From positions 20,482 through 84,481 of the forward strand of contig DATLYY010000003.1 in NCBI GenBank assembly GCA_035574275.1: a stretch of DNA of 64,000 nucleotides, read 5' to 3'. Under the pieces are notes generated by a model. That model did not search any database, was not told the origin of the DNA, and saw only the letters and a list, made by a program, of their open reading frames with translations. Shown here in pieces: positions 1 to 64,000 of the stretch (position 1 is its first letter; the number at the start of each line of letters is the position of its first letter). Source of the DNA: Verrucomicrobiia bacterium (lineage in GTDB: Bacteria; Zixibacteria; MSB-5A5; DSPP01). A program made the position numbers and the translations under genes.

Positions 1-541
1 TTCCATTCCAAAAGGTCATCTGCGCCCCGTTGTGGAGCGGATAGCGGAGCGCCTTGCGCCCCAGAACGGTGACCGGCGTGGGGCGGACTTCGGCGTCGAT
101 GGCTCGCGAAACAAGGTAGGCGCGAATTTTTTCCTTGAAACTTTCGAAATATTTTTTGTCGGCGGCGGAAAGGGCCGCAAGTTTTTGCTTCAACATCCAG
201 CGGCGGTTGTCGATGCTTTTCCCCGTACCGGCGGCAAGGTCGAAGGAATAAACGCCGTCCGGCAGGTGAATTTCCACCCAGTGGACGCGCCCGGACGCCG
301 AATCCCTTTTCCCCGCGGCGTACTGGTCCAGAATCGCCACGGCCGTGTCGCCGGAGATGTAAACCCGTACGGTCCCTTCCAGCATCCCCTTGCTTTCGTA
401 GTCGATGGCCAAACTTTTGTGCGGGCGGATGTCGTAAAAACCGGCCAGCGGGGAAACCTGGCCGAAAGCCGCCGTAGCGGTTGCCAAAACAAGCAATCCG
501 AGTGCAACCAAAAACGAGCGGACTTTTCGCTCTTTTTTCAA
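1..541 (-). CDS. partial secreted hypothetical protein; signal peptide LKKERKVRSFLVALGLLVLATATAAFGQ; C-terminus lies beyond the window edge
   Basis: Hand translation of the minus strand gives an uninterrupted, GC3-biased frame from TTG at 541-539 to position 1 (about 180 codons) with a classic signal peptide. It is absent from the ORF track because it has no in-window stop. An alternative in-frame TTG lies at 559. The overlapping plus ORF 32-625 looks spurious. Confidence 0.45.
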   Translation of the reverse strand, partial: MKKERKVRSFLVALGLLVLATATAAFGQVSPLAGFYDIRPHKSLAIDYESKGMLEGTVRVYISGDTAVAILDQYAAGKRDSASGRVHWVEIHLPDGVYSFDLAAGTGKSIDNRRWMLKQKLAALSAADKKYFESFKEKIRAYLVSRAIDAEVRPTPVTVLGRKALRYPLHNGAQMTFWNG

Positions 542-563
542 AGGACCGGGCCGGCTCAAGCGT

Positions 564-1082
564 TCAGTCCAGAAAGAGGTATTGGCGCCAGCGGGTATCG
601 GAAATGCCGACGAACTGTTGGATGAAGGTGATCTGGTTGGGGCGGCGGGGGCGGCGCATAAGCGTAAAGCCGGCCTGCTCCGGGGTTTTGTCCCCCTTCA
701 AGTTGTTGCAGCGGGTGCAGGCGCAGACCAGATTTTCCCAGCTGTCGGCGCCGCCGTAAATTTTCGGGACGACGTGGTCCACGGTCATCTCCCCGTGGTT
801 TTGTCCGCAGTACTGGCAGGTGTGGCCGTCCCGCTTGATGACGTTTTTGCGGGTGAGTAGTATCCTTTTCTGCGGGACTTTGATGTAAAGCCCCAGCCGG
901 ACGATGGAGGGAATCGGAAAGGCGCGGGAGACCGAGCGGACGGTGAGCCCGTCGGCGGTCTCCACGATTTCGGCTTTGCCCATAAAGACCAGCACCACCG
1001 CCCGCCTTACCGAGCAGACCGAAAGCGGCTCGTAGTTCTGGTTGAGCACCAATACATTCCCCGTCAGCATAGATTCGCGCAC
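564..1082 (-). CDS. HNH endonuclease family protein
   Basis: The 172-aa product carries the HNH core DHVVPKIYGG...WENL...C..CN..K plus CxxC pairs, as in small HNH nucleases. Confidence 0.8.
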   Translation of the reverse strand: MRESMLTGNVLVLNQNYEPLSVCSVRRAVVLVFMGKAEIVETADGLTVRSVSRAFPIPSIVRLGLYIKVPQKRILLTRKNVIKRDGHTCQYCGQNHGEMTVDHVVPKIYGGADSWENLVCACTRCNNLKGDKTPEQAGFTLMRRPRRPNQITFIQQFVGISDTRWRQYLFLD

Positions 1083-1099
1083 CGTTCAGTGTATTAAAT

Positions 1100-1123
1100 T
1101 TATCGGCAGAGGGGCGTTTGTCA
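1100..1123 (-). promoter_or_regulatory. putative sigma70-type promoter for the HNH gene (-35 TTGACA)
   Basis: The minus strand reads TTGACA-N16/17-TAAATT about 25 nt upstream of the ATG at 1082. Confidence 0.3.
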
Positions 1124-1262
1124 AATATCGGAGGGAGGAAATACCCCCCGATTTGACATTTCAGACATCATTGAGACGATGGGATACTTCACTTCACTTC
1201 GCTTCCCTTCCCTTTGCTCGGGGTAACCGCTCAAAATGCCAAGGCGAAGAAATGAGGTTAGG

Positions 1263-2101
1263 CTACCCCGTCGGAGCGTAGGAGATTTCCGTTTCCACTT
1301 TCGGCTTGAAGGCGGGAAGAAGATAGGCGATCGCGAAAACGGAGAAGTAGGACTGCATCAGAACAAGGATTACGAAATAGGTGCCGGAAAAAAGGCGCGG
1401 CATGCCGGGTCGGTTGAAAACCAGGGCTCCCAAAAGGTTCAAGAAGAAGAAGAGCATAAAAGCCACCCAATACAATTTGAAAACCGGACGGGAAAAAAAG
1501 ATCTTGAAGCCGGCCCCCAAAGAGCTCCAAAGCCCTTTGTCCGTCAAAACAAGGGCAAGCATTGCGGCGACGATAATCAAGATGAAAGCTTCGGCCAACA
1601 GGGTGCTGAAAAACTCGCCAAAGAACAGTCCAAGGCCGGTATCCGACGGCGGCTGGGAAAGCTGTTCCTCCAAGGCGGAAATATCCCCGCTGCCAATGCT
1701 GGTAGCCAAAAAGCCAAAAACCATCACCACCACAACCAAAAACAAAAGAACGGCCAAAAGAAACAGAAGCAAAAGATTGAAAAGCAGAAGCCGCCCGTAG
1801 CTTTTAACCGCCCAGGTTTTAAACAGGCCCCAGTCGGTCGCCCCGCCAGAAAAATGGGCCAGTTCGCCGATTACTCCGCCGTAAGCAAAAGGCCAGACGA
1901 AAAGAGCCAAAAGCGCATACAGAAGAAAATAGCCGAAGAATTTCAGCACCAGACCGGGCGTTGCCGTAGCGGGGTCCTGAAACTGCCCGGCGGAAAGCAT
2001 GATGCCGACCACCGGCAGACCCAAAAAGAAAAACAAAAGCGGATAGACCAACCGGCGGTTGGTCAAATCGAAGGCCTCGGCGGCCCGCTGGGCAAACATC
2101 G
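1263..2101 (-). CDS. polytopic inner-membrane protein of unknown function
   Basis: Six or more hydrophobic helices. The long ORF reaches 2228, but the first 43 codons overlap the lapA promoter/start, so the start is more likely the internal Met at 2101 (MFAQRAAEAF...). Confidence 0.5.
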
Positions 2102-2151
2102 GCAAGCGGAAGTTACGCGCTTCCCTTGGGCTGTCAAGAACGGAAATAAGG

Positions 2152-2190
2152 GTTTGACAAAAACTTCCTTCAGCCGTAAAATTGACCCAT
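2152..2190 (+). promoter_or_regulatory. sigma70-like promoter, TTGACA at 2152-2157 and TAAAAT at 2177-2182, placed for a leaderless lapA transcript
   Basis: The -10 hexamer ends 8 nt before ATG 2191, matching the TTGACA-spacer-TAnAAA-N7-ATG architecture seen at 32332, 35505 and 46858. Confidence 0.4.
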
Positions 2191-2493
2191 ATGTGGGCGA
2201 TGCGCGTTTTGCTTTTGCTGGTGGTCATCGTTGTAATCGTCGGGTTTTCGATTTACAATTCAGCCCAGCGGGTCGCCGTGCATCTGATTATCGCCTCGTA
2301 CGAAAACGTCCCGATGATTGTGGTCACCTATTGGGCTTTCGTTCTGGGCATGCTGGTTTCCTTTTTGTTGGGCATCGCCTATTACCTGCGCATCACCAAC
2401 CAGATGCGGGAGCATGAAAAGGACAACAAGCGGATGGCCGCGGAGCTGACCGCTTTGCGCAACCGGCCGATTGACACGCCGGAGGAAGTGTGA
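2191..2493 (+). CDS. lapA: LapA/YciS-like small inner-membrane protein (DUF1049): two TM helices plus a C-terminal coiled coil
   Basis: Two N-terminal TM helices with a charged/coiled C-terminus. It lies immediately upstream of lapB and overlaps it by 4 nt, as in the enterobacterial lapAB operon. Alternative starts are 2182 (TTG) and 2200. Confidence 0.6.
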   Translation: MWAMRVLLLLVVIVVIVGFSIYNSAQRVAVHLIIASYENVPMIVVTYWAFVLGMLVSFLLGIAYYLRITNQMREHEKDNKRMAAELTALRNRPIDTPEEV

Positions 2494-3686
2494 TGGAAAT
2501 CGATCTTTCCATTTGGCACTTGATCGTTCTCGGCCTTCTGGCCTTGGGCACGGCCTACCTTTTGATCTGGTACTGGAAAAAACTGGGGAAGCGCCGGGAG
2601 ATGCTCACCCCCACGCTCTACCTGGATGCGTTGAAAAATCTCCTTTCCGGCGAGGAAAGCCTGGCCTATCAGAAGCTGAAAATGGTGGTGGCCTCCGATT
2701 CCGGCAACGTGGACGCTTACCTGCGGCTGGGGGACATTCTGCGGCATAGGCGCCAGCTGGAGCGGGCGATCCAAATCCACCGCGATTTGCTCTTGCGCCC
2801 CAATTTGACGGAAAACGAGAGGGGGCTCGTTTTGAAAAGTTTGGCCGCCGATTATCTCGACGCCCGGGATTGGGATTCCGCCGTAAAGACGCTCGAGGAA
2901 TTGTCCGGGCTTTCGGGGTACGACGCCTGGTCGGCGGAAAAGCTGGCCTCCGCCTACGAACGAAAGAAAAACTGGGAAGAGGCCAAGAAGGCCTACGCCA
3001 AGTACCTGAAGCTGAAAAACGAAAAGAATATCTCGTATCTCGCCAAATTTCACCTCCTGGCCGGGCGGGACTTTGCGGAGAAAAAAGAATATCACAAGGC
3101 CCGGCTGGAGTACAAGGAGGCCTTGAACTTCGACGAAAAACTGGACATTCCCTACCTCTACATCGCCGACAGCTACCAGATTGAACGGCGAATCGAGGAC
3201 GCCATCGAGTTCTGGAAAAAGTTTCTGGCCGTCTCGCCGCAATTGGGTTTTTTGGTTTACCCCAAACTGGAACGGGCCTACTTTGAACTGGGAAAGTTCG
3301 GCGACATCACCGAGGTGTACAGCGAGGTCTTGCAGAAAGACGCCAAAAACAGCTATGCGCTCTTGGGGCTGGCACGGATTCTGGAAAAACGGGGGCGCGC
3401 CAACCAGGCCATGGAGCAGTATTCCTCCATTTTGGAGAACGACCCGGGATTTGCCCCCGCCCGGCAGGCCCTCGCCCGGCTGCTTTTGGAGCAGAAACGT
3501 CCCTCGGAGGCCCTGCGGGAGACCGAGTTTCTACTGGAGCATCTCGCCGTGATGCGGGAGGAATTTTACTGCGCCCGCTGCGGCCAGACCAGTTCGGACT
3601 ATTTCTTTTTGTGCGGCAACTGCGACGCCTACCGTTCCGCCCGGCTGGAAACGGCCGTCAAACAAAACCCGGCGCCACCCGATTAG
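2490..3686 (+). CDS. lapB: LapB/YciM-like LPS assembly regulator: N-terminal TM, TPR repeats, C-terminal rubredoxin-type zinc ribbon
   Basis: N-terminal TM (LIVLGLLALGTAYLLIWYW), multiple TPR units, and C-terminal CARCGQ...CGNCDAY (CxxC-x17-CxxC), matching the LapB architecture. Confidence 0.75.
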   Translation: MMEIDLSIWHLIVLGLLALGTAYLLIWYWKKLGKRREMLTPTLYLDALKNLLSGEESLAYQKLKMVVASDSGNVDAYLRLGDILRHRRQLERAIQIHRDLLLRPNLTENERGLVLKSLAADYLDARDWDSAVKTLEELSGLSGYDAWSAEKLASAYERKKNWEEAKKAYAKYLKLKNEKNISYLAKFHLLAGRDFAEKKEYHKARLEYKEALNFDEKLDIPYLYIADSYQIERRIEDAIEFWKKFLAVSPQLGFLVYPKLERAYFELGKFGDITEVYSEVLQKDAKNSYALLGLARILEKRGRANQAMEQYSSILENDPGFAPARQALARLLLEQKRPSEALRETEFLLEHLAVMREEFYCARCGQTSSDYFFLCGNCDAYRSARLETAVKQNPAPPD

Positions 3687-3689
3687 GTT

Positions 3690-4673
3690 ATGAAAACAGC
3701 AACATTAAAAGGACTGCTCATCCTGTCGGCGGCCCTCCCGCTCTTCTTTTCCCCGTCAGAGGCCAAACCGAACCTTACCTCCGCCTGGCAGGAGTATTAC
3801 AGGGGAGCCTTTCACAAGGCCTCGGAGAAGTTGCGCGATTTCATGCGTGACACCGCAACGGCCGAGGCGCACTTTTTGGCCGCCAAGCTGGAGCCGGACG
3901 GGGAGCGGGCCAGGGAGTTTTTGGAAAAGGCGCTGGAGGATCCCGCCCGCGGGGAGTTTTTCCGCCGGGCTCTGGCAGAACTTTCGCAATATTACCTGAC
4001 GACAAAAAACTACGGCGCCGTGATTCAGTTGAAGGAGCGCTTCCCCTCCTTTTTCGAGGGGAAATCGTTCAACCCGGAACTGGCCTGCTACCTCTCCAAG
4101 GCCTACCGCCTTTTGGGGCGGCGGGAGCTTGGGCTTAAGTGCTCGGAACAAATACTGTCCACCTACCCTTCCCACCCGATTGCCGGCTGGGCCGGGCTCG
4201 AAAAGGGGCTTGGTCTGTTGGGCACCAAAAAATCGGAGGAGGGGATTGCCGAATTCCGCAAGCTGGTGGGGCGCGGCGGCAACGAGGAGGTTGCCGTGGC
4301 ACTCCTATTGCTTTCCAAAAATCTGCCCGGGGACAAGGGGAAAATTTATTCCCGCCTTTACGAGGAAAAATTTCCCCGGGGACTGGCAAACGCCGGCCGG
4401 CCGAATGTTTCCCCCCAAACGGCTTCCGTTTCCTCCAAGCGGTACCAGATCGAAATCGGGCCGTTCGGCAGCAAAAGCGAGGCGCAGCGAGCTTATTTGA
4501 AGCTGAAGGCCGATTCCAAAAACGCCGAAATCACCGCCCGGCAGTTGAACGACCGCACCTACTATTTCATCCGCTGGGGGGATTTTTCCACCAGCGCCGC
4601 CGCCGGGCAAACCCAAAAGGAATTGGAAAAGATTTTGAAGGCCTCCTACAGCGTGGTTGAACTGGAAGGATGA
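3690..4673 (+). CDS. periplasmic TPR-like protein with a C-terminal SPOR (peptidoglycan-binding) domain
   Basis: Signal peptide, helical repeat region, and a C-terminal ~75 aa (YQIEIGPFGSKSEAQRAYLKLK...YYFIRWGDFST) typical of SPOR domains. Confidence 0.65.
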   Translation: MKTATLKGLLILSAALPLFFSPSEAKPNLTSAWQEYYRGAFHKASEKLRDFMRDTATAEAHFLAAKLEPDGERAREFLEKALEDPARGEFFRRALAELSQYYLTTKNYGAVIQLKERFPSFFEGKSFNPELACYLSKAYRLLGRRELGLKCSEQILSTYPSHPIAGWAGLEKGLGLLGTKKSEEGIAEFRKLVGRGGNEEVAVALLLLSKNLPGDKGKIYSRLYEEKFPRGLANAGRPNVSPQTASVSSKRYQIEIGPFGSKSEAQRAYLKLKADSKNAEITARQLNDRTYYFIRWGDFSTSAAAGQTQKELEKILKASYSVVELEG

Positions 4674-7255
4674 GCGAAAACCTAACCCCGCTTCTAAAGC
4701 AGTACTATCAAATAAAGCACCGCTTTCCCGACAAAATCCTTTTTTTCCGGATGGGGGATTTTTACGAAATGTTCGGCGAGGATGCCGAGCGGGCCGCCCC
4801 CGTTCTGGGAATTGCCTTGACTTCCCGCGCCCACGGCAAAAGCGAAAAAGTTCCCCTCGCCGGGGTCCCCTATCATCAGGCCGAAAAATATCTGGCCAAG
4901 CTTTTAAACGCCGGTTTCAAGGTGGTGATTTGCGAACAAACCGAGGATCCCAAGAAAGCCAAGGGGCTCGTCCGCAGGGAGGCGGTCGAAATCGTCACCC
5001 CCGGCACGTCGCTCTATGACCGGGACGAAAAGGGAACGGGAAACTTTCTGGCCGGGGTGGTTTTCAATAAAGAGAAAGTCGGCTTCGCCCGGTTGGATTT
5101 GTCCACCGGCGAGTTTTTAGTCGGCGAAGCGGAGGAATCCGGCTGGTCGGAAACCTTTTTGTTCTTGGAGCCAACCGAAGTGATTTTCCCGCAAAGCCAG
5201 AAGGAGACCATCAGCCATTTTCCGGAACTCTCCGCGGGGCGGACGCTCTCCCCCGTCGAGGATTGGAAGTTTGATTTCGGCTGGGCGGAAAAAAATCTTT
5301 CCGAAAAGCTGGGAACTTTGAACCTTTCCGGCTTCGGCGTGGAGGAGAAAAAACTGGCCGTCTCCGCCGCCGGCGGGGTGCTTTCCTACCTTTCCGAAAA
5401 TCAAATCCAGCGGCTGGAGCATCTGCGCGTAATCCGGCCGCTTTCCGATTCGGACGAAACCACGCTCGATTTTTCCACCCTGCTGCATTTGGAAATTTTC
5501 CGCACCCCCTCGGGGGACAGAACCAACACGCTGTTTGCTCATCTCGATAGAACAGCCACGCCGCAGGGCTCACGCCGTCTGGGGCGCTGGCTGCGGACGC
5601 CTCTGATCAATCCGCAAAAAATCAACGCCCGGCTTGACCGGGTGGAATCCCTCGTCAACGATCATTTTTTACGGAAGAAGCTGCACCGCTTGCTTTCGGA
5701 AGTATCCGATTTGGAAAAGCTGTCAGCCAAGCTGGGGATGGGAAAAACCGGCCCGCGGGATTTGGTCGCCATCAAAAATTCCCTGGCGATTCTGCCGGAA
5801 ATTGCCGCTCTGCTCAAGGAATCCGGCCCGCCTCTCTCCGAACTTTTGAACCATTTTCCCGATTTAAGCGCGCTTTTCAAGCTGTTCGAAAATTCCTTGA
5901 AGGACGACCCGCCGCTGGCCACCAATCAAGGCGGCATCATCAAGTCGGGCTACAGCGCGGAGCTGGACAAATTGCACGCTGGAATTTCTGACGCCAAAAA
6001 ATGGATTGCAACCCTGCAGGCACAAGAGCGCCAGCGCACCGGCATCCCCTCCCTGAAAGTGGGCTACAACAAGGTCTTCGGCTACTACATCGAAGTGACC
6101 ACCCCGCACAAGGACAAAGTGCCTTCCGATTACATCCGCAAGCAAACCTTGGTGAACGCCGAGCGGTTTATCACGGAGGAATTGAAAGAAAAAGAGGAAC
6201 TGATTCTGACCGCTGAGGAGAAAATCTTCGCCCTCGAGGAACAGCTCTTCCGCGAAGTGGAGGAAAAAAGCCGGGCTTTCATATCTCCCCTTCTCGAAAA
6301 TGCCGAGGGGACGGCGCTTTTGGATGCCGCCGTTGCGCTGGCGACCCTGGCGACCGATGAGCGCTACATCCGCCCGGAAGTTACGTCGGAGGACGAAACC
6401 ACTATTGAGGAAAGCCGCCATCCGGTTCTGGAAAAAGTCCTGCCCAAAGGAAACCTGGTGCCGAACGACATTTCCTTTGCGCCGGGGCGCCCCATTGAGA
6501 TTTTAACCGGCCCGAATATGGCCGGCAAATCCACCTATCTGCGCCAGACCGGTGTTCTGTTCCTGCTGGCGCAAATCGGCTCCTTCGTCCCGGCGAAAAA
6601 AGCCAAAATCAGGGTTGCGGACAATATTTATACCCGCGTCGGCGCCTCGGACGACATCCTGCGACACCGCTCCACTTTTTTGGTGGAAATGAGCGAAGTC
6701 GCCAACATTTTAAACAACGCCACCTCCAACAGCCTGATTTTACTGGATGAAATCGGCCGCGGCACCTCCACCTATGACGGGCTTTCCATCGCCTACGGCT
6801 TGGTGGAGTATCTCGCCGCCTTCCCAAACGGCGCACCGCGCACACTTTTTGCCACCCATTACCACGAACTGGTGGAGTTGGAGCGAAAACTCCCTTCGGT
6901 AACAAATTTGCAGGTGGAAGTGAAAGAATTCGAGCATCAGTTGATTTTTCTGCACAAAATCATTCCGGGCGGCTGTGACCGCAGTTTCGGTATCGAGGTC
7001 GCGAAGCTGGCCGGCGTGCCGCAGAAACTGGTCGAACGGGCCCGGCAGTTGTTGAAGGAGCTGGAAAGCGAGCGCATCACGTTGAACGTCCCGGCGGAGC
7101 AAACATCCGCGCCCGACCTCTCCGGCGTTAAGCTCTTTTTCGAAAAAGTCCTGAAACTGGAACCGGATCGCTTAACACCCCTCGAAGCCCTTTTCCTCAT
7201 CAACGAACTGAAAAAAGAAAGCCAAAAGCTCATCCGGGAGTTCGGTTGGAAGTAA
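4670..7255 (+). CDS. mutS: DNA mismatch repair protein MutS
   Basis: Canonical N-terminus TPLLKQYYQIKHRFPDKILFFRMGDFYEMFGEDA, Walker A GPNMAGKSTYLRQ, and the STF..E ABC signature. Overlaps the upstream gene by 4 nt. Confidence 0.95.
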   Translation: MSENLTPLLKQYYQIKHRFPDKILFFRMGDFYEMFGEDAERAAPVLGIALTSRAHGKSEKVPLAGVPYHQAEKYLAKLLNAGFKVVICEQTEDPKKAKGLVRREAVEIVTPGTSLYDRDEKGTGNFLAGVVFNKEKVGFARLDLSTGEFLVGEAEESGWSETFLFLEPTEVIFPQSQKETISHFPELSAGRTLSPVEDWKFDFGWAEKNLSEKLGTLNLSGFGVEEKKLAVSAAGGVLSYLSENQIQRLEHLRVIRPLSDSDETTLDFSTLLHLEIFRTPSGDRTNTLFAHLDRTATPQGSRRLGRWLRTPLINPQKINARLDRVESLVNDHFLRKKLHRLLSEVSDLEKLSAKLGMGKTGPRDLVAIKNSLAILPEIAALLKESGPPLSELLNHFPDLSALFKLFENSLKDDPPLATNQGGIIKSGYSAELDKLHAGISDAKKWIATLQAQERQRTGIPSLKVGYNKVFGYYIEVTTPHKDKVPSDYIRKQTLVNAERFITEELKEKEELILTAEEKIFALEEQLFREVEEKSRAFISPLLENAEGTALLDAAVALATLATDERYIRPEVTSEDETTIEESRHPVLEKVLPKGNLVPNDISFAPGRPIEILTGPNMAGKSTYLRQTGVLFLLAQIGSFVPAKKAKIRVADNIYTRVGASDDILRHRSTFLVEMSEVANILNNATSNSLILLDEIGRGTSTYDGLSIAYGLVEYLAAFPNGAPRTLFATHYHELVELERKLPSVTNLQVEVKEFEHQLIFLHKIIPGGCDRSFGIEVAKLAGVPQKLVERARQLLKELESERITLNVPAEQTSAPDLSGVKLFFEKVLKLEPDRLTPLEALFLINELKKESQKLIREFGWK

Positions 7256-9042
7256 AAACCCTTCCCGTCTTTGCGACTTCGACTGGGAAAGTCGCCAAAC
7301 TTCCGGAGAATCTGGTCAACCAGATTGCCGCCGGCGAGGTGGTGGAACGCCCCGCCTCGGTGGTCAAGGAGCTGGTGGAAAACGCATTGGATGCCGGGGC
7401 GACCGAAATCACGGTAGAAATCGAGGGGGCCGGGCACCACAAAATAAAAGTGATTGATAATGGTTCTGGGATTCCGGCGGAGGATGTTTCCACCGTTCTG
7501 GAGCGGCACGCCACCAGCAAATTGAAAAGCGCCGAGGAGTTGGAGCATATCACCACGCTCGGCTTCCGCGGCGAGGCCCTCCCCTCTATCGCCTCCGTCT
7601 CCCTTTTCGAACTCGAAACCAAAGCGAAATCCGAGCGCATAGGCACACATCTGGTGGCCGAAGCGGGAAAAATCCTGAAGGTCGAGCCGGCCGGAACCGC
7701 GGACGGCACCAAAGTGACGGTCGAACGGCTTTTCTTCAACACCCCCGCGCGGAAAAAATTTCAAAAATCGGCCGCATCCGAAAACCGCCAGATAACCGCT
7801 CTTTTGGAGCAGTATGCTTTCGCTTTTCCCGAAATCGGCTTTGAACTCGATCTCGATGGCAAAAAAATTTTGAAATCTCCCGGTCAGAATCTTTTTGAGC
7901 GGGTCTCCGATTTGGTGGGGGAGGAGCGCTACTGGGACTTGGAGCTTTTGGAAAGCAAAAAGGAAAACTCCCAGCTTATCGCCTTTTTGAAGAAGCCGGA
8001 GAAAACCACTGCCGCCCGGCCGCAGCTTTATTTTTTCATCAACCGCCGCCCCGTGCAAAGCAAACTGCTTCATCACGCCGTTGTTTCCGCCTATCGGGAC
8101 TTTCTGGAGCCCGGCAAGTCCCCGTATGCCCTCATTTATCTTTTTTTACCCTATTCGGAAGTGGACGTGAACGTCCATCCCGCCAAGGCGGAAGTCCGCT
8201 TTGCCGACGAGCGGGCCGTCTATGATTGGGTCTATCACGCCATTCGCAAAGCCCTTTCCAATCGTGGCAAGGTGCCAGTTTGGACAGGTCCCGTTCCAAG
8301 CACTGAACATTCCTTGTTGGGTAGCCCACCAGCCCCTGCTGGTGGGTTAACCGGCAATTTCTCACCGCCCGACCTTTCCTATCAGCAAAAGGTTTTTCCC
8401 TTTCCACCTTCCTCTCTAATGGGTAGTCCCCCGGCCCCTGCTGGGGGGTTGGAAAATGCTCATCCGCAACCCAACTTTTCCCCCCTCTTCTGGCAGTTTG
8501 CGGATATTTACATTCTGGCGCAGGTGAAGGGAAAACTTTTGTTAATTGACCAGCACACCGCCCATGAACGGGTTTTGTACGAAAAGATTTTGACAAATTT
8601 GGGGGAGCACAAAGCCGAATCGCAGGAACTGCTTTTTCCCGAGACGGTGGAGTTGACGCCGACCGAGCTCCAAACCTTCGTGCAGAACCAAAATTTTTTT
8701 GAATCGTTTGGTTTCGACCTTTCCCCTTTTGGCGACCGCACCCTGCTTCTTCGCGGCACTCCCCCGCTGGCTCAAAAGAAAAACCCCTCAAAATTGTTGC
8801 GCGAAATTCTGGATGATTTGGAGAGCGACAAAAAGGACTTGGAGCCCTCCAGGCGGGTGGCCCGCTCCCTGGCCTGCCATTCTGCTGTCCGCGCGGGGGA
8901 AAAGCTGACCATCGCGGAGATGGAGAATCTTTTCGATTTGCTTTTCGCCGCCGAAAACCCCTACAACTGCCCCCACGGTCGCCCCACGATTATCGAACTG
9001 CCGTTGGCGGAGATTCACCGGCGGTTTGGGCGGCCGGTGTAG
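7246..9042 (+). CDS. mutL: DNA mismatch repair protein MutL
   Basis: GHKL ATPase N-terminus (LPENLVNQIAAGEVVERPASVVKELVENALDAGAT, DNGSGI) and a C-terminal dimerisation/endonuclease region. TTG start overlaps mutS by 10 nt. Confidence 0.95.
   Translation: MEVKTLPVFATSTGKVAKLPENLVNQIAAGEVVERPASVVKELVENALDAGATEITVEIEGAGHHKIKVIDNGSGIPAEDVSTVLERHATSKLKSAEELEHITTLGFRGEALPSIASVSLFELETKAKSERIGTHLVAEAGKILKVEPAGTADGTKVTVERLFFNTPARKKFQKSAASENRQITALLEQYAFAFPEIGFELDLDGKKILKSPGQNLFERVSDLVGEERYWDLELLESKKENSQLIAFLKKPEKTTAARPQLYFFINRRPVQSKLLHHAVVSAYRDFLEPGKSPYALIYLFLPYSEVDVNVHPAKAEVRFADERAVYDWVYHAIRKALSNRGKVPVWTGPVPSTEHSLLGSPPAPAGGLTGNFSPPDLSYQQKVFPFPPSSLMGSPPAPAGGLENAHPQPNFSPLFWQFADIYILAQVKGKLLLIDQHTAHERVLYEKILTNLGEHKAESQELLFPETVELTPTELQTFVQNQNFFESFGFDLSPFGDRTLLLRGTPPLAQKKNPSKLLREILDDLESDKKDLEPSRRVARSLACHSAVRAGEKLTIAEMENLFDLLFAAENPYNCPHGRPTIIELPLAEIHRRFGRPV
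8317..8450 (+). repeat. two copies of a ~32-nt GC-rich palindromic element (core CCCACCAGCCCCTGCTGGTGGG) inserted in-frame in the mutL linker
   Basis: 8317-8348 and 8419-8450 share GGGTAG(c/t)CC(a/c)CC(a/g)GCCCCTGCTGG(t/g)GGGTT. Copy 1 is a perfect 9-bp inverted repeat with a 4-nt loop. Each copy encodes GSPPAPAGGL. Confidence 0.6.
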
Positions 9043-9290
9043 GACGGTTCGCGAACCCTCCTCCCCACTTTCTTAAAAATAGCTTTATTCGCCTTAGCCC
9101 CTCCCCAATTTTCTCTGGCTTTCCCCCTATAATTTTTAAAACCGTAAAGTAGGGATAAAACCACAGCCGTTTGCATTGTGCAAAATGGCCCAAAAGTGGC
9201 AAGTCCGGCTTGGACTTACGACTGCACTCTCAAGCACCCCTTTCCGGCATACCCCTTGCCCAACTATTGGCGGGATAAAAGAGGGGGAAA

Positions 9291-9482
9291 ATGCAAGAAG
9301 AAAAAGGGGTCTTAAGCTGGACGGGATTTTTGGGAAAACTGGTGACCATTCTGGGAGCCATCTTTCTCATTCTGGTCGTTTTATCCTGGCTGCGCTGCGG
9401 CGCCCGCCCGTCCGGGAGCCAACCCGTATCGGAAACCCGCCTTCAACATTCCGGTGTAACCGGGTTCTTGCATATCCGCTGA
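9291..9482 (+). CDS. small hydrophobic protein (63 aa) upstream of the M6 protease gene; existence uncertain
   Basis: SD-like AGAGGGGG lies 5 nt before the ATG, followed by one predicted TM helix. There are no recognisable motifs and it may be spurious. Confidence 0.25.
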   Translation: MQEEKGVLSWTGFLGKLVTILGAIFLILVVLSWLRCGARPSGSQPVSETRLQHSGVTGFLHIR

Positions 9483-9500
9483 TTCTCGAAAGGGGAACTT

Positions 9501-11192
9501 ATGCGCCGATTCGTCTTGGGACTGACCATACAGCTTTTCTTAAGCCCGGCACTTTTGGCCATGCCGCCCCATCCGGAGGTTTTGGACAAGATTCAAAGGG
9601 GGGAGTTGAAAGCCCCCCGGCATAATCTGATGGTCAGCGAAGAAGAGCTGGCCAAAGCCGGTTTCAACCCGGCGCAGTTGAAGGCGCTGGCGCCGGCCAA
9701 AACCAAGGCCGCCGGGCCGTTCAATATGCTGGTGGTCATGGTCGATTTTTCGGATAAAAATTCGCAGGTGGCGCCGGTTTTTTTCGATTCGTTGGTATTC
9801 GCCAAAACCCAAAACTCGGTCTGGCGCTATTACGACGAAAACTCCTATGGCAATTTTGATTTGGTTACCTTGAATTATCCCTCTTCCACCGGCTGGCTGC
9901 GGGCGCCGCAGACTTTGGCCTATTATGCGAACGGGACAAACGGCTTCGGGGCCTATCCCCAGAACGCCCAAAAGCTGGTGGAGGATGCCGTGGATTTGAT
10001 AAACCCGCTGGTCAACTTTGCCGATTACGACAACGACAACGACGGCTTTGTAGACGGCATCACCTTTGTTCACGCCGGACGGGGGGCGGAAGTCTCGGGC
10101 AATCCCAACGACATCTGGTCCCACAAATGGGGAATCACCCCGCGGCTGCGGGACGGGGTTTATATCTTCAATTACAGCATGGAACCGGAATATTTTACGA
10201 ACCCCGGCGACGTGACCATCGGCGTTTTCTGCCACGAGTTCGGCCACGCCATCGGCGGGCTTCCGGATCTGTACGACACGGACGGCGGCTCGCAGGGTGT
10301 CGGGCGCTGGAGCGTGATGGCGGGCGGCAGCTGGAACGGCAGCCCGATGGGCGCCTCCCCCGCCCACTTCGACGCCTGGTGCAAAATCGAGCTGGGATTT
10401 GCCGTGGCGGGCGTGATTGCAAATAACCAGACCGGCGTCCGGATTCCGTATGCCGAGCGATCCAATGCCGGAATTTTCCGGCTCTGGACGAACGGCACCA
10501 TCGGCCCGGAATATTTTCTGGTGGAAAACCGCCAGCGCCGGGGATACGACACGGCCTTGACTTCCTCCGGTCTTTTAATCTGGCACATCGACGACACGGT
10601 TTCTTCCGGCAACAACCGCCCCTGGTACCCGCCGAACAGCCCGTCCACCGGCCATTACAAAGTCGCCTTGGTGCAGGCCGACAATCTCTTTCAACTGGAA
10701 AAAAATCTGAACAGCGGCAATTCCGGTGACCCCTATCCCGGCTCGACGGTGAACCGGAATTTCCACGCTTCCTCCGCTCCCAATTCCAACGGCTATGCGG
10801 GAGCCGGCTCGTTGGTGCAGGTGACCAACATCTCCAACTCCGGCGACACGATGACCGCCGATTTCTTCGTGCAGGCGCCGACCGACGTGGATGACGGGAT
10901 CTTCAACCGGCCGAAAAACTTTCAACTGGCGCAGAATTATCCGAACCCCTTCAACCCGGCCACCGTGATTGCCTACACGCTGGAAAAAAGCGGCCCGGTG
11001 GAGTTGCAGATTTTCAATCTGCTGGGGGAAAAGGTGAAGACGCTGGTTTCCGGCCATCAGGGGGCGGGACTGCATCAAAAAAGCTGGGATGGCAGGGACG
11101 AATCCGGCCGGGTAGTTTCCTCCGGGCTGTATCTGTACCGGCTGCGGCTGGAAAAGTTTGCCGAAACCAAAAAAATGATGCTCGTGCGATAA
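9501..11192 (+). CDS. secreted M6-family (immune-inhibitor-A-like) zinc metalloprotease with a C-terminal Por/T9SS-type sorting domain
   Basis: Signal peptide, HEFGHAIG zinc motif in M6-like context, and a C-terminal ~80 aa (NYPNPFNP...SGLYLYRL...KMMLVR) matching the T9SS type-A CTD pattern. Confidence 0.8.
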   Translation: MRRFVLGLTIQLFLSPALLAMPPHPEVLDKIQRGELKAPRHNLMVSEEELAKAGFNPAQLKALAPAKTKAAGPFNMLVVMVDFSDKNSQVAPVFFDSLVFAKTQNSVWRYYDENSYGNFDLVTLNYPSSTGWLRAPQTLAYYANGTNGFGAYPQNAQKLVEDAVDLINPLVNFADYDNDNDGFVDGITFVHAGRGAEVSGNPNDIWSHKWGITPRLRDGVYIFNYSMEPEYFTNPGDVTIGVFCHEFGHAIGGLPDLYDTDGGSQGVGRWSVMAGGSWNGSPMGASPAHFDAWCKIELGFAVAGVIANNQTGVRIPYAERSNAGIFRLWTNGTIGPEYFLVENRQRRGYDTALTSSGLLIWHIDDTVSSGNNRPWYPPNSPSTGHYKVALVQADNLFQLEKNLNSGNSGDPYPGSTVNRNFHASSAPNSNGYAGAGSLVQVTNISNSGDTMTADFFVQAPTDVDDGIFNRPKNFQLAQNYPNPFNPATVIAYTLEKSGPVELQIFNLLGEKVKTLVSGHQGAGLHQKSWDGRDESGRVVSSGLYLYRLRLEKFAETKKMMLVR

Positions 11193-11245
11193 ACGCGATG
11201 TAGCAAACGACCAGAAAAAATTCCCCGCCGCCAGGAGCTTCCGCA

Positions 11246-11306
11246 CCCCCCGGAAGAGGGCCCAGACCCGCTGGGGCCTCCCTGGCGGCCTTTTTTTGCC
11301 GATAAT
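11246..11306 (+). terminator. long hairpin (GCCGCCAGG ... CCTGGCGGC) followed by T7, terminator of the M6 gene
   Basis: 9-bp inverted repeat separated by about 36 nt, then CTTTTTTT, immediately before the next gene's ATG. Confidence 0.45.
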
Positions 11307-13094
11307 TTGAATATGCCGGAGAAGCTCGGACGGTGGAGTTTTACGTTGAAACTTTCCACCCTGCTTTTGATTTTGTTTTTTTTGATCAGCAATTTTTCCT
11401 TTCTCTGGCTTTCCTACCGGGCCAAAAACGCGCTGAAAACCGAGATTAAAGTAAAACTTGAAGCCGCCGCCGCCCAGCTCTCCCGCCTGGCCGGGAATTC
11501 CTCCCGCCCGGAAGAGGCCCGGGCTCTGGTGCAGAAGTTTCTTTTCGAGCGGGAGCTTTTGGCCGTCGGTTTTTTCAACGGCCCCCTCCCCACCGTCTGG
11601 ACCGCCCTGGACAACAAAACCGGCTTTGCAACCGACTACCGGCCGGTGAATGAGCCGTCACTTTCCGGCCCGATTGAATTCGGGGGGCATTTCACGATAA
11701 CCTACTCCTTTCCGGCGGGAACCAACCGGCCGGCCGGTTTCGTCATCGCCCAAGCCGATCCGCTGGGAAGGTTGGAGGAGCTTTTCCGGCTGCAGACCTT
11801 CTTCTGGATTCTGGGGTTCCTTTTAATGGCCGCCACGGTGAGCCTGCTCTGGCGCTTTGTCTTGGCCCCCTTCGAGGCGGTGGAGAAAAAGGCGGCCGAG
11901 GCCCATCTTGCTCCGGCCAAAACACCGGGGGAGGACCCGGCCGAACTGGTCATCGCCCGGTTTGAAAAAGCGCTGGCCGAGCTGAAAGCCAAGGAACAGG
12001 AGCTTTCCCGGCTGTACGAGGAATCGGAGAAAAAGGCCCTGCATTACTCCGCTTTGAGCAAACATTTAATCGACAGTTTGGGCTCCGGCATTGTCATCTT
12101 CGACCCGAACGGGGACATTGTTGATTTCAACCCCGCCGCGGGACTGCTTTTGGGATTGAATGAAAACCGGCGGCTTCCCGGATCGCTGAAAAAAGTTCTG
12201 CCGGAGGTGAAGCCGGGACACCCGGCCGAAAGCGTTGAACTGGAAGTGCAGATGGGAGGGCAGACCAAAATATTGGCCGTTTCCGCCTCCGCCATCACGA
12301 ACCCTAACGGGGAAAATTTGGGAAAGGCCCTTCTGGTCTCCGATTTGACCGATTTCAAGGAAATGGAAACAAAATTGAAGGAAAAGGAGCACTGGGCCTT
12401 TTTGGGGGAAACCGCCGCCGGGCTGGCCCACGAACTGCGCAACGCCCTTGCCGTGATGGTCGGTTACGGAAAACTTTTGGCCAAGGCGGTGGGGGAGGAC
12501 CACCCTTCGCACAAAACCGCCGGCGAACTTCTGCGGGAATCCCAGGCCGCCGAGGAGACCCTGAAACGGTTTTTGGAATACGCCCGGCCGGGAGAGGTGT
12601 TTCTTGAAACTCTGGACTTGCGGGGGCTCTTGGAAGAAACCATCGCCTCGCTCAAACCCCGCTTCCCTTCCGCGGGCTTCCGGCTAAACGCCCCCCTGGA
12701 GGCCTCCGTCCGTTCGGATGCCGCCCTGCTCAAGCAGATTTTTTCCAACCTGATTTTAAACGGCGCCGAGGCGGCCGGGGATGGGGGAATGGTTAAAGTA
12801 ACGCTTGAAGCTTCTCAAACTCCGATGGGATGGAAAATCGAAGTCGCCGATTCCGGCCCGGGCGTTGCCGAAACAGAAAAAGAGAAGCTTTTCACCCCCT
12901 TTTTTACAACCAAGCGGGACGGCACCGGGCTGGGGCTGGCTTTGGCCAAAAAGGCCGTTCACCTGCTGGAAGGGGAGATTCGGCTAAAGGACGGAACCAA
13001 GGGAGCTGTATTTACCGTAACCCTGCCTGCTGAACGGTTACGGAATCTGCCCGGCAAAGATGAAGTTCAAAAAAAGCACCACGTCCGCGGATGA
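11307..13094 (+). CDS. membrane sensor histidine kinase (two TM helices, PAS-like region, HisKA plus HATPase_c)
   Basis: H-box LAHELRNALAV and G-boxes (GTGLGLALAKK) are present. No cognate response regulator is adjacent. Confidence 0.85.
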   Translation: MNMPEKLGRWSFTLKLSTLLLILFFLISNFSFLWLSYRAKNALKTEIKVKLEAAAAQLSRLAGNSSRPEEARALVQKFLFERELLAVGFFNGPLPTVWTALDNKTGFATDYRPVNEPSLSGPIEFGGHFTITYSFPAGTNRPAGFVIAQADPLGRLEELFRLQTFFWILGFLLMAATVSLLWRFVLAPFEAVEKKAAEAHLAPAKTPGEDPAELVIARFEKALAELKAKEQELSRLYEESEKKALHYSALSKHLIDSLGSGIVIFDPNGDIVDFNPAAGLLLGLNENRRLPGSLKKVLPEVKPGHPAESVELEVQMGGQTKILAVSASAITNPNGENLGKALLVSDLTDFKEMETKLKEKEHWAFLGETAAGLAHELRNALAVMVGYGKLLAKAVGEDHPSHKTAGELLRESQAAEETLKRFLEYARPGEVFLETLDLRGLLEETIASLKPRFPSAGFRLNAPLEASVRSDAALLKQIFSNLILNGAEAAGDGGMVKVTLEASQTPMGWKIEVADSGPGVAETEKEKLFTPFFTTKRDGTGLGLALAKKAVHLLEGEIRLKDGTKGAVFTVTLPAERLRNLPGKDEVQKKHHVRG

Positions 13095-15176
13095 AAGCTG
13101 TCCGTCACCATTGGCGTCCCCCCGTTGCGGACGGTGGGGGGGCGTAAGCCCCATAAAAACGTAGTTCAACTCCAGAACCAAATCGGCCGGCGTTGCTTTT
13201 CCGTCCCCGTTCAAATCCATGAAATGCGGGCTGAAGGTCACGGTCTTTTTGACCCAGTCGCCGAACCGACCCGTTTGTCCTTGCGAGTCGACTGCGGCAA
13301 CCGAGAAGTAATATTCACCGGGAGCATCCAATTCAAAAGCAAATGTGCTTTCCGCCGGCAGGGAGAGGACCGTGTCTTTGGCAAAGCGTAAAACCGGATA
13401 AATGTTTCGCAGGTAAATCCCGCCCGGCGTATACCCGAGGTCGGTGAAGTAACTGAATCGGAAACGCACCTTCCGGCCGGCGTAGGCATTCAGCGGAAAC
13501 TCCATTCCCGTCCATAAACCCGGGGAGGCGGTGATTCCCTTTTGCTCCCGGTTGAAAGGGGAGCCGTCGGGGGTGGCATGGTTTCCCGTCAAGGGATGAA
13601 AACTCCTACCCCCGTCGGTGGAAATCTCTCCGTAGGCGTAATCAAAGTACGGCTCGATGTTATAATAGGTCTCGGCCCGCAGCGTGTCGTTCGGACCGAC
13701 CAAATAGGCGTTTTTGGAATCCAGGACGGCTATCAAGGCCGGATCGGCCCCGGAGAAAAATGATTTTTTGGCGGTATCGTCGGGGGAGGGCACGATACTG
13801 AAACCCACCAGCTTCCAATGGTCTGTGTTCCGAACGGAATCGATAATTGTCTGCGGTTCCCTTGAGATTTTCAGGAGGTAACCGCCCGCTGGGTTGCCGG
13901 GATCGGACTGCCGCCATTCCAATTCCGCCGCGCCGTTCGCCACTTGCGTGTCCAGGGACAAAAACTCCGGCGGCTCGGGGGGAAGAATTTTTTTGGGGTT
14001 ATCGGCAATCGAGGCATAGAACAGATTGGGCATTAAGTTTTCTGCCGCCAGAACTGGAATCCGGGGAAGGGAGGGCCAAAAGCCATCGTTCGGCCCGCCC
14101 ACTTCCGGTGTAAAGCTGTAAATCGGACTGGCGGTGTTGGAGCTGTAGGCCCAGTCGATGGAAGTGCCATTGGTCAAGTAAAGCTGCCATCCGGGGCCGG
14201 GAATGTAACCGTTGTGCTGCACGGCGGAATCGGCCAGGGCGCGGTACAGCCAGTAGTCCGCCGCCGGCTCCGTGCCGTATCCCCAGGGAAAAAGCCAGAG
14301 GTTGGAATAGGTGTGGTAATCGATTTCAATCTTGAAATTGCGGGAGAGAACGAAATCCCGCAGCCGCTGGGTCTCCGGCTCGGAAAACGGAGCCGCACCG
14401 CGGTACGTTTCATTGGCCGGATTCGAGCTGGATCCGAACTCATCCAAACCCCAGAGGTATCCGAAGTTTCGGTTCAAATCCACACCAAAACTGCCCCCTG
14501 CGTTGGGCCGGCGGTTTTTTCGCCAAAAACCGCCTCCGGAAGGGTTGGTGGTTTGGTTATAGACGTAGCCGTCAGGGTTCACGACCGGGATAAAGTACAG
14601 GTCTCGGCCGTTCAAAAGCCCGGTTACAAACGGGTCGGAATCGTAGTTTTGCAACAGATGCCGGATGGTGTAAAGCAGAACCTCCATGCTCATCGGTTCC
14701 CGGGCGTGGGTCAGGGCCGTGTACAGCACTTCCGGCCGCCCGTCGCTGCCGTTCGGCAGGTTGGAGATCTTGACGCCCCAGATTTCCCGCCCCTCCAGCG
14801 ACTGCCCGATGGTAAAAACCGGCGAGACCAGATCGGGGCGCGCGGCTCGAATCGAATCCAAAAAGCTCTTCACCTCGGAATAGGTGTGGTATCCCCCCAT
14901 CGATGCCCCCAGAAGCCCGGCACCCTGCGCGCGCAAATCCGGCACGGCTACAAAAGGGGAAAAACCCATGAACCGAAGCTGGTTGATTTCGAAACTGTCG
15001 GCCACGATGTCAACGAACGCCCCCTCCGGCTCCATGTAGGCCACATCCAGTCCGGAAGCGAGCAGGTGCAAAAGCTGCATTTTGGAAGTTATGGGCACCC
15101 GCACCAGACTTTCTGTTCCGAAGGCGAAAGGACAAAATCCCAGGAAGATTGCCAGCCAGACCCCGATTTTTCGCAT
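13038..15176 (-). CDS. secreted M14-family zinc carboxypeptidase with a C-terminal dockerin-like repeat pair
   Basis: Signal peptide, carboxypeptidase-A-like HAREPMS and NPDGY motifs, and a C-terminal DLNGDGKATPADLVLELNYV / DANGDGQLSSADVVLFLNFIF (dockerin type I calcium-binding repeats). Overlaps the convergent HK gene by 57 nt. Confidence 0.8.
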   Translation of the reverse strand: MRKIGVWLAIFLGFCPFAFGTESLVRVPITSKMQLLHLLASGLDVAYMEPEGAFVDIVADSFEINQLRFMGFSPFVAVPDLRAQGAGLLGASMGGYHTYSEVKSFLDSIRAARPDLVSPVFTIGQSLEGREIWGVKISNLPNGSDGRPEVLYTALTHAREPMSMEVLLYTIRHLLQNYDSDPFVTGLLNGRDLYFIPVVNPDGYVYNQTTNPSGGGFWRKNRRPNAGGSFGVDLNRNFGYLWGLDEFGSSSNPANETYRGAAPFSEPETQRLRDFVLSRNFKIEIDYHTYSNLWLFPWGYGTEPAADYWLYRALADSAVQHNGYIPGPGWQLYLTNGTSIDWAYSSNTASPIYSFTPEVGGPNDGFWPSLPRIPVLAAENLMPNLFYASIADNPKKILPPEPPEFLSLDTQVANGAAELEWRQSDPGNPAGGYLLKISREPQTIIDSVRNTDHWKLVGFSIVPSPDDTAKKSFFSGADPALIAVLDSKNAYLVGPNDTLRAETYYNIEPYFDYAYGEISTDGGRSFHPLTGNHATPDGSPFNREQKGITASPGLWTGMEFPLNAYAGRKVRFRFSYFTDLGYTPGGIYLRNIYPVLRFAKDTVLSLPAESTFAFELDAPGEYYFSVAAVDSQGQTGRFGDWVKKTVTFSPHFMDLNGDGKATPADLVLELNYVFMGLTPPHRPQRGDANGDGQLSSADVVLFLNFIFAGQIP

Positions 15177-15258
15177 AACCCTTTATTAAGTATAACCTCC
15201 CCTTCAAAAAAAACAACAACGCTCCCCCGGATTTTCCGTATAATTTATGACCAACGGT

Positions 15259-15813
15259 ATGAAGACCAGCCCGACGGTCGCCCGAAAAAACCTTTCCCCG
15301 CGTTTTTGGAAATCCCCCGCCTTCCGGTTTGTGGGAAAATTTCTTTTGTTTTTGATTCTCTTGGGGGCCCTTTACTCCCAAATTTCCAGCCGCTGGGATG
15401 CTTTTCGCAACGGCTTCACGGCAGCTACGGCCAGGATGGTGAGCGGCTGCTATTCGCTGGCGGGGGGCAAAACGTCGGCGGCCGGAAGTTTGATTTCCGG
15501 TGAAAAAATCGCCCTGCAGGTTATCGAGGAATGCACGGGGGCCTATGAGATGATAATTTTCGCCGCCGCTGTTATTGCCTTTCCGACCGGCTGGCGGAAA
15601 AAGGGATGGGGGATACTTTTCGGCCTCCCCCTTTTGTACGGCATAAATATTCTCCGGATGATGCTGTTGGCCTACGTTCAAGCCCACGGCAGTCCCAACC
15701 TGTTTGATTTCATGCATGTCTATTTCTGGCAGGCCACTTTGATTCTGATGATTTTAGGCGTTTTCATCCTCTGGATAAAGCTGGCGGTCTTTCGGAATGT
15801 CCAAACTGCTTAG
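15259..15813 (+). CDS. small exosortase/archaeosortase-family-like membrane protein (possible mini-exosortase)
   Basis: 4-5 TM helices with an EECTG motif at the start of a helix (compare the catalytic CSG Cys of exosortases) and an Arg in the next helix. TATAAT at 15239-15244 precedes the first ATG (15247) by 2 nt. The second ATG (15259) fits a leaderless start better. Confidence 0.4.
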   Translation: MKTSPTVARKNLSPRFWKSPAFRFVGKFLLFLILLGALYSQISSRWDAFRNGFTAATARMVSGCYSLAGGKTSAAGSLISGEKIALQVIEECTGAYEMIIFAAAVIAFPTGWRKKGWGILFGLPLLYGINILRMMLLAYVQAHGSPNLFDFMHVYFWQATLILMILGVFILWIKLAVFRNVQTA

Positions 15814-16282
15814 ATTTTTTCTTCTTCTGATAGCCGTCTCGCTTCCCCTCTTCTGGCTTTGGATGGAATGGGGGCAGGTCAATTACCAAAAGCTGATGGG
15901 GGCCGTCATTGTCCCCGCGGCCAAGGCGCTGGGGGAAAAACAGTTGAACCTGTTCGTGCTAAAGGCGCATTATATGAACGCCGTGCCGCTGGTTGCTTTG
16001 ATTCTGGTCACTCCCGCCTTGGGGTGGAAGAAACGGTTGACGGCCCTACTTCTCGGCCTGGCGATACTTTTCACCTGGCATCTTTTTTTCAGCTTGGTTT
16101 TGAACCACTATCAAACTCTTTGGGGGCGCGACCGGCGGTTCTACCGCCTTTTCATACCCGCCATCTCCATCAACTCCGCCATGCCGGTCGTTCTTTGGAT
16201 TGTTCTGGCCTGGCGGGGGGCCAAAGAACTCCTGGGGGAGATTTTCGCCCGCCCGAAAGAGTCGCAAGCGGTCAAAAACTGA
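15797..16282 (+). CDS. membrane protein (4 TM), likely partner of the exosortase-like protein
   Basis: Overlaps the upstream gene by 17 nt and is hydrophobic throughout. No known motifs. Confidence 0.45.
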   Translation: MSKLLRFFLLLIAVSLPLFWLWMEWGQVNYQKLMGAVIVPAAKALGEKQLNLFVLKAHYMNAVPLVALILVTPALGWKKRLTALLLGLAILFTWHLFFSLVLNHYQTLWGRDRRFYRLFIPAISINSAMPVVLWIVLAWRGAKELLGEIFARPKESQAVKN

Positions 16283-16305
16283 CAGCGATTTTCTGTTTTG
16301 GCCGG

Positions 16306-17100
16306 CTATCGGATAGCCAGGAACCGCTCCGTGTAAAGGGAAATCAGCTCCCCGCCCCAGTAGTAGGCCACGAGCGCGGCGATTACCAAAAACGGGCCGA
16401 ACGGAATCAGCCGGTCCGCCAGCGATTTCGGTTTCAACAACCGGATGACGAAGAAGGTTAAAACGGCGACCAAGGAGGCCAGAAAGAAAACCAAAAGAAG
16501 CTTTTGCCACCCCAAAAAGGCCCCCAGCATCGCCGCCATTTTGACGTCCCCCCCGCCCATGCTTTCCTTTTTGAAGATTAACTCGCCGGCATGGGCCAAA
16601 AGAAGAAATCCGCCGCCGCCGACTATAAGGCCGATAAGCCCGTTCTGCCAGCCGACTGCCGGATTCAAGAATGCATACCCCATTCCCAAGAGAATGCCGG
16701 GGAGGGTGAACCAGTCCGGGATTATTCGGAATTCAAGATCGATGAAGAAAATGACCACCAAGGCAAAATTCAGGTAAAACAGAAAGAAAAGCTTCCATCC
16801 CCAGCCAATCGAAAGGAAGGCGGTCAGAAACAACGCGGCGGTGAAAAGCTCCACGAAAAAATAGCGGGGGGAAATCGGCGTTCTGCAGAACGCGCATTTG
16901 GCGCCCAAAAAAAGATAGCTGAAAAGCGGGACATTCCCCCACCAGGGAATCGTTTTTTGGCAGGCAGGGCAGAAGCTTCGCGGCCGGACGACCGAAAGCC
17001 CGCGCGGCAGCCGGTAAATGACGACATTGGCAAAACTGCCAAAAATCAACCCGAGGGCAAAGGCAACCGCCGCGGGAATAAACTCAAGAATTATCATCAT
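16306..17100 (-). CDS. pilD: type IV prepilin peptidase (A24 family)
   Basis: N-terminal CPAC...CAFC zinc tetrad, GGGDVK motif, and polytopic membrane topology. Confidence 0.85.
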   Translation of the reverse strand: MMIILEFIPAAVAFALGLIFGSFANVVIYRLPRGLSVVRPRSFCPACQKTIPWWGNVPLFSYLFLGAKCAFCRTPISPRYFFVELFTAALFLTAFLSIGWGWKLFFLFYLNFALVVIFFIDLEFRIIPDWFTLPGILLGMGYAFLNPAVGWQNGLIGLIVGGGGFLLLAHAGELIFKKESMGGGDVKMAAMLGAFLGWQKLLLVFFLASLVAVLTFFVIRLLKPKSLADRLIPFGPFLVIAALVAYYWGGELISLYTERFLAIR

Positions 17101-18113
17101 CCAAGTTGCTCCCCTTTACTTTTCCAAGGCATTCTCCACGCTGCCAAAAACCAAACCCCTTCATAGGTCAAAGTCAGAAGCCGGGCTGCAATCGGAACCG
17201 TCGCGGCGGCATACGGCGGCAGATAGGCCGAAAGCAAGGCCAGCATCACCCCTTCCCGTACCCCCAATCCCCCGGCGGCAAAGAAGGCCAGATACCCCGC
17301 CAGATAGGCCAAAGGAAAGGCGGAAAGGGAGTACAATACTTCTCGGAACGTCAAGGAGTGGAAAGAAAGGGCCAGAAAGACCACTCCGGCGGAATTCAAA
17401 AACCAGCTGAACCCGTAGTAAACCGAGGATAAAAAAACGGGCCGCCAGCCGAACGGTTCGGGCAGCTCCGCCATCGGCGTCCGCACCAGCCGCCCGAAGG
17501 TTTTGATGATGCCGTGAAAAACTTTGGGGATAAACAGAATCAGAAGCAAGACGACAAAAGCGGCCAGAGCCCAAGTGGGAAGACCCAGTTGCTTGAAAAG
17601 CGGCAAGGCGAAAATTGTGAAGGCTGCCCCGGAAAGAAGCGAGGCAACGAATCCCAGATACAAGGCGGCCAGCAGCCGGCTTGGCGAAATCCCCAAAAAT
17701 TTCCCTAAATAGGCGAAGCTCAAGTACGACCAAATGCGCCCCGGCAGGTAGTGGGCGATGTGCGCCATGCAGTAAATTTTGTAGCTGTCGCGCACCGGGA
17801 TGGAGACCCCCGTGAATTTGAAATTGAACCAGAATGCGGCCGGCTGCCAGGAATGCCCCAAAAGAAGTAGGAGCGCCCCCAGCCCGAACCAAAGCGCGTT
17901 CGGATGAAAACCGTATCGCACGATTTCTCCCCAGTCGGCGCGGATGGTCTGATAGTAAAACCACAAAAACCAGCCGGCCGCGGCGTACTGGAGAACCGGG
18001 AAAAAAACCGACCAGAGCCGCGCTAAGCCGGTTTTTTGGTCAGCACCAAGACCCAGGCCGGCAGGGCCGTTTTGAACGGTTTCAGCAGGGAGGGTTTTAT
18101 CCATTTCATCCAC
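17097..18113 (-). CDS. flippase-like/UPF0104 (LPG-synthase TM domain) membrane protein
   Basis: Eight TM helices and a GGLGVREGV motif typical of the YbhN/MprF-N flippase-like family. The N-terminus overlaps the upstream methyltransferase by 91 nt, so the start is uncertain. Confidence 0.65.
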   Translation of the reverse strand: MDEMDKTLPAETVQNGPAGLGLGADQKTGLARLWSVFFPVLQYAAAGWFLWFYYQTIRADWGEIVRYGFHPNALWFGLGALLLLLGHSWQPAAFWFNFKFTGVSIPVRDSYKIYCMAHIAHYLPGRIWSYLSFAYLGKFLGISPSRLLAALYLGFVASLLSGAAFTIFALPLFKQLGLPTWALAAFVVLLLILFIPKVFHGIIKTFGRLVRTPMAELPEPFGWRPVFLSSVYYGFSWFLNSAGVVFLALSFHSLTFREVLYSLSAFPLAYLAGYLAFFAAGGLGVREGVMLALLSAYLPPYAAATVPIAARLLTLTYEGVWFLAAWRMPWKSKGEQLG

Positions 18114-18802
18114 TTCGGCACCACGTCGGTGGCCGAGAATTTTTCCGGGTTTTCCAGAACCCTGAACGTGTAGTCCGTGATTTCAAAACGGAAAAGAAGC
18201 TTCCGCAAAGCCCGCCAGGAAAGCAGAAACACGTCGTAATCCATCTTCCGGCCGGTTAAATGCATGTACCAGTTGGCCGGTTTGCGCGGCAGCCAGGATA
18301 AAAATGGCAACTTGTAGTGGGCTTCGACCAAAACGTAGCGGTTCCCCGCCCCAAAATAGACGCAGCCGGCCGGTTTCAGGACGCGATACATCTCCGCCAC
18401 CAGCCCGGTCTGGTTTTCAATATGCTCGTACACCTGGTTGCAGATGATGGCGTCCACCGATTCATCCGGCAAGGGCAGTCGCGCCCCGTCCCCGCAGATG
18501 GGGATCAAATTGGGAGAGGCGTTCTCTTTTCCGTATTGCAGGCCTACTTTGTCGTTGTCCAAGGCCAAAACGGTTTTGAAATGCTCGGCAAAATAGCGGG
18601 ACATAATGCAGGTGGAAGCCCCTAAATCAAGACAGGTCATGACGGACAAATCCCCGGCGAAGTCAGCCAAAACCCGAATAACCTTCTCGGCCTTTAAATT
18701 CCGTTCCCCCTTCCGGAAAAGAATGGGAAAACGCTCCGAAAAAGTCCCCTCCGGCCCCCAGCGCCGTTCTATGGACAGATCAACTTGCGGCAGCTTCCCC
18801 AT
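18023..18802 (-). CDS. class I SAM-dependent methyltransferase
   Basis: Motif I LDLGASTC and a Methyltransf_11-like core. Confidence 0.75.
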   Translation of the reverse strand: MGKLPQVDLSIERRWGPEGTFSERFPILFRKGERNLKAEKVIRVLADFAGDLSVMTCLDLGASTCIMSRYFAEHFKTVLALDNDKVGLQYGKENASPNLIPICGDGARLPLPDESVDAIICNQVYEHIENQTGLVAEMYRVLKPAGCVYFGAGNRYVLVEAHYKLPFLSWLPRKPANWYMHLTGRKMDYDVFLLSWRALRKLLFRFEITDYTFRVLENPEKFSATDVVPKWMKWIKPSLLKPFKTALPAWVLVLTKKPA

Positions 18803-19487
18803 CCTCGCTCCTTAGGTAAAAGATTATCGAGAGGGAAAACCAGTCCGGCAGCCAGCGGGCCAGAAGCTGCGCCAACCTCTCCCCCCAAAGTCCCGGCGGG
18901 CAGAGGGTGACCGGAATCATCCGCCTCGTTTTGAGCCCGCATTGTGCGAATAGTTGAAGCGCCGTTTTCCGGTCAAATAGCCGTAGATGCGGAGTTTGGA
19001 TACCGGCCCAGCTTGTACGCCCAAGGAGAATTCCGAGCCGGCGCAGGAGGTGAAACTCGTTCGGCACGGAGATGACCAAAATGCCGTCCGGGTTCAAGGC
19101 CGCTTTCAGTTTTGCGACCGTCTTTTCCGGATAACGCAGGTACTGCAAAACTTCCATGCAGAAAATCGCGTCGTATTTCTGCTCCAGCTCATCCTCCTCC
19201 AAATCGAAGACAAAGCCGACCAGTCCCTGCTGCCGCAGCAGTTGGACCGAGTCGGAGGAGACGTCACAGGCCGAAACCTCATATCCTTTTTCCATCAGCA
19301 TCCGGGCGATAAGCCCCCGCCCGGCGCCGACATCCAGAATTTTCTTCCCCGGGAGGGAGGAAAGATTGCTTTCAACAAACTGCCAGCGCTGCAACGTCCG
19401 CTTATCCACCCGTTCCGGTTCCTGTTTTTTCCAGAACCGGTCGAAGAAAACGCCGGTTTGCTTTTCGGGAACATCTACCGCCATCAT
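18780..19487 (-). CDS. class I SAM-dependent methyltransferase
   Basis: Motif I ILDVGAGRG. The start is set to MMAVDV (ATG 19487), 1 nt after the upstream GT4 stop. The longer ORF runs to 19547. Confidence 0.75.
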   Translation of the reverse strand: MMAVDVPEKQTGVFFDRFWKKQEPERVDKRTLQRWQFVESNLSSLPGKKILDVGAGRGLIARMLMEKGYEVSACDVSSDSVQLLRQQGLVGFVFDLEEDELEQKYDAIFCMEVLQYLRYPEKTVAKLKAALNPDGILVISVPNEFHLLRRLGILLGRTSWAGIQTPHLRLFDRKTALQLFAQCGLKTRRMIPVTLCPPGLWGERLAQLLARWLPDWFSLSIIFYLRSEDGEAAAS

Positions 19488-19488
19488 C

Positions 19489-20643
19489 TTAATCAAACAG
19501 ATTCGCCATCTGGCTCCGCAGCGGCTGTCCGCTCCGCTTGCGGGCAATTACCTTCAAAAAGTCGTTGGCCGCCCGGTTAACATCCAAAAGGTCAAGAAGC
19601 CCGGAGGAAGCCGGGTCGTAATTCCTTTTTTCATGCATGAAGGCAAACATCGCCTGCGCCAGGCTTTCCGGGTCGTGCGGCGGAACCACTTTTCCCAAAC
19701 TGAACTTTCGAACCAGATACCCCATATCCCCCACGTCCGTGGCGATCACCGGCGTTCCGGAGGCCACCGCTTCGGTCAAAACGAGCGGAATGGAGTCGGA
19801 ATGGCTGGGGATCAAAACGCAGGCGGCCCGGCGCAGATAGGTCGCCGCCTCCTTTTCAGAAATTTTACCGTGAAAAATTGCCTTGTCCCCCAGTTTCAGC
19901 TCGGCCAACCGTCTGGGGATTTCGCCGGCCAAACTTCCCCAGCCGGCGATTTCCAGGACCGCCGGCTTCTTTTTCGCCACGTAGGAAAAGGCCAGAAGCA
20001 TATCCTCGATTCCCTTTTCCCGCTCCAGCCGGCCCAGATAGAAAAAGCGGTTGTAGTTTGTTTTGGGAAGAACCGTCCGTTTTTCGCGGCGGCGGGCGGA
20101 GGGGAGAAAACGGCACTCCCGGCCGGAAAGCTCCTCCACCTTCTGGCACAAATCAAACCCGTCGCCGAACAGATGGTCGGCCCCCTGCAGAACCTGGCGG
20201 GTCAAAAGCCCGAAAAAGGGGCGCTCCGACCATTTGTACACGTCCGAGCCGAGACACCAGACGGAGTACGGAATGCCGGTGCGCTGGCTCAAGTAGCGGG
20301 CGAAGTAGCCGGAAGGGAGCGCCCACAAAGCCAAAAGATAATCGACATCGTGGGTGAGCACGAACGGCATCGCCGCCTTCCGCCCGCTGTAAAGAAAGTT
20401 GGCCAGCTTGAGCCAGTTGAGCGGATTTTTGTAATTCAGCGAGCCGATGGGGGCAATCGAGCCGGACCAGGGGAAGCGGAAAACCTCCGGGTCGCTGGCG
20501 GGATGATCCACGACGTATTCCGGCGTGAAAACAGAAACTTTATGCCCCCTTTCGCGCAGGGCATGGACGAAGTCCTTCACGAACGGGCTGGCGGTATCCC
20601 CCTTCCCGGCCGGATAGCGGTTGGTGACAAGCCCCAGCTTCAT
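19489..20643 (-). CDS. GT4-family glycosyltransferase
   Basis: Glyco_trans_4 N-domain and GT1/GT4 C-domain with an E...E motif region (LIPSHSDSIPLVLTEAVASGTPVIATDVGD). Confidence 0.85.
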   Translation of the reverse strand: MKLGLVTNRYPAGKGDTASPFVKDFVHALRERGHKVSVFTPEYVVDHPASDPEVFRFPWSGSIAPIGSLNYKNPLNWLKLANFLYSGRKAAMPFVLTHDVDYLLALWALPSGYFARYLSQRTGIPYSVWCLGSDVYKWSERPFFGLLTRQVLQGADHLFGDGFDLCQKVEELSGRECRFLPSARRREKRTVLPKTNYNRFFYLGRLEREKGIEDMLLAFSYVAKKKPAVLEIAGWGSLAGEIPRRLAELKLGDKAIFHGKISEKEAATYLRRAACVLIPSHSDSIPLVLTEAVASGTPVIATDVGDMGYLVRKFSLGKVVPPHDPESLAQAMFAFMHEKRNYDPASSGLLDLLDVNRAANDFLKVIARKRSGQPLRSQMANLFD

Positions 20644-21704
20644 ACCTTCACCTTCTCTCTATTTCTCTTTTCGACCCGCACTTGAAAATCCAACTGTTCT
20701 TTTCCGCCGGAAAGCTCTTCCAGTTTCAGCATTGTTTCCTTGGCCGTTTTTTGGATACGGTAGATTTCCCGCTTTAAGTGCACGAGCTGGGTGCCGAGGA
20801 AGCCGAAAAACAAAGTCGCCAGACCGGCCAGGAAAGCCAGTACCGTAAGAGTGACCAAAGGCCGGGTCGGGTTCAAATTCCCTTCTTGCCAGAGATACCA
20901 GATATACACCGCCCCGCCAAACGAAAGCAAAACCAGAAACAAACCGACCCCGCCGAAAAGCAGAACCGGCTTTTCATGGAAGGAGAACAGGATGTGGGAA
21001 ACCGCCGTGGCGGTGAATTTGAACTTTGATTTCCCCAGCTTGCGGGCTTTCAAAACCGCAGGCATTTCGACCACGCGATAGCCCATACCAAGGGCACGGG
21101 CCAGAATTTCGAGATGAATTTCCTTCCCTTCCGCTTCCAGCTCCAGCGCTTCCAGAACCTTCTTGCGGTAGCCCCGCACCATTCCAGTGACGGTGGCCAG
21201 CCCCCTCTTCATGGCGAAGCCCAAAATTTTGTTCCCCAGCTTGGAAATCCAAAGCCGCCACAAAGGGACGTTTTCCACCCCGCCTCCCTTGGTATAAGGC
21301 GAGGCGACCACGATATCCACTTCTGGGTGGGCCTGCAGAATTTGGGCCATCGCCAAAAGATATTCCTCGCTGTAGGACAAATCGGCGTCGGCGGTGATGA
21401 TGATTTCCTTGGCGGAGGCGGCGAACCCCTGCCGCAGCGCCCAGCCCCGCCCGCGGTTGGGGAAATAGGAGACGAGCCGGACGCGCGGCTCCTGCTCGGC
21501 AAAGCTCAAAACCGAAAGCGCCGTCCGGTCGGTGGAGCCGTCATCCACGGCAATGATTTCCCAATCCCCGCCAATGGCCCGGAAGGCGGCGGCGATGCGG
21601 GACAAAGTCGAGGAGACGTTTTGCTCCTCGTTGTACATCGGCACCACCACGGAGACGCCGTATAATTGTCTTTGCAGTGACCTGTTATCTTGTCGTTTTT
21701 TCAT
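20640..21704 (-). CDS. GT2 polyprenyl-phosphate glycosyltransferase (Dpm1/GtrB/ArnC-like) with C-terminal TM anchors
   Basis: VVVPMYNEE...DDGSTD...DAD (DxD) GT2 core followed by two C-terminal TM helices, the architecture of polyisoprenyl-phosphate hexose synthases. Confidence 0.85.
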   Translation of the reverse strand: MKKRQDNRSLQRQLYGVSVVVPMYNEEQNVSSTLSRIAAAFRAIGGDWEIIAVDDGSTDRTALSVLSFAEQEPRVRLVSYFPNRGRGWALRQGFAASAKEIIITADADLSYSEEYLLAMAQILQAHPEVDIVVASPYTKGGGVENVPLWRLWISKLGNKILGFAMKRGLATVTGMVRGYRKKVLEALELEAEGKEIHLEILARALGMGYRVVEMPAVLKARKLGKSKFKFTATAVSHILFSFHEKPVLLFGGVGLFLVLLSFGGAVYIWYLWQEGNLNPTRPLVTLTVLAFLAGLATLFFGFLGTQLVHLKREIYRIQKTAKETMLKLEELSGGKEQLDFQVRVEKRNREKVKV

Positions 21705-23784
21705 CTTCTCGCCCCATCGGTTTTAATTTGTCCGGTAAAAGCCAGTTCCCCTCCGCCCGGGCCTCCTTGGCCTCGTCAAATTTTCCCTGCTCCTGAAGTG
21801 CCGTGGCCAGAAAAAAGTACGCCTCTCCCCAGTATGGATCATAAGAAAGCGCCAGCTTAAAGCAGGTCTCGGCCAAAGGATACTGCCGGGCATAGAGGTA
21901 CGCCTTACCCACCGTGACCCAGGTGCGCGGGTTCTCGCCGTCGTATTCCGTCGCCAGTTTGAGCAAATCATCGGTCTCCGGAGCACCAATCTTGGACAAG
22001 TAGGCCCCCCAATTGTATATTTCTAATTCTAAGCTTTCCCGCGTGAGTTTATCCGACCCCCCGATGTAGGTCTTGCGCACAAAGTTCACCACCTGCTTCG
22101 GCACCTCCAGCCCCACCTTCTCTCGCCGGAATTCAAGGAGATAGTCGAAGGGCCAAAAGTAGCGACAATCGCTGATGTGATACCCCAGCTGGGTGAAAAT
22201 CGGCCGTTCGTTTTTTTGACAGAACGCCGCAAAGCCGCGCCGGAGTTGAGTCAACGGTTTGGCACTATTCGGGATTGAATCGATAATCAAATCCGGATAA
22301 CGGTGCCGTGTCCATTCGGCCAAGTGCGGTTGAAAAAAAACATTTGACAAGACAATGGCCACATCCGGCCTTTGCCCCAAAGCCCCCTGCTGGTACAAAG
22401 CGGCGGTCAGCAGGCGGTCGGAAGAGTAAACAACGACGGCGTTGGGCGGCAGGGAACGCAAGCTCTCTTCCGCAATTTTTTGCGGCCAGCTGCTCTGATG
22501 TAAATCGCATTCGCCCCAATTTTTTGCCGCCAAAAAAAGACCAAATGACATCGTAAGAACGGGAACTGCCCAGCTAATTTTTAGCGCAAATCGGGACACG
22601 CCCTTTGACAGCCAAGTAAGGACTTGCATCAAACCCGCCGTCGCCGTCAAAACAGCCAGTCCGGTCCCAAAAGAGAGATATCCCAAGATATCCATATTAT
22701 AGGGGTTGAATTCCGCCGCCCACAAGGTCACCAGAAAATTGGACAACAAAAGCACAAAAACACCCAGGCCGATCCGGGGTAAATGATGCGCGAGTACAAG
22801 AGCTCCCGGGATGACTAAAAGCCAGAAAACCGCCGAAAATTCCGATTGAAAAAAGACCGCGAGCCGCATCATATTGGGATAGGAAACGTTGGTCGGCGTG
22901 TCGTCGATGGACTCCTGCCAACTGCCGGAACGGGTGAGGGCGGCCCAGAAACGCTCCCAATTGTCCGGCTGGTTCCAGTTGAAATACGGGTCCTGGGCGG
23001 AGCGGATGGGCAAAAACAAATACATCGTGGCCGCAAGCAGGATTAGACCGGCCACCCAACCCCATTTAGACAGTTCTTCTTTCCAGTTGTCGGATTTATA
23101 ACAGCCCATAATTAAAAGCCCCGGCAAAATCGAAACCGACTGCAGCGGATGATTGGTGGCCGAAAGTCCCCACAGAAACGCACCCAAAAGGAAAAAATGG
23201 GTTGGCTTATCGATCTTTTCCAACGACAGCGCAATCAGCAGAACCGAAAAGATCAATATCAACTGTAGAGAGTACACTTCCGCCCGCACGGCCTGCAGCC
23301 AGACCGTCTGGCTGAAGGCAAAAACCAAAGCCGCTCCCAGCGCCGTTAAAGTCACAACCGCAGGATTTGTCGCCAAAACACCGGTCGTTTCCTCTTCCCT
23401 TATCGTGGAGGATTGGGGCTTGTCCCGAGAGAAGTCGAGGGAAGGGGTTACAAAAATATCCGCCAAAACCTTTTTAACGCACAGGAAGAATAGAGCCGCT
23501 CCCGCCGCCCCAAAAAGCCCGCACATCATATTGGTGGCCCGTGCGGGGTTATGCGGAATAAGCCAACTGAAAAGCTTGCCAATCAAAACCCACAACGGAA
23601 AGCTGGGCGAATGAGGTAAGCTAAGGGTGGCCGCCGCCATCGAAAAGGTGGCGGAATCCTCCCAGAAGGGTCCCGGCGCGGCCGTGTAGAAATAGACCCC
23701 CAAAGGCAAAATGAACGAGGCCAAAAGACAAAAACGCTCCAAGCGGTTATCCATATCCCCTTTCTTGTTTTCGGTAAAAAACAC
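21685..23784 (-). CDS. DUF2723 (TMEM260/PMT-like, predicted GT-C fold) polytopic membrane protein with C-terminal TPR repeats
   Basis: About 11 TM helices, a conserved N-terminal DxD-like loop (PGPFWEDSATF), and a C-terminal TPR pair. The family is related to protein O-mannosyltransferases. Confidence 0.8.
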   Translation of the reverse strand: MFFTENKKGDMDNRLERFCLLASFILPLGVYFYTAAPGPFWEDSATFSMAAATLSLPHSPSFPLWVLIGKLFSWLIPHNPARATNMMCGLFGAAGAALFFLCVKKVLADIFVTPSLDFSRDKPQSSTIREEETTGVLATNPAVVTLTALGAALVFAFSQTVWLQAVRAEVYSLQLILIFSVLLIALSLEKIDKPTHFFLLGAFLWGLSATNHPLQSVSILPGLLIMGCYKSDNWKEELSKWGWVAGLILLAATMYLFLPIRSAQDPYFNWNQPDNWERFWAALTRSGSWQESIDDTPTNVSYPNMMRLAVFFQSEFSAVFWLLVIPGALVLAHHLPRIGLGVFVLLLSNFLVTLWAAEFNPYNMDILGYLSFGTGLAVLTATAGLMQVLTWLSKGVSRFALKISWAVPVLTMSFGLFLAAKNWGECDLHQSSWPQKIAEESLRSLPPNAVVVYSSDRLLTAALYQQGALGQRPDVAIVLSNVFFQPHLAEWTRHRYPDLIIDSIPNSAKPLTQLRRGFAAFCQKNERPIFTQLGYHISDCRYFWPFDYLLEFRREKVGLEVPKQVVNFVRKTYIGGSDKLTRESLELEIYNWGAYLSKIGAPETDDLLKLATEYDGENPRTWVTVGKAYLYARQYPLAETCFKLALSYDPYWGEAYFFLATALQEQGKFDEAKEARAEGNWLLPDKLKPMGREDEKTTR

Positions 23785-23810
23785 CTTTTCCGTAACCCTT
23801 TCCCCCTCTC

Positions 23811-23852
23811 CGCGTCGGAGAGGGGGTTAGGGGGTGAGGTTAACAGAGCAAA
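23811..23852 (-). repeat. copy 1 (diverged) of the 42-nt hairpin element CCCCTCTCCG(c/t)GTCGGAGAGGG-TTAGGG-GAGGTTAA
   Basis: Shares the 9-bp stem / 3-nt loop and the TTAGGGnGAGGTTAAC tail with copies at 33856-33898 and 37924-37965. Confidence 0.6.
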
Positions 23853-23857
23853 AAAAA

Positions 23858-23889
23858 GCCCCCCGTACGGGGGGCTTTTTCGTGACGCA
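23858..23889 (-). terminator. bidirectional rho-independent terminator (A8-GCCCCCCGTACGGGGGGC-T5)
   Basis: Perfect 8-bp GC stem flanked by A and T runs, just downstream of the pilin gene stop. Confidence 0.8.
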
Positions 23890-23892
23890 AGG

Positions 23893-24327
23893 TTACTGTA
23901 TCGCGTCGTCGGTCGTGACGATGAGGTTTCCGGTTTGATCAATCTGCCAAGTATCAACCGTCGCGTCGTCGTCCAGGTCTTTGGCGAGAGCCCGCGCCCG
24001 ACAGGTGAAAGCCGTAGCATTCGCCACGGTGAAGTCATAGGAGTAACGGGCGGTTAACCCGATTTCCACGCCAATACTGTCAAAGGCGTTCGGCGTCGCC
24101 GGACCGGCTATCAAAGCAGTTGACCAATATCGGTCTTTTTCCTGCCGAAAGGCCTGCTGCATCGTGTAAACCTGCTTCAGAATCTGCTTGGCTTCCGACT
24201 GTTTGGACTTGGTCGTCGCGCGCATAAAACGCGGAATCGCCAGAGCCGCCAGAATACCGATGATGACCACCACGATCATCAGCTCGATAAGGGTGAAACC
24301 CTTCTGGCTGTTTTTCTTGTTGAACAT
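23893..24327 (-). CDS. type IV pilin (class III signal peptide MFNKKNSQKG|FTLIELMIVVVIIGILAA)
   Basis: Canonical prepilin leader with Gly-1, Phe+1 and Glu+5. GGGAGG lies 6 nt before this ATG, and an upstream ATG at 24357 is less likely. Confidence 0.85.
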   Translation of the reverse strand: MFNKKNSQKGFTLIELMIVVVIIGILAALAIPRFMRATTKSKQSEAKQILKQVYTMQQAFRQEKDRYWSTALIAGPATPNAFDSIGVEIGLTARYSYDFTVANATAFTCRARALAKDLDDDATVDTWQIDQTGNLIVTTDDAIQ

Positions 24328-24377
24328 CTGTTCCTCCCTTTGGTTATTGGTTTTCATAATCGTCGGCTAACAGTTAC

Positions 24378-24393
24378 GCAACCCCAATGCCAA
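24378..24393 (-). promoter_or_regulatory. sigma-54 -24/-12 promoter (TTGGCAT-N5-TTGCG) upstream of pilin 1
   Basis: The minus strand reads TGGCATTGGGGTTGCG: GG-N10-GC spacing with a TGGCA -24 and TTGC -12, about 50 nt upstream of the pilin ATG. Confidence 0.55.
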
Positions 24394-24554
24394 AAGATGC
24401 CCAAGCCGGGCATTTTTTCGGCCTCGCAAGTGATTTGTTTACAAACGGTTACAGAAGGCCGCAAACTCCAGGCGGGTTTCAAACCCGCCCCTACACGGAT
24501 TCCAAGGGTAACCCGCCAATTATTTTGCAAAATGCGAATGATCAGAATGGTCTT

Positions 24555-24618
24555 TGTAGGGGCGGGTTTTAAACCCGTCCCTTGCCACCATCCGGGCAGG
24601 TTTAAAACCTGCCCCTAC
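24555..24618 (+). repeat. REP doublet (BIME-like): GTAGGGGCGGGTTTTAAACCCGTCCCT ... GGGCAGGTTTAAAACCTGCCCCTAC
   Basis: Two palindromes of 25-27 nt separated by an 11-nt spacer, 38 nt upstream of the RAYT start. Confidence 0.8.
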
Positions 24619-24655
24619 CATTGACAAACCGAAATGTCCATGCATTTTTTGCCGA

Positions 24656-25264
24656 ATGTCAATAGAGAACCGGCCTAAACCCCAGCGCCGTTCCATTCGG
24701 CTGCGGGGCTACGATTATTCCAGGGAGGGTGGATATTTCATAACCATCTGCACTGGGAATAGAGAATCTCTCTTTGGCGAAATCATAGATGGCCAGATGC
24801 GATTGAATGACCTCGGGCTGATAGTCCAGAAGGTTTGGGATGAATTGCCCGAACATTACCCGTCGATTGAATTGGATAAATTTGTCATTATGCCCAATCA
24901 TATTCACGGGATTATCATCCTTGTAGGGGCGGGTTTGAAACCCGCCCTTTCCACCCCCCGGGCAGGTTTAAAACCTGCCCCTACAGGTGAAAATTCGAAG
25001 AAACGTTCACTGGCGGAAATTGTCCGGGCGTTCAAGACATTCTCTGCTCGACGAATAAACGAATTTCGACGAATGCCGGGCCTTCCCATCTGGCAACGGA
25101 ATTATTACGAACATATTATCCGCAATGAATCCTCCCTAAACAAAATCCGGGAATACATTAAGGGCAATCCATTGAATTGGGCCTTGGACATCGAAAACCC
25201 GGCCATTTTATCCAATCCGAATAGCCGCCGAAGCGAAGAAAAATTCTGGAACGTATCGGCGTAA
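24656..25264 (+). CDS. REP-associated tyrosine transposase (RAYT, IS200/Y1-like) carrying an in-frame REP-doublet insertion
   Basis: HUH motif (HIHGII) and a C-terminal WQRNYYEHIIRNE tyrosine helix. Between them, 22 residues (VGAGLKPALSTPRAGLKPAPTG) are encoded by a REP doublet at 24922-24985. Confidence 0.8.
   Translation: MSIENRPKPQRRSIRLRGYDYSREGGYFITICTGNRESLFGEIIDGQMRLNDLGLIVQKVWDELPEHYPSIELDKFVIMPNHIHGIIILVGAGLKPALSTPRAGLKPAPTGENSKKRSLAEIVRAFKTFSARRINEFRRMPGLPIWQRNYYEHIIRNESSLNKIREYIKGNPLNWALDIENPAILSNPNSRRSEEKFWNVSA
24922..24985 (+). repeat. REP doublet located inside the RAYT coding sequence
   Basis: Near-identical to the 24555-24618 doublet. The reading frame is maintained. Confidence 0.8.
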
Positions 25265-25282
25265 ATGGCCGGTGAGGCACAA

Positions 25283-25315
25283 CAAAAAAGCCCCGCTCTT
25301 GCGGGGCTTGATTTA
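25283..25315 (-). terminator. bidirectional rho-independent terminator (A6-GCCCCGC-TCTT-GCGGGGC-TTGATTT)
   Basis: Hairpin between the convergent RAYT and pilin-2 3' ends. Confidence 0.7.
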
Positions 25316-25333
25316 ATCGTGCCGATTCTTGAC

Positions 25334-25771
25334 TTACAATATCGCGTCGTCGGAAGTGACAACCAGATTGCCGGTATTGTCAATTTGCCAGACATCAGCG
25401 GCCGGATCCGTGTCTAAAGCCGGAGAACTGGCAGTTGCGACGCAGATAAAAGCGGTGGCATTTGCAACTGTCATTGTATAGGTATATCTTGAGTTTGAAG
25501 CAATATCGACACCAATCCGTGCAAAAGCCGTGTCTGCTCCGTTTGCATAAGCAGAAACGCCGGCTCCCCAATATCCATCGTACTGCTGTCTGTAAGATAG
25601 CTGCATTGTATAAACTTCCTTTAAAATCGTTCTTGCCTCCGACTGCTTGGCTTTGACGGTTGCCAACATGAAACGCGGCAGAGCCATCGCCGCCAAAATG
25701 CCGATGATAACCACCACAATCATCAACTCTATCAAGGTGAACCCTTTGTCCCGTCTCATAAGTTTAGGCAT
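25334..25771 (-). CDS. type IV pilin paralog (leader MPKLMRRDKG|FTLIELMIVVVIIGILAA)
   Basis: Canonical class III signal. The mature N-terminal 45 aa are about 85% identical to pilin 1 and the C-terminal beta domain is diverged. The ORF track start (25828) is probably too long. Confidence 0.85.
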   Translation of the reverse strand: MPKLMRRDKGFTLIELMIVVVIIGILAAMALPRFMLATVKAKQSEARTILKEVYTMQLSYRQQYDGYWGAGVSAYANGADTAFARIGVDIASNSRYTYTMTVANATAFICVATASSPALDTDPAADVWQIDNTGNLVVTSDDAIL

Positions 25772-25794
25772 ACGTCCCTCGCACCCCTTTTTAT

Positions 25795-25810
25795 GGCAAA
25801 CCCCGTTCCA
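25795..25810 (-). promoter_or_regulatory. sigma-54-like -24/-12 promoter (TTGGAAC-N5-TTTGCC) upstream of pilin 2
   Basis: GG-N10-GC spacing, 24 nt upstream of the ATG at 25771. Confidence 0.5.
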
Positions 25811-25979
25811 AAACCGCTTTATTTTCATCTTCCTTGTCCATCAACGACTTACCTTGCCGCGGGGCTTTTTGGGTTCCGAAGAGGCCATTGGCGGCGAGCC
25901 GGCCGCCTTGCGTTCTGCAAGGGTTATCTCCTTTTCCAGCTTGAAAAGTCGCCAATTCACTACGCTTCTTTCAACCTGA

Positions 25980-26408
25980 TTAGGATCTCGTATCGTCAGA
26001 AACAACCACCAATGAGCCTTTCTCGTCAATCGTCCACACGTCTGTCGTAGCGTCGCCATCCAAAATACCAGAAGTTGCTCTACAGACAAAAACACTGTCA
26101 TAAACTACCGTGAAAACATAGGAATAGCGATTGGTGCAATTAAAATCCACACCAATCGGGAGAAATGCATACGGATTTGCTGCGGAGCCTTCGATACCTC
26201 CGGCTGGCCAAAAAACTCCGGTATTCTGCCGATAAGCCAATTGCTGTTGATAAATTTCCTGCAACTTTGATTTGGCTTCATCCTGCTTGCTTGGTGTTGG
26301 CGGGGCGATCGTTATATATTTTGTTTCAGTACAGCCCCAAGCCAGCAACATTAAGACCGTCAAACCCAAAACCACAATCTCCTCAATTCCAAACTTTCTT
26401 GTTTTCAT
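25980..26408 (-). CDS. pilin-like paralog with a degenerate prepilin leader replaced by a lipoprotein-like signal (…LLAWGC)
   Basis: The C-terminal 90 aa align with pilins 1/2 (NRYSY.FTV...DVW.ID..G.LVV.SDD). The N-terminus lacks G|F..E and instead has a hydrophobic core followed by Cys. Confidence 0.6.
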   Translation of the reverse strand: MKTRKFGIEEIVVLGLTVLMLLAWGCTETKYITIAPPTPSKQDEAKSKLQEIYQQQLAYRQNTGVFWPAGGIEGSAANPYAFLPIGVDFNCTNRYSYVFTVVYDSVFVCRATSGILDGDATTDVWTIDEKGSLVVVSDDTRS

Positions 26409-26422
26409 ATCTTCCTCCTACT

Positions 26423-26438
26423 GCAAAGCTTGTTCCCA
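26423..26438 (-). promoter_or_regulatory. sigma-54-like -24/-12 promoter (TTGGGAAC-N4-TTTGCA) upstream of pilin-like 3
   Basis: GG-N10-GC spacing with the TTGCA -12 element. The -12 lies only 15 nt from the ATG. Confidence 0.45.
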
Positions 26439-26468
26439 AACCCCAGCGTCGCCGTTCTCTATTCTACG

Positions 26469-28486
26469 CTAACGACTTGACTGCCTTTTCGATTTCTTTG
26501 GCTCCATCGCAGCAATTGGAGCCGACCCTGCTTTCTTGCTTTCTGCAAGGGTTATTTCTTTTTCCAGCCTCATTATTCTCTTTTGCACTTCCTCCCCCTT
26601 CTCCCCCCAAGCGACGGTTTTGTGATAGCGGTTCAAGGCCTTCTTTTTCGCCCCGCGCCATTCGTAGTACAAGCCGGAGCGGTAGAGGTACAGAACGAGC
26701 ATTTTGACCGCCTGCGGGTCGTTCTGCATCACCCGGTCATCCGCCGTCCAGAGATTGGAAACCTCCCACATCAACTGCCGCTCGAGGGAAACGGTGTCCA
26801 GAACGAAGGGGGTGTCTATCAATTGGAAGAGAAAGCCGGTCGGCTGCAAGCGCTCGACCAAGTCCTTGTCCCGCTCGGTGAATTCCAGAAAAACCGGGAC
26901 TTTTTTCTGCGTCAGCCGCGTGGTCCAATGACGGAAAAGCGCATCCCCCTCTCTTTTCTTCGGCTTGGAGGAAAAGACCGTGGTGAGACGGGGAAAATTC
27001 TCAACCAAGCTTTTGCGGTACCAATCCGCCTCCATAAACGCCCGGTTCACCACCACCACGTCCTTGCGCCACCCCTCGCCGTATTGCACTCCGCGCAGAA
27101 CAAAATCGAGCGCGGGGGAATCGAGAAAAACCACCCCCCCCGGAGGAACGGGGGAAAGCGCCTCCTGCGCCATCTTCAAGGCAATTCGGTTTTCAGATAG
27201 GTCGCATAGGGGACGGGAAAAGGTCCAGGGGATCAAACTGAATAGCAAAAACAGACCCGCCAGCCCTACGCGGGCAAAGCCGACCAGAAAATTGGAAACC
27301 GCGCCGACGGCATGCTCCACCACGCCAAAGAAGGCCGCAATGGTCGTGGCGATGCCGAGCCCCAAGGCAAAAAGGGAAAAGACCAGATAGCCGTGCAAAT
27401 CCGGATTGTCCGGGATAACCTCGGCCGCCAGGAGGGCGGTGACCAAAAGGTTGCCGGCGAGCAGGAAAGCCGCCTTCCAAAACCAGCTTTTGTTTGTGAA
27501 AAGCAGAATCAAAAACCCGCCGAAGGCAAAGAAGAAAAGTCCCATTCCAAGCTGGTCAAACAAAACGGACAAAAGTTGGTGCATCTTTACCAGATTGTCG
27601 ATGAACGAGGTGGAAATGGTTTTGTAGGAATCGGTGGCCAAGACCAGATTGGCGGTGGAGGCAAAATCGGCCGGTCCCCCCCAGTTGAAAAGCGGCTGGC
27701 TCCAGGCCCGCACGGGCAGGTAGAGATAGGTTGAAATTCCAAGCAGAAACAAGAAGAACAAACCCATCCATTTTTTAAAATTCAAGCTGGTAAAGGTGGA
27801 CGGCCCCGCCACGGCGAAAAGAAACGGGAAGGTGGCCAAAAGAGTGATGTGGTGATTCCCCAATCCGAGAAACGCGACGAAAATTCCGAGCCAGAACCAG
27901 CGGGCTGTGGCATGATTCCCAACTTTGACTACGGCCGGCGTATAGTCGCCGCTTTCCTCGCCGAAGGACTCGAAGCCGGGCCGCGGAAAGGAAGCGGAGG
28001 GCTGCCTTGCCGCTTCGGGGCGGGGCGGCGGCGTTGCCCGCAGAAAACAATAAAGGGCAAAAGTGAACAAAAACGCCCCCAAGGTATAAACCTCCGCCCG
28101 CACCGCCTGAATCCAGAAAGTGAAAGTGAAACCGATGGTCAAAGTGGTGAAGAAAGCCACCAGATTCCGCCGGGCCGCCGAGCCCCCCAAAAGTTCGTTC
28201 TGTCTTTTCAAAAACATTACCAGCGAAAGATGGAAGAAAACAAGCGCCAAGGCGCCGCAAAAACCGGAGAAAAGATTCTGCTGATAAACAAACCCGCCGA
28301 TGGGCAGGTAGCTGAAAAGCTTGGCCATAAGAACGTAGAGCGGAAACCCCGGCCGGTGCGGTACGCCGAGCGTCTTGACATTGGCCACCAACTCGCCGGA
28401 ATCCCACCAGAAAACGGAGGGGGCAGTGGAAACGAGATACACCAGAAAGAAGAAGAAGAAAAGAAAACTTGGCCCCAGCGCCTTTT

Positions 28487-28490
<4 letters not shown>
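26469..28490 (-). CDS. second DUF2723 (TMEM260/PMT-like GT-C) membrane protein paralog
   Basis: Same polytopic architecture and conserved N-terminal loop (PSVFWWDSGEL) as 21685-23784. The start is set to MKKALGPSF (28490), directly after the stop of the response-regulator gene. The ORF track N-terminal extension (to 28781) overlaps that gene. Confidence 0.8.
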
Positions 28491-29848
<1,358 letters not shown>

Positions 29849-29966
29849 ACTCCCCCATTTTGGGCCAAAAGTAAACGGCCCCCTTTCCTTATTTTATCGG
29901 CAAATTTTGTGGAATTTTCAGAGGGAAATGCAAATAGAAACGCTGTGCGGGTGAAGCAGCCCCGCC

Positions 29967-31214
29967 CTATTCTTTCGGCTCTTTTTGGCCGGAGCCGAAG
30001 ATATCCAGCATTTTTACGCCGGGAGTGTATTCGAGGGTGGCCGGCTCCGTGATGCGCATCAAGGCGGCGGTCACTTCTTGAATGCGCCCGGCCGCTTCCT
30101 CGATGATTTTCAGCTTTTCCTCCACGTCCGGGGGCAGGTCTTTTGTACGCAGGCGGACCAACTGGGCGTTCCCGATGACCGCCGTGAGCGGGTTGTTCAC
30201 CTCGTGGCTGACGGCAATGGCGGTCTCGATGATCGCCGCCAGCCGCTCTTTTTTTATTTCCTCCGACTGGGAGAGGGACAAGGCCATTACCGCCCGGCGG
30301 ATTTCAAGATAGGACAAAACATTTTCCGCCCCGAGCAGAACCGCGGCAAGCTTTTCTAAAACGGCGGTCTTCTGCCCCTCTTCTATTGCGACCGAACTAC
30401 CGAGGTAAAAAAGCCCCCCGAATTTCCCGCCGGTTTTTACCGGGATAATCAAAGCCGACTTCGAGCCGGCCGCCCTGAAGCGTGCCTCCGCCGTCCCCAA
30501 TCGGGACAAAAGTTGAACCTCCCCCTTCCCCCAGAGTTTGCCGAAGGCGGAATGCGGGTCCAGTTCCGAATGGCTTTGTTCCTCGGCGGTGGAAGCTCCG
30601 GCGGAGAGGAAAAATTCGCGGAAGGTTTTTTCCTCATCGAACAAAAACCCGACGAGGTTGAAGCTCTCTTTTTTTAAAAAATTCCGCGCCCAGAAAAGAA
30701 ACGCTCCCGGTTCCAGGGGGGCGACCGGCCTCGCACCCGAATGTGCGATTGCCGCTTCTTTCTGTTTTTGCGAAAGCGTCCGCTCGAAGGTCAGGGCGAA
30801 TTGGATGCCGAGGGCGGAGAGAAACTCCTCATCCCCGGCAAAATTCCGCTCCTTTTTATCCAGCCCTTCGAGCAACCCGAGCGGGCCGAAACTGCCGGAA
30901 ACCGGCACCCCGAAAACCGCGCGGGCTCCTTCCCGCTTGAGCGAAAGATGAAACCCCTCCACTCCGTAGTTTTTTCGCAGCCCGGCCAGCACTTCCTTTT
31001 CCAGTTCGGCCAAGGCCGAAAGCGCCTGTCTTTGCCCGGATTCGATAACGATTTCCTTTTCCCCCAGGAAATTGATGTGCAACGAGAGCGCTTCCAGCTC
31101 TAAAAGTTCGGCAACCTCCCCCAAAATCCGCTTGGCGAGCGGCTCGAACTCCCCCTTGGCCAAGGTAAGCGTTTTTAGGATTTCAAACTTTTTTCTAAAC
31201 CCGGTCTCCGACAT
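29967..31214 (-). CDS. GAF-domain sensor protein with a HisKA phospho-acceptor domain but no HATPase_c domain
   Basis: H-box SHEVNNPLTAVIGNAQL lies near the C-terminus and the protein ends about 75 aa later without N/G1/G2 boxes. A 118-nt non-coding gap follows. Confidence 0.7.
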   Translation of the reverse strand: MSETGFRKKFEILKTLTLAKGEFEPLAKRILGEVAELLELEALSLHINFLGEKEIVIESGQRQALSALAELEKEVLAGLRKNYGVEGFHLSLKREGARAVFGVPVSGSFGPLGLLEGLDKKERNFAGDEEFLSALGIQFALTFERTLSQKQKEAAIAHSGARPVAPLEPGAFLFWARNFLKKESFNLVGFLFDEEKTFREFFLSAGASTAEEQSHSELDPHSAFGKLWGKGEVQLLSRLGTAEARFRAAGSKSALIIPVKTGGKFGGLFYLGSSVAIEEGQKTAVLEKLAAVLLGAENVLSYLEIRRAVMALSLSQSEEIKKERLAAIIETAIAVSHEVNNPLTAVIGNAQLVRLRTKDLPPDVEEKLKIIEEAAGRIQEVTAALMRITEPATLEYTPGVKMLDIFGSGQKEPKE

Positions 31215-31466
31215 AATTCCCCATCCCCCTACCTCGCAAGGCCCATACCGCTCAAACCAAACTCATACCAAATAAACGATTTTTTTGTTGAATAGTAACT
31301 AATTGAAAACAAACTACTTGTGCCGATAAATTAAAGCTTTCTATAATAGCTGACGCCTCAGTTCCCCAATTCCCCCTGCAAGCCGTTTCACATAAGCGGC
31401 CAAAGAGCAAGGAGTTGCCCAAACACAAGCCCCAGCGAATCCCCTCTGTTTTTGGAAATCTTGTTC

Positions 31467-31527
31467 TTGGTAGCCGACACTTCAGTGTCGGTGCATCCAA
31501 TTCCTCGACTACGGTCGAGGCTACCAA
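31467..31527 (-). repeat. 61-nt structured element: outer 7-bp stem TTGGTAG/CTACCAA enclosing two 7-bp hairpins (CCGACAC-TTCA-GTGTCGG and CCTCGAC-TACG-GTCGAGG)
   Basis: Seen directly in sequence, just 3' of the SDR gene. The second hairpin plus GCTACCA recurs at 33818-33842. Confidence 0.5.
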
Positions 31528-31537
31528 CTACCGGAAT

Positions 31538-32332
31538 TTAATATAACGAAACGCCGCCGTCGGCGATGATGGTCTGGCCGACGATCCAGTCCGCTTCTTC
31601 GGAGGCGAGAAAGGCCACCACGTTGGCCAAATCCTCCGGCTGGCCGATCCGCCCCGCAGGGGTGCGTTTGACCGATTCGGCGACTATCTGTTCGTTGCCG
31701 GGAATGATGCGCAAAGAATCAGTATCCACCGGCCCGCCGTTTACGGCGTTCACCAGAATTCCCTTGGGGGCCAAATCGACCGCAAGATAGCGCACCATCG
31801 CCTCGATGGCCGCTTTGTTCACTCCCATTGCCGCATATCCGGGAATGTAGCGCCGCGAGCCGTAGGAAGTGAGCGCGATGATTCTCCCCTTCGGCCCGGT
31901 CATCATCTTGGCCGCCTCCCTGGAGCAGAGATAAAACGAGGTGATGTTGGCGTCTAAAGTCAGCTTCCAGTCCTCGAGCGACATTTCGAGCGTGGGGCCG
32001 AACATCGCCATCGCGGCGTTGGCGACAAACACATCCAGCCGTCCGTACGCTTCCTGCACCTCGCCGAACATCTTTTGAATCGATTCCGGATTGGCCAGAT
32101 TGCCCCGCACCATCACACACTCCGCGCCGAGCGCCTTCACTTCCAATTCGGTTTCCTTGGCCTTCTGGCGGCTTTTGAAAAAGCCGAGCGCCAGCTTGGC
32201 CCCTTCCGCCGCCATTTTCAAAGCCACCGCCCGGCCGATGCCCCGCGTCCCGCCGGTGATTAAAACAACTTTGTCGGTAAAGCGCGCCCCAATGCCGGAG
32301 GCCCTTGCCTGTGTTTCGGTTTGCATTGCCAT
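31538..32332 (-). CDS. SDR-family oxidoreductase (3-oxoacyl-ACP-reductase-like)
   Basis: TGGTRGIGRAV Rossmann motif and a YxxxK-like active-site region. The start is set at MAMQTETQ (ATG 32332) because of the upstream promoter. The ORF track extends to 32446. Confidence 0.8.
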   Translation of the reverse strand: MAMQTETQARASGIGARFTDKVVLITGGTRGIGRAVALKMAAEGAKLALGFFKSRQKAKETELEVKALGAECVMVRGNLANPESIQKMFGEVQEAYGRLDVFVANAAMAMFGPTLEMSLEDWKLTLDANITSFYLCSREAAKMMTGPKGRIIALTSYGSRRYIPGYAAMGVNKAAIEAMVRYLAVDLAPKGILVNAVNGGPVDTDSLRIIPGNEQIVAESVKRTPAGRIGQPEDLANVVAFLASEEADWIVGQTIIADGGVSLY

Positions 32333-32339
32333 TGGTGTT

Positions 32340-32368
32340 TTTATACCAAATCCCCCAAAACTTGTCAA
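32340..32368 (-). promoter_or_regulatory. sigma70-type promoter TTGACA-N17-TATAAA ending 7 nt before the ATG (leaderless SDR mRNA)
   Basis: Minus strand: TTGACAAGTTTTGGGGGATTTGGTATAAAAACACCAATGG. Confidence 0.6.
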
Positions 32369-32375
32369 GCTGCCT

Positions 32376-32711
32376 CTACGTTTTTCTCCGCAGAGCATCG
32401 ACCACCGCCTCTTCCATTTCGACAACCACGGTGGTATGGTTTTCAATCAGCCCCACAATCGCATTCCGCGGGCCTTTGCGCCACTCCTCGCTGCCGTAAA
32501 AGGCATCCTGGCTTTTCTGCCGGTCTTCCAAACCTTGATAAGCGCGAATCAGATAGTAGGAATCGCCATCGTGAAGCGAAGGACCGAAGTCGACTACATC
32601 CACCTTCCAGCGTTTGAGCATCGGCATCGATTTTTCCAGAACGAGCCGGTGAAACTCCTCCCGCCTGCCGGGTTTGAGATTATAGGCGCGGATTTCGACC
32701 GTTTTCTTCAT
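32376..32711 (-). CDS. NIPSNAP-family protein
   Basis: About 110 aa with the N-terminal EIRAYNLKPGRREEF pattern typical of NIPSNAP/Dabb-like ferredoxin-fold proteins. Confidence 0.6.
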   Translation of the reverse strand: MKKTVEIRAYNLKPGRREEFHRLVLEKSMPMLKRWKVDVVDFGPSLHDGDSYYLIRAYQGLEDRQKSQDAFYGSEEWRKGPRNAIVGLIENHTTVVVEMEEAVVDALRRKT

Positions 32712-33160
32712 TTATCTCTTCCGGCGCGGCCGCTGTTGGCGGTCTGTGATGGGGGCGTTTCCCGGGTGGCGGGCTCAATCAAACTGGATGCGGCCAGAAG
32801 CCCGGCCTTGAGAATAAGATTCTCCGGAATGGCCTCGAACACGGTCTCCTCCACTTCGACCGTCCGGCACTCGGACTCTCCGCAAACCGAGCAGCAGGGG
32901 CTGGCGCCGGCCTTTCCCTCCAGCCACTCCTCCATCGGCCGTCCCCCCATCCAAATGCGGTTGGACTCCGCGGGATTGGCCTTGAACGTTTTTTCATCGA
33001 TTGCCCGCGTTTCCAGAACCGGGCGAATTCCCAGCGGGGCAAGCGCAAGCGAAAGTTTCTCTACGGCCCGTTCCATCTCCTTTTGCGTCGTGCCGCAGCG
33101 TTCACAGGTCCTTCCATCCGGCGTCACCAATCGTTGCCAGACAATCGGCAGTTTTTTCAT
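32708..33160 (-). CDS. cysteine-rich (CxxC...CCxxC...C) thioredoxin-like/DUF2703-like protein
   Basis: Conserved Cys spacing. The start is set to MKKLPIVW. The family assignment is tentative. Confidence 0.45.
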   Translation of the reverse strand: MKKLPIVWQRLVTPDGRTCERCGTTQKEMERAVEKLSLALAPLGIRPVLETRAIDEKTFKANPAESNRIWMGGRPMEEWLEGKAGASPCCSVCGESECRTVEVEETVFEAIPENLILKAGLLAASSLIEPATRETPPSQTANSGRAGRDK

Positions 33161-33528
33161 CCCCTCTTCCCTTCCTGCACGAACCGCAAACAATTCCCGT
33201 CCGCGTCCTTGACGTACATTTCCCGCGTCCCCCAGGTTTGATCCACCGGCCCGGAGTCAATCGGGACAGTTTTGGCCTTGAATTCCCTATGGAGCGCATC
33301 CACGTCGTCGACGTAGATATTCGCTACGCCGCCGGCAACCCCGTCGCCGGAGAAGGAGGAAAGATGCAGCCAGACGCCGTCCCGCGAAATTCCCATATAG
33401 CAGGGGTCCGTTCTTTTCTCATCCGGCCGGACGGCAAATTCCTGCTTGAAACCGAGCCGCCCGCAATAAAATTCCTCCGCCTTAATGGAATTGGAGATAT
33501 GCAAAACCGGGATGGCGAATTTGAGCAT
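33157..33528 (-). CDS. VOC/glyoxalase/bleomycin-resistance family protein
   Basis: About 120 aa with a beta-alpha-beta-beta-beta glyoxalase-like pattern (HLSF...GNCLRFVQ). Confidence 0.7.
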   Translation of the reverse strand: MLKFAIPVLHISNSIKAEEFYCGRLGFKQEFAVRPDEKRTDPCYMGISRDGVWLHLSSFSGDGVAGGVANIYVDDVDALHREFKAKTVPIDSGPVDQTWGTREMYVKDADGNCLRFVQEGKRG

Positions 33529-33537
33529 CCAAGCCCC

Positions 33538-33798
33538 TTATTTCCCTTCCGCTTCCCGCTCCATTTTATAAAGGCGGGTGTAGTAATCGGCAAACTCGTT
33601 CAGATGGGCGAGCGCAATTTTGCCGGTCAAAATGGGGTCGTCGCCGGTTACGTTTGTGGAGGGGTCGACAAGGCCGTGTTCCAGTTCCACGTCCAGCCCC
33701 ATCCGGAACTGCTCCACGTCAAAGCGCTTCCAATCAATGCCCAGCATTTCGCCGATTTGGCGGGCCTGCTCGGCGGTGAACTGTTTTTTGGCTGACAC
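33538..33798 (-). CDS. small hypothetical protein (86 aa)
   Basis: GTG start preceded by AAAGGAGAAAAG. No known motifs recognised. Confidence 0.5.
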   Translation of the reverse strand: MSAKKQFTAEQARQIGEMLGIDWKRFDVEQFRMGLDVELEHGLVDPSTNVTGDDPILTGKIALAHLNEFADYYTRLYKMEREAEGK

Positions 33799-33817
33799 CT
33801 TTTCTCCTTTGCCCCCT

Positions 33818-33842
33818 CTCGACTGAAGTCGAGGCTACCACC
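33818..33842 (-). repeat. second copy of the CCTCGAC-N4-GTCGAGG-CTACCA hairpin
   Basis: Matches hairpin 2 plus the right flank of the 31467-31527 element. Confidence 0.45.
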
Positions 33843-33855
33843 TTAAAACCTTTGT

Positions 33856-33898
33856 CTTGTCCCCTCTCCGTGTCGGAGAGGGTTAGGGTGAGGTTAAC
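33856..33898 (-). repeat. copy 2 of the 42-nt hairpin element; its GGTTAA supplies the TAA stop of the DinB-like gene
   Basis: CTTGTCCCCTCTCCGTGTCGGAGAGGGTTAGGGTGAGGTTAAC, 41/42 identical to copy 3. Confidence 0.7.
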
Positions 33899-34409
33899 CC
33901 ATCCTTTCCAAGAATCTTTCTATCTGCCTTCGATGCCGCAAAATATGGACGATGGCGTGTTCCAAAAGCTGTTCCAAATCGTAGGTCGGGCCCCAGCGTA
34001 CGGTCATTTTTGTGTTCTGTATCTCCTCATCCGTCATCTCCCACTTCCCTTCGAGCGTTCCCGCCGTGTAGCGCAGAAAGCCGTCGATTTTCCCCGCCGC
34101 TTCCTGCCGGGCAACCATTACACCCGACCCGCCAGGTCCATTTGGCGACCCGCGCAAGTGTTCTTTGGGGGTTTGGGAGGGAATGCCGAACGCCCCCCGG
34201 ATGTAGTCCGCATAGCCGTATCCGGCCCGCACCACGTGGGTGATGATGGTTTGGATGGAGCGGCAGTCGGGGTCTTTGGTGTCGGGGTCGACGATGCGCT
34301 CATATTGCTCCACCGTGGCTCTTCCCACCACGTTTTTTAATTCCCCCCCCGCCCGTTCGTACTCATCCATCATCGCCCCCACCCCGCCTTTACGGTAAGC
34401 TTTTGTCAT
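33894..34409 (-). CDS. DinB/YfiT-like (DinB_2) metal-dependent protein
   Basis: His-rich helical bundle with a C-terminal H..H.RQ motif. Confidence 0.65.
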   Translation of the reverse strand: MTKAYRKGGVGAMMDEYERAGGELKNVVGRATVEQYERIVDPDTKDPDCRSIQTIITHVVRAGYGYADYIRGAFGIPSQTPKEHLRGSPNGPGGSGVMVARQEAAGKIDGFLRYTAGTLEGKWEMTDEEIQNTKMTVRWGPTYDLEQLLEHAIVHILRHRRQIERFLERMG

Positions 34410-34473
34410 TTTCCTCCAAACGATAATTCACAAATTAATATTTCCAATTTGACTGCAACTTTCATTTGTATGT

Positions 34474-35505
34474 TCATCTTCCATGATGTCGAGCAACTTC
34501 TTCTTTGCTCAAGCGCAGAAACCGAGCGGCGTTGATGTATAGAATGTCCCGTTTCTGCTCCTCAGACAGAAACGGTGCCGATTCAATTGCGTCTATGGAG
34601 GGTTCGATGACGCCGGGCCACACCATCTGGTCGGAGCCAAACATAATCCGTTTTCCAAAACCGGCTTCCACAATCGTGCGCAGAAAACGGTAAAGCTCGG
34701 CGCGGGGGAGTCCGAAGATGATTCCGCCCAATTCCGCGTACACCTGGGGATGCGCCCAAAATAGGGCCAGTAAATCATCCAGCATTGGCCAGCCAGCATG
34801 CATAATGTAAACTCGTAGTTTCGGACGCCGGATGAGCGCTTCTTCCAAGGTGAGCGGACTGTGTAAAGCGGCCCGATAGCGGCCGGCTCCCAAATAAGGA
34901 GCCCCGGGCGGGCCGGTCCCGATGTGGATGCCGACCGGAATGTCCAGTTCTTCCGCCACCGCGAGGTATGGTTCAAAAAGAGAGTCATCGGGTCGAATGC
35001 CGACATATTGGTTGGTTACCTCGGCCAGAACTGCAAAGTGCCCGGACTGATATAATCGGCGGAGCGAATCAGGGGAGATTTTTTCGCGGCCAAACTGGAA
35101 CTGAAAACCGGCGATGAATCGGCCCGGCGCGGCCTTGCTCCATTCTCGCACCCGTTCCAAAGTCCCGCTCAAGACACCAAAAACGTTGCGCCTTTTCATC
35201 GCCGCAATGGTCTGCCACATAAGTTCCTCGTCTGTTTTGGGCGACCAAACAGGATCGGGACAGGGGGGGTTTTTCTGCCAAGCGATAAAGATATCCCCCC
35301 ACGATTCGGCCGGATCGTTGGTTGGAAATCCTTGGGTGGGCACACACAGCCCCAAAGGGGGCGGCCCGTTGGCGTCCGCTGACAATGCGTGGAGGTGCAT
35401 ATCGATGACTGGAAGGCGTCCTTGGGCGGAAAGCGGATTTGCAAAAAGAAGAATCAATAGCCCCAGGAGTAGTCCCAACCTTCTTGTTTCCGCATGATTT
35501 GTCAT
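34474..35505 (-). CDS. secreted amidohydrolase-family (amidohydrolase_2) metal-dependent hydrolase
   Basis: Signal peptide, an IDMHLHA metal-binding start, and TIM-barrel hydrolase motifs. The start is set to MTNHAET (35505) by promoter position. Confidence 0.75.
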   Translation of the reverse strand: MTNHAETRRLGLLLGLLILLFANPLSAQGRLPVIDMHLHALSADANGPPPLGLCVPTQGFPTNDPAESWGDIFIAWQKNPPCPDPVWSPKTDEELMWQTIAAMKRRNVFGVLSGTLERVREWSKAAPGRFIAGFQFQFGREKISPDSLRRLYQSGHFAVLAEVTNQYVGIRPDDSLFEPYLAVAEELDIPVGIHIGTGPPGAPYLGAGRYRAALHSPLTLEEALIRRPKLRVYIMHAGWPMLDDLLALFWAHPQVYAELGGIIFGLPRAELYRFLRTIVEAGFGKRIMFGSDQMVWPGVIEPSIDAIESAPFLSEEQKRDILYINAARFLRLSKEEVARHHGR

Positions 35506-35512
35506 TGGCGGC

Positions 35513-35541
35513 TTTATACCATACTCCGAAAAACTTGTCAA
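35513..35541 (-). promoter_or_regulatory. TTGACA-N17-TATAAA promoter ending 7 nt before the ATG (leaderless)
   Basis: Minus strand: TTGACAAGTTTTTCGGAGTATGGTATAAAGCCGCCAATGA. Confidence 0.6.
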
Positions 35542-35686
35542 CTACTCCACAACCGTCAAAAGCCTTTCCGTGGAGGCTTGGGGGCGGTAATCATGGAGAA
35601 ACGAGAAAAGCGGCCTAACTCCGGCCGCTTTCTCGAAATTGCAAAAACCGAAAAGGTCGGGAACTATCCCTAAAAAAGCTTGGCTC

Positions 35687-36124
35687 CTACTTGGCCGGAA
35701 TCAGGTCGAACTTGCCGGCGCCTTCGTTGTAAAAGAGCGCGCCCTCCGTGGAGTCACCGCCGCTCCAGTGCTTGTGCCCGCCCGGAATCCGCAGGAATTC
35801 TCCGGGGCCGACCCGCTTTTCACCGTCGTCGTCCTTATACAGATAAGCCCCCTTGATAACCACGAGCCAGTTATCGTTGGTGTGTGTATGCCATCCGGCG
35901 TCGAATCCGGGCACGAATTTGACAAAGGAACCAAAGCGCCCTTTGTCCGGATCCCCCCATAGGGTTGCCCGGGAAGCGCCGGGAACTATGTCCTTGTAGG
36001 TTGCCTGGTCGGCCGAGGCAAAGGTCGCTTTTTTCGCCTTGGGCTGTTTCGCCTGCCCAAAACCGATTACGTAGACAACGGCTAAAAGAATCGCCGCCGC
36101 CAGAAACGCCACTATTTTTTTCAC
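35687..36124 (-). CDS. secreted cupin-domain protein
   Basis: Signal peptide plus cupin-like G.H.H....E...G / G..H motifs. GTG start preceded by AAGGAGG. Confidence 0.65.
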   Translation of the reverse strand: MKKIVAFLAAAILLAVVYVIGFGQAKQPKAKKATFASADQATYKDIVPGASRATLWGDPDKGRFGSFVKFVPGFDAGWHTHTNDNWLVVIKGAYLYKDDDGEKRVGPGEFLRIPGGHKHWSGGDSTEGALFYNEGAGKFDLIPAK

Positions 36125-36153
36125 GTCTTCCTCCTTTGTTTGTTTGCGTAGTT

Positions 36154-36182
36154 GGTATAGCCAATCTTTGAAAACTTGTCAA
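36154..36182 (-). promoter_or_regulatory. TTGACAAGTTTT-N-TATACC promoter with a 30-nt SD-containing leader
   Basis: Same extended -35 as the other copies. Here a leader with AGGAGG follows. Confidence 0.5.
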
Positions 36183-36905
36183 CTACGTGAGGACTTCCAA
36201 AAGCTTTTCTGAAAGCGCCTCCGGCACGGTAATCATTGAGCAATGGGAGGTGGCCAGTTCCATGTATTTCCAGTCGGGCCGCCCTTTGAGTTCCCGCGCC
36301 AAGCGGGGAAATGAGCCGTCGGGGGGATTGCCCGTGCAAAAAATGAAAGTTCGCGGAATTTTTTCCGCTTTGGGATTTCCGAGAATGGCCGGCTCAATGA
36401 CCGTGCGATAAGGATGCGCCGTCAGCTTGGAACGGAGCCACTCCACGTCCTTCTCAATGCTGATTCCAAGCGTTTCGCTCTTTGGGTCCAAGGCCGGAAT
36501 CTTCCACCCCTCCCCTTCCGTTTTGGCCAGTTCTTCCAGCATTATTCGGAAGCGCTCCACCTGCAAATCGGAAAGGGATTTTCCATTTTCCGGCACAAAG
36601 GCGTCCAAGTAAACCAAGTGGGCAATGCGCTCCGGCACTCGATGAGAAACAGAGCCGATTACCATCCCGGAGTAGCTGTGCCCCACCAAAACGACATCGT
36701 GCAAATCCTGAAATTGGAGGAAGTTCACCACGTCATCCACGTGTGTCTGCAACCCGACTTCGGGAGTCAAAAGATGGGAACGCTCTCCCAAACCGGTCAA
36801 AGTGACGGCGGAGGCCTCGTGCCCGTGGGCGCACAGCCTGGGTATCACCCGGTTCCAGCACCACGCGCCAAAAAAGGCGCCGTGGACTAAGACGAAATGA
36901 GCCAT
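36183..36905 (-). CDS. alpha/beta-hydrolase fold esterase (methylesterase/SABP2-like)
   Basis: HGAFFGAWCW N-terminus, GHSYSG nucleophile elbow, and a C-terminal His. Confidence 0.75.
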   Translation of the reverse strand: MAHFVLVHGAFFGAWCWNRVIPRLCAHGHEASAVTLTGLGERSHLLTPEVGLQTHVDDVVNFLQFQDLHDVVLVGHSYSGMVIGSVSHRVPERIAHLVYLDAFVPENGKSLSDLQVERFRIMLEELAKTEGEGWKIPALDPKSETLGISIEKDVEWLRSKLTAHPYRTVIEPAILGNPKAEKIPRTFIFCTGNPPDGSFPRLARELKGRPDWKYMELATSHCSMITVPEALSEKLLEVLT

Positions 36906-36912
36906 TAGCTTT

Positions 36913-37305
36913 TTATTTCTTTATGTACGGCTTCAACTGCAAATCAATGCGGCCGATGTGGCTCTTGAGCCAGTCCTCCGCGATGCCCATAAGCTCGTGC
37001 GCGTCCTCGGATAAATAGCCGCGCGATTCATACCGCTTGCGAAAGTCGTCATAGACCGAAAGAAAGCGGGCGTGATCCTCCCGGTTTTTGTCCGCTATCG
37101 GACAGCGGTATTCCTCCATGCACCGTTCCTCGTATTTGAAATGCCCGCGGAAGTAGCGCTCCAGAAAATCAAGCAAAAGTCCGAATGTTTTCTCCCCCCG
37201 GCCTTCGCCGAGAGCGGTCTGAAAATCCCCCACCGTCTTGAAAAGCATTTTGTGCTGTTCGTCGATGCGCGGCTCGCCGACGGCATAGCCGTCACTCCAT
37301 TTCAT
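36913..37305 (-). CDS. hemerythrin-like metal-binding protein
   Basis: H...H..E...H....H.....D ligand pattern (DEQHK, HFKYEE, DHARF). The start is set to MKWSDGY, adjacent to the upstream stop. Confidence 0.7.
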   Translation of the reverse strand: MKWSDGYAVGEPRIDEQHKMLFKTVGDFQTALGEGRGEKTFGLLLDFLERYFRGHFKYEERCMEEYRCPIADKNREDHARFLSVYDDFRKRYESRGYLSEDAHELMGIAEDWLKSHIGRIDLQLKPYIKK

Positions 37306-37859
37306 TTTTTTACCTCTCTGTTTCCATATTTTTCCGCCAGCTTTTTGACTGTGGTCACATTGCGCAAAGTGGTGGGCTGGCCGAGCGTTTTTTCCAAAAG
37401 CGGCCCGGAAAATTTGGTCTCCTTGATTGAGCTCGCGCTCAAAAGCCAATAAAGTTCCCGGCCGTGGAAATCAAAGCGGTCGATTTCGGATTCGGCGGCC
37501 AAAAACTTCTTTTTCGCCTCCGCGGAAACCGGCGCCTGCAAAAAGCCGACGTAAAGCGCGTGGCTTTTGGCGACCTCCGATTCGGAAAAAGGCCGGTAGC
37601 CGGCGATTTCGGCCAGTTCCGAACTGGAACGAATGAAGGTGGAAACCTCGTAGCCCAGCGATTTTTTCAAATGCGCTTCGATTTTCTTTTCGAGTTGCAC
37701 CGGATTTTTGGAAGAGGAATCGAAGATAACGTTGCCGCTGGCGATGAAGGTTTCGACGCTGGAGAAACCGAGGGCTTCAAAAAGCTTTTTCAACTTCTCC
37801 ATCTTCACGGTATGCCCGCCGACGTTAATGGCGCGCAGAAAAGCAATATAGGTGGGCAT
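37302..37859 (-). CDS. DUF1697-domain protein
   Basis: N-terminal YIAFLRAINVGG signature of DUF1697. Confidence 0.65.
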   Translation of the reverse strand: MPTYIAFLRAINVGGHTVKMEKLKKLFEALGFSSVETFIASGNVIFDSSSKNPVQLEKKIEAHLKKSLGYEVSTFIRSSSELAEIAGYRPFSESEVAKSHALYVGFLQAPVSAEAKKKFLAAESEIDRFDFHGRELYWLLSASSIKETKFSGPLLEKTLGQPTTLRNVTTVKKLAEKYGNREVKK

Positions 37860-37923
37860 CGGGACAAATCTATGGAAGAATGCGGATGGTAGTCAAGCAA
37901 TCGTTCACCCCATCCTTTGGCCT

Positions 37924-37965
37924 TCTTGTCCCCTCTCCGTGTCGGAGAGGGTTAGGGAGAGGTTA
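37924..37965 (-). repeat. copy 3 of the 42-nt hairpin element; its GGTTAA supplies the TAA stop of the small ORF
   Basis: CTTGTCCCCTCTCCGTGTCGGAGAGGGTTAGGGAGAGGTTAA. Confidence 0.7.
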
Positions 37966-38093
37966 AAAAATCAGCGCAAAAGCAAGCCGATTCCCAGAAT
38001 GAGCGCTGTCAGCGACAGATAAACCAGCGCGCTGATGGCCTTTCCGGAACGGTTCGGGAATCTCTGCTGAATCAGTTTGACGATGTGAATCAT
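37962..38093 (-). CDS. small ORF (43 aa) with its own promoter and SD; a -1 shift at an A4 run would yield a 40-aa TM peptide (MIHIVKLIQQRFPNRSGKAISALVYLSLTALILGIGLLLR)
   Basis: ATG 38093 follows AAGGAGAGAGG. The in-window frame ends MIHIVKLIQQRFPNRSGKGHQRAGLSVADSAHSGNRLAFALIF. The adjacent frame encodes a perfect hydrophobic helix but has no start codon, suggesting a homopolymer frameshift (AAAA at 38040-38043). Confidence 0.35.
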
Positions 38094-38135
38094 CCTCTCT
38101 CCTTTCCGCGTTGCTTACAATCCAATTGCCTCAAA

Positions 38136-38164
38136 TGAATAGCCAATTGGCGAAAAGTTGTCAA
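38136..38164 (-). promoter_or_regulatory. TTGACAACTTTT-N-TATTCA promoter for the small ORF
   Basis: Extended -35 as in the other copies, with a 17-nt spacer. Confidence 0.45.
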
Positions 38165-38174
38165 CCAAAATCGC

Positions 38175-38636
38175 TTATTGCGCCTCCACCGTCACTTCCG
38201 ATTTTATCGAGTTGGCGATGTAGCATTCCTCGTGGGCGGCGTGGTGCAGGGCGGAAAGCTCCGAAGCGGAGGGCTGCTTTTCCCTCGAAAACCGAATTTT
38301 CGGCCGGAGCGTGATGCGGGTAATGGCGTATTTTCCCTTTTCGTTTTTTTCCATCAGGCCAAACGCGTCGTCCTCGTAGGCATCGACGACAAAGCCCTGC
38401 TTGGAGGCCAGCGACAAGAAGGTGAGCATATGGCAGCTCGAAGCCGACGCCACCAAGGCCTCTTCCGGGTCAATCGCTTCCGCAACGGAGAGCGGCGCGC
38501 GGACAACTTGGGGAGAGGCGGAGGCGGGGATTTTTATCCCGCCGTCAAAGCTCCATTCATGCCCCCGGCTGTACTGCTGGCCGGTGAACTTCGCCCCGTT
38601 CCGGCTCCACGTAACTTTGGCTTCGTATTTATGCAT
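38175..38636 (-). CDS. OsmC/Ohr-family peroxiredoxin-like protein
   Basis: About 150 aa with the two conserved Cys (SSCHM...EECY) of OsmC. Confidence 0.75.
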   Translation of the reverse strand: MHKYEAKVTWSRNGAKFTGQQYSRGHEWSFDGGIKIPASASPQVVRAPLSVAEAIDPEEALVASASSCHMLTFLSLASKQGFVVDAYEDDAFGLMEKNEKGKYAITRITLRPKIRFSREKQPSASELSALHHAAHEECYIANSIKSEVTVEAQ

Positions 38637-38651
38637 TCAAAAAACTCCTTC

Positions 38652-39023
38652 CTAACCGGCATGCGTTATCATCAAACAGTACCCGTCCGGGTCGGTGACC
38701 CGGAACTCCCCGCGCGGGGCGTAAAAAGGATACTCGATTTCCCCGGCCATAACTCCTTTTTTCTGCAATTCTCCCCGAAAAGCGGCAACATCTTCACAGT
38801 AGATATAGAAGAGAACCGCCTGCGCCCGGGCATCCACCGGCTCGTCCGCGCGAGTGACCATCAAGTGCGACCCGCCCGAACGGAGCCAGGCCCAAGCCGG
38901 TTCCTTCTGGTCAGACGGCGTAAAAGTGTTGCCAACTTCGAAGCCCAGTTTTTTGTAAAACTCTATTGAACGCGGCACGCTTGCGACGTGCGCCATCGGC
39001 ACCAAGGAATGAAGCGGCTTCAC
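38652..39023 (-). CDS. VOC/glyoxalase family protein
   Basis: Glyoxalase-like fold pattern (SIEFYKKLGFE...GYCLMI). Confidence 0.65.
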   Translation of the reverse strand: MKPLHSLVPMAHVASVPRSIEFYKKLGFEVGNTFTPSDQKEPAWAWLRSGGSHLMVTRADEPVDARAQAVLFYIYCEDVAAFRGELQKKGVMAGEIEYPFYAPRGEFRVTDPDGYCLMITHAG

Positions 39024-39024
39024 C

Positions 39025-40176
39025 CTACCGTTTTCCCTCCGGCGAAACGCGCAAAATTCGCCCCTCCGGATTATCCGTCAACAAATAAAGCAACCCATCC
39101 GGCCCCTGGCGGACGTCCCGAATCCGCTCGTGCAGATAGCCCAGATAGCGTTCTTCTTTTGTAACTTTGCCATCCTTCAATTCCAGCCGCACCAAAAGCC
39201 CGGGGGTAAGTGAGCCGATAAAAACGCTCCCCCTCCACTGGGGGAAAGCGTCGCCGGTGTAAAAGCACATTCCGGAGGGGGCAATCACCGGGTCCCAATA
39301 ATAAACTGGTTGCTCCATCCCCGCTTTGGCCGTTCCTTCGCCGATTTTGGTAAGGTCGTAATCCGTGCCGTAGGTGATGACCGGCCAGCCGTAATTTTTT
39401 CCCGCTTCGGGCTGGTTCAGCTCATCCCCGCCCCGCGCCCCGTGCTCCACCGTCCAGAGTTCCCCCGTTTCGGGATCGAGCGCGGCGCACTGCACGTTGC
39501 GGTGGCCGTACGACCAGATTTCCGGCCGTGCACCCTTACGGTTGACGAACGGATTATCTTTCGGAATGGTGCCGTCCGGGTTGATGCGGACGATTTTGCC
39601 GAAGCCGTTGGACAAATCTTGCACCCGGTCCCGGTTGTAGCGATCCCCCTGTGTGACGAAAAGCGTCCCGTCCCGCCGGAAAACCAGCCGCGAACCGAAG
39701 TGAATCTGTTCCTCCACCTTCGGCACTTGGCGATAGATTATGCGTACGCTGTCCAGCCGGTTTTCAGAAAGCTTCCCCCGCGCCACGGAGGTTCCCGCCG
39801 TCCCGTCCTCCCCCGGCTCGGAAAAAGAGAGATAAACGAACCGGTTTTTTTCAAAGTCCGGGTCGAGACAAACATCCAAAAGCCCTCCCTGTCCCCGCGC
39901 CCGGACGGGAGGAACCCCTTCCAGCGGCGGCGAAAGTTTGCCACTTTGGCTAACGATTCGCAGCCGCCCCGGCCGTTCGGTAACCAGCGCCCGCCCATCG
40001 GGGAGAAATGCCAGTCCCCAGGGACGTTCCAAGCCGGAGGCAAACGTCTCCACTTTTACGGGCACTTCAATCGGCGGGGGAGTCGGCGATTTCGGCGCCT
40101 GCGTCTGGGCGGATGGATCGCGAGACGGGCTGCAAGCCCAGAGAAACGTGATGGCGAGCGGAAGCAGCCGTTTCAT
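39025..40176 (-). CDS. PQQ-dependent sugar (sorbosone/aldose) dehydrogenase lipoprotein, YliI-like
   Basis: Lipobox LWAC, followed by [26 protein letters not shown] and six-bladed beta-propeller motifs. Confidence 0.8.
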
Positions 40177-40299
40177 CTTTTCTTTTCCGGTTCGGGATGC
40201 CGTCATGAAAATGAATAATTAACCCCGCTTTTGCCCGCCGGTCAAGCGGCCAGGATTAAACAAACCAAATGATTGCCAGAATGGACTTCGAACTACTCT

Positions 40300-41301
40300 C
40301 TATGGCTCTCCGTTCTCTCCGGCAACAAGAAGACCTTCTGCCAGTGGGCTTTTCTTTTTGGGCGTGGCCACAAAACCCCGGCTGAACTCGTTGTACGTAC
40401 CGACGATTTCCCCTTTGTCATTCATTCCGAAAGGCGCCGTGTCGGACGCACCTGGGAAATCGATGGTCGTATACTCCCCGTCTTCATAGACGAAGCCATG
40501 CTGGATTCCGTCGGCACCGCGGTAGTATCCGCTGATTGTCCCAGGATTGTTTACGCTTCTCGGCAGTGTGTTCACGGCGCCGGGGAAATCGATGGGCTCG
40601 GTTTGACCACGGCGCAGGAGGAAGCCATGGAAATGAGCTTCGGCATCCCTCCAATACCCCACAACCTCTTCTTTATCGTTGATTCCAGTAAGGACCGTTC
40701 GCGTCGTTCCTGGATAATTGTAGATTTCGTAACTGCCGGCACGCCGGATAAACCCGTGTCTTCCACCTACAGCATCGATGTAAAAGCCGACGACTGTGCC
40801 AAGGTTGTTAATCCCCTGCCCTTCGGCGAATATCGCATCAGGCGCAGGGCTGGGCAGGACGGTTATCTCTCCTCTCGGCCCCCGCAGGTACATATGCGCG
40901 TTGTCGTCCGCGTCGGTGAATATGCCGAGGGCTACTCCCCAGTCATTGATGTCCAGAAGCGTGCCACGGTCGCCGGGGCCGGCGCCCGGCACCACGACAT
41001 CCGTAAAACTGCCCTGATGATAAAGAAACCCGTGCGCACTTCCGTCCGGAGCGGCAAAGTTCCCCACAATCACGCCGGTGTTGTTGTTGCCGTAAGCGCT
41101 GGTGTAGCTGCCCATTTCGGCCGGGACATCGAATGGCAAAAGTTCGTAGGTCGTGGTAGTAGCAGCCGTGGCAGTAAATCTTAACCCAGGCACTGCGTTG
41201 TTAGATGGTAGTGGTGCGACCGGAGCGCGTTTGGTACTGCATCCAACTGCCACTAGAAAAGAGAAGAGAATTAATTTCCCTGCACTAAAACACCTGAACA
41301 T
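40300..41301 (-). CDS. lipoprotein with HAF-like (HGF) extracellular repeats
   Basis: Lipobox VGCS, plus six or more repeats of GINN.G.VVG......HGFL, resembling the HAF repeat family. Confidence 0.6.
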   Translation of the reverse strand: MFRCFSAGKLILFSFLVAVGCSTKRAPVAPLPSNNAVPGLRFTATAATTTTYELLPFDVPAEMGSYTSAYGNNNTGVIVGNFAAPDGSAHGFLYHQGSFTDVVVPGAGPGDRGTLLDINDWGVALGIFTDADDNAHMYLRGPRGEITVLPSPAPDAIFAEGQGINNLGTVVGFYIDAVGGRHGFIRRAGSYEIYNYPGTTRTVLTGINDKEEVVGYWRDAEAHFHGFLLRRGQTEPIDFPGAVNTLPRSVNNPGTISGYYRGADGIQHGFVYEDGEYTTIDFPGASDTAPFGMNDKGEIVGTYNEFSRGFVATPKKKSPLAEGLLVAGENGEP

Positions 41302-41433
41302 GGAGCCTCCCTTGAGATTATGTTAATTCAAACTAACACCGTCAATTCCCCTCGGCTCGTTTGTTGCAGCAAACTTCAACCTGTCATAAAACCCTCCCTT
41401 TCCCCAGAGTCAAACTTCTTTTCCCGATGGTGA

Positions 41434-41462
41434 TAGTATGATAAATGCCTAAAAATTGTCAA
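41434..41462 (-). promoter_or_regulatory. TTGACAATTTTT-N17-TACTAT promoter with a ~130-nt leader
   Basis: Extended -35 motif. The leader contains a 3-codon uORF. Confidence 0.4.
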
Positions 41463-41524
41463 GCCAAGGCCTATGCGTCTTGAGATCTCGTCCCGCGGTT
41501 GCACCACGACAACCGCGGTTTGGC

Positions 41525-42343
41525 TCAGCGCTTGTCGTACTCGTCGCGGCGGCGCCACCAGGGGCCATCCGGTTCGTTGCGTCCCTTGGGGGCGCGGTCG
41601 AGCCACTGGTACATCCCCCAGAGGCCGTCCAATCCGCGCGCATAGGTGGAATAGGTGTGGTAAACGACGCCGTCTTCCAGAACGAACGAGCTCATGCCCG
41701 GCCGCTCGCGCGTGTACGTGGCCACGTCGGTTCCCGTCATCGCCGCGTGGGCGACGATCACCTCGTCGCCGGTCTGACGGACCATGCGCGAGACCACCGG
41801 TACGGCGGGCTCTCTCCGATAGTTGTAATCGATGCCTCCCTGGCGCTGCTGCTCTTCGGTGAATCCGACGCTGAAGTCGAAGTTGAAATCGCTGCCGAAC
41901 GAGGACGCCCAGGGAAAGTTCCACCCCATCCGCCGTTTGTAGGCCTGCAGTTTGGCGAGCGGCGCCCGCGACACCCCCCAGAGCATCACGTCATGGTTGG
42001 CCAGATGAATGGTGAACCCGTTGAAGCCGTCCGCGATCATCGAGCAGGACGGGCAGCCCGCCGTGTAGTCAGGCCCGAACATAAAGTGATAGACGAGGAG
42101 TTGCGAGCGCCCCCGGAAAAGACCTGACAGTGAAGCGCTCCCCTCTTCGGTCTCGAATTTATACTCCTTATCGACGCGAACCCACGGCAGCTCCTGCCGC
42201 CGCCGTGCCAGTTCGTCGCTCTTCCGCGTGAGTTCCTTCTCAGCTTTGAGCAGTTCGAGCCGCGCGGCGAGCCATTCCTCACGTGTCCCGGTTTTATGCT
42301 TCGTCATTGCTCTAATCTCCTTCCGTTTTCGTTTCAAATTCAA
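41525..42343 (-). CDS. DUF899 (thioredoxin-like) family protein
   Basis: Family-typical length (about 260 aa) and a CPSC motif in a thioredoxin-like context. Confidence 0.65.
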   Translation of the reverse strand: MNLKRKRKEIRAMTKHKTGTREEWLAARLELLKAEKELTRKSDELARRRQELPWVRVDKEYKFETEEGSASLSGLFRGRSQLLVYHFMFGPDYTAGCPSCSMIADGFNGFTIHLANHDVMLWGVSRAPLAKLQAYKRRMGWNFPWASSFGSDFNFDFSVGFTEEQQRQGGIDYNYRREPAVPVVSRMVRQTGDEVIVAHAAMTGTDVATYTRERPGMSSFVLEDGVVYHTYSTYARGLDGLWGMYQWLDRAPKGRNEPDGPWWRRRDEYDKR

Positions 42344-42346
42344 ACA

Positions 42347-42937
42347 TCACGTTTTCGCGGCGGTCTTCACATCGGCCGGAATGCGTTTCTCATACTCCGC
42401 CTCCAACTTGGCGTGGTTGGACCAAAAAGGACGCGGCGGCACACCGTGCAGAATATCAGACAGGATGGCCAGGTGGATGTGCCAGCCGCCCGAAACCCCG
42501 ACCATGTTCCCCCGGGTCGCCAGCCGACGGTGCGTCAAAACAAGCAGAACCTCCTTGCCGCGTGCGGAAAGCTCAAAGGTGACTTCCGACGGGGGCCCCT
42601 TTTCTTCATGCCAGAGAAAGGTCAAAACCCGCGGCGGCTCACAGCGCACAACCTCCCCCGTGCAGCTGTACCCTTCATACTTTTGGTACTTCTCCGGCAC
42701 GGGCTCTTTGTGAGGCGACAGTTGGGAGTTGTACCAGACAAGCTCCATTTTTCCCCCGGGTTTCAGTTCCATCGGCCCGGCGGCGAACCATTGCCGCCGT
42801 TTTTCCGATTCGGTCAAGTAGGCCCAGACTCGTTCGATGGGCCCGGGCAAAACCCGCTCGATGCGAACCTCTCCGGGCCCGGTGACCGTGCCGTAGGCTT
42901 CCTGTTTGTCTTGCAGTTCCTTCGGTTTTGCATTCAT
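42347..42937 (-). CDS. SRPBCC/AHSA1-domain protein
   Basis: Activator-of-Hsp90-ATPase-like/polyketide-cyclase fold. Typical partner of ArsR regulators. Confidence 0.7.
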   Translation of the reverse strand: MNAKPKELQDKQEAYGTVTGPGEVRIERVLPGPIERVWAYLTESEKRRQWFAAGPMELKPGGKMELVWYNSQLSPHKEPVPEKYQKYEGYSCTGEVVRCEPPRVLTFLWHEEKGPPSEVTFELSARGKEVLLVLTHRRLATRGNMVGVSGGWHIHLAILSDILHGVPPRPFWSNHAKLEAEYEKRIPADVKTAAKT

Positions 42938-43314
42938 TAGGATTTTCCTTTCCTTTTAAGGGTTTTTTTCGCGGCTTCCCCCCTCATGCGATCTTCAGCT
43001 TTAAGCAATTCCTCAAGGGCATCAAGCCGGGCACTCCAAAAGGCGTGCTGGGTTTCCAGCCATTTGATGGCCTCTTCCAGCGGTTTGAAGTTGAAGGCGA
43101 GAAAATGCTCCCTTCCTTCCACCCGCCGCCGTACGAGATTTGCCCGTTCCAGAATCCGGATATGCTTGGAGACGGCATTCAGGGAAATGTCGAACGGCTT
43201 TGCCAGCTCGGTCACCCGCGCCTCCCCCTTGGACAGCCGCCGGAGAATGCCTCGCCTCGTCGGGTCGGCCAAGGCCAGAAGGGTTTCATCGATTTTATTG
43301 GCCGCCATTGCCAT
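42937..43314 (-). CDS. ArsR/SmtB-family transcriptional regulator
   Basis: LADPTRRGILRRL...ELAKPFDISLNAVSKHIRILERANLV winged-HTH region. Confidence 0.85.
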   Translation of the reverse strand: MAMAANKIDETLLALADPTRRGILRRLSKGEARVTELAKPFDISLNAVSKHIRILERANLVRRRVEGREHFLAFNFKPLEEAIKWLETQHAFWSARLDALEELLKAEDRMRGEAAKKTLKRKGKS

Positions 43315-43365
43315 TATTCAACCTCAAGGTTGAATATAATTCCAGCCCGGCTGGTTTGTCAAGGA
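43313..43365 (-). promoter_or_regulatory. divergent promoter with a 22-bp palindromic operator TATTCAACCTCAAGGTTGAATA overlapping -10 and the start
   Basis: TTGACA-N18-TATATT on the minus strand. A near-perfect inverted repeat sits at 43313-43335. Confidence 0.55.
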
Positions 43366-43443
43366 AAATTTTATATTTTGATTAGGTGTTCGGTTACTGC
43401 TTGCCCGACAAAAACTTACTTGCCGCCAAGCTCAATTTTCTTC

Positions 43444-43485
43444 TTGACAGCTTAACTCTTTATCGTATATTGACGATTAACGATA
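43444..43485 (+). promoter_or_regulatory. TTGACA-N16-TATATT promoter and ATCGT/ACGAT operator-like repeat for the arsR-arsM operon
   Basis: TTGACA at 43444-43449, and TATATT 14 nt before the ATG. Confidence 0.5.
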
Positions 43486-43863
43486 ATGAAAGAGCAAATG
43501 ACGCAAAAAAAGGCAAACCCCATACACCCCAAACGCCAAAGCGGACGGGCGGTTCGGACCGAAAACGAAGAGTTGGCCCAATTGGCCAAAGCCCTCGGCC
43601 ATCCGGCCCGGGCCGCCATTATGCGGCTTCTCTTGACCGGCGGGGAGTGCATCTGCGGCGGCATCGTCGACCGGCTGCCCTTGGCCCAGGCCACCGTATC
43701 GCAGCATCTGAAAGTGTTGAAGGAGGCGGGCTGGATTACCGGCGAGGTCGACGGCCCGCGCGTTTGCTACTGCGCCCGCCCCGGAACCCTCCAGCGTTTT
43801 CTGGCGCTGGTGCAGGCGCTCGAATTTGGAAGGGAAATGAAAGTCGAAAGGAGTAAATCATGA
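43486..43863 (+). CDS. arsR: ArsR-family metalloregulator (arsenite-type, ECICG metal site)
   Basis: [11 protein letters not shown]...CICGG...[14 protein letters not shown]. Overlaps arsM by 4 nt. Confidence 0.85.
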
Positions 43864-44648
43864 AAAAGGACATTCAGGACGCGGTGCGGGAGCATTACGG
43901 CCGCATTGCCCAAAGCCCGAAGGCGGAGGGTTGCTGCGGGGGTAACGGCTGCGGCTGTGCCACGACCGAGGCCGCGGAAAATCTTGGTTACACGGAGGTG
44001 CAACGCGCGGCCATCCCGGCAGGGGCCGATTTGGGCCTGGGCTGCGGCAATCCGCTCGCCCATGCGGCACTGAAGCTGGGCGAAACGGTGCTCGATCTCG
44101 GTTCGGGTGGAGGACTGGATGCCTTCCTCGCATCCAAGGAGGTGGGCCCCCCCGGACACGTTATTGGCGTTGATATGACCGCCGCAATGATTTCCCGCGC
44201 CCGCTCGATTGCCGCCGAGCACAACTGCGTCAATGTGGAGTTTCGACTCGGCGAAATCGAAAACCTGCCGGTGGCGGACGCTTCGGTGGATGCAGTTATC
44301 TCCAACTGCGTCATCAACCTTTCGTCCGATAAGCCGCGGGTGTTTCGGGAGGCGCTGCGCGTTCTCAAACCGGGCGGTCGAATGGTCGTGAGCGACCTGG
44401 TGCTTGTTGCCCCGCTGCCCGAGCAGGTGCGAAAATCGGTCGAGGCCTATGTCGGCTGTGTGGCCGGCGCCGCCATGAAGCAGGACTACTTGCAAATGAT
44501 TGGAGAAGCCGGTTTTGAACGGGTGGAAGTCGTGGAGGAGCGAACCTACGGCGTGGGAACCGACCTCGAAACCGAGATTGAAAAACAAACCGCCAAGGCC
44601 GTCCGCTCCATCAAAGTTCGGGCCTTCAAACCGGAATCGTCCAAATAG
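43860..44648 (+). CDS. arsM: arsenite S-adenosylmethionine methyltransferase
   Basis: Cys-rich N-terminus (CCGG.GCGC), SAM motif VLDLGSGGG, and a conserved Cys in NCVINL, as in ArsM. Confidence 0.8.
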
Positions 44649-44690
44649 GCCAGAACGACCGGAAGAATTTGCGGAACCGAATGGCGGCGA

Positions 44691-45236
44691 TTATTCGCCG
44701 CCCAGTTTGGCCTTTGTCTTGGAAACCCAGTTCGGCGCGGAGTCTATTTTCTGCCGCAAAAGGAGATTCAACTGCGCGGCGTGGTGCTGCACGTGGCGCA
44801 TATTGTACATCAATAACTCCGCCACGGTCATATCCCGGTAGGGTATGCCGGCAGACCGGTGCGCCTTATCCTCCGAAAAATCCACCATCAATTTCCCAAA
44901 TTTTTGCCAGCAATGCGCAAGATAAGACAGGAGCTCCTCTTTCGTATAGACCCGATCCGGCAAAGCTCCTTCCGGATCGAACTCCGAGAGCGTAAAGGGA
45001 GCGGGAGGCGAAAACTCGTTTTCTGACGTGGGTGCGGGATAGGTCAAGTAGTAATCGAGAAAGAAAAGAGTGTGGTAAACCAAATACCAGAACCCGACGA
45101 CGTCGCTTTTTTTCCACATCGGTTTTTCTGAGAAATTTCCCCATACATCATCGGGACAGGCATGGATGGCGTTTTCCATCATATCCATAGCCGCGCCAAA
45201 TTGATTCCAGATGATGGCCTTCCAGGTTTTATCCAT
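44691..45236 (-). CDS. DinB-family (DinB_2-like) protein
   Basis: C-terminal H..HH..Q motif. The start is set to MDKTWKA. Confidence 0.55.
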   Translation of the reverse strand: MDKTWKAIIWNQFGAAMDMMENAIHACPDDVWGNFSEKPMWKKSDVVGFWYLVYHTLFFLDYYLTYPAPTSENEFSPPAPFTLSEFDPEGALPDRVYTKEELLSYLAHCWQKFGKLMVDFSEDKAHRSAGIPYRDMTVAELLMYNMRHVQHHAAQLNLLLRQKIDSAPNWVSKTKAKLGGE

Positions 45237-45237
45237 T

Positions 45238-45558
45238 TTATGATGCCTCCCGCAAACCCGTCCCTTCCCTCGCATACAGGTAGGCAGGCAACGCGCAGGA
45301 AAGGCCGATAAAGCAGTTCAAAAGGATAAAGAGGAGCGGATGCGGCCCCTTCCTTCGGCTCCGCTCCAAAAACATAAATAACCAGAAGATTCCCGAGGAA
45401 AGCAGCAAATCCGTGGTGAACGCGCTTGCCGCCGGATTGGCGAATACGGCAGCCGTTAATTTGGAGGGGCTGAAACCCTCGCTCAAAAGATGCTGAATGA
45501 AAAAGAAATATGGCAAGACCGCCCCGACAACCGCCAGCGCAAGAAATAATTTTTTCAT
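45238..45558 (-). CDS. DUF2834-like small membrane protein
   Basis: Three TM helices. The family assignment is tentative. Confidence 0.45.
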   Translation of the reverse strand: MKKLFLALAVVGAVLPYFFFIQHLLSEGFSPSKLTAAVFANPAASAFTTDLLLSSGIFWLFMFLERSRRKGPHPLLFILLNCFIGLSCALPAYLYAREGTGLREAS

Positions 45559-45586
45559 CCCGTTCCTTTCTTTTCCAATAACTTTG

Positions 45587-46858
45587 CTATTTGATCAAAA
45601 TCATCTTCCTCGTGGATTCGTACTTCCCGGCACGCAATTGGTAGAAATAAACCCCGCTTGGAAGACCGTCTGCATCAAAACGAACCGAATGTGTTCCGGC
45701 TTTCTTGGACCCGGCCACAAGCGTTCGCACCTTTCGCCCCAGAACATCGTAAACTTTCAATTCCACCGGCCCCGATGCGGGCAAGGTGAAAGAAATTGTG
45801 GTGGCGGGGTTGAATGGATTGGGGTGGTTTTGACCGAGCTGGAAATCGGTAGGTAGCTGGGACTTCGGCTCCTTCACGTCCGTGCCGACGTCCAAATACC
45901 ACAGGCCGTCCAGCCGCGCCGCCCACAGCCGGCCTGCGGTCATAACGAGGTCAAAAAGCTCTACAAATTCGTGTGCCTGAATGTTCCAATTTTGGCCGAA
46001 GTCATCCGTGTACCAAATGAAATGTTCGAGGTTGAACCGCACCCCGGCATACAGACGGGCGCCGTCGGCCGCGAGGGCCTCGACATCCCGCCCCGGAAGC
46101 CCGGCAATGTCTATTTTTTCCCAGTTTTGGGCGTTCAGATCCCCGCGGTAAACGCCGTCATCCGTCCCGGCAAATAGATAGGAACCGAGCGGAAGGGTCT
46201 CAAATACGAGCCGCTGGGCCGGCGGGGAGTTCAGGTAAACTTCCGTCCATTGCGCGCCACCCTGCGGACGGACGTAAAAATACAACGCAATGCCAGCCGT
46301 GAGATGGTTTCCGCTCGTGCCGATTGAGTTGACCCCGAACACCGAAAGCCCCTCGTTGTAGGCAGACCAAGAAGTTGAACTGGAGAGCCGCCGCACGTAC
46401 ACGCCGCTGCCGCCCGTTCCGGCATAGATGCTGTCACCGAGCACCGCCAAGCCGGTGATGGCGCCGGCCGGCAGCCCGGTGGAATAGGCCTCCCAGCTTT
46501 GTCCGCCGTCGCTCGTGCGGAAAACACCATCTTTCCACGTTCCGATATAGAGAAACGCTCCGTGCGCAAAAAGCCGGAACAAATCGTCGGTCAATCCCGG
46601 AGGCACGGCGGCCGCCCCCCAGTTGTTTCCGCCGTCCGTGCTTTTGAAGACCGAATCGGCCGTGGCAGCAAAGAGCGTCCCGTTATGCAAAACGATGGAA
46701 TAAACCAGCGTTGAACCAATTTCGGCTACCTGCACCCAGTTCTGGGACCTTGCGTTGCCGCACCACAGCACCGCCGCCAATAAAACCGCGGCTACCGCCG
46801 TTCTCTGCCTCAATACTCCAAATTGCCGCGCCTTCTCTCCCATTCCAACCGCCATTGG
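45587..46858 (-). CDS. secreted BNR/Asp-box repeat (Ycf48/sortilin-like) protein with a C-terminal Por/T9SS-type sorting domain
   Basis: Signal peptide, multiple S.DGG..W Asp-boxes, and a C-terminal NHPNPFNPATTISF...SGVYFYQL...KMILIK. The start is set to MAVGMGEK (46858) by promoter position. Confidence 0.75.
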   Translation of the reverse strand, partial: PMAVGMGEKARQFGVLRQRTAVAAVLLAAVLWCGNARSQNWVQVAEIGSTLVYSIVLHNGTLFAATADSVFKSTDGGNNWGAAAVPPGLTDDLFRLFAHGAFLYIGTWKDGVFRTSDGGQSWEAYSTGLPAGAITGLAVLGDSIYAGTGGSGVYVRRLSSSTSWSAYNEGLSVFGVNSIGTSGNHLTAGIALYFYVRPQGGAQWTEVYLNSPPAQRLVFETLPLGSYLFAGTDDGVYRGDLNAQNWEKIDIAGLPGRDVEALAADGARLYAGVRFNLEHFIWYTDDFGQNWNIQAHEFVELFDLVMTAGRLWAARLDGLWYLDVGTDVKEPKSQLPTDFQLGQNHPNPFNPATTISFTLPASGPVELKVYDVLGRKVRTLVAGSKKAGTHSVRFDADGLPSGVYFYQLRAGKYESTRKMILIK

Positions 46859-46865
46859 TGTTTTA

Positions 46866-46894
46866 TACCCAATGCCCAAAAACTTGTCAACCCG
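46866..46894 (-). promoter_or_regulatory. TTGACA-N17-TATAAA promoter ending 7 nt before the ATG (leaderless)
   Basis: Minus strand: TTGACAAGTTTTTGGGCATTGGGTATAAAACACCAATGG. Confidence 0.6.
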
Positions 46895-46936
46895 AACCTT
46901 GCCAGCCGTCGTACGTAAAGTTATTTTGGGTGTCCG

Positions 46937-47467
46937 ATGGTTGCCCTGACCAAGTGGTTCGAACGAAAATTCAACTTCGATTTTCCCCTCGGGGTTTTCC
47001 CCACCATTCTCGAACGCCTGCGCGGCACGCCGGTGCGACTGGAGGAACTCACCCGCTCGATTCCGAAGGACTTCCTGACCGTGCAGGCCGACGGCCGCTG
47101 GTCGATTTTGGAAAACGCCGGGCATCTGGATGATTTGGAGGAGCTGCACGAGGGGCGGCTGGATGATTACAAGGCCGGACTGGCAACCCTCCGCCCGGCT
47201 GATTTGCAGAATCAGAAAACGCGGGAGGCCAACCACAATTCCACCCCGCTCGAAGCGATTCTTGCTCGTTTCCGAAAAAGCCGCAAACAATTTCTTGATA
47301 AGTTAACAACCTTTTCAGACGACGAACTCGCACGTGTCGCCCTGCACCCCCGCTTGAAGCAGCCGATGCGGGTGGTGGATATGTGCTACTTCATGGCCGA
47401 GCACGACGACAACCATCTGGCCCGCATTTCCGAAATCGCCCGCGCCTTGCAAGGAAGCAAAAAATGA
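46937..47467 (+). CDS. DinB-family (DinB_2) protein
   Basis: HLDDLEELHEGRL and a C-terminal H.DDNH motif. Confidence 0.7.
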   Translation: MVALTKWFERKFNFDFPLGVFPTILERLRGTPVRLEELTRSIPKDFLTVQADGRWSILENAGHLDDLEELHEGRLDDYKAGLATLRPADLQNQKTREANHNSTPLEAILARFRKSRKQFLDKLTTFSDDELARVALHPRLKQPMRVVDMCYFMAEHDDNHLARISEIARALQGSKK

Positions 47468-48024
47468 AAACCCGCTGCCAATGGGCCGACGGCGACCCGT
47501 TGTATATAACCTATCACGACACCGAATGGGGCGTGCCTCTGCACGAGGACCAAAAGCTTTTCGAGTTTCTCGTTCTGGAAGGGATGCAGGCCGGGCTTTC
47601 CTGGCTCACCATCCTGCGCAAGCGGGAAAACTATCTCGCGGCCTTCGATTACTTCGATCCCGAAAAAGTGGCCCGCTACGATAAGAAGAGAGTGCAAAAG
47701 CTGCTTTCCAATCCCGGCATCATCCGCAACCGGCTTAAAATCGAGTCGGCCATCACCAACGCCCAATCCTTTTTGAAGGTGCAGGAGGAATTCGGCAGTT
47801 TTGACAAATACATCTGGCGGTTTACGGGCGGGACGGTCAAAAAGAACAAATGGAAGACAATCAAGCAGGTCCCCCCCCAAAGCAAGGAATCGGATGCGAT
47901 GAGCAAGGATTTAAAACAACGGGGCTTCAAGTTCGTCGGCTCCACCATCTGCTACGCCCACATGCAGGCCACCGGAATGGTGAACGACCATATGGTGCAC
48001 TGCTTCCGGTATAACGAGCTTTGA
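47464..48024 (+). CDS. tag: DNA-3-methyladenine glycosylase I
   Basis: CQWA..DPLYITYHDTEWGVP, and a zinc-ligand pattern C...H...H..C. The start is set to MKTRCQWA, overlapping the upstream gene by 4 nt. Confidence 0.85.
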   Translation: MKTRCQWADGDPLYITYHDTEWGVPLHEDQKLFEFLVLEGMQAGLSWLTILRKRENYLAAFDYFDPEKVARYDKKRVQKLLSNPGIIRNRLKIESAITNAQSFLKVQEEFGSFDKYIWRFTGGTVKKNKWKTIKQVPPQSKESDAMSKDLKQRGFKFVGSTICYAHMQATGMVNDHMVHCFRYNEL

Positions 48025-48037
48025 TTTCCTTCGAAAA

Positions 48038-48523
48038 GTGACCCCGTTAAAGATTCGTTTTGCCACTCTGAAGGATATTGAGACGCTCGTGACCCATCGC
48101 CGCGGGATGTGGTTCGATATGGGCTATAAAAACAAAGCCGAATTGGATGCCGCCGACAAGGTCTATCGCCTTTGGGCCAAACCGCGGTTGAGAAGCGGCG
48201 AATTAATCGGCTTTATCGTTGAAGTGAGCGGGCAAACCGCCGGCAGCGGCTGCCTCTGGCTCCAGCCGGTCCAGCCCCGTCCCGGCCGTCCCGGATTCAA
48301 AGGGGGCGGCCAACCCTATCTGCTCTCGATGTACACGGAACACCCCTTTCGGGGAAAAGGGGTGGCCACCAAAATCGTGAAGGAGTCCATCCGCTGGGCC
48401 AAAGCCAAAGGATTTCCGCGAATGACCCTGCATGCCTCCGATATGGGGCGAAGCGTTTACGAAAAATTGGGGTTCAAGCAGACCTGGGAGATGAAACTCG
48501 ATCTGAAATCCAAAAACCGTTAA
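48038..48523 (+). CDS. GNAT-family N-acetyltransferase
   Basis: Acetyl-CoA-binding motif RGKGVATKIV. Confidence 0.75.
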   Translation: MTPLKIRFATLKDIETLVTHRRGMWFDMGYKNKAELDAADKVYRLWAKPRLRSGELIGFIVEVSGQTAGSGCLWLQPVQPRPGRPGFKGGGQPYLLSMYTEHPFRGKGVATKIVKESIRWAKAKGFPRMTLHASDMGRSVYEKLGFKQTWEMKLDLKSKNR

Positions 48524-48533
48524 CCCCCAAAAA

Positions 48534-48578
48534 TAAAAAACCCCCTCCGGTTTCCCGGAAGGGGTTTTGTTTTTGGGA
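48534..48578 (+). terminator. bidirectional rho-independent terminator between GNAT and csp1
   Basis: A6-CCCCCTCCGG-TTTC-CCGGAAGGGG-T4GT5. Confidence 0.7.
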
Positions 48579-48580
48579 AC

Positions 48581-48790
48581 CTACGCCTTGACGACGTTGG
48601 CGGCCTGCGGCCCCTTGGGGCCTTCGACCACGTCGAAGCGGACGGTCTCGCCTTCGGCCAACGACTTGAAGCCCTTATCGGCGATTGCCGAATAATGCAC
48701 AAAAACCTCTTTGCCATCATCCATACGGAGAAAACCAAAGCCTTTTGCGTCGTTAAACCACTTAACGGTACCCTGTGCCAGAAAAATCAC
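48581..48790 (-). CDS. cold-shock protein (CspA family), copy 1 of 4
   Basis: RNP1/RNP2 motifs KGFGFL and [11 protein letters not shown] start; the ORF track extension upstream is unlikely. Confidence 0.85.
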
Positions 48791-48910
48791 CACCTTGTTC
48801 TGTTTCGTGTTGCCGGGACTCCCGCCCCCCGTTTGTTTGCGGAGGGCGGAAACCCCTTTGGGCAAAATGCCTCTTTCAGTTTCCCCGATCCAATCGGGGA
48901 GCTCGGGAGA

Positions 48911-49120
48911 TCATCCCTTGACGACGTTGGCCGCCTGCGGCCCTTTCGGACCCTCGACGACGTCGAAGCGGACGGTCTCCCCTTCCTTTAACGACTTGAA
49001 GCCCTTGTCGGCGATTGCCGAGTAGTGCACAAAAACTTCGGTTCCATCCTCCGAACGGAGAAAACCGTACCCTTTTGCGTCGTTAAACCATTTAACGGTG
49101 CCTGTTGCCAGAAAAATCAC
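48911..49120 (-). CDS. cold-shock protein (CspA family), copy 2
   Basis: The same 69-aa architecture as copy 1. Confidence 0.85.
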
Positions 49121-49226
49121 CACCTTGTTCTGTTCCGTTGTTGCTGGGTGTTTCGCTTTTGTTTGTCGATACAAACACCCATTTTGGCGCAATTGCCAGA
49201 TTCAAACGGCCGTGGCCGTTTGAAAG

Positions 49227-49436
49227 TTAAGCTTTTACCACGTTGGCGGCCTGCGGCCCCTTGGGGCCTTCCACCACGTCAAAACGGACGGAGTCCCCCT
49301 CCTTGAGCGACTTGAAGCCGTCTCCGCTAAGTGCGGAATAGTGGACGAAAACCTCCTTGCCGTCCTCCATCCGGATGAATCCGTATCCCTTTGCGTCGTT
49401 GAACCATTTAACACTGCCCTGTGCCAAAGTAATCAC
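49227..49436 (-). CDS. cold-shock protein (CspA family), copy 3
   Basis: [20 protein letters not shown]. Confidence 0.85.
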
Positions 49437-49493
49437 CTCGCCTGCTGTTTCATTGTTTCCGTAACCCGCCCTTCTGAAGAAGGACAGGGCTGT

Positions 49494-49706
49494 TTACGCT
49501 TTCACCACGTTGGCGGCCTGCGGTCCCTTGGGGCCTTCCACCACGTCAAAGCGGACGGCATCCCCTTCCTTCAGGGATTTGAACCCCTTGTCCACAATGG
49601 CCGTGTAGTGCACGAAGACCTCCTTGCCGTCATCCATGCGGATGAAGCCGAACCCCTTCGCGTCGTTGAACCATTTAACCGTACCCTGTGCCAAAAAATT
49701 CACCAC
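49494..49706 (-). CDS. cold-shock protein (CspA family), copy 4
   Basis: [21 protein letters not shown]. Confidence 0.85.
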
Positions 49707-49903
49707 CTTTCTTCCGTTTTACGTAAAATGCCTGCGTCTCCCGGGCGTTTTGATTGGATTGTCAACGAGGATTTGCTGCGAGATGCCGGCCCTTTTGGTT
49801 TCCCTAAAAAGCAAAATCCCGCCTGCGGGAAGTGCCACTCCCCGTTGCGGGGTCTTCTTTCCTAATCTGTTTCCTCCAAAATCAACTTCCTTACGCCGTT
49901 GTA

Positions 49904-49932
49904 ACGATACCACGTGAATCGCTGTTTGTCAA
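49904..49932 (-). promoter_or_regulatory. TTGACA-N17-TATCGT promoter with a ~190-nt leader upstream of the csp array
   Basis: TTGACA at minus 49932-49927. A long leader is typical of cspA-type thermosensing 5' UTRs. Confidence 0.4.
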
Positions 49933-49984
49933 GGAATTTTTTGGGCCGGATCCGGAAATTGGAGTCGGCCCAAAGCCGAATCCC

Positions 49985-50566
49985 TTACATCTTGAAGGTC
50001 AATCCGGCCAGAAGGGTCGGAAACTTGGTCGTTTTGTCCGGCGTCGAAATCCAGGTCCAGCGGTATTCGCCGAAAACCTCAAACGGCATCATCGGCGGCG
50101 AGACGGCAAGCCCCAGCATGGCGTGATACGCCGGCTTGGTGGCGTCGTCCGGAATTGGCACCGTGCCGGAGGCGTTGGAAACCGAATAAACCAGCTTGTG
50201 CAGTCCCAGCCCGCCGCCAAAATACGGTTTCACCGTGGACATCGGCATACGCACCTTGGCAAAGGCGTTGGCGGAAAAATCGTTGATTCGCAGTTTGTAG
50301 CTGCCGTACGTCGGGTCGTTGTACGCCTCCTGCTTCCAGTTGTATTCCAGGGAACCCTCGAGAACGAACGCCGGAATCCGCGAAAAGGCGGTGTGCACGC
50401 CGATCATCGTCAGCTTCTTCGGCACGGGAACCCCCGCCGGCGTCCCGCCGATTTGGTAATTGGAAATAAGCCCCCCGCGCACTCCGAACCCGGCCCCCAA
50501 AAGAGCCCAGGCCGGAGCGGAAAGCAAAAAGAAAACGGCCAGCATCAGAACTGTTTTGCGAATCAT
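49985..50566 (-). CDS. outer-membrane beta-barrel protein (OmpW/porin-like), paralog A
   Basis: Signal peptide and alternating amphipathic beta-strands. 60% identical to paralog B. Confidence 0.65.
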   Translation of the reverse strand: MIRKTVLMLAVFFLLSAPAWALLGAGFGVRGGLISNYQIGGTPAGVPVPKKLTMIGVHTAFSRIPAFVLEGSLEYNWKQEAYNDPTYGSYKLRINDFSANAFAKVRMPMSTVKPYFGGGLGLHKLVYSVSNASGTVPIPDDATKPAYHAMLGLAVSPPMMPFEVFGEYRWTWISTPDKTTKFPTLLAGLTFKM

Positions 50567-50654
50567 ATCCTCTCCTTTGTTGGAAATGTGCTTTGCATCC
50601 TTACCAACAATAGTATCGGAAACATCCCATAGTTCCTTAACCGGAAGAACGGGA

Positions 50655-50690
50655 TAAAAAAAGAGGCCGGACGAGCGTCCGGCCCCTTTA
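50655..50690 (-). terminator. rho-independent terminator (GGCCGGACGAGCGTCCGGCC flanked by A/T runs)
   Basis: 8-bp GC stem between the two OMP genes. Confidence 0.65.
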
Positions 50691-50702
50691 GGAATGTATC
50701 GA

Positions 50703-51284
50703 TTAAAGCCTCAGCGTCACCCCCGCCAGAAATGTAGGAAATTCCGTTTTCTTGTCTTCCGTGATCACCCAGGTCCAGCGGTACTCGCCGAATATTTCCA
50801 AAGGAACCGCCAGCGGGGCAAAGGCCATTCCCGCCATCGCATGGTAGGCCGGCTTGGTCTCATCCTCCGGAATCAAAACCACGCCGGAGGCATTGGAGAC
50901 GGAGTACGCCAGCCGGTGCAGGCCGATGCCTCCCCCGCCGTACGGCTTTAAGCTCCCGGTCGGCAGCCGCAGCTTGGCAAAGGCGTTGGCCGAGTAATCG
51001 TTGATTTTCATTTTATAGGAGCCGAAAATCGGGTCGCTTTGGTTCTCCTCTTTCCAGTTGTACTCCAGCGAGGCCTCCAGCATCAAAAGCGAGGCGGAGG
51101 CAAAGTTGGAATGCACCCCCACCATGTTCATCTTCTTGGGGAACTGCGCCCCGGTCGGATTGCCGCCGGTCTGAAAATTCGAGACCAGCCCTCCCCGGAC
51201 GCCGAACCCTCCTCCCGTAAGCCCCCAGGCGGGAACGGATAACAATCCGGCCGCTCCGATGCCCAAAAGCAGGTTGCGAAACAT
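50703..51284 (-). CDS. outer-membrane beta-barrel protein, paralog B
   Basis: Same architecture as 49985-50566. Confidence 0.65.
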   Translation of the reverse strand: MFRNLLLGIGAAGLLSVPAWGLTGGGFGVRGGLVSNFQTGGNPTGAQFPKKMNMVGVHSNFASASLLMLEASLEYNWKEENQSDPIFGSYKMKINDYSANAFAKLRLPTGSLKPYGGGGIGLHRLAYSVSNASGVVLIPEDETKPAYHAMAGMAFAPLAVPLEIFGEYRWTWVITEDKKTEFPTFLAGVTLRL

Positions 51285-51376
51285 GAAACCTCCTCTTCCG
51301 AAGATGGCCTGCCCGTCAGGGAAAAGACCAACTCCTGTTTGCTTTCTTTATACCGGCAAAATGTCGGGGCGGTTCC

Positions 51377-52075
51377 TTATTTCAAAGCGAGGCAGGCAAA
51401 AATCCGCCCCGCCTTTTTGCCGTCCCGGCGATAGGAGGGAAATTTTTCCGCCGAACAGGCCGTGCAGCGCTCATCCTCAAAAATATTTTCCGCGCGGACG
51501 CCGGCTTCTCTTAGCAGTTGCCGGTTGAAGGCCAACAGGTCAATGTGGCGCGGGGAATCCGGACTGCGCGGAAACATAGCCGAGCGCTCCACGTCCACTT
51601 CATAACAGCAGGAATGAATCGAGGGCCCAAGCCAGATGCGAAGGTTTTCGACCCGTGAACCGAACAGCACCACTTGGCGTACAACTTCCGGCACGATTCC
51701 AAGCAAACTTCCCTTCCATCCGGCATGCGCCCCGGCAATCAATTTTCTGGCCGGGTCAAAGAACAAAACAGGTAAACAATCCGCCACTTGAATGACGAGA
51801 AATAAATCCTTTGAATCGGTGATGGCCGCATCCCCGGTTGGAACTTGCATCGGGCGTTCGCCGTTCAGGAATCGGACAACCGTCCCGGAATGCACCTGTT
51901 TCAGATAGACCGGCATTTTCGGCTCAAATCCCGCCTGCGCCCAAGCCGTTCTCAAAAACTCGCCCTTGCTTTCCACCGGCTTTTTGGAAACAAAAATTCC
52001 CGCCGGTACTTCTGAAGGTTTTCCCAAAACACTAACATGTTCAAAACCCGCCTGCACCGATGAAATCCTCTGCAT
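51377..52075 (-). CDS. pgeF: YfiH/PgeF family (DUF152) purine-nucleoside phosphorylase / peptidoglycan editing factor
   Basis: HSGTV, DCLPV and HAGWKG signature motifs. Confidence 0.8.
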   Translation of the reverse strand: MQRISSVQAGFEHVSVLGKPSEVPAGIFVSKKPVESKGEFLRTAWAQAGFEPKMPVYLKQVHSGTVVRFLNGERPMQVPTGDAAITDSKDLFLVIQVADCLPVLFFDPARKLIAGAHAGWKGSLLGIVPEVVRQVVLFGSRVENLRIWLGPSIHSCCYEVDVERSAMFPRSPDSPRHIDLLAFNRQLLREAGVRAENIFEDERCTACSAEKFPSYRRDGKKAGRIFACLALK

Positions 52076-52133
52076 AAATCGCTTCTTTAGGGGTAGCCCG
52101 GAGCCCCTGCTCCGGGGAATATGAAAGAACTAT

Positions 52134-54281
52134 CTACCCCTCCCCTTCCTGCTCGCTCACCCGCTCCACTTCCACCACCCCTTTCACTTTCTTCAGCTCT
52201 TTTATGACCCGCGCCAAATGGGCGACGTTTTTCACCTCGACGATCAAATGCCCCGGCGTCGCCCGTCCTATACTCTCCAGCCCTACCGAGCGGAGGTTGG
52301 AATCCGCCTTGGCCACGGCGTCCGCCACGTCGCGCAGAATGTTTTTCCGCTCCTCGACAATCAATTTGAGCCGCACCACGAACGCCTGTGTCCCTTCCAC
52401 GTTCCAGTCCACCTTCAGCGTCCGGTCCCCGTCGGAGAGAAGCCCCGCCGCATTCGGGCAGTCCCGCCGGTGGATGGAAATCCCCCGCCCGCGGGTGATG
52501 AAGCCGACAATCGGTTCCCCCGGAATCGGCTGGCAGCAGCGCGCGAGGCGATACATCAAATCCCCGCCGGAAAAACTCCCGCTGATGCTTACCCCCTTCG
52601 GTTCCCCTTTCGCCTTTTCGATGATTTTTCGGAAAAGGGACAAATCCGTTTCCGGTTTCCTCTCCGGGACCAGTTTGTGGATGACGGTGAGCAGGGATAA
52701 AGTCCCATCCCCCAAGGCGGCAAAAAGCCCCTCTGCCGAGGTGTAGGAAAAAGACATCGCCAAATCCAAAATCTCCGCATCGGTCGGTTTGAGCCGGAGT
52801 TTTTTTGCCTCCCGCTCCAGCATCTCCTTCCCCAGCGCAACCGCCTGCTCGTATCCCTTCATTTTGAGATAGTGGCGGATTTTCGAGCGGGCGCGGGAGG
52901 TATGCACGATTTTCAGCCAGTCCTGGGTGGGGGTCTGGTGCGGGGAGGTGATGACTTCCACCTCGTCGCCGGACTGCAGGGGCGTCGAAAGCGGCCGCAT
53001 CACCCCGTTGATGCGCGCCCCCGTGCAGCGGTTTCCCACGTCCGTGTGGATGGCATAGGCAAAATCGAGCGGCGTGGCCCCCCTGGGAAGTTCCCGCAGT
53101 TCCCCTTTGGGGGTGAAAACGAATACCTCGTCGGCATACAAATCCAGCTTCAGATATTCCAGAAATTCCGTGGGTGAGGCCATGTCCTTCTGCCATTCGA
53201 TGATTTCCCTAAGCCACGCCACGTGCTTGTCCCCCTCGTCCGCCGTCTTTTTCCCCTCCTTGTAGAGCCAGTGGGCGGCGATGCCGAACTCCGCCAGCCG
53301 GTGCATCTCAAAGGTGCGGATTTGAATCTCCACCGGCCGGTTCAAGGGGCCGATCACGGTGGTGTGCAGGGACTGGTAGCCGTTCGATTTCGGCAGCGCA
53401 ATGTAGTCGTCAAAGCTTTCCCGTATCGGCGTCCAGAGCTGGTGCACGAGCCCCAGCGCATGGTAGCAGTCCCGGACGGTTTCCACGATGACCCGGATGG
53501 CGAACAAATCGTAAATCTCCTCGAACGGTTTTTTGCGCAGCTGCATCTTCCGGAAAATCGAGTCGAAATGCTTCGCCCGCCCCTTGATTTCCGCCTTGAT
53601 TCCCGCCTTTTCCAGTTGCGCGGAAATCGGGTCGATGACGGATTGGAGGTACGCCTCCCGTTCCTCCCGCCGGGCCTGAACCTTTTCGGAAAGCTCCCGG
53701 TACGCCTCCGGATTTAGGTATTTGAACGCCCAGTCCTCCAGTTCCCATTTGAGTTTCCCGATGCCGAACCGGTGCGCCAAAGGGGCGTACACGTCCCGCG
53801 TTTCGGTGGCGATGCGTGCGATTCTATCCTTGGGGAGATGCTCCAAAGTCCGCATATTGTGCAAGCGGTCGGCCAGCTTGATGACAATCACCCGGATGTC
53901 CTTGGCCATCGATAGAAGCAGCTTGCGGAAATACTCCACCTGCTCCTCTTCCACGCTCTGGAATTTGAATTCTCCCAGCTTGGTGACGCCATCCACCAGC
54001 TCGGCGATATCCTCGCCGAAGTCCTGCTTGATTTGCTCCTTGGTCACAGGCGTGTCTTCCAGAACGTCGTGCAGAAGCCCTGCGGCGATGGTGGCGGAGT
54101 CCATGTGCAGTTCCGCCAGAACGAACGCCACTTCCAGGCAGTGTTCGATGAACGGGTCGCCTGACTCCCGCTTCTGCCCGGCGTGCGCCCGGTCGCAGAA
54201 TTCGTACGCCCGCCGCACCAGCGGGATGTCGATGTTGGCGTTGAAGGACTCGACTTTGATGATGAATTCGGCCAGATTCAT
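52134..54281 (-). CDS. rel: bifunctional (p)ppGpp synthetase/hydrolase (RelA/SpoT)
   Basis: HD hydrolase domain (HDVLEDT), RelA/SpoT synthetase domain, and TGS and ACT C-terminal domains. Confidence 0.95.
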   Translation of the reverse strand: MNLAEFIIKVESFNANIDIPLVRRAYEFCDRAHAGQKRESGDPFIEHCLEVAFVLAELHMDSATIAAGLLHDVLEDTPVTKEQIKQDFGEDIAELVDGVTKLGEFKFQSVEEEQVEYFRKLLLSMAKDIRVIVIKLADRLHNMRTLEHLPKDRIARIATETRDVYAPLAHRFGIGKLKWELEDWAFKYLNPEAYRELSEKVQARREEREAYLQSVIDPISAQLEKAGIKAEIKGRAKHFDSIFRKMQLRKKPFEEIYDLFAIRVIVETVRDCYHALGLVHQLWTPIRESFDDYIALPKSNGYQSLHTTVIGPLNRPVEIQIRTFEMHRLAEFGIAAHWLYKEGKKTADEGDKHVAWLREIIEWQKDMASPTEFLEYLKLDLYADEVFVFTPKGELRELPRGATPLDFAYAIHTDVGNRCTGARINGVMRPLSTPLQSGDEVEVITSPHQTPTQDWLKIVHTSRARSKIRHYLKMKGYEQAVALGKEMLEREAKKLRLKPTDAEILDLAMSFSYTSAEGLFAALGDGTLSLLTVIHKLVPERKPETDLSLFRKIIEKAKGEPKGVSISGSFSGGDLMYRLARCCQPIPGEPIVGFITRGRGISIHRRDCPNAAGLLSDGDRTLKVDWNVEGTQAFVVRLKLIVEERKNILRDVADAVAKADSNLRSVGLESIGRATPGHLIVEVKNVAHLARVIKELKKVKGVVEVERVSEQEGEG

Positions 54282-54359
54282 AGAATTAGCTTCGGCAGTT
54301 TGCGCGGCGGTAATACCGGCGGCCGCTCAAATTCAATCTATTACCCGCCCCGAAGGGTG

Positions 54360-55373
54360 TCAACCTTGGGGGGTGGTTTGTGGATGGGAAACAGGGGTTG
54401 CAGTTTTAGAAAGCTCGGCCAAAGCTGCCTGAAAAACATCACCTAATTGGAGAAGCTCCATACAATTTCCCCGGCGGCATGCTCTGGCTTTGCAGTTGCA
54501 TTCCTCCAGCGGAGGAACAAGCGTTTTGGCCTTTGGCCCGAGCGGCCCCCAGCGCCGCGGTGAATTGACCCGCACGGGGCTGTAGATTCCGACAACCGGC
54601 GTGCCAACGAGTGACGCCAGATGCAAGGGGCCTGTGGAGGGAGCGATAACCAATTTGCAGCGGGAATACAAACAGGCCAAATCCCAAATTTCCGTTTTTC
54701 CAGCCAGCGATATACCAAGCTCGTCTACACCTTGTAATTCTGGAACCGAACCCGTCCACAAAACCGAAAACCCGTCCTCGGATAATTTCCTGGCCAGCTC
54801 AACATAATTTTTCTTCGGCCAGTTTGGCGACGACCCCCCCGAACCGGGATGAACGGCAACCCAGTTTTTAGTTAAATCCAGCCCGAATTTTCTCCAGACC
54901 GCCTCCGCCTCTTTTGCATCAATGCCGACGGTCTCGAAATGCAGATTTTTCTCGATGCCCAGCGGCTTCAAAAGCCCAAGTGAATACTCCGCTTCCTGCT
55001 TTTCCGCCTTATGCCGGTGCTCGTAGTGTTTGAGGTTGTAAAGAAAACCGTACCCCCGGTACCCCGTCCCCAGGCGCTTCGGCACCCCGGCCAAAAAGGC
55101 GGCGACTGCCGTCCCCGGCCGCGGGCGAAAAAAAACGGCCAAATCAAATCCCTCGTTCTTCAGGAAGGAATAGAATTGGGAAAACGCTCCAGTATGGCTG
55201 AAAACGTTTTTCCCCGGCAAAAGCCGCACTGCAAGAGGATAAACGCTGGGAGAGACGGCCACCGTGAGCCGCGCGGAGGAAAACGCCTCCTGCAACGCGG
55301 AGATGGCCGGAAGCGTAAGGATAAAATCCCCCATCCGGTCATCCCGCACCGCCAGAATCTTTTTTATTTCCAT
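54360..55373 (-). CDS. GT9-family glycosyltransferase (LPS heptosyltransferase-like)
   Basis: ILAVRDDRMGDFILTLPAI N-terminus typical of ADP-heptose:LPS heptosyltransferases. Confidence 0.8.
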   Translation of the reverse strand: MEIKKILAVRDDRMGDFILTLPAISALQEAFSSARLTVAVSPSVYPLAVRLLPGKNVFSHTGAFSQFYSFLKNEGFDLAVFFRPRPGTAVAAFLAGVPKRLGTGYRGYGFLYNLKHYEHRHKAEKQEAEYSLGLLKPLGIEKNLHFETVGIDAKEAEAVWRKFGLDLTKNWVAVHPGSGGSSPNWPKKNYVELARKLSEDGFSVLWTGSVPELQGVDELGISLAGKTEIWDLACLYSRCKLVIAPSTGPLHLASLVGTPVVGIYSPVRVNSPRRWGPLGPKAKTLVPPLEECNCKARACRRGNCMELLQLGDVFQAALAELSKTATPVSHPQTTPQG

Positions 55374-55374
55374 A

Positions 55375-56151
55375 TTACTTTGTAGGGGCGGTTCGTGAAC
55401 CGCTCCTACCCCGCGACAATTCCCACAGCTTCACATATTTGGAAAAAACGTGAAAGGCCGAGGCCCCGGCCAGAATGAACCCCGCCCGCCCGTCCAGAAA
55501 TCCCGCCTTCAAAAGATACTGCGAAAAAAACTTCGCCGCCGGGTTGGCCAGAATTTTGAAGAGCGACCCCCGCTCCCCCCGCTCAAAAAGCTCCCGCGCC
55601 GAAAGATCCGTGTAGCGGTTCAGCTTCGCCAGATAATGCGAAAAATCCGGGTCGGTGTAATGCAGCAAATCCGCTTCGAGCCGGGCGGAAGGCCCGTCCA
55701 GGATGACCGACTCGTGCACCGGCGCCGGGGTGAACTTTCCTTTATCCTTTTTGAACAGCCGCAAAACCCAGTCCGGATACCACCCCCCGTGCGTAACGAA
55801 CCGGTCCAGAAAAAACGCCTTCCGCTTGAAAAAGTACCCCGCCGTGCCGTTGTCGGTGGTCAATCGTAACGCGATTTCCTCTTTAAGCTCCGGGGTGACA
55901 ACTTCATCCGCATCGATGGACAAAACCCACTCCCCGGTTGCCAGCTCCACCCCCTTCTGCTTCTGTTTTCCAAACCCCTCCCACGGCAGTTGAAAAACCT
56001 TCGCTCCGAATTTTTTGGCAATTTCCACCGTCCCGTCCGTGCTCCCCGAATCCAAAATCAGAATCTCATTCGCCCAGCGGACAGCCCCCAAACACCGCGG
56101 CAGATTCCGTTCCTCGTTTTTGGTCAGGATGACCGCTGAAATCTTAGGCAT
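55375..56151 (-). CDS. GT2-family LPS-core glycosyltransferase (WaaE/KdtX-like)
   Basis: AVILTKNEERNLPRCL...LDSGSTD...DADE. Confidence 0.8.
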   Translation of the reverse strand: MPKISAVILTKNEERNLPRCLGAVRWANEILILDSGSTDGTVEIAKKFGAKVFQLPWEGFGKQKQKGVELATGEWVLSIDADEVVTPELKEEIALRLTTDNGTAGYFFKRKAFFLDRFVTHGGWYPDWVLRLFKKDKGKFTPAPVHESVILDGPSARLEADLLHYTDPDFSHYLAKLNRYTDLSARELFERGERGSLFKILANPAAKFFSQYLLKAGFLDGRAGFILAGASAFHVFSKYVKLWELSRGRSGSRTAPTK

Positions 56152-57235
56152 TCTTCACCAGCTTTTGCAAAACCGACTCCATTTTGCCGGTCAGCTTTTC
56201 CAAATCAAAATCCGCCTCCACCTTGCCCCGCGCCCCCTTCCCCATCTCTGGGTAACGGTTTGCCTGCGCGAGCGCCCGCTTGAAGGCGGAGGCAAAACTT
56301 TCAAAATCACCCGGCTCAAAAAGCCAGCCGCATTGCTCGTCCACAAGTTCCGGCAGAATCCCCACGCGCGAAGCCAGAACCGGTTTTCCGGTCGCCATAA
56401 ATTCGAGCGCCACCCGCGCCGCGGCCTCCGAACCGGTGGAAGCCACCACCCCGAAATCGCAAGCCGCGATCAAACCTCGAATATCCGGCGCATCGGAAAG
56501 AATCTCAATCTCCTCCCCCAGCCCCGATTCCTCCTTCCACTTCTGCAAGTCGGATGCTTTCAGCTCCGCTTCGAACCCCGCCACGGTCAGCCGGAACGGG
56601 GTTTTGATTTCCGGTTTCAGCTTTCCCAATGCTTGAAACAAAAACCGATGCCCCTTCACCGGCGAAAACCGCCCCAACTGCAAAATCCGCAGGGCCCGTC
56701 CGGCTGTCGAAGCGGCCGGCGAAACAGGATAATCCGCCGTTTTTATCCCGAATGGGATCTGCACCACCCTTGCTTCCGGCACGCTCAGCTCCTCGACGTA
56801 CTGTTTCCGCTGCACGCCGTTCCCCACGATGAAGAGCGCCGTCCGTTTGACCAGCCAGCGCGCCGCAAAATGCCGGTTGGGAATCAAAGGTGAATGCGAG
56901 CGCACCCGCACCAATGGAATGTTTGCCTTGCGCAACGCCCATCCCCACGCCGTGTGGTCCGGCCCCCAATGTGCCAGCACAACTTCCGGTTGGAATTTTT
57001 CAAGCACTCCCTTTAACCTGGACAAGTTCCGCAGAAACGCAAGTTTTCTTTCCGATAAGTCAATCCCCTCCACCGCTTGCAATCCCAACTCCTGCGCTCG
57101 CCGATGCGTCCGGCTTTCCGGGACGGTCAAAAAGGAAACCGCGTGTCCCCGGTCCTGCAAAGCCCGGCTGTATCCCAGCGCGTATTCGCTGCCGGCGCTC
57201 CGCCCCTCAAGCGCGACCGACTGTAGAATCCGCAT
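56144..57235 (-). CDS. GT4-family glycosyltransferase
   Basis: GT1/GT4 C-terminal domain motifs. Confidence 0.8.
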   Translation of the reverse strand: MRILQSVALEGRSAGSEYALGYSRALQDRGHAVSFLTVPESRTHRRAQELGLQAVEGIDLSERKLAFLRNLSRLKGVLEKFQPEVVLAHWGPDHTAWGWALRKANIPLVRVRSHSPLIPNRHFAARWLVKRTALFIVGNGVQRKQYVEELSVPEARVVQIPFGIKTADYPVSPAASTAGRALRILQLGRFSPVKGHRFLFQALGKLKPEIKTPFRLTVAGFEAELKASDLQKWKEESGLGEEIEILSDAPDIRGLIAACDFGVVASTGSEAAARVALEFMATGKPVLASRVGILPELVDEQCGWLFEPGDFESFASAFKRALAQANRYPEMGKGARGKVEADFDLEKLTGKMESVLQKLVKNA

Positions 57236-58355
57236 TCACGATTTCCAAAAACCCTGTAATCATGCGCTCTTGCGAAAATCGCTCTTTCACCGTCCGCCTC
57301 GCCGCGCCCCCCAGCCGTTCCCTTCTATTAACGTCTTGAGCCAGCGCGACGATGGCCGATTCCCAAGCTTCTGGATTATCGGACGGAAGCAGAATCCCGT
57401 CCTCCCCGTCCGTCAAAATCTCCAAGGGCCCGCCGGAGGCGGAGGCCAGTACCGGCTTGCCCAGGGCCATCCCCTCCAGAACCACGTAGCCGAACGGCTC
57501 CTTTTCCGAGGGGAGACAAACAACATCCACCCCGGCCATAAAAGAAGTCACGTCCGTTTGGAAACCGGTGAAGGTGACGTGGTCCGCCAAGCCCCGCTCG
57601 CGGGCCTCCTTTTCGAAAAGTTCGCTTTTATCCCCCTTGCCGACCACCCAAAGATGGAAACCCGAGCCGGACTTCCGGGCTTGCTCAAGCGCGCAGAAAA
57701 GCAGCAAATGCCCTTTCCCTTCCACCAATCGGGAAAAAATCCCCAAAAAAAGCTTGTCGGGAGGAATTTTGTACCGTTCCGCCAGCGTTCGGCGCGCCGA
57801 AGCAGTATCGGCTTCAGGAATTTCAACCCCCGCGGGCAGGACCGAAATCCGGTCCGCAACCTGCGGCACGCGCGAAAGAACCTCCGTTTTGATGAATTCC
57901 GAAACCGCCACGAGCCGGATTTTCCCGTTTTTCAAAAGCCAGCGGTACTCCCGGTTGTTCTCCGGATAGCAAACGCCGAGATACCAGAAAAGTTTCGAGT
58001 CCGTCCGTAAAAGGGTCATGAGCCGGAGCAGCTTCAAATCCCGCGGTGCCATTGCCAAAAAAACGTCCCGTCCGGTGCGGGGAAACAATTTCAAAAGCGG
58101 CAGGGGGTCGTAGTCAAAGTTTGCATGGAACGGAACGCTGGCCATCCCCGCCGCTTCCGCCCGCCGTAAAAGCTCCTTCCCCGGCCGCCCGTACACCCGC
58201 ACGTCATAACCTCTTTCCCGCAGGCCAGAGGCCAAATCAAAGGTGAAACGCTCCCCGCCCCCCCAAAATTTGATGGTGTTGATGAGGTGAAACCGCCGCG
58301 GCGCACTTTCGGCCGCCTCCCGCTTCTCCTCCGGTTCAACCATCACCGGCTCCAT
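57207..58355 (-). CDS. GT4-family glycosyltransferase
   Basis: GGGERFT-type N-domain and EPFGYVVLEGMALGKPVLAS. Confidence 0.8.
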   Translation of the reverse strand: MEPVMVEPEEKREAAESAPRRFHLINTIKFWGGGERFTFDLASGLRERGYDVRVYGRPGKELLRRAEAAGMASVPFHANFDYDPLPLLKLFPRTGRDVFLAMAPRDLKLLRLMTLLRTDSKLFWYLGVCYPENNREYRWLLKNGKIRLVAVSEFIKTEVLSRVPQVADRISVLPAGVEIPEADTASARRTLAERYKIPPDKLFLGIFSRLVEGKGHLLLFCALEQARKSGSGFHLWVVGKGDKSELFEKEARERGLADHVTFTGFQTDVTSFMAGVDVVCLPSEKEPFGYVVLEGMALGKPVLASASGGPLEILTDGEDGILLPSDNPEAWESAIVALAQDVNRRERLGGAARRTVKERFSQERMITGFLEIVNADSTVGRA

Positions 58356-60217
58356 TACACCCCCACTTCTTTGAGCGCACTGAAGTACTGGGCCTCAAAA
58401 AGCCGCCGGTATACCCCGTTTTGCGCCAATAATTCTTCATGCCGTCCCATCTCCACTACCCGCCCCCCCTCCATCACCAAAATCAAATCCGCCTGCTGCA
58501 CGGTGGAAAGCCGGTGGGCGATGACGAAAGTCGTCCGTCCCGGCAGGATTTGAGCGAGCGCCTCCTGCACGAGCCGTTCCGATTCGGAATCCAGCGAGCT
58601 GGTCGCCTCGTCCAAGATCAAAACCGGTGGATTGCGCAAAATAACCCGCGCCAAAGCCATCCGCTGCCGCTCCCCGCCGGAAAGCCGCATTCCCCGGTCG
58701 CCGACCAACGTGTCGTACCCCTCCGGCATTTTCTCAATGAAGTCCGCCGCGTTCGCCAGCCGGGCCGCTTCCTGGATGGCGCCAAGCGGAACGTTTTCCA
58801 GCCCGTAGGCGATGTTGTAGCGCGCACTTTCGTTGAACAAAATCACCTCCTGCGGGACGATGCCGAAAAGGGCGCGCAAGTCGGCCAGCCGGATTTTTTT
58901 CAAATCAACGCCGTCGAGCATTATTCGTCCGCCTTCCGGGTCGTGAAAACGGGCCAGCAAATCAAGAAAGGTGGATTTTCCTGCGCCGGAGGGACCGACC
59001 AGCGCAACCAGCTTCTTGGCCGGGATTTTAAGCGAGATATCGTGCAGCACTTCCTTTTCCGGTACGTAGGAAAAGCGCACCCGCTCGAACTCAATTCCTT
59101 GCTCGACGGTCTTTTTGCCGACCGGATGAGGATCCTCCTTTATCAAGGGAGTGGTGTCCAGAATTTCAAAAACCCGCCCCAGGGCCGCCTCCCCCTCTTT
59201 CAGCTTCCCCTGCACGATTCCCAGACTTTTCACCGGCGCAATCAGGGAAAAAAGGGAAAATAAATAGAGGGCAAAATCCTCCGGCGCCAGTCCCCGGCCG
59301 GACAAAACGTCGCTCCCCCCAACCCAGAGGACCAAAACGATGACACCGATCCCCAGCATTTCGCTGGCCGGATGGGCCAAAAAGCGCACCCGCGCCAGCT
59401 TGAGCATCGCCCGGAAATACCGCTCGGAAATGCTCAAAAACCGGTTGGTCTCGAAACGCTCCGTGCCGAATGCTTTCACCACCCGCGCCCCGCCCACGGT
59501 TTCCTGCAAGGCCGAGCTCATCTCCCCCATCCGCTCCTGCGTCCGCTCTGCGTAGCGCTTGAGGTATTCCCCCAGCTTTTTTACCAGAAGTGCCGAAAGC
59601 GGAATCAAAACCATCCCCAAGAGCGTAAGCTTGACGGAAATGGTGAAAAGAAAAACGAGAAAGAAAACGACCAAAAGCGGTTCCTTGACGAGCCGCGAAA
59701 AGCAGACGTCCAACGTGTCGGACAAAAGCGCCACGTCGTTGGTCACCCGCGAAATCAAATGCCCCGTTTTGGAGCGGAAGAAAAAGGATAGTGATAACGC
59801 CTGGTAATGGGCGAAAAGCTCGTTGCGCAGATTCCGTACCACCCCCTGCTGTACGCGGGCGAGCAGATACCCCTGCAGGTAATAAAAAAGATTTTTAAAA
59901 AAGGCGAAAACAACGACCAATAGGCAGATGATTCCCAAAGCGCGCGTCTTGCTCCCGGCCAGGAGTTGGTGTTCCAACGTGTATTTCAACTGCTCGTTCC
60001 AGTTTTTAAGCTGCCCCATGGTCCCGGCTACTTCGGGAACGGATGGTTCCAGCGAGGGGAGAGTACCGCCGGAAACGAAAAGCGTCTTTACCAAGGGCCC
60101 CAAAAGCCAGACCAGCCCGGCCGAAAAGAAGGCGAAGAGAACGGTGAAAAACATTGAAAGGAAAAGCGGCTTGAAAAACGGCCGCAGGTGAGGCCAAAGC
60201 CGCAAGTAGAGTTTCAT
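58355..60217 (-). CDS. msbA: lipid A/LPS-core exporter ABC transporter (MsbA-like; six TM plus NBD)
   Basis: Six-helix TMD, Walker A GPSGAGKST, LSGGERQR signature, and Walker B ILDEATS. Embedded in an LPS-core GT cluster. Confidence 0.8.
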   Translation of the reverse strand: MKLYLRLWPHLRPFFKPLFLSMFFTVLFAFFSAGLVWLLGPLVKTLFVSGGTLPSLEPSVPEVAGTMGQLKNWNEQLKYTLEHQLLAGSKTRALGIICLLVVVFAFFKNLFYYLQGYLLARVQQGVVRNLRNELFAHYQALSLSFFFRSKTGHLISRVTNDVALLSDTLDVCFSRLVKEPLLVVFFLVFLFTISVKLTLLGMVLIPLSALLVKKLGEYLKRYAERTQERMGEMSSALQETVGGARVVKAFGTERFETNRFLSISERYFRAMLKLARVRFLAHPASEMLGIGVIVLVLWVGGSDVLSGRGLAPEDFALYLFSLFSLIAPVKSLGIVQGKLKEGEAALGRVFEILDTTPLIKEDPHPVGKKTVEQGIEFERVRFSYVPEKEVLHDISLKIPAKKLVALVGPSGAGKSTFLDLLARFHDPEGGRIMLDGVDLKKIRLADLRALFGIVPQEVILFNESARYNIAYGLENVPLGAIQEAARLANAADFIEKMPEGYDTLVGDRGMRLSGGERQRMALARVILRNPPVLILDEATSSLDSESERLVQEALAQILPGRTTFVIAHRLSTVQQADLILVMEGGRVVEMGRHEELLAQNGVYRRLFEAQYFSALKEVGV

Positions 60218-61287
60218 TTCCCCCGCGCGCCAACGGCCGCCCGCCGGGCCGGCTTTTCTTCCAGCATCTCCATCGCCGCTTCCGCCACCCGCTCCGGGCT
60301 TAAGGCCGCTTTGGTCTCAACAAGAATGCTTTTTCGCTCCCCCATCGGGAGAAACCGCACCGGGTCGGAGCTAAAGTAAACCCCCAGAACCGCTACGTTT
60401 AATGCCGAAGCGAGATGCAAAGGCCCGGAGTCAACGGATGCGAACAAATTCAATCCGGAAAGCAAGGCGGAAAACTCCCGTATCGGCCTGGGAGTCACCG
60501 GTGTAATCCCCGGAACGCCGGTACTGCTCATCTCCTTTCCATCCGGCCCGTAAAACAAATAAATCGAACAGCCCCAACCGGTCAATTTTTCCGCGACATC
60601 CAACCACTTTTCGGCTTCCCACTTTTTCCCCCCCCGTCCGCCAAGAAAAACACCGACTTTAGGAGAAGTGCTCTGGCCGTAAAACTCCTCGGCCTTTTTT
60701 CTTTCTTCGGCGGTCAGATTCAACACCCTCCCGAATTCCGCCTTACCCGGAGAAACCTTTTCCAAAAGTTTTAAGAATTGCTCCCACAAGGCGGAATCCC
60801 TCTCCGGCTCGAAAAGCAGATTATCAAACGACTCTGCATATCTGCTCCGGTAGGCAATGCGCACCGGTGTGCGCGCAAGCCCGCATAGAAAACTGTTGGT
60901 GAATGAGGGGGACTGCGGGCTGGATAGGTCAAAACACCAATCGAACTTTTTGGCCGAAAGCCGGCTCATCAAATCCAAAACATAGAGCGGATTTCGTGCT
61001 TTCCTCTTGTTGAAAGACAACACTTCATATCCGCTTTCGTTTTTCAAAAGCTCCGCAAACTGCGCCGAAACCAAAAAGCTAATCTCCGCTTGCGGAAATT
61101 TCCGCCCTAAAGCCGAAACGAACGGCAGTGAGAAAACCAGATTTCCCAGTCGCGCATCCGCCCGCACAACCAAAATCCGTTTCGGGTTTTTCAGCCGTTC
61201 CGGAATGGAAGCGAGTTTTTCGCTTCCGAAAAACAACCGGAAAAACCCCAGCCCCAAATTCTTCAGTGCCCGTTCAACGCTCTTCAT
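60214..61287 (-). CDS. GT9-family glycosyltransferase (heptosyltransferase-like)
   Basis: ILVVRADARLGNLVFSLPF N-terminus. Confidence 0.8.
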   Translation of the reverse strand: MKSVERALKNLGLGFFRLFFGSEKLASIPERLKNPKRILVVRADARLGNLVFSLPFVSALGRKFPQAEISFLVSAQFAELLKNESGYEVLSFNKRKARNPLYVLDLMSRLSAKKFDWCFDLSSPQSPSFTNSFLCGLARTPVRIAYRSRYAESFDNLLFEPERDSALWEQFLKLLEKVSPGKAEFGRVLNLTAEERKKAEEFYGQSTSPKVGVFLGGRGGKKWEAEKWLDVAEKLTGWGCSIYLFYGPDGKEMSSTGVPGITPVTPRPIREFSALLSGLNLFASVDSGPLHLASALNVAVLGVYFSSDPVRFLPMGERKSILVETKAALSPERVAEAAMEMLEEKPARRAAVGARGK

Positions 61288-62053
61288 TTATCTCTATTTT
61301 CTCCAGTTGGATGGCGTCGCCGGGGATTTTGAAATTTTTCTTGGAAGCCGGGATTTCGGCGTTGACGACCATGCGCTCCACCTCAAACTTGGCTTTGGCC
61401 TCCTGCATAAAGTACTCCCACTCCAGCCGCCGCACCAAGGGTATCTCCGGGGGTTTGTGGCTCATCTCCGCTTCCGCCCGGACCGAAAGCAGCCCGTGTT
61501 TCCAGTTCATGCCCGAAAGCCACCCGCGCCGGTTGAATATAAACTCCCTTTCCCAGCTTCCCAAGCGGTCGCCACAAACCCAATTCCCTTCCTTCCACTC
61601 CGGAACAAGCGAATCGGTTCTGGCCAAGAAAGCCCGCCGCGACAGGATTCCGAAAATCAGACTGTCCACGTCCAAAGTTTGGCTTTTTATACCCAGAAGA
61701 AAATCTTCCCAGCTCCCTTTGTAGTAGCTCTTCTCGCGGGGAAAATAAACCAAAAAACTCTCCCCCAAAACCCATCGCCCGCGAAGCGAGCCCTTGCCAA
61801 AAAGCCCCGGACTGAAGAGAATCACGGTATCCCCGGCCAGCCAGTACACTTCCAAACTGCCGGAGCCCTTCCCCTTCGGCCCACGGGCGGCAAAGCGCAC
61901 CAAATAGGCGGCGTTTTTGGCCGACTGAATCTCCTTTTTCCATTTTTTGTTGGAAGAAAAAACTTTTTTCTCGAGCGAAGCGCGGTCCAGCCCCGCCGCG
62001 CAGGAGCAAACAAGAAGCCCCGCCGCCGGCAAAAGCTTAAAAAAAGATGGCAC
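61274..62053 (-). CDS. DUF4292-like lipoprotein
   Basis: Lipobox LVCSC. The family assignment is tentative. Confidence 0.5.
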   Translation of the reverse strand: MPSFFKLLPAAGLLVCSCAAGLDRASLEKKVFSSNKKWKKEIQSAKNAAYLVRFAARGPKGKGSGSLEVYWLAGDTVILFSPGLFGKGSLRGRWVLGESFLVYFPREKSYYKGSWEDFLLGIKSQTLDVDSLIFGILSRRAFLARTDSLVPEWKEGNWVCGDRLGSWEREFIFNRRGWLSGMNWKHGLLSVRAEAEMSHKPPEIPLVRRLEWEYFMQEAKAKFEVERMVVNAEIPASKKNFKIPGDAIQLEKIEINEER

Positions 62054-62678
62054 CTAAAAACCGGACGGTGAATTCCACCAGCGGGCCGACCAGAAAACTG
62101 ATGATTTTAAACGGCGTGAAGGCGTTCAGAAGTATCAGCCCCAAAAGCAGAATCGGCCCCATCCGCTCCAGATTGTGGTAGATGTAATCCTTGGACGGGG
62201 GGAGAAAACCGTACAGGATTTTGGAGCCGTCCAAAGGGGGCACCGGAATCAAATTGAAAAACGCCAGCGACAGATTGATGTAAATGAAATAGGTCAAAAG
62301 CTGAAAAATTCCCTCCTGAAAATTTCCTGGCGCCGCGGCCCCCGCCACGCGCAAGGCGGCGAACGAGCAGATGGCGATGATGACGTTAATCGTCGGTCCG
62401 GCGACGGCGATGAGAGGAATATCCCGCTTTAAATGCCGCAAATTGCGCGGGTCGAACGGCACCGGCTTGGCCCAGCCGAAGCGGAAGCCGGACATCACCA
62501 GAACCAAAAGCCCGTAGATGTCCAAGTGGACGAGCGGGTTGAAGGAGAGCCGCCCCAGATATTTCGCGGTGGGATCCCCCAGCCGGTTGGCCATCCAGGC
62601 GTGGGCGTATTCGTGAAAGGTTAAAGCGAAGATTAGGGCTGGAGCAAGAAGAATGTAATCACGGACTCCCAGCTCCAT
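62037..62678 (-). CDS. site-2 protease family (M50) membrane metalloprotease
   Basis: HEYAHAW (HExxH) and NLIPVPPLDG motifs in a 4-6 TM protein. Confidence 0.8.
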   Translation of the reverse strand: MELGVRDYILLAPALIFALTFHEYAHAWMANRLGDPTAKYLGRLSFNPLVHLDIYGLLVLVMSGFRFGWAKPVPFDPRNLRHLKRDIPLIAVAGPTINVIIAICSFAALRVAGAAAPGNFQEGIFQLLTYFIYINLSLAFFNLIPVPPLDGSKILYGFLPPSKDYIYHNLERMGPILLLGLILLNAFTPFKIISFLVGPLVEFTVRFLGAIFF

Positions 62679-62686
62679 GGGAGGCC

Positions 62687-63913
62687 TTAGGCGTAGATGC
62701 CGCGCATCACCATCGCATCCCAGACCCGTTTGATGGAAAGCATGAAGGCGGCGATGCGCATGTTCACTTTATGCTCCAGCGACAATTTCAAAACCTCGGC
62801 GAACGAGCGCCGCATGATCAAATCCAGCCGGGCGTTCACCTCGTTCTCCTCCCAAAAATACCCCATCCGGTCCTGCACCCATTCAAAGTAGGAGACGGTG
62901 ACCCCCCCCGCGTTGCAGAGGATGTCCGGGATGATGAAAACCCCCCGCTTGTCCAGAATGATGTCCGCCGCCGGCGTGGTCGGCCCGTTGGCCCCCTCCG
63001 CCAGTATCTTGCAGCGGATTTCGTGGGCGTTCTCCTCGGTGATTTGATTCTCCAAGGCCGCCGGAATCAAAACGTCACACTCCAGTTTGAGCAGTTCCTC
63101 GTTGGTGATGGGGCGGCTCCCGGGAAAGCGCGCCACCGTCTTGTTGGGGGATTTTCTTACGTAGTCCAAAAGCTTCGGCATGTCCAGTCCCGCCGGATTA
63201 TACACCCCGCCGTGCACGTCGGTCACGGCGATGATTTTCGAGCCCTCCTTCGCCAGCAAATCGGCGGCCACCGAGCCGACGTTGCCGAACCCCTGCACCA
63301 CCACCTTGGCCCCGCGCGAAGAAAGCTTCAAATGCTTGGCCGCTTCCTGAACGCAGAACAGAACCCCGCGACCCGTGGCTTCCCGCCGTCCCCGCGAACC
63401 CCCCAGCTCAATCGGCTTGCCGGTGACCACGGAGGTGACGGTGTGGCGCATATGCATGCTGTAGGTGTCCATAATCCAGGCCATCGTCTGCGAGTCGGTG
63501 TTCACGTCCGGCGCCGGAACGTCCTTCTCCGGTCCGATTTCATCCATCAAATCCGCCGTGTAGCGCCGCGTCAGCCGCTCCAGCTCCCCGCGCGACATCT
63601 TTTCCGGGTCGCACGCCACCCCCCCCTTGGCCCCGCCGAAGGGAATGCCGACCACCGCGCATTTCCAGGTCATCCAGGCCGCCAGGGCCTGCACTTCGTC
63701 CAGGGTGACGTCCGGGTGGAACCGGATCCCCCCCTTGGCCGGGCCCCGCATAATCGAATGCTGAACCCGGTAGCCGGTGAACATCTTGAACGTCCCGTTG
63801 TCCATCTGCACGGGGAGTTGCACGATGACGGAACGCCGCGGCAGTTTGATTAAATCGACGTAGCGCGGGTCGATGGAAAGCCTTCGTGCCGCCTCGTCGA
63901 ACTGCGTCATCAT
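62687..63913 (-). CDS. gdh: NAD(P)-specific glutamate dehydrogenase
   Basis: [11 protein letters not shown] and GGAKGG motifs and an ELFV dehydrogenase C-domain. Confidence 0.9.
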
Positions 63914-64000
63914 GTTCTTGAAGGAACTGATGTGCAGATCGTCGCTTTTCAGCCGCTTGTGGTTGTTCGCCGGCTTTGCGTTGCCGGAGGAAGCCGCCGT

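Follow-up and report, generated by a model that had tools for sequence, protein, structure and literature searches.

The 64,000-nt stretch of DNA analysed here (the window), from an uncultured soil bacterium that probably belongs to the Zixibacteria, raises the question of whether promoters that abut a start codon give rise to leaderless mRNAs, and whether the likeness among these promoters marks a regulon. The window was scanned with a strict promoter pattern, TTGACA-N15-19-TATAAA. Exactly three matches were retrieved, all on the minus strand and all with a 17-nt spacer, whereas shuffled versions of the window gave a mean of 0.01 matches and none of 100 shuffles reached three. The matches precede genes encoding an SDR, an amidohydrolase_2 and a BNR / T9SS-tail protein (Table 1). 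A sequence-only reading had assigned all three a gap of exactly 7 nt between the -10 box and the ATG. This holds for the SDR and amidohydrolase genes, but the BNR gap is 6 nt, with the ATG at 46855 and not at 46858.

The extended motif TTGACAAGTTTT has six matches with at most one mismatch (32368, 35541, 36182, 38164, 41462 and 46890), and TTGACAA[G/C/T]TTTT occurs six times in the window, each time at a gene boundary and facing the downstream gene. All six extended-motif matches are on the minus strand, intergenic or immediately following a stop codon, and point the same way as the downstream gene. Four extra matches at two mismatches have no -10 box at the expected spacing. The six sites, called cassette copies below, all fall between 32 and 47 kb, in one 15-kb block, and no further copy was found in the remaining ~49 kb of the window or in the MutS-region loci L203, L205 and L207 of relatives. 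The same cassette precedes genes with the leaderless layout and genes with a leader, and its reported presence at the leadered genes (36182, 38164 and 41462) was confirmed in all three cases. The -35 box of the cupin promoter adjoins the TAG stop of an alpha/beta-hydrolase gene, and a second promoter-like site lies at 41345-41317, near the gene starting at 41301. In relatives the cassette also precedes other genes, a pirin gene in L011 and a membrane protein gene in L123, both of them leadered.

Table 1. Promoters and related features in the window; the gap is counted from the -10 box to the start codon.
Feature	Position	Strand	Elements	Gap (nt)	Start or gene	Remarks
Divergent promoter	2110..2137	-	TTGACA-16-TAACTT	10	ATG 2099	Very short leader, without Shine-Dalgarno
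lapA promoter	2154..2182	+	TTGACA-17-TAAAAT	8	ATG 2191	Housekeeping, not a cassette copy
SDR promoter	32340..32368	-	-35 TTGACA 32368-32363, 17-nt spacer AGTTTTGGGGGATTTGG, -10 TATAAA 32345-32340	7	ATG 32332; gene 32332-31538 (-)	Strict match
Amidohydrolase_2 promoter	35513..35541	-	TTGACA-17-TATAAA, TATG extended -10	7	ATG 35505; gene 35505-34474 (-)	Strict match; gene encodes a signal peptide
Decayed copy of alpha/beta-hydrolase 3' end	35545..35606	-				Directly upstream of amidohydrolase promoter
Cupin promoter	36154..36182	-	TTGACAAGTTTT...TATACC		GTG 36124	Cassette copy; ~23-nt leader with AAGGAGG
DUF1697 promoter	37867..37896	-	TTGACT-18-TAGATT	7	ATG 37859	Not a cassette copy
Cassette-like promoter	38136..38164	-	TTGACAACTTTT...TATTCA		ORF 38093-37971	Upstream of Shine-Dalgarno-led 40-aa ORF
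Cassette-like promoter	41433..41462	-	TTGACAATTTTT, -10 CATACT or TACTAT		Gene starting 41301	~125 nt upstream of the gene
BNR / T9SS-tail protein promoter	46862..46890	-	TTGACA-17-TATAAA	6	ATG 46855; gene 46855-45587 (-)	Strict match
Divergent promoter	46899..46927	+	TTGCCA-17-TATTTT	9	ATG 46937 (176-aa ORF)	Very short leader

In relatives with ~80-90% nucleotide identity, the promoter-to-start spacing is kept at four genes (SDR, amidohydrolase, BNR and lapA), and the -10 box stands at a constant distance from the ATG although the intervening bases differ. Such a layout would be expected of leaderless mRNAs, and its conservation in orthologous loci supports leaderless or near-leaderless mRNAs at the four genes. 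The SDR promoter starts 7 nt past the stop of the upstream NIPSNAP gene. Its ortholog in L030 retains the cassette, the 7-nt gap and the ATG, while homology between L030 and the window stops 2 nt upstream of the -35 box. In the amidohydrolase ortholog (L209/P0122; 85% amino acid identity), cassette, 7-nt gap and N-terminal length are all retained. In L123 the BNR ortholog shares 16 of 17 spacer bases with the window and has the same 6-nt spacing. For lapA, which had rightly been described as similar in layout, the hexamers, the 8-nt gap and ATGTGGGCG are kept in L203, L205 and L207, with a variable spacer; more distant Zixibacteria have a GGAGG-containing leader ahead of lapA. The two divergent promoters are conserved as well. 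That at 2110..2137 is kept in L206 and L207, and that of the 46937 ORF retains its -10 box, gap length and ATG in L123.

The DUF1697 gene is a fourth clean example, absent from the earlier reading. The Pfam DUF1697 match begins at residue 1 of the protein. In L123, OsmC stands immediately ahead of the gene (TAG-CGAA-ATG), and ~310 bp including this promoter are missing. The ATG and the N-terminal length are kept in the orthologs of SDR (L030), amidohydrolase (L209/P0122) and lapA (three relatives). Judged in this way, the abutting ATG qualifies as the predicted real translation start at the SDR, amidohydrolase, lapA and DUF1697 genes.

Two look-alike candidates proved to be leadered. The exosortase-like gene (15247/15259) had been listed with the same pattern, but the ATG at 15247, 2 nt after TATAAT (15239..15244, plus strand), is ACG in L203; the conserved start at 15259 is 14 nt downstream of the box, giving a short leader, and in L205 a GGAGG stands ahead of the conserved ATG. 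A PQQ-dehydrogenase (PQQ-DH) candidate, added in this analysis, is likewise leadered and did not pass the conservation test. Among 65 curated starts, about 7 (about 11%) lack a Shine-Dalgarno and follow a promoter at a distance of 6-10 nt, with gaps of 6-7 nt at 32332, 35505, 46855 and 37859 and of 8-10 nt at 2191, 46937 and 2099, versus 35 with a Shine-Dalgarno; outside this layout the organism relies on strong Shine-Dalgarno sites. Together with the two failed candidates and the leadered lapA of distant Zixibacteria, these proportions do not bear out the claim that leaderless mRNAs are widespread. The window holds 31 promoter-like sites, five of which have the start codon of a long ORF 6-8 nt downstream, against a chance expectation of ~0.05 by rough estimate.

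It is quite improbable that these genes are leaderless in appearance only, their true translation or transcription starts lying elsewhere and the boxes being incidental or serving a short untranslated leader. Such a view could draw on the two look-alikes and on automatic annotation, which moved the amidohydrolase start downstream, to a 334-aa protein in the NCBI record and a 248-aa one in the Logan call. However, the ortholog was called at 343 aa, and the charged n-region of the signal peptide is present only with a start at the leaderless ATG. The BNR gene would suit such a view, as it begins with GTG in L123 and has a second ATG, 12 nt downstream, that is common to the window and L123; in the SDR gene, by contrast, the second ATG is not kept in L030. 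As the relatives are homologous only from the -35 box onward, upstream extensions of the ORFs are not conserved; no Shine-Dalgarno fits ahead of the alternative starts. Against incidental boxes there is also the -10-to-ATG distance, held while the bases between change.

In mycobacteria the typical leaderless signal is only TANNNT, whereas in the window the -10 box comes with a complete -35 box and a consensus spacer. A promoter abutting the start codon is itself an already known gene layout. In the GeneMarkS-2 group C genomes (Mycobacterium, Streptomyces, Deinococcus), the first gene of an operon has a Pribnow box 6-8 nt ahead of its start codon (PMC6028130). The window resembles these genomes in the predicted lack of a 5' UTR, the lack of a Shine-Dalgarno and the coexistence with Shine-Dalgarno-led genes. 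It differs in its host, apparently a member of the Zixibacteria within the FCB group, of which 90% of surveyed genomes belong to group B with a non-Shine-Dalgarno ribosome binding site (PMC6028130). It differs also in the modest share of ~11% of genes, whose leaderless state is predicted here from sequence.

We favour, at a probability of about 0.7, the reading that housekeeping sigma-70-type promoters placed next to an ATG lead to a leaderless route, with the extra likeness among them coming from general spacer selection and local copying. A housekeeping (sigma-70-type) RNA polymerase would read promoters matching almost every known element, namely TTGACA, a 17-bp spacer with T-tract, GC, AT and G-rich parts, a TG or TRTG extended -10, TATAAA and a CA start. 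Since the -10 box ends 6-7 nt ahead of the ATG at the SDR, amidohydrolase, BNR and DUF1697 genes and 8-10 nt ahead at lapA and two others, transcription would start with the A of the ATG, or a few bases earlier (0-1 nt at the first four genes). The mRNA would carry no Shine-Dalgarno, and the ribosome would bind the 5'-terminal AUG directly. Likeness among the six copies would have two causes, selection for a general strong-promoter spacer pattern and descent through local copying within a variable block of single-gene stress/detoxification units. Beyond the observed sequences, positions, conservation and duplication, we infer the transcription start (from the -10 distance and the CA step), leaderless translation and promoter strength.

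The composition of the cassette is consistent with this sigma-70 reading. Its 17-bp spacer runs AGTTTTT, GGGC, ATT and GGG or TGG, that is, a T-tract beside the -35 box, a GC part, an AT part and a G-rich part with TG. TGG, TATG or TGC stands immediately ahead of the -10 box in 32368, 35541, L030, L011 and L209, and CA lies at the predicted transcription start of the cassette copies. A four-region spacer and a YR(Y) start element (Y-1 R+1) have been reported across bacteria for sigma-70 promoters (Kuo et al., NAR 2025, PMC12641261). The cassette agrees with that core promoter in spacer order, the 17-bp length, the extended -10 and a CA fitting Y-1 R+1, a likeness in sequence from which its strength in the host is only predicted. 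The AGTTTT extension, a T-tract adjoining the -35 box, and the start context had been taken to exceed a generic sigma-70 consensus; both match these general elements. The cassette departs from the reported architecture in its -10 box, TATAAA, with A in place of the consensus T at -7 (PMC12641261). The copies have a TTGACA -35 box with a 17 ± 1 bp spacer and are intergenic and gene-directed, as in sigma-70 promoters. Of the two -10 positions that define this class (A at -11, T at -7), A at -11 is present, but -7 is mostly A or C. The -7 T of a -10 box is normally close to invariant. The -10 variants without it are TATAAA in most copies, TATACC, TATTCA and TATTAA; unlike most copies, the -10 box of 41462 ends in T.

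This missing -7 T, which nearly all other conserved promoters of the clade carry, is one of the points that might suggest a regulon, in which a transcription factor on the spacer or -10 flanks, or a group 2 stress sigma preferring a -10 without -7 T, would co-regulate stress, detoxification and secreted-protein genes. The downstream genes (SDR, amidohydrolase, cupin, pirin, BNR and similar) would suit such a role. Between relatives, 15-16 of 17 bases of the cassette spacers are identical, while the spacers of the lapA promoter and the promoter at 49932 diverge in the same genome pairs, and this stronger conservation might point to a bound factor. The spacer of a third ordinary promoter, near 1124 and upstream of an HNH gene, however, keeps 14 of 16 bases, about equal to the cassette, and each conserved spacer segment corresponds to a general RNA polymerase element. 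An ATTGG...CCAAT inverted repeat surrounds the -10 box in some copies (46890, 38164), but its arms are not evenly spaced from copy to copy and are absent from L030, L209 and 35541, and inspection found no dyad or repeat conserved across the copies. The promoters of two nearby ArsR-family regulators contain distinct palindromes of their own. The copies are moreover clustered, at least two of them being duplicates. The exact 18-base motif is found in many phyla, with several matches resembling good promoters, some with TGGTATAAA, which also speaks against the lineage-specific sigma factor once proposed. Overall, we consider a regulon rather unlikely.

Local copying, the second component of the favoured explanation, is best documented between the amidohydrolase and cupin genes. 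The amidohydrolase promoter is preceded by a degenerate duplicate of the alpha/beta-hydrolase gene's 3' end (Table 1), repeat families D7 and D14 keep one register (offset 641-642), and the local alignment of the regions upstream of the 35541 and 36182 promoters scores above 2000 of 2000 shuffles. The same hydrolase remnant is found upstream of cassettes in L123 and, weakly, in L209. The homology extends into what is left of a neighbouring gene, so the promoters at 35541 and 36182 are, on this sequence evidence, true segmental duplicates flanking the cupin gene and its terminator. Over their first codons, the SDR and amidohydrolase genes show no significant similarity, and descent is thus proven only for the 35541/36182 pair.

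Putative mobile promoters have been described as upstream sequences of 50-100 nt with at least 80% identity before non-homologous genes (Matus-Garcia et al. 2012, PMC3488235). The cassette is alike in that near-identical promoters stand before unrelated genes, within the genome and in related genomes, and in copying together with flanking DNA. Unlike mobile promoters, the window copies fall short of the 50-100 nt / 80% threshold in length or in identity, placing them outside that class, and occur only within one 15-kb block; features of a transposon or MITE were not seen. A more far-reaching proposal is a portable ~45-bp unit, combining a strong promoter and a leaderless start with a -10 box without -7 T, that would be recombined before newly acquired single genes in the variable stress-gene block of this Zixibacteria clade and read by a factor dedicated to it, either a group-2 sigma or a spacer-binding protein. 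We regard this as improbable; if true, newly placed genes would be expressed at once and under common control with no need for a ribosome binding site.

Consensus promoters number 26 in 157 kb of the clade versus 5 in 655 kb of unrelated soil contigs. Repeat families D1, D2, D7 and D14 also speak for descent, with identities of 67-75% in the 57-nt family and 75-84% in the 32-nt family (core), as do gene-order breaks between relatives, which coincide with the cassette edges.

Exactly three sites in the 64-kb window match TTGACA-N15-19-TATAAA, all on the minus strand and all with a 17-nt spacer, against a mean of 0.01 in dinucleotide-preserving shuffles of the window. The recurrence of this promoter next to an ATG, proposed in the sequence-only reading, is thus borne out. 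The distance of exactly 7 nt to the ATG given there holds for the SDR and amidohydrolase genes, but the gap of the BNR gene is 6 nt, its ATG lying at 46855 rather than 46858. The sequence TTGACAAGTTTT occurs in six copies at ≤1 mismatch (32368, 35541, 36182, 38164, 41462, and 46890), all on the minus strand and directed toward the next gene. Equal frequency within genes, set beforehand as an outcome against the motif, was not seen, as all six copies lie at gene boundaries. Four further matches with two mismatches have no -10 box at the distance where one would be expected. Unrelated soil control contigs contain only two weak matches at ≤1 mismatch. Consensus promoters abound in the clade, where 157 kb hold 26 perfect TTGACA sites paired with a good -10 box; unrelated soil contigs totalling 655 kb have 5.

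Promoters and associated features (coordinates refer to the window unless a relative's locus is named; gaps run from the -10 box to the ATG)
Feature	Coordinates	Strand	Remark
SDR promoter	32368-32340	minus	ATG 32332, gap 7 nt
Amidohydrolase promoter	35541-35513	minus	ATG 35505, gap 7 nt
BNR/T9SS-tail protein promoter	46890-46862	minus	ATG 46855, gap 6 nt
DUF1697 promoter	ATG 37859		TTGACT-18-TAGATT-7 nt-ATG; fourth clean case, from a simple promoter scan
lapA promoter	ATG 2191		gap 8 nt, from the simple promoter scan
Divergent promoter	ATG 46937		gap 9 nt, from the simple promoter scan
Divergent promoter	ATG 2099		gap 10 nt, from the simple promoter scan
Homologous segments	35530-35606; 36171-36248		promoter and final ~75 nt of alpha/beta-hydrolase gene
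Alpha/beta-hydrolase gene	36183-36905		
Hydrolase remnant	L123 13105-13160		17 codons, MITAPEALSEKLLEVLK*
Cassette before pirin	L011 5530-5600		retains ATGGCAAT
Half cassette	L123 11177-11205		TTGACAATTTTTGGG
Segment between OsmC and DUF1697	37860-38170		~310 bp
Hydrophobic ORF	38093-37971		40 aa, Shine-Dalgarno-led
GC-rich hairpin	23804-23824; 33862-33882; 37931-37951		CCCTCTCCG-NGT-CGGAGAGGG
43-nt repeat	33855-33897; 37924-37966		98% identical
ArsR-family gene promoter with palindrome	43292-43362	minus	divergent pair
ArsR-family gene promoter with palindrome	43444-43486	plus	divergent pair
49932 promoter	49904-49932; L123 3269; L011 1654	minus (window)	TTGACAA-N-TGGTATCGT
Repeat-rich region	~48.5-49.5 kb		3' of the 49932 promoter

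The leaderless layout was assessed by a sequence-based comparison of orthologous loci. For the SDR gene, L030, a locus of Zixiibacteriota PMV_8.32 with ~80% nucleotide identity, retains the cassette, the 7-nt gap, and the ATG, and has GTA in place of the window's second ATG. Homology between the two ends 2 nt upstream of the -35 box, beyond which L030 carries another gene. The amidohydrolase ortholog (P0122/L209, 85% amino acid identity) retains TTGACAAGTTTTTCGCAGTATGGTATAAA and the 7-nt gap, and its N-terminus is equally long (MAKQTGSRK vs MTNHAETRR). Only ATG 35505 gives the charged n-region of the amidohydrolase signal peptide; the start is called 9 aa later in the NCBI record and 95 aa later in the Logan call, with loss of part or all of the signal peptide. 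The BNR gene in the relative's locus L123 retains 16/17 spacer bases and the 6-nt gap. However, its putative leaderless start is less secure, because the first codon is GTG in L123 and an ATG 12 nt downstream of the first codon is conserved there. The Pfam match of DUF1697 begins at residue 1.

The abutting -10 element of lapA, also noted from the sequence, stood up to comparison: three relatives retain both hexamers, the 8-nt gap, and ATGTGGGCG, with a variable spacer. The leaderless form appears specific to the clade of the window: lapA carries a GGAGG-containing leader in two distant Zixibacteria, so that the phylum's distant members would use a leader where this clade has none. The exosortase-like gene, assigned to the same pattern, does not belong to it, since ATG 15247 reads ACG in the relative's locus L203 and the start that is conserved, 15259, sits 14 nt past TATAAT. 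The PQQ-dehydrogenase (ATG 40206, 9 nt after TAATTA) was rejected likewise, the codon being ACG in L123; a Shine-Dalgarno and a lipoprotein signal accompany its conserved start, 40176.

From these layouts we infer transcription initiation and leaderless translation at the cassette genes. RNA polymerase with the primary sigma factor would bind the -35 box, the spacer, the extended -10, and the -10 box, and would start at an A preceded by C, 6-7 nt (46855) or 7-8 nt (32332 and 35505) past the -10 box. The transcript would then begin with AUG or AAUG, making anti-Shine-Dalgarno pairing impossible, and the ribosome would bind the 5' AUG directly, as in mycobacteria and Deinococcus (PMC6028130).

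Such starts are not "widespread", as had been suggested. A Shine-Dalgarno-like match of ≥4 nt precedes 35 of 65 curated starts, whereas 7 have a promoter 6-10 nt upstream and no Shine-Dalgarno. Promoter-abutting starts are a real minority class and not the dominant mode, perhaps about a quarter of operon-leading genes on a rough count. The layout is shared with GeneMarkS-2 group C genomes, mainly Actinobacteria and Deinococcus-Thermus; 90% of the FCB-group genomes in the GeneMarkS-2 survey fall in group B (PMC6028130). A literature search found no link between leaderless expression and Zixibacteria.

The best MutS matches with an organism name are from candidate division Zixibacteria (85-89% identity), one partial match (89%) is labelled Limisphaerales, and a large set at ~50% identity is also labelled Zixibacteria. 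The MAG labels disagree because a 100%-identical amidohydrolase record is labelled Verrucomicrobiae. The relative's locus L011, with 70-76% nucleotide identity to the window, is labelled Ignavibacteria. We took the organism to be Zixibacteria-like and to belong to the FCB group. Predicted leaderless expression is now extended to a clade of this group, which is usually classed as using non-Shine-Dalgarno RBSs. Current understanding is unchanged by these findings: this is a known gene layout in a new case, and its practical use is start-codon annotation in MAGs. Gene callers mis-start promoter-abutting genes, for example the amidohydrolase, and spotting such starts would improve the annotation of Zixibacteria and relatives.

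A 2025 survey across bacteria divides the 17-bp spacer into four regions, which in order from the -35 box are T-rich, GC-enriched, AT (a second such tract), and G-rich, the last holding the TG extended -10; spacers with all four give stronger promoters, and the start element at the transcription start is Y-1 R+1 (Y+2) (PMC12641261). The cassette spacer AGTTTTT|GGGC|ATT|GGG (or TGG) fits this scheme exactly, as does CC|A before the ATG the start element. A complete extended -10 of the TRTG or TGn type is present in several copies (TATGG, TATGC, and TTTGG). The AGTTTT extension and start context, thought to exceed a generic sigma-70 consensus and perhaps to mark a regulon or a lineage-specific sigma/UP feature, therefore match general promoter features (PMC12641261), and the exact motif occurs in many phyla. 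In a scan of 185,579 genomes, the exact 18-base pattern has single matches in Treponema, Clostridia, Flavobacterium, CPR bacteria, and others among the matches listed (at least 120, which gives no gauge of enrichment), so a lineage-restricted motif was rejected. Several listed matches resemble good promoters, some with TGGTATAAA, and only 2 of the 120 listed come from relatives (L030 and L011), at orthologous or positionally equivalent sites. The Bacillus sigma-B consensus has a spacing of 12-14 nt; a sigma-B-like reading (GTTT...GGGTAT) was rejected at a spacing of 7-8 nt. The Bacteroidetes-type promoter (TTTG / TAnnTTTG) is absent.

The -10 box raises one small question on the cassette promoters. 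Most copies lack T at -7, being mostly TATAAA, plus TATACC, TATTCA, and TATTAA (the 41462 copy, read CATACT or TACTAT, ends in T), unlike nearly all other conserved promoters of the clade (TAAAAT, TAAATT, TAACTT, TATATT, TATCGT, TAGATT, and TATTTT). Cassette spacers are also identical at 15-16/17 bases between relatives, compared with ~8-11/17 for lapA in the same genome pairs, and the 49932 promoter diverges too. Both features would suit a bound factor or a stress-type sigma behind the conservation. We consider this unlikely. An ordinary promoter near 1124, upstream of an HNH gene, is about as well conserved (14/16), the nearby ArsR genes have separate palindromic putative operators of their own, and no dyad or repeat is conserved across the copies. 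In a search for operators by eye, GTTTT...AAAAC and ATTGG...CCAAT inverted repeats were seen in some copies, with neither spacing nor presence conserved. The conservation of the cassette can be accounted for by common descent together with selection for strength.

Repeat analysis places the cassette copies in two families, one of 57 nt (67-75% identity) and one of 32 nt (75-84% identity), and finds 35530-35606 homologous to 36171-36248; upstream of the -35 box this alignment beats 2000/2000 shuffles. The order is hydrolase 3' end, promoter, cupin, terminator, hydrolase remnant, promoter, and amidohydrolase. The shared hydrolase remnant and this order indicate that the 35541 and 36182 promoters are a duplication flanking the cupin gene. 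The cassette also precedes a pirin gene in L011 (leader ~37 nt with AGGAGG) and a membrane-protein gene in L123 (leader ~60 nt). Gene-order breaks between relatives are located at cassette edges, and the comparison indicates that the 32-47 kb block gains or loses entire genes, the breakpoints falling at the cassettes. The locus offers a neat natural example of duplication placing one almost ideal sigma-70 promoter, complete with the four spacer regions, before different genes. This reuse is like that of putative mobile promoters, although the copies fall below the length and identity threshold applied to those (Matus-Garcia et al., PMC3488235). A common 5' coding module of the SDR and amidohydrolase genes (MAxHTET vs MTNHAET) was rejected (local alignment p ~0.37; best pair 0.0085 before multiple-test correction).

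In L123, the alpha/beta-hydrolase gene is cut down to a C-terminal remnant directly upstream of a cassette. The half cassette of L123 continues into AGGAGAAG-ATG of a secreted-protein gene without a -10 box and is probably a recombination scar. In L011, the retained part of the SDR-type start opens a 17-codon putative leaderless mini-ORF that overlaps the Shine-Dalgarno-led pirin start, and may be an upstream ORF or a mere relic.

Most genes between 32 and 47 kb form single-gene units on the minus strand. Their products are an SDR, NIPSNAP, DUF2703, glyoxalases, DinB-like proteins, the amidohydrolase, a cupin, the alpha/beta-hydrolase, hemerythrin, DUF1697, OsmC, a PQQ sugar dehydrogenase, DUF899, two ArsR regulators, a methyltransferase, and the BNR protein with a T9SS sorting tail. 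The remainder of the window is housekeeping (lapA, a lapB-like TPR protein, mutS, mutL, relA/spoT, gdh, and LPS glycosyltransferases), and no known RNA families or tRNAs were found in the window. Exact-protein look-ups for the SDR and PQQ-DH gave no match, probably because annotated starts differ.

Each ArsR-family gene has a near-consensus promoter, and a different palindrome overlaps each of the two, TTCAACC-TTGA-GGTTGAA (kept in L123) and ATCGT-N6-ACGAT. These palindromes are probably autoregulatory operators distinct from the cassette. We suspect that the methyltransferase 3' of one ArsR gene is ArsM-like, given its position. The segment between OsmC and DUF1697 is absent from L123, where 4 nt separate the two genes; the segment holds a cassette-like promoter, the hydrophobic ORF, a hairpin repeat, and the putative leaderless DUF1697 promoter. 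The GC-rich hairpin has three copies against 0.01 expected, all intergenic, two within the 43-nt repeat and one inside the segment missing from L123. It resembles either a REP-like element or a terminator that lacks a T-tract. The 49932 promoter is followed in three genomes by a conserved stretch, ACAACGGCGTAAGGAAGTTG, predicted to be transcribed, and the repeat-rich region 3' of it gives multiple blastn alignments between the window and relatives.
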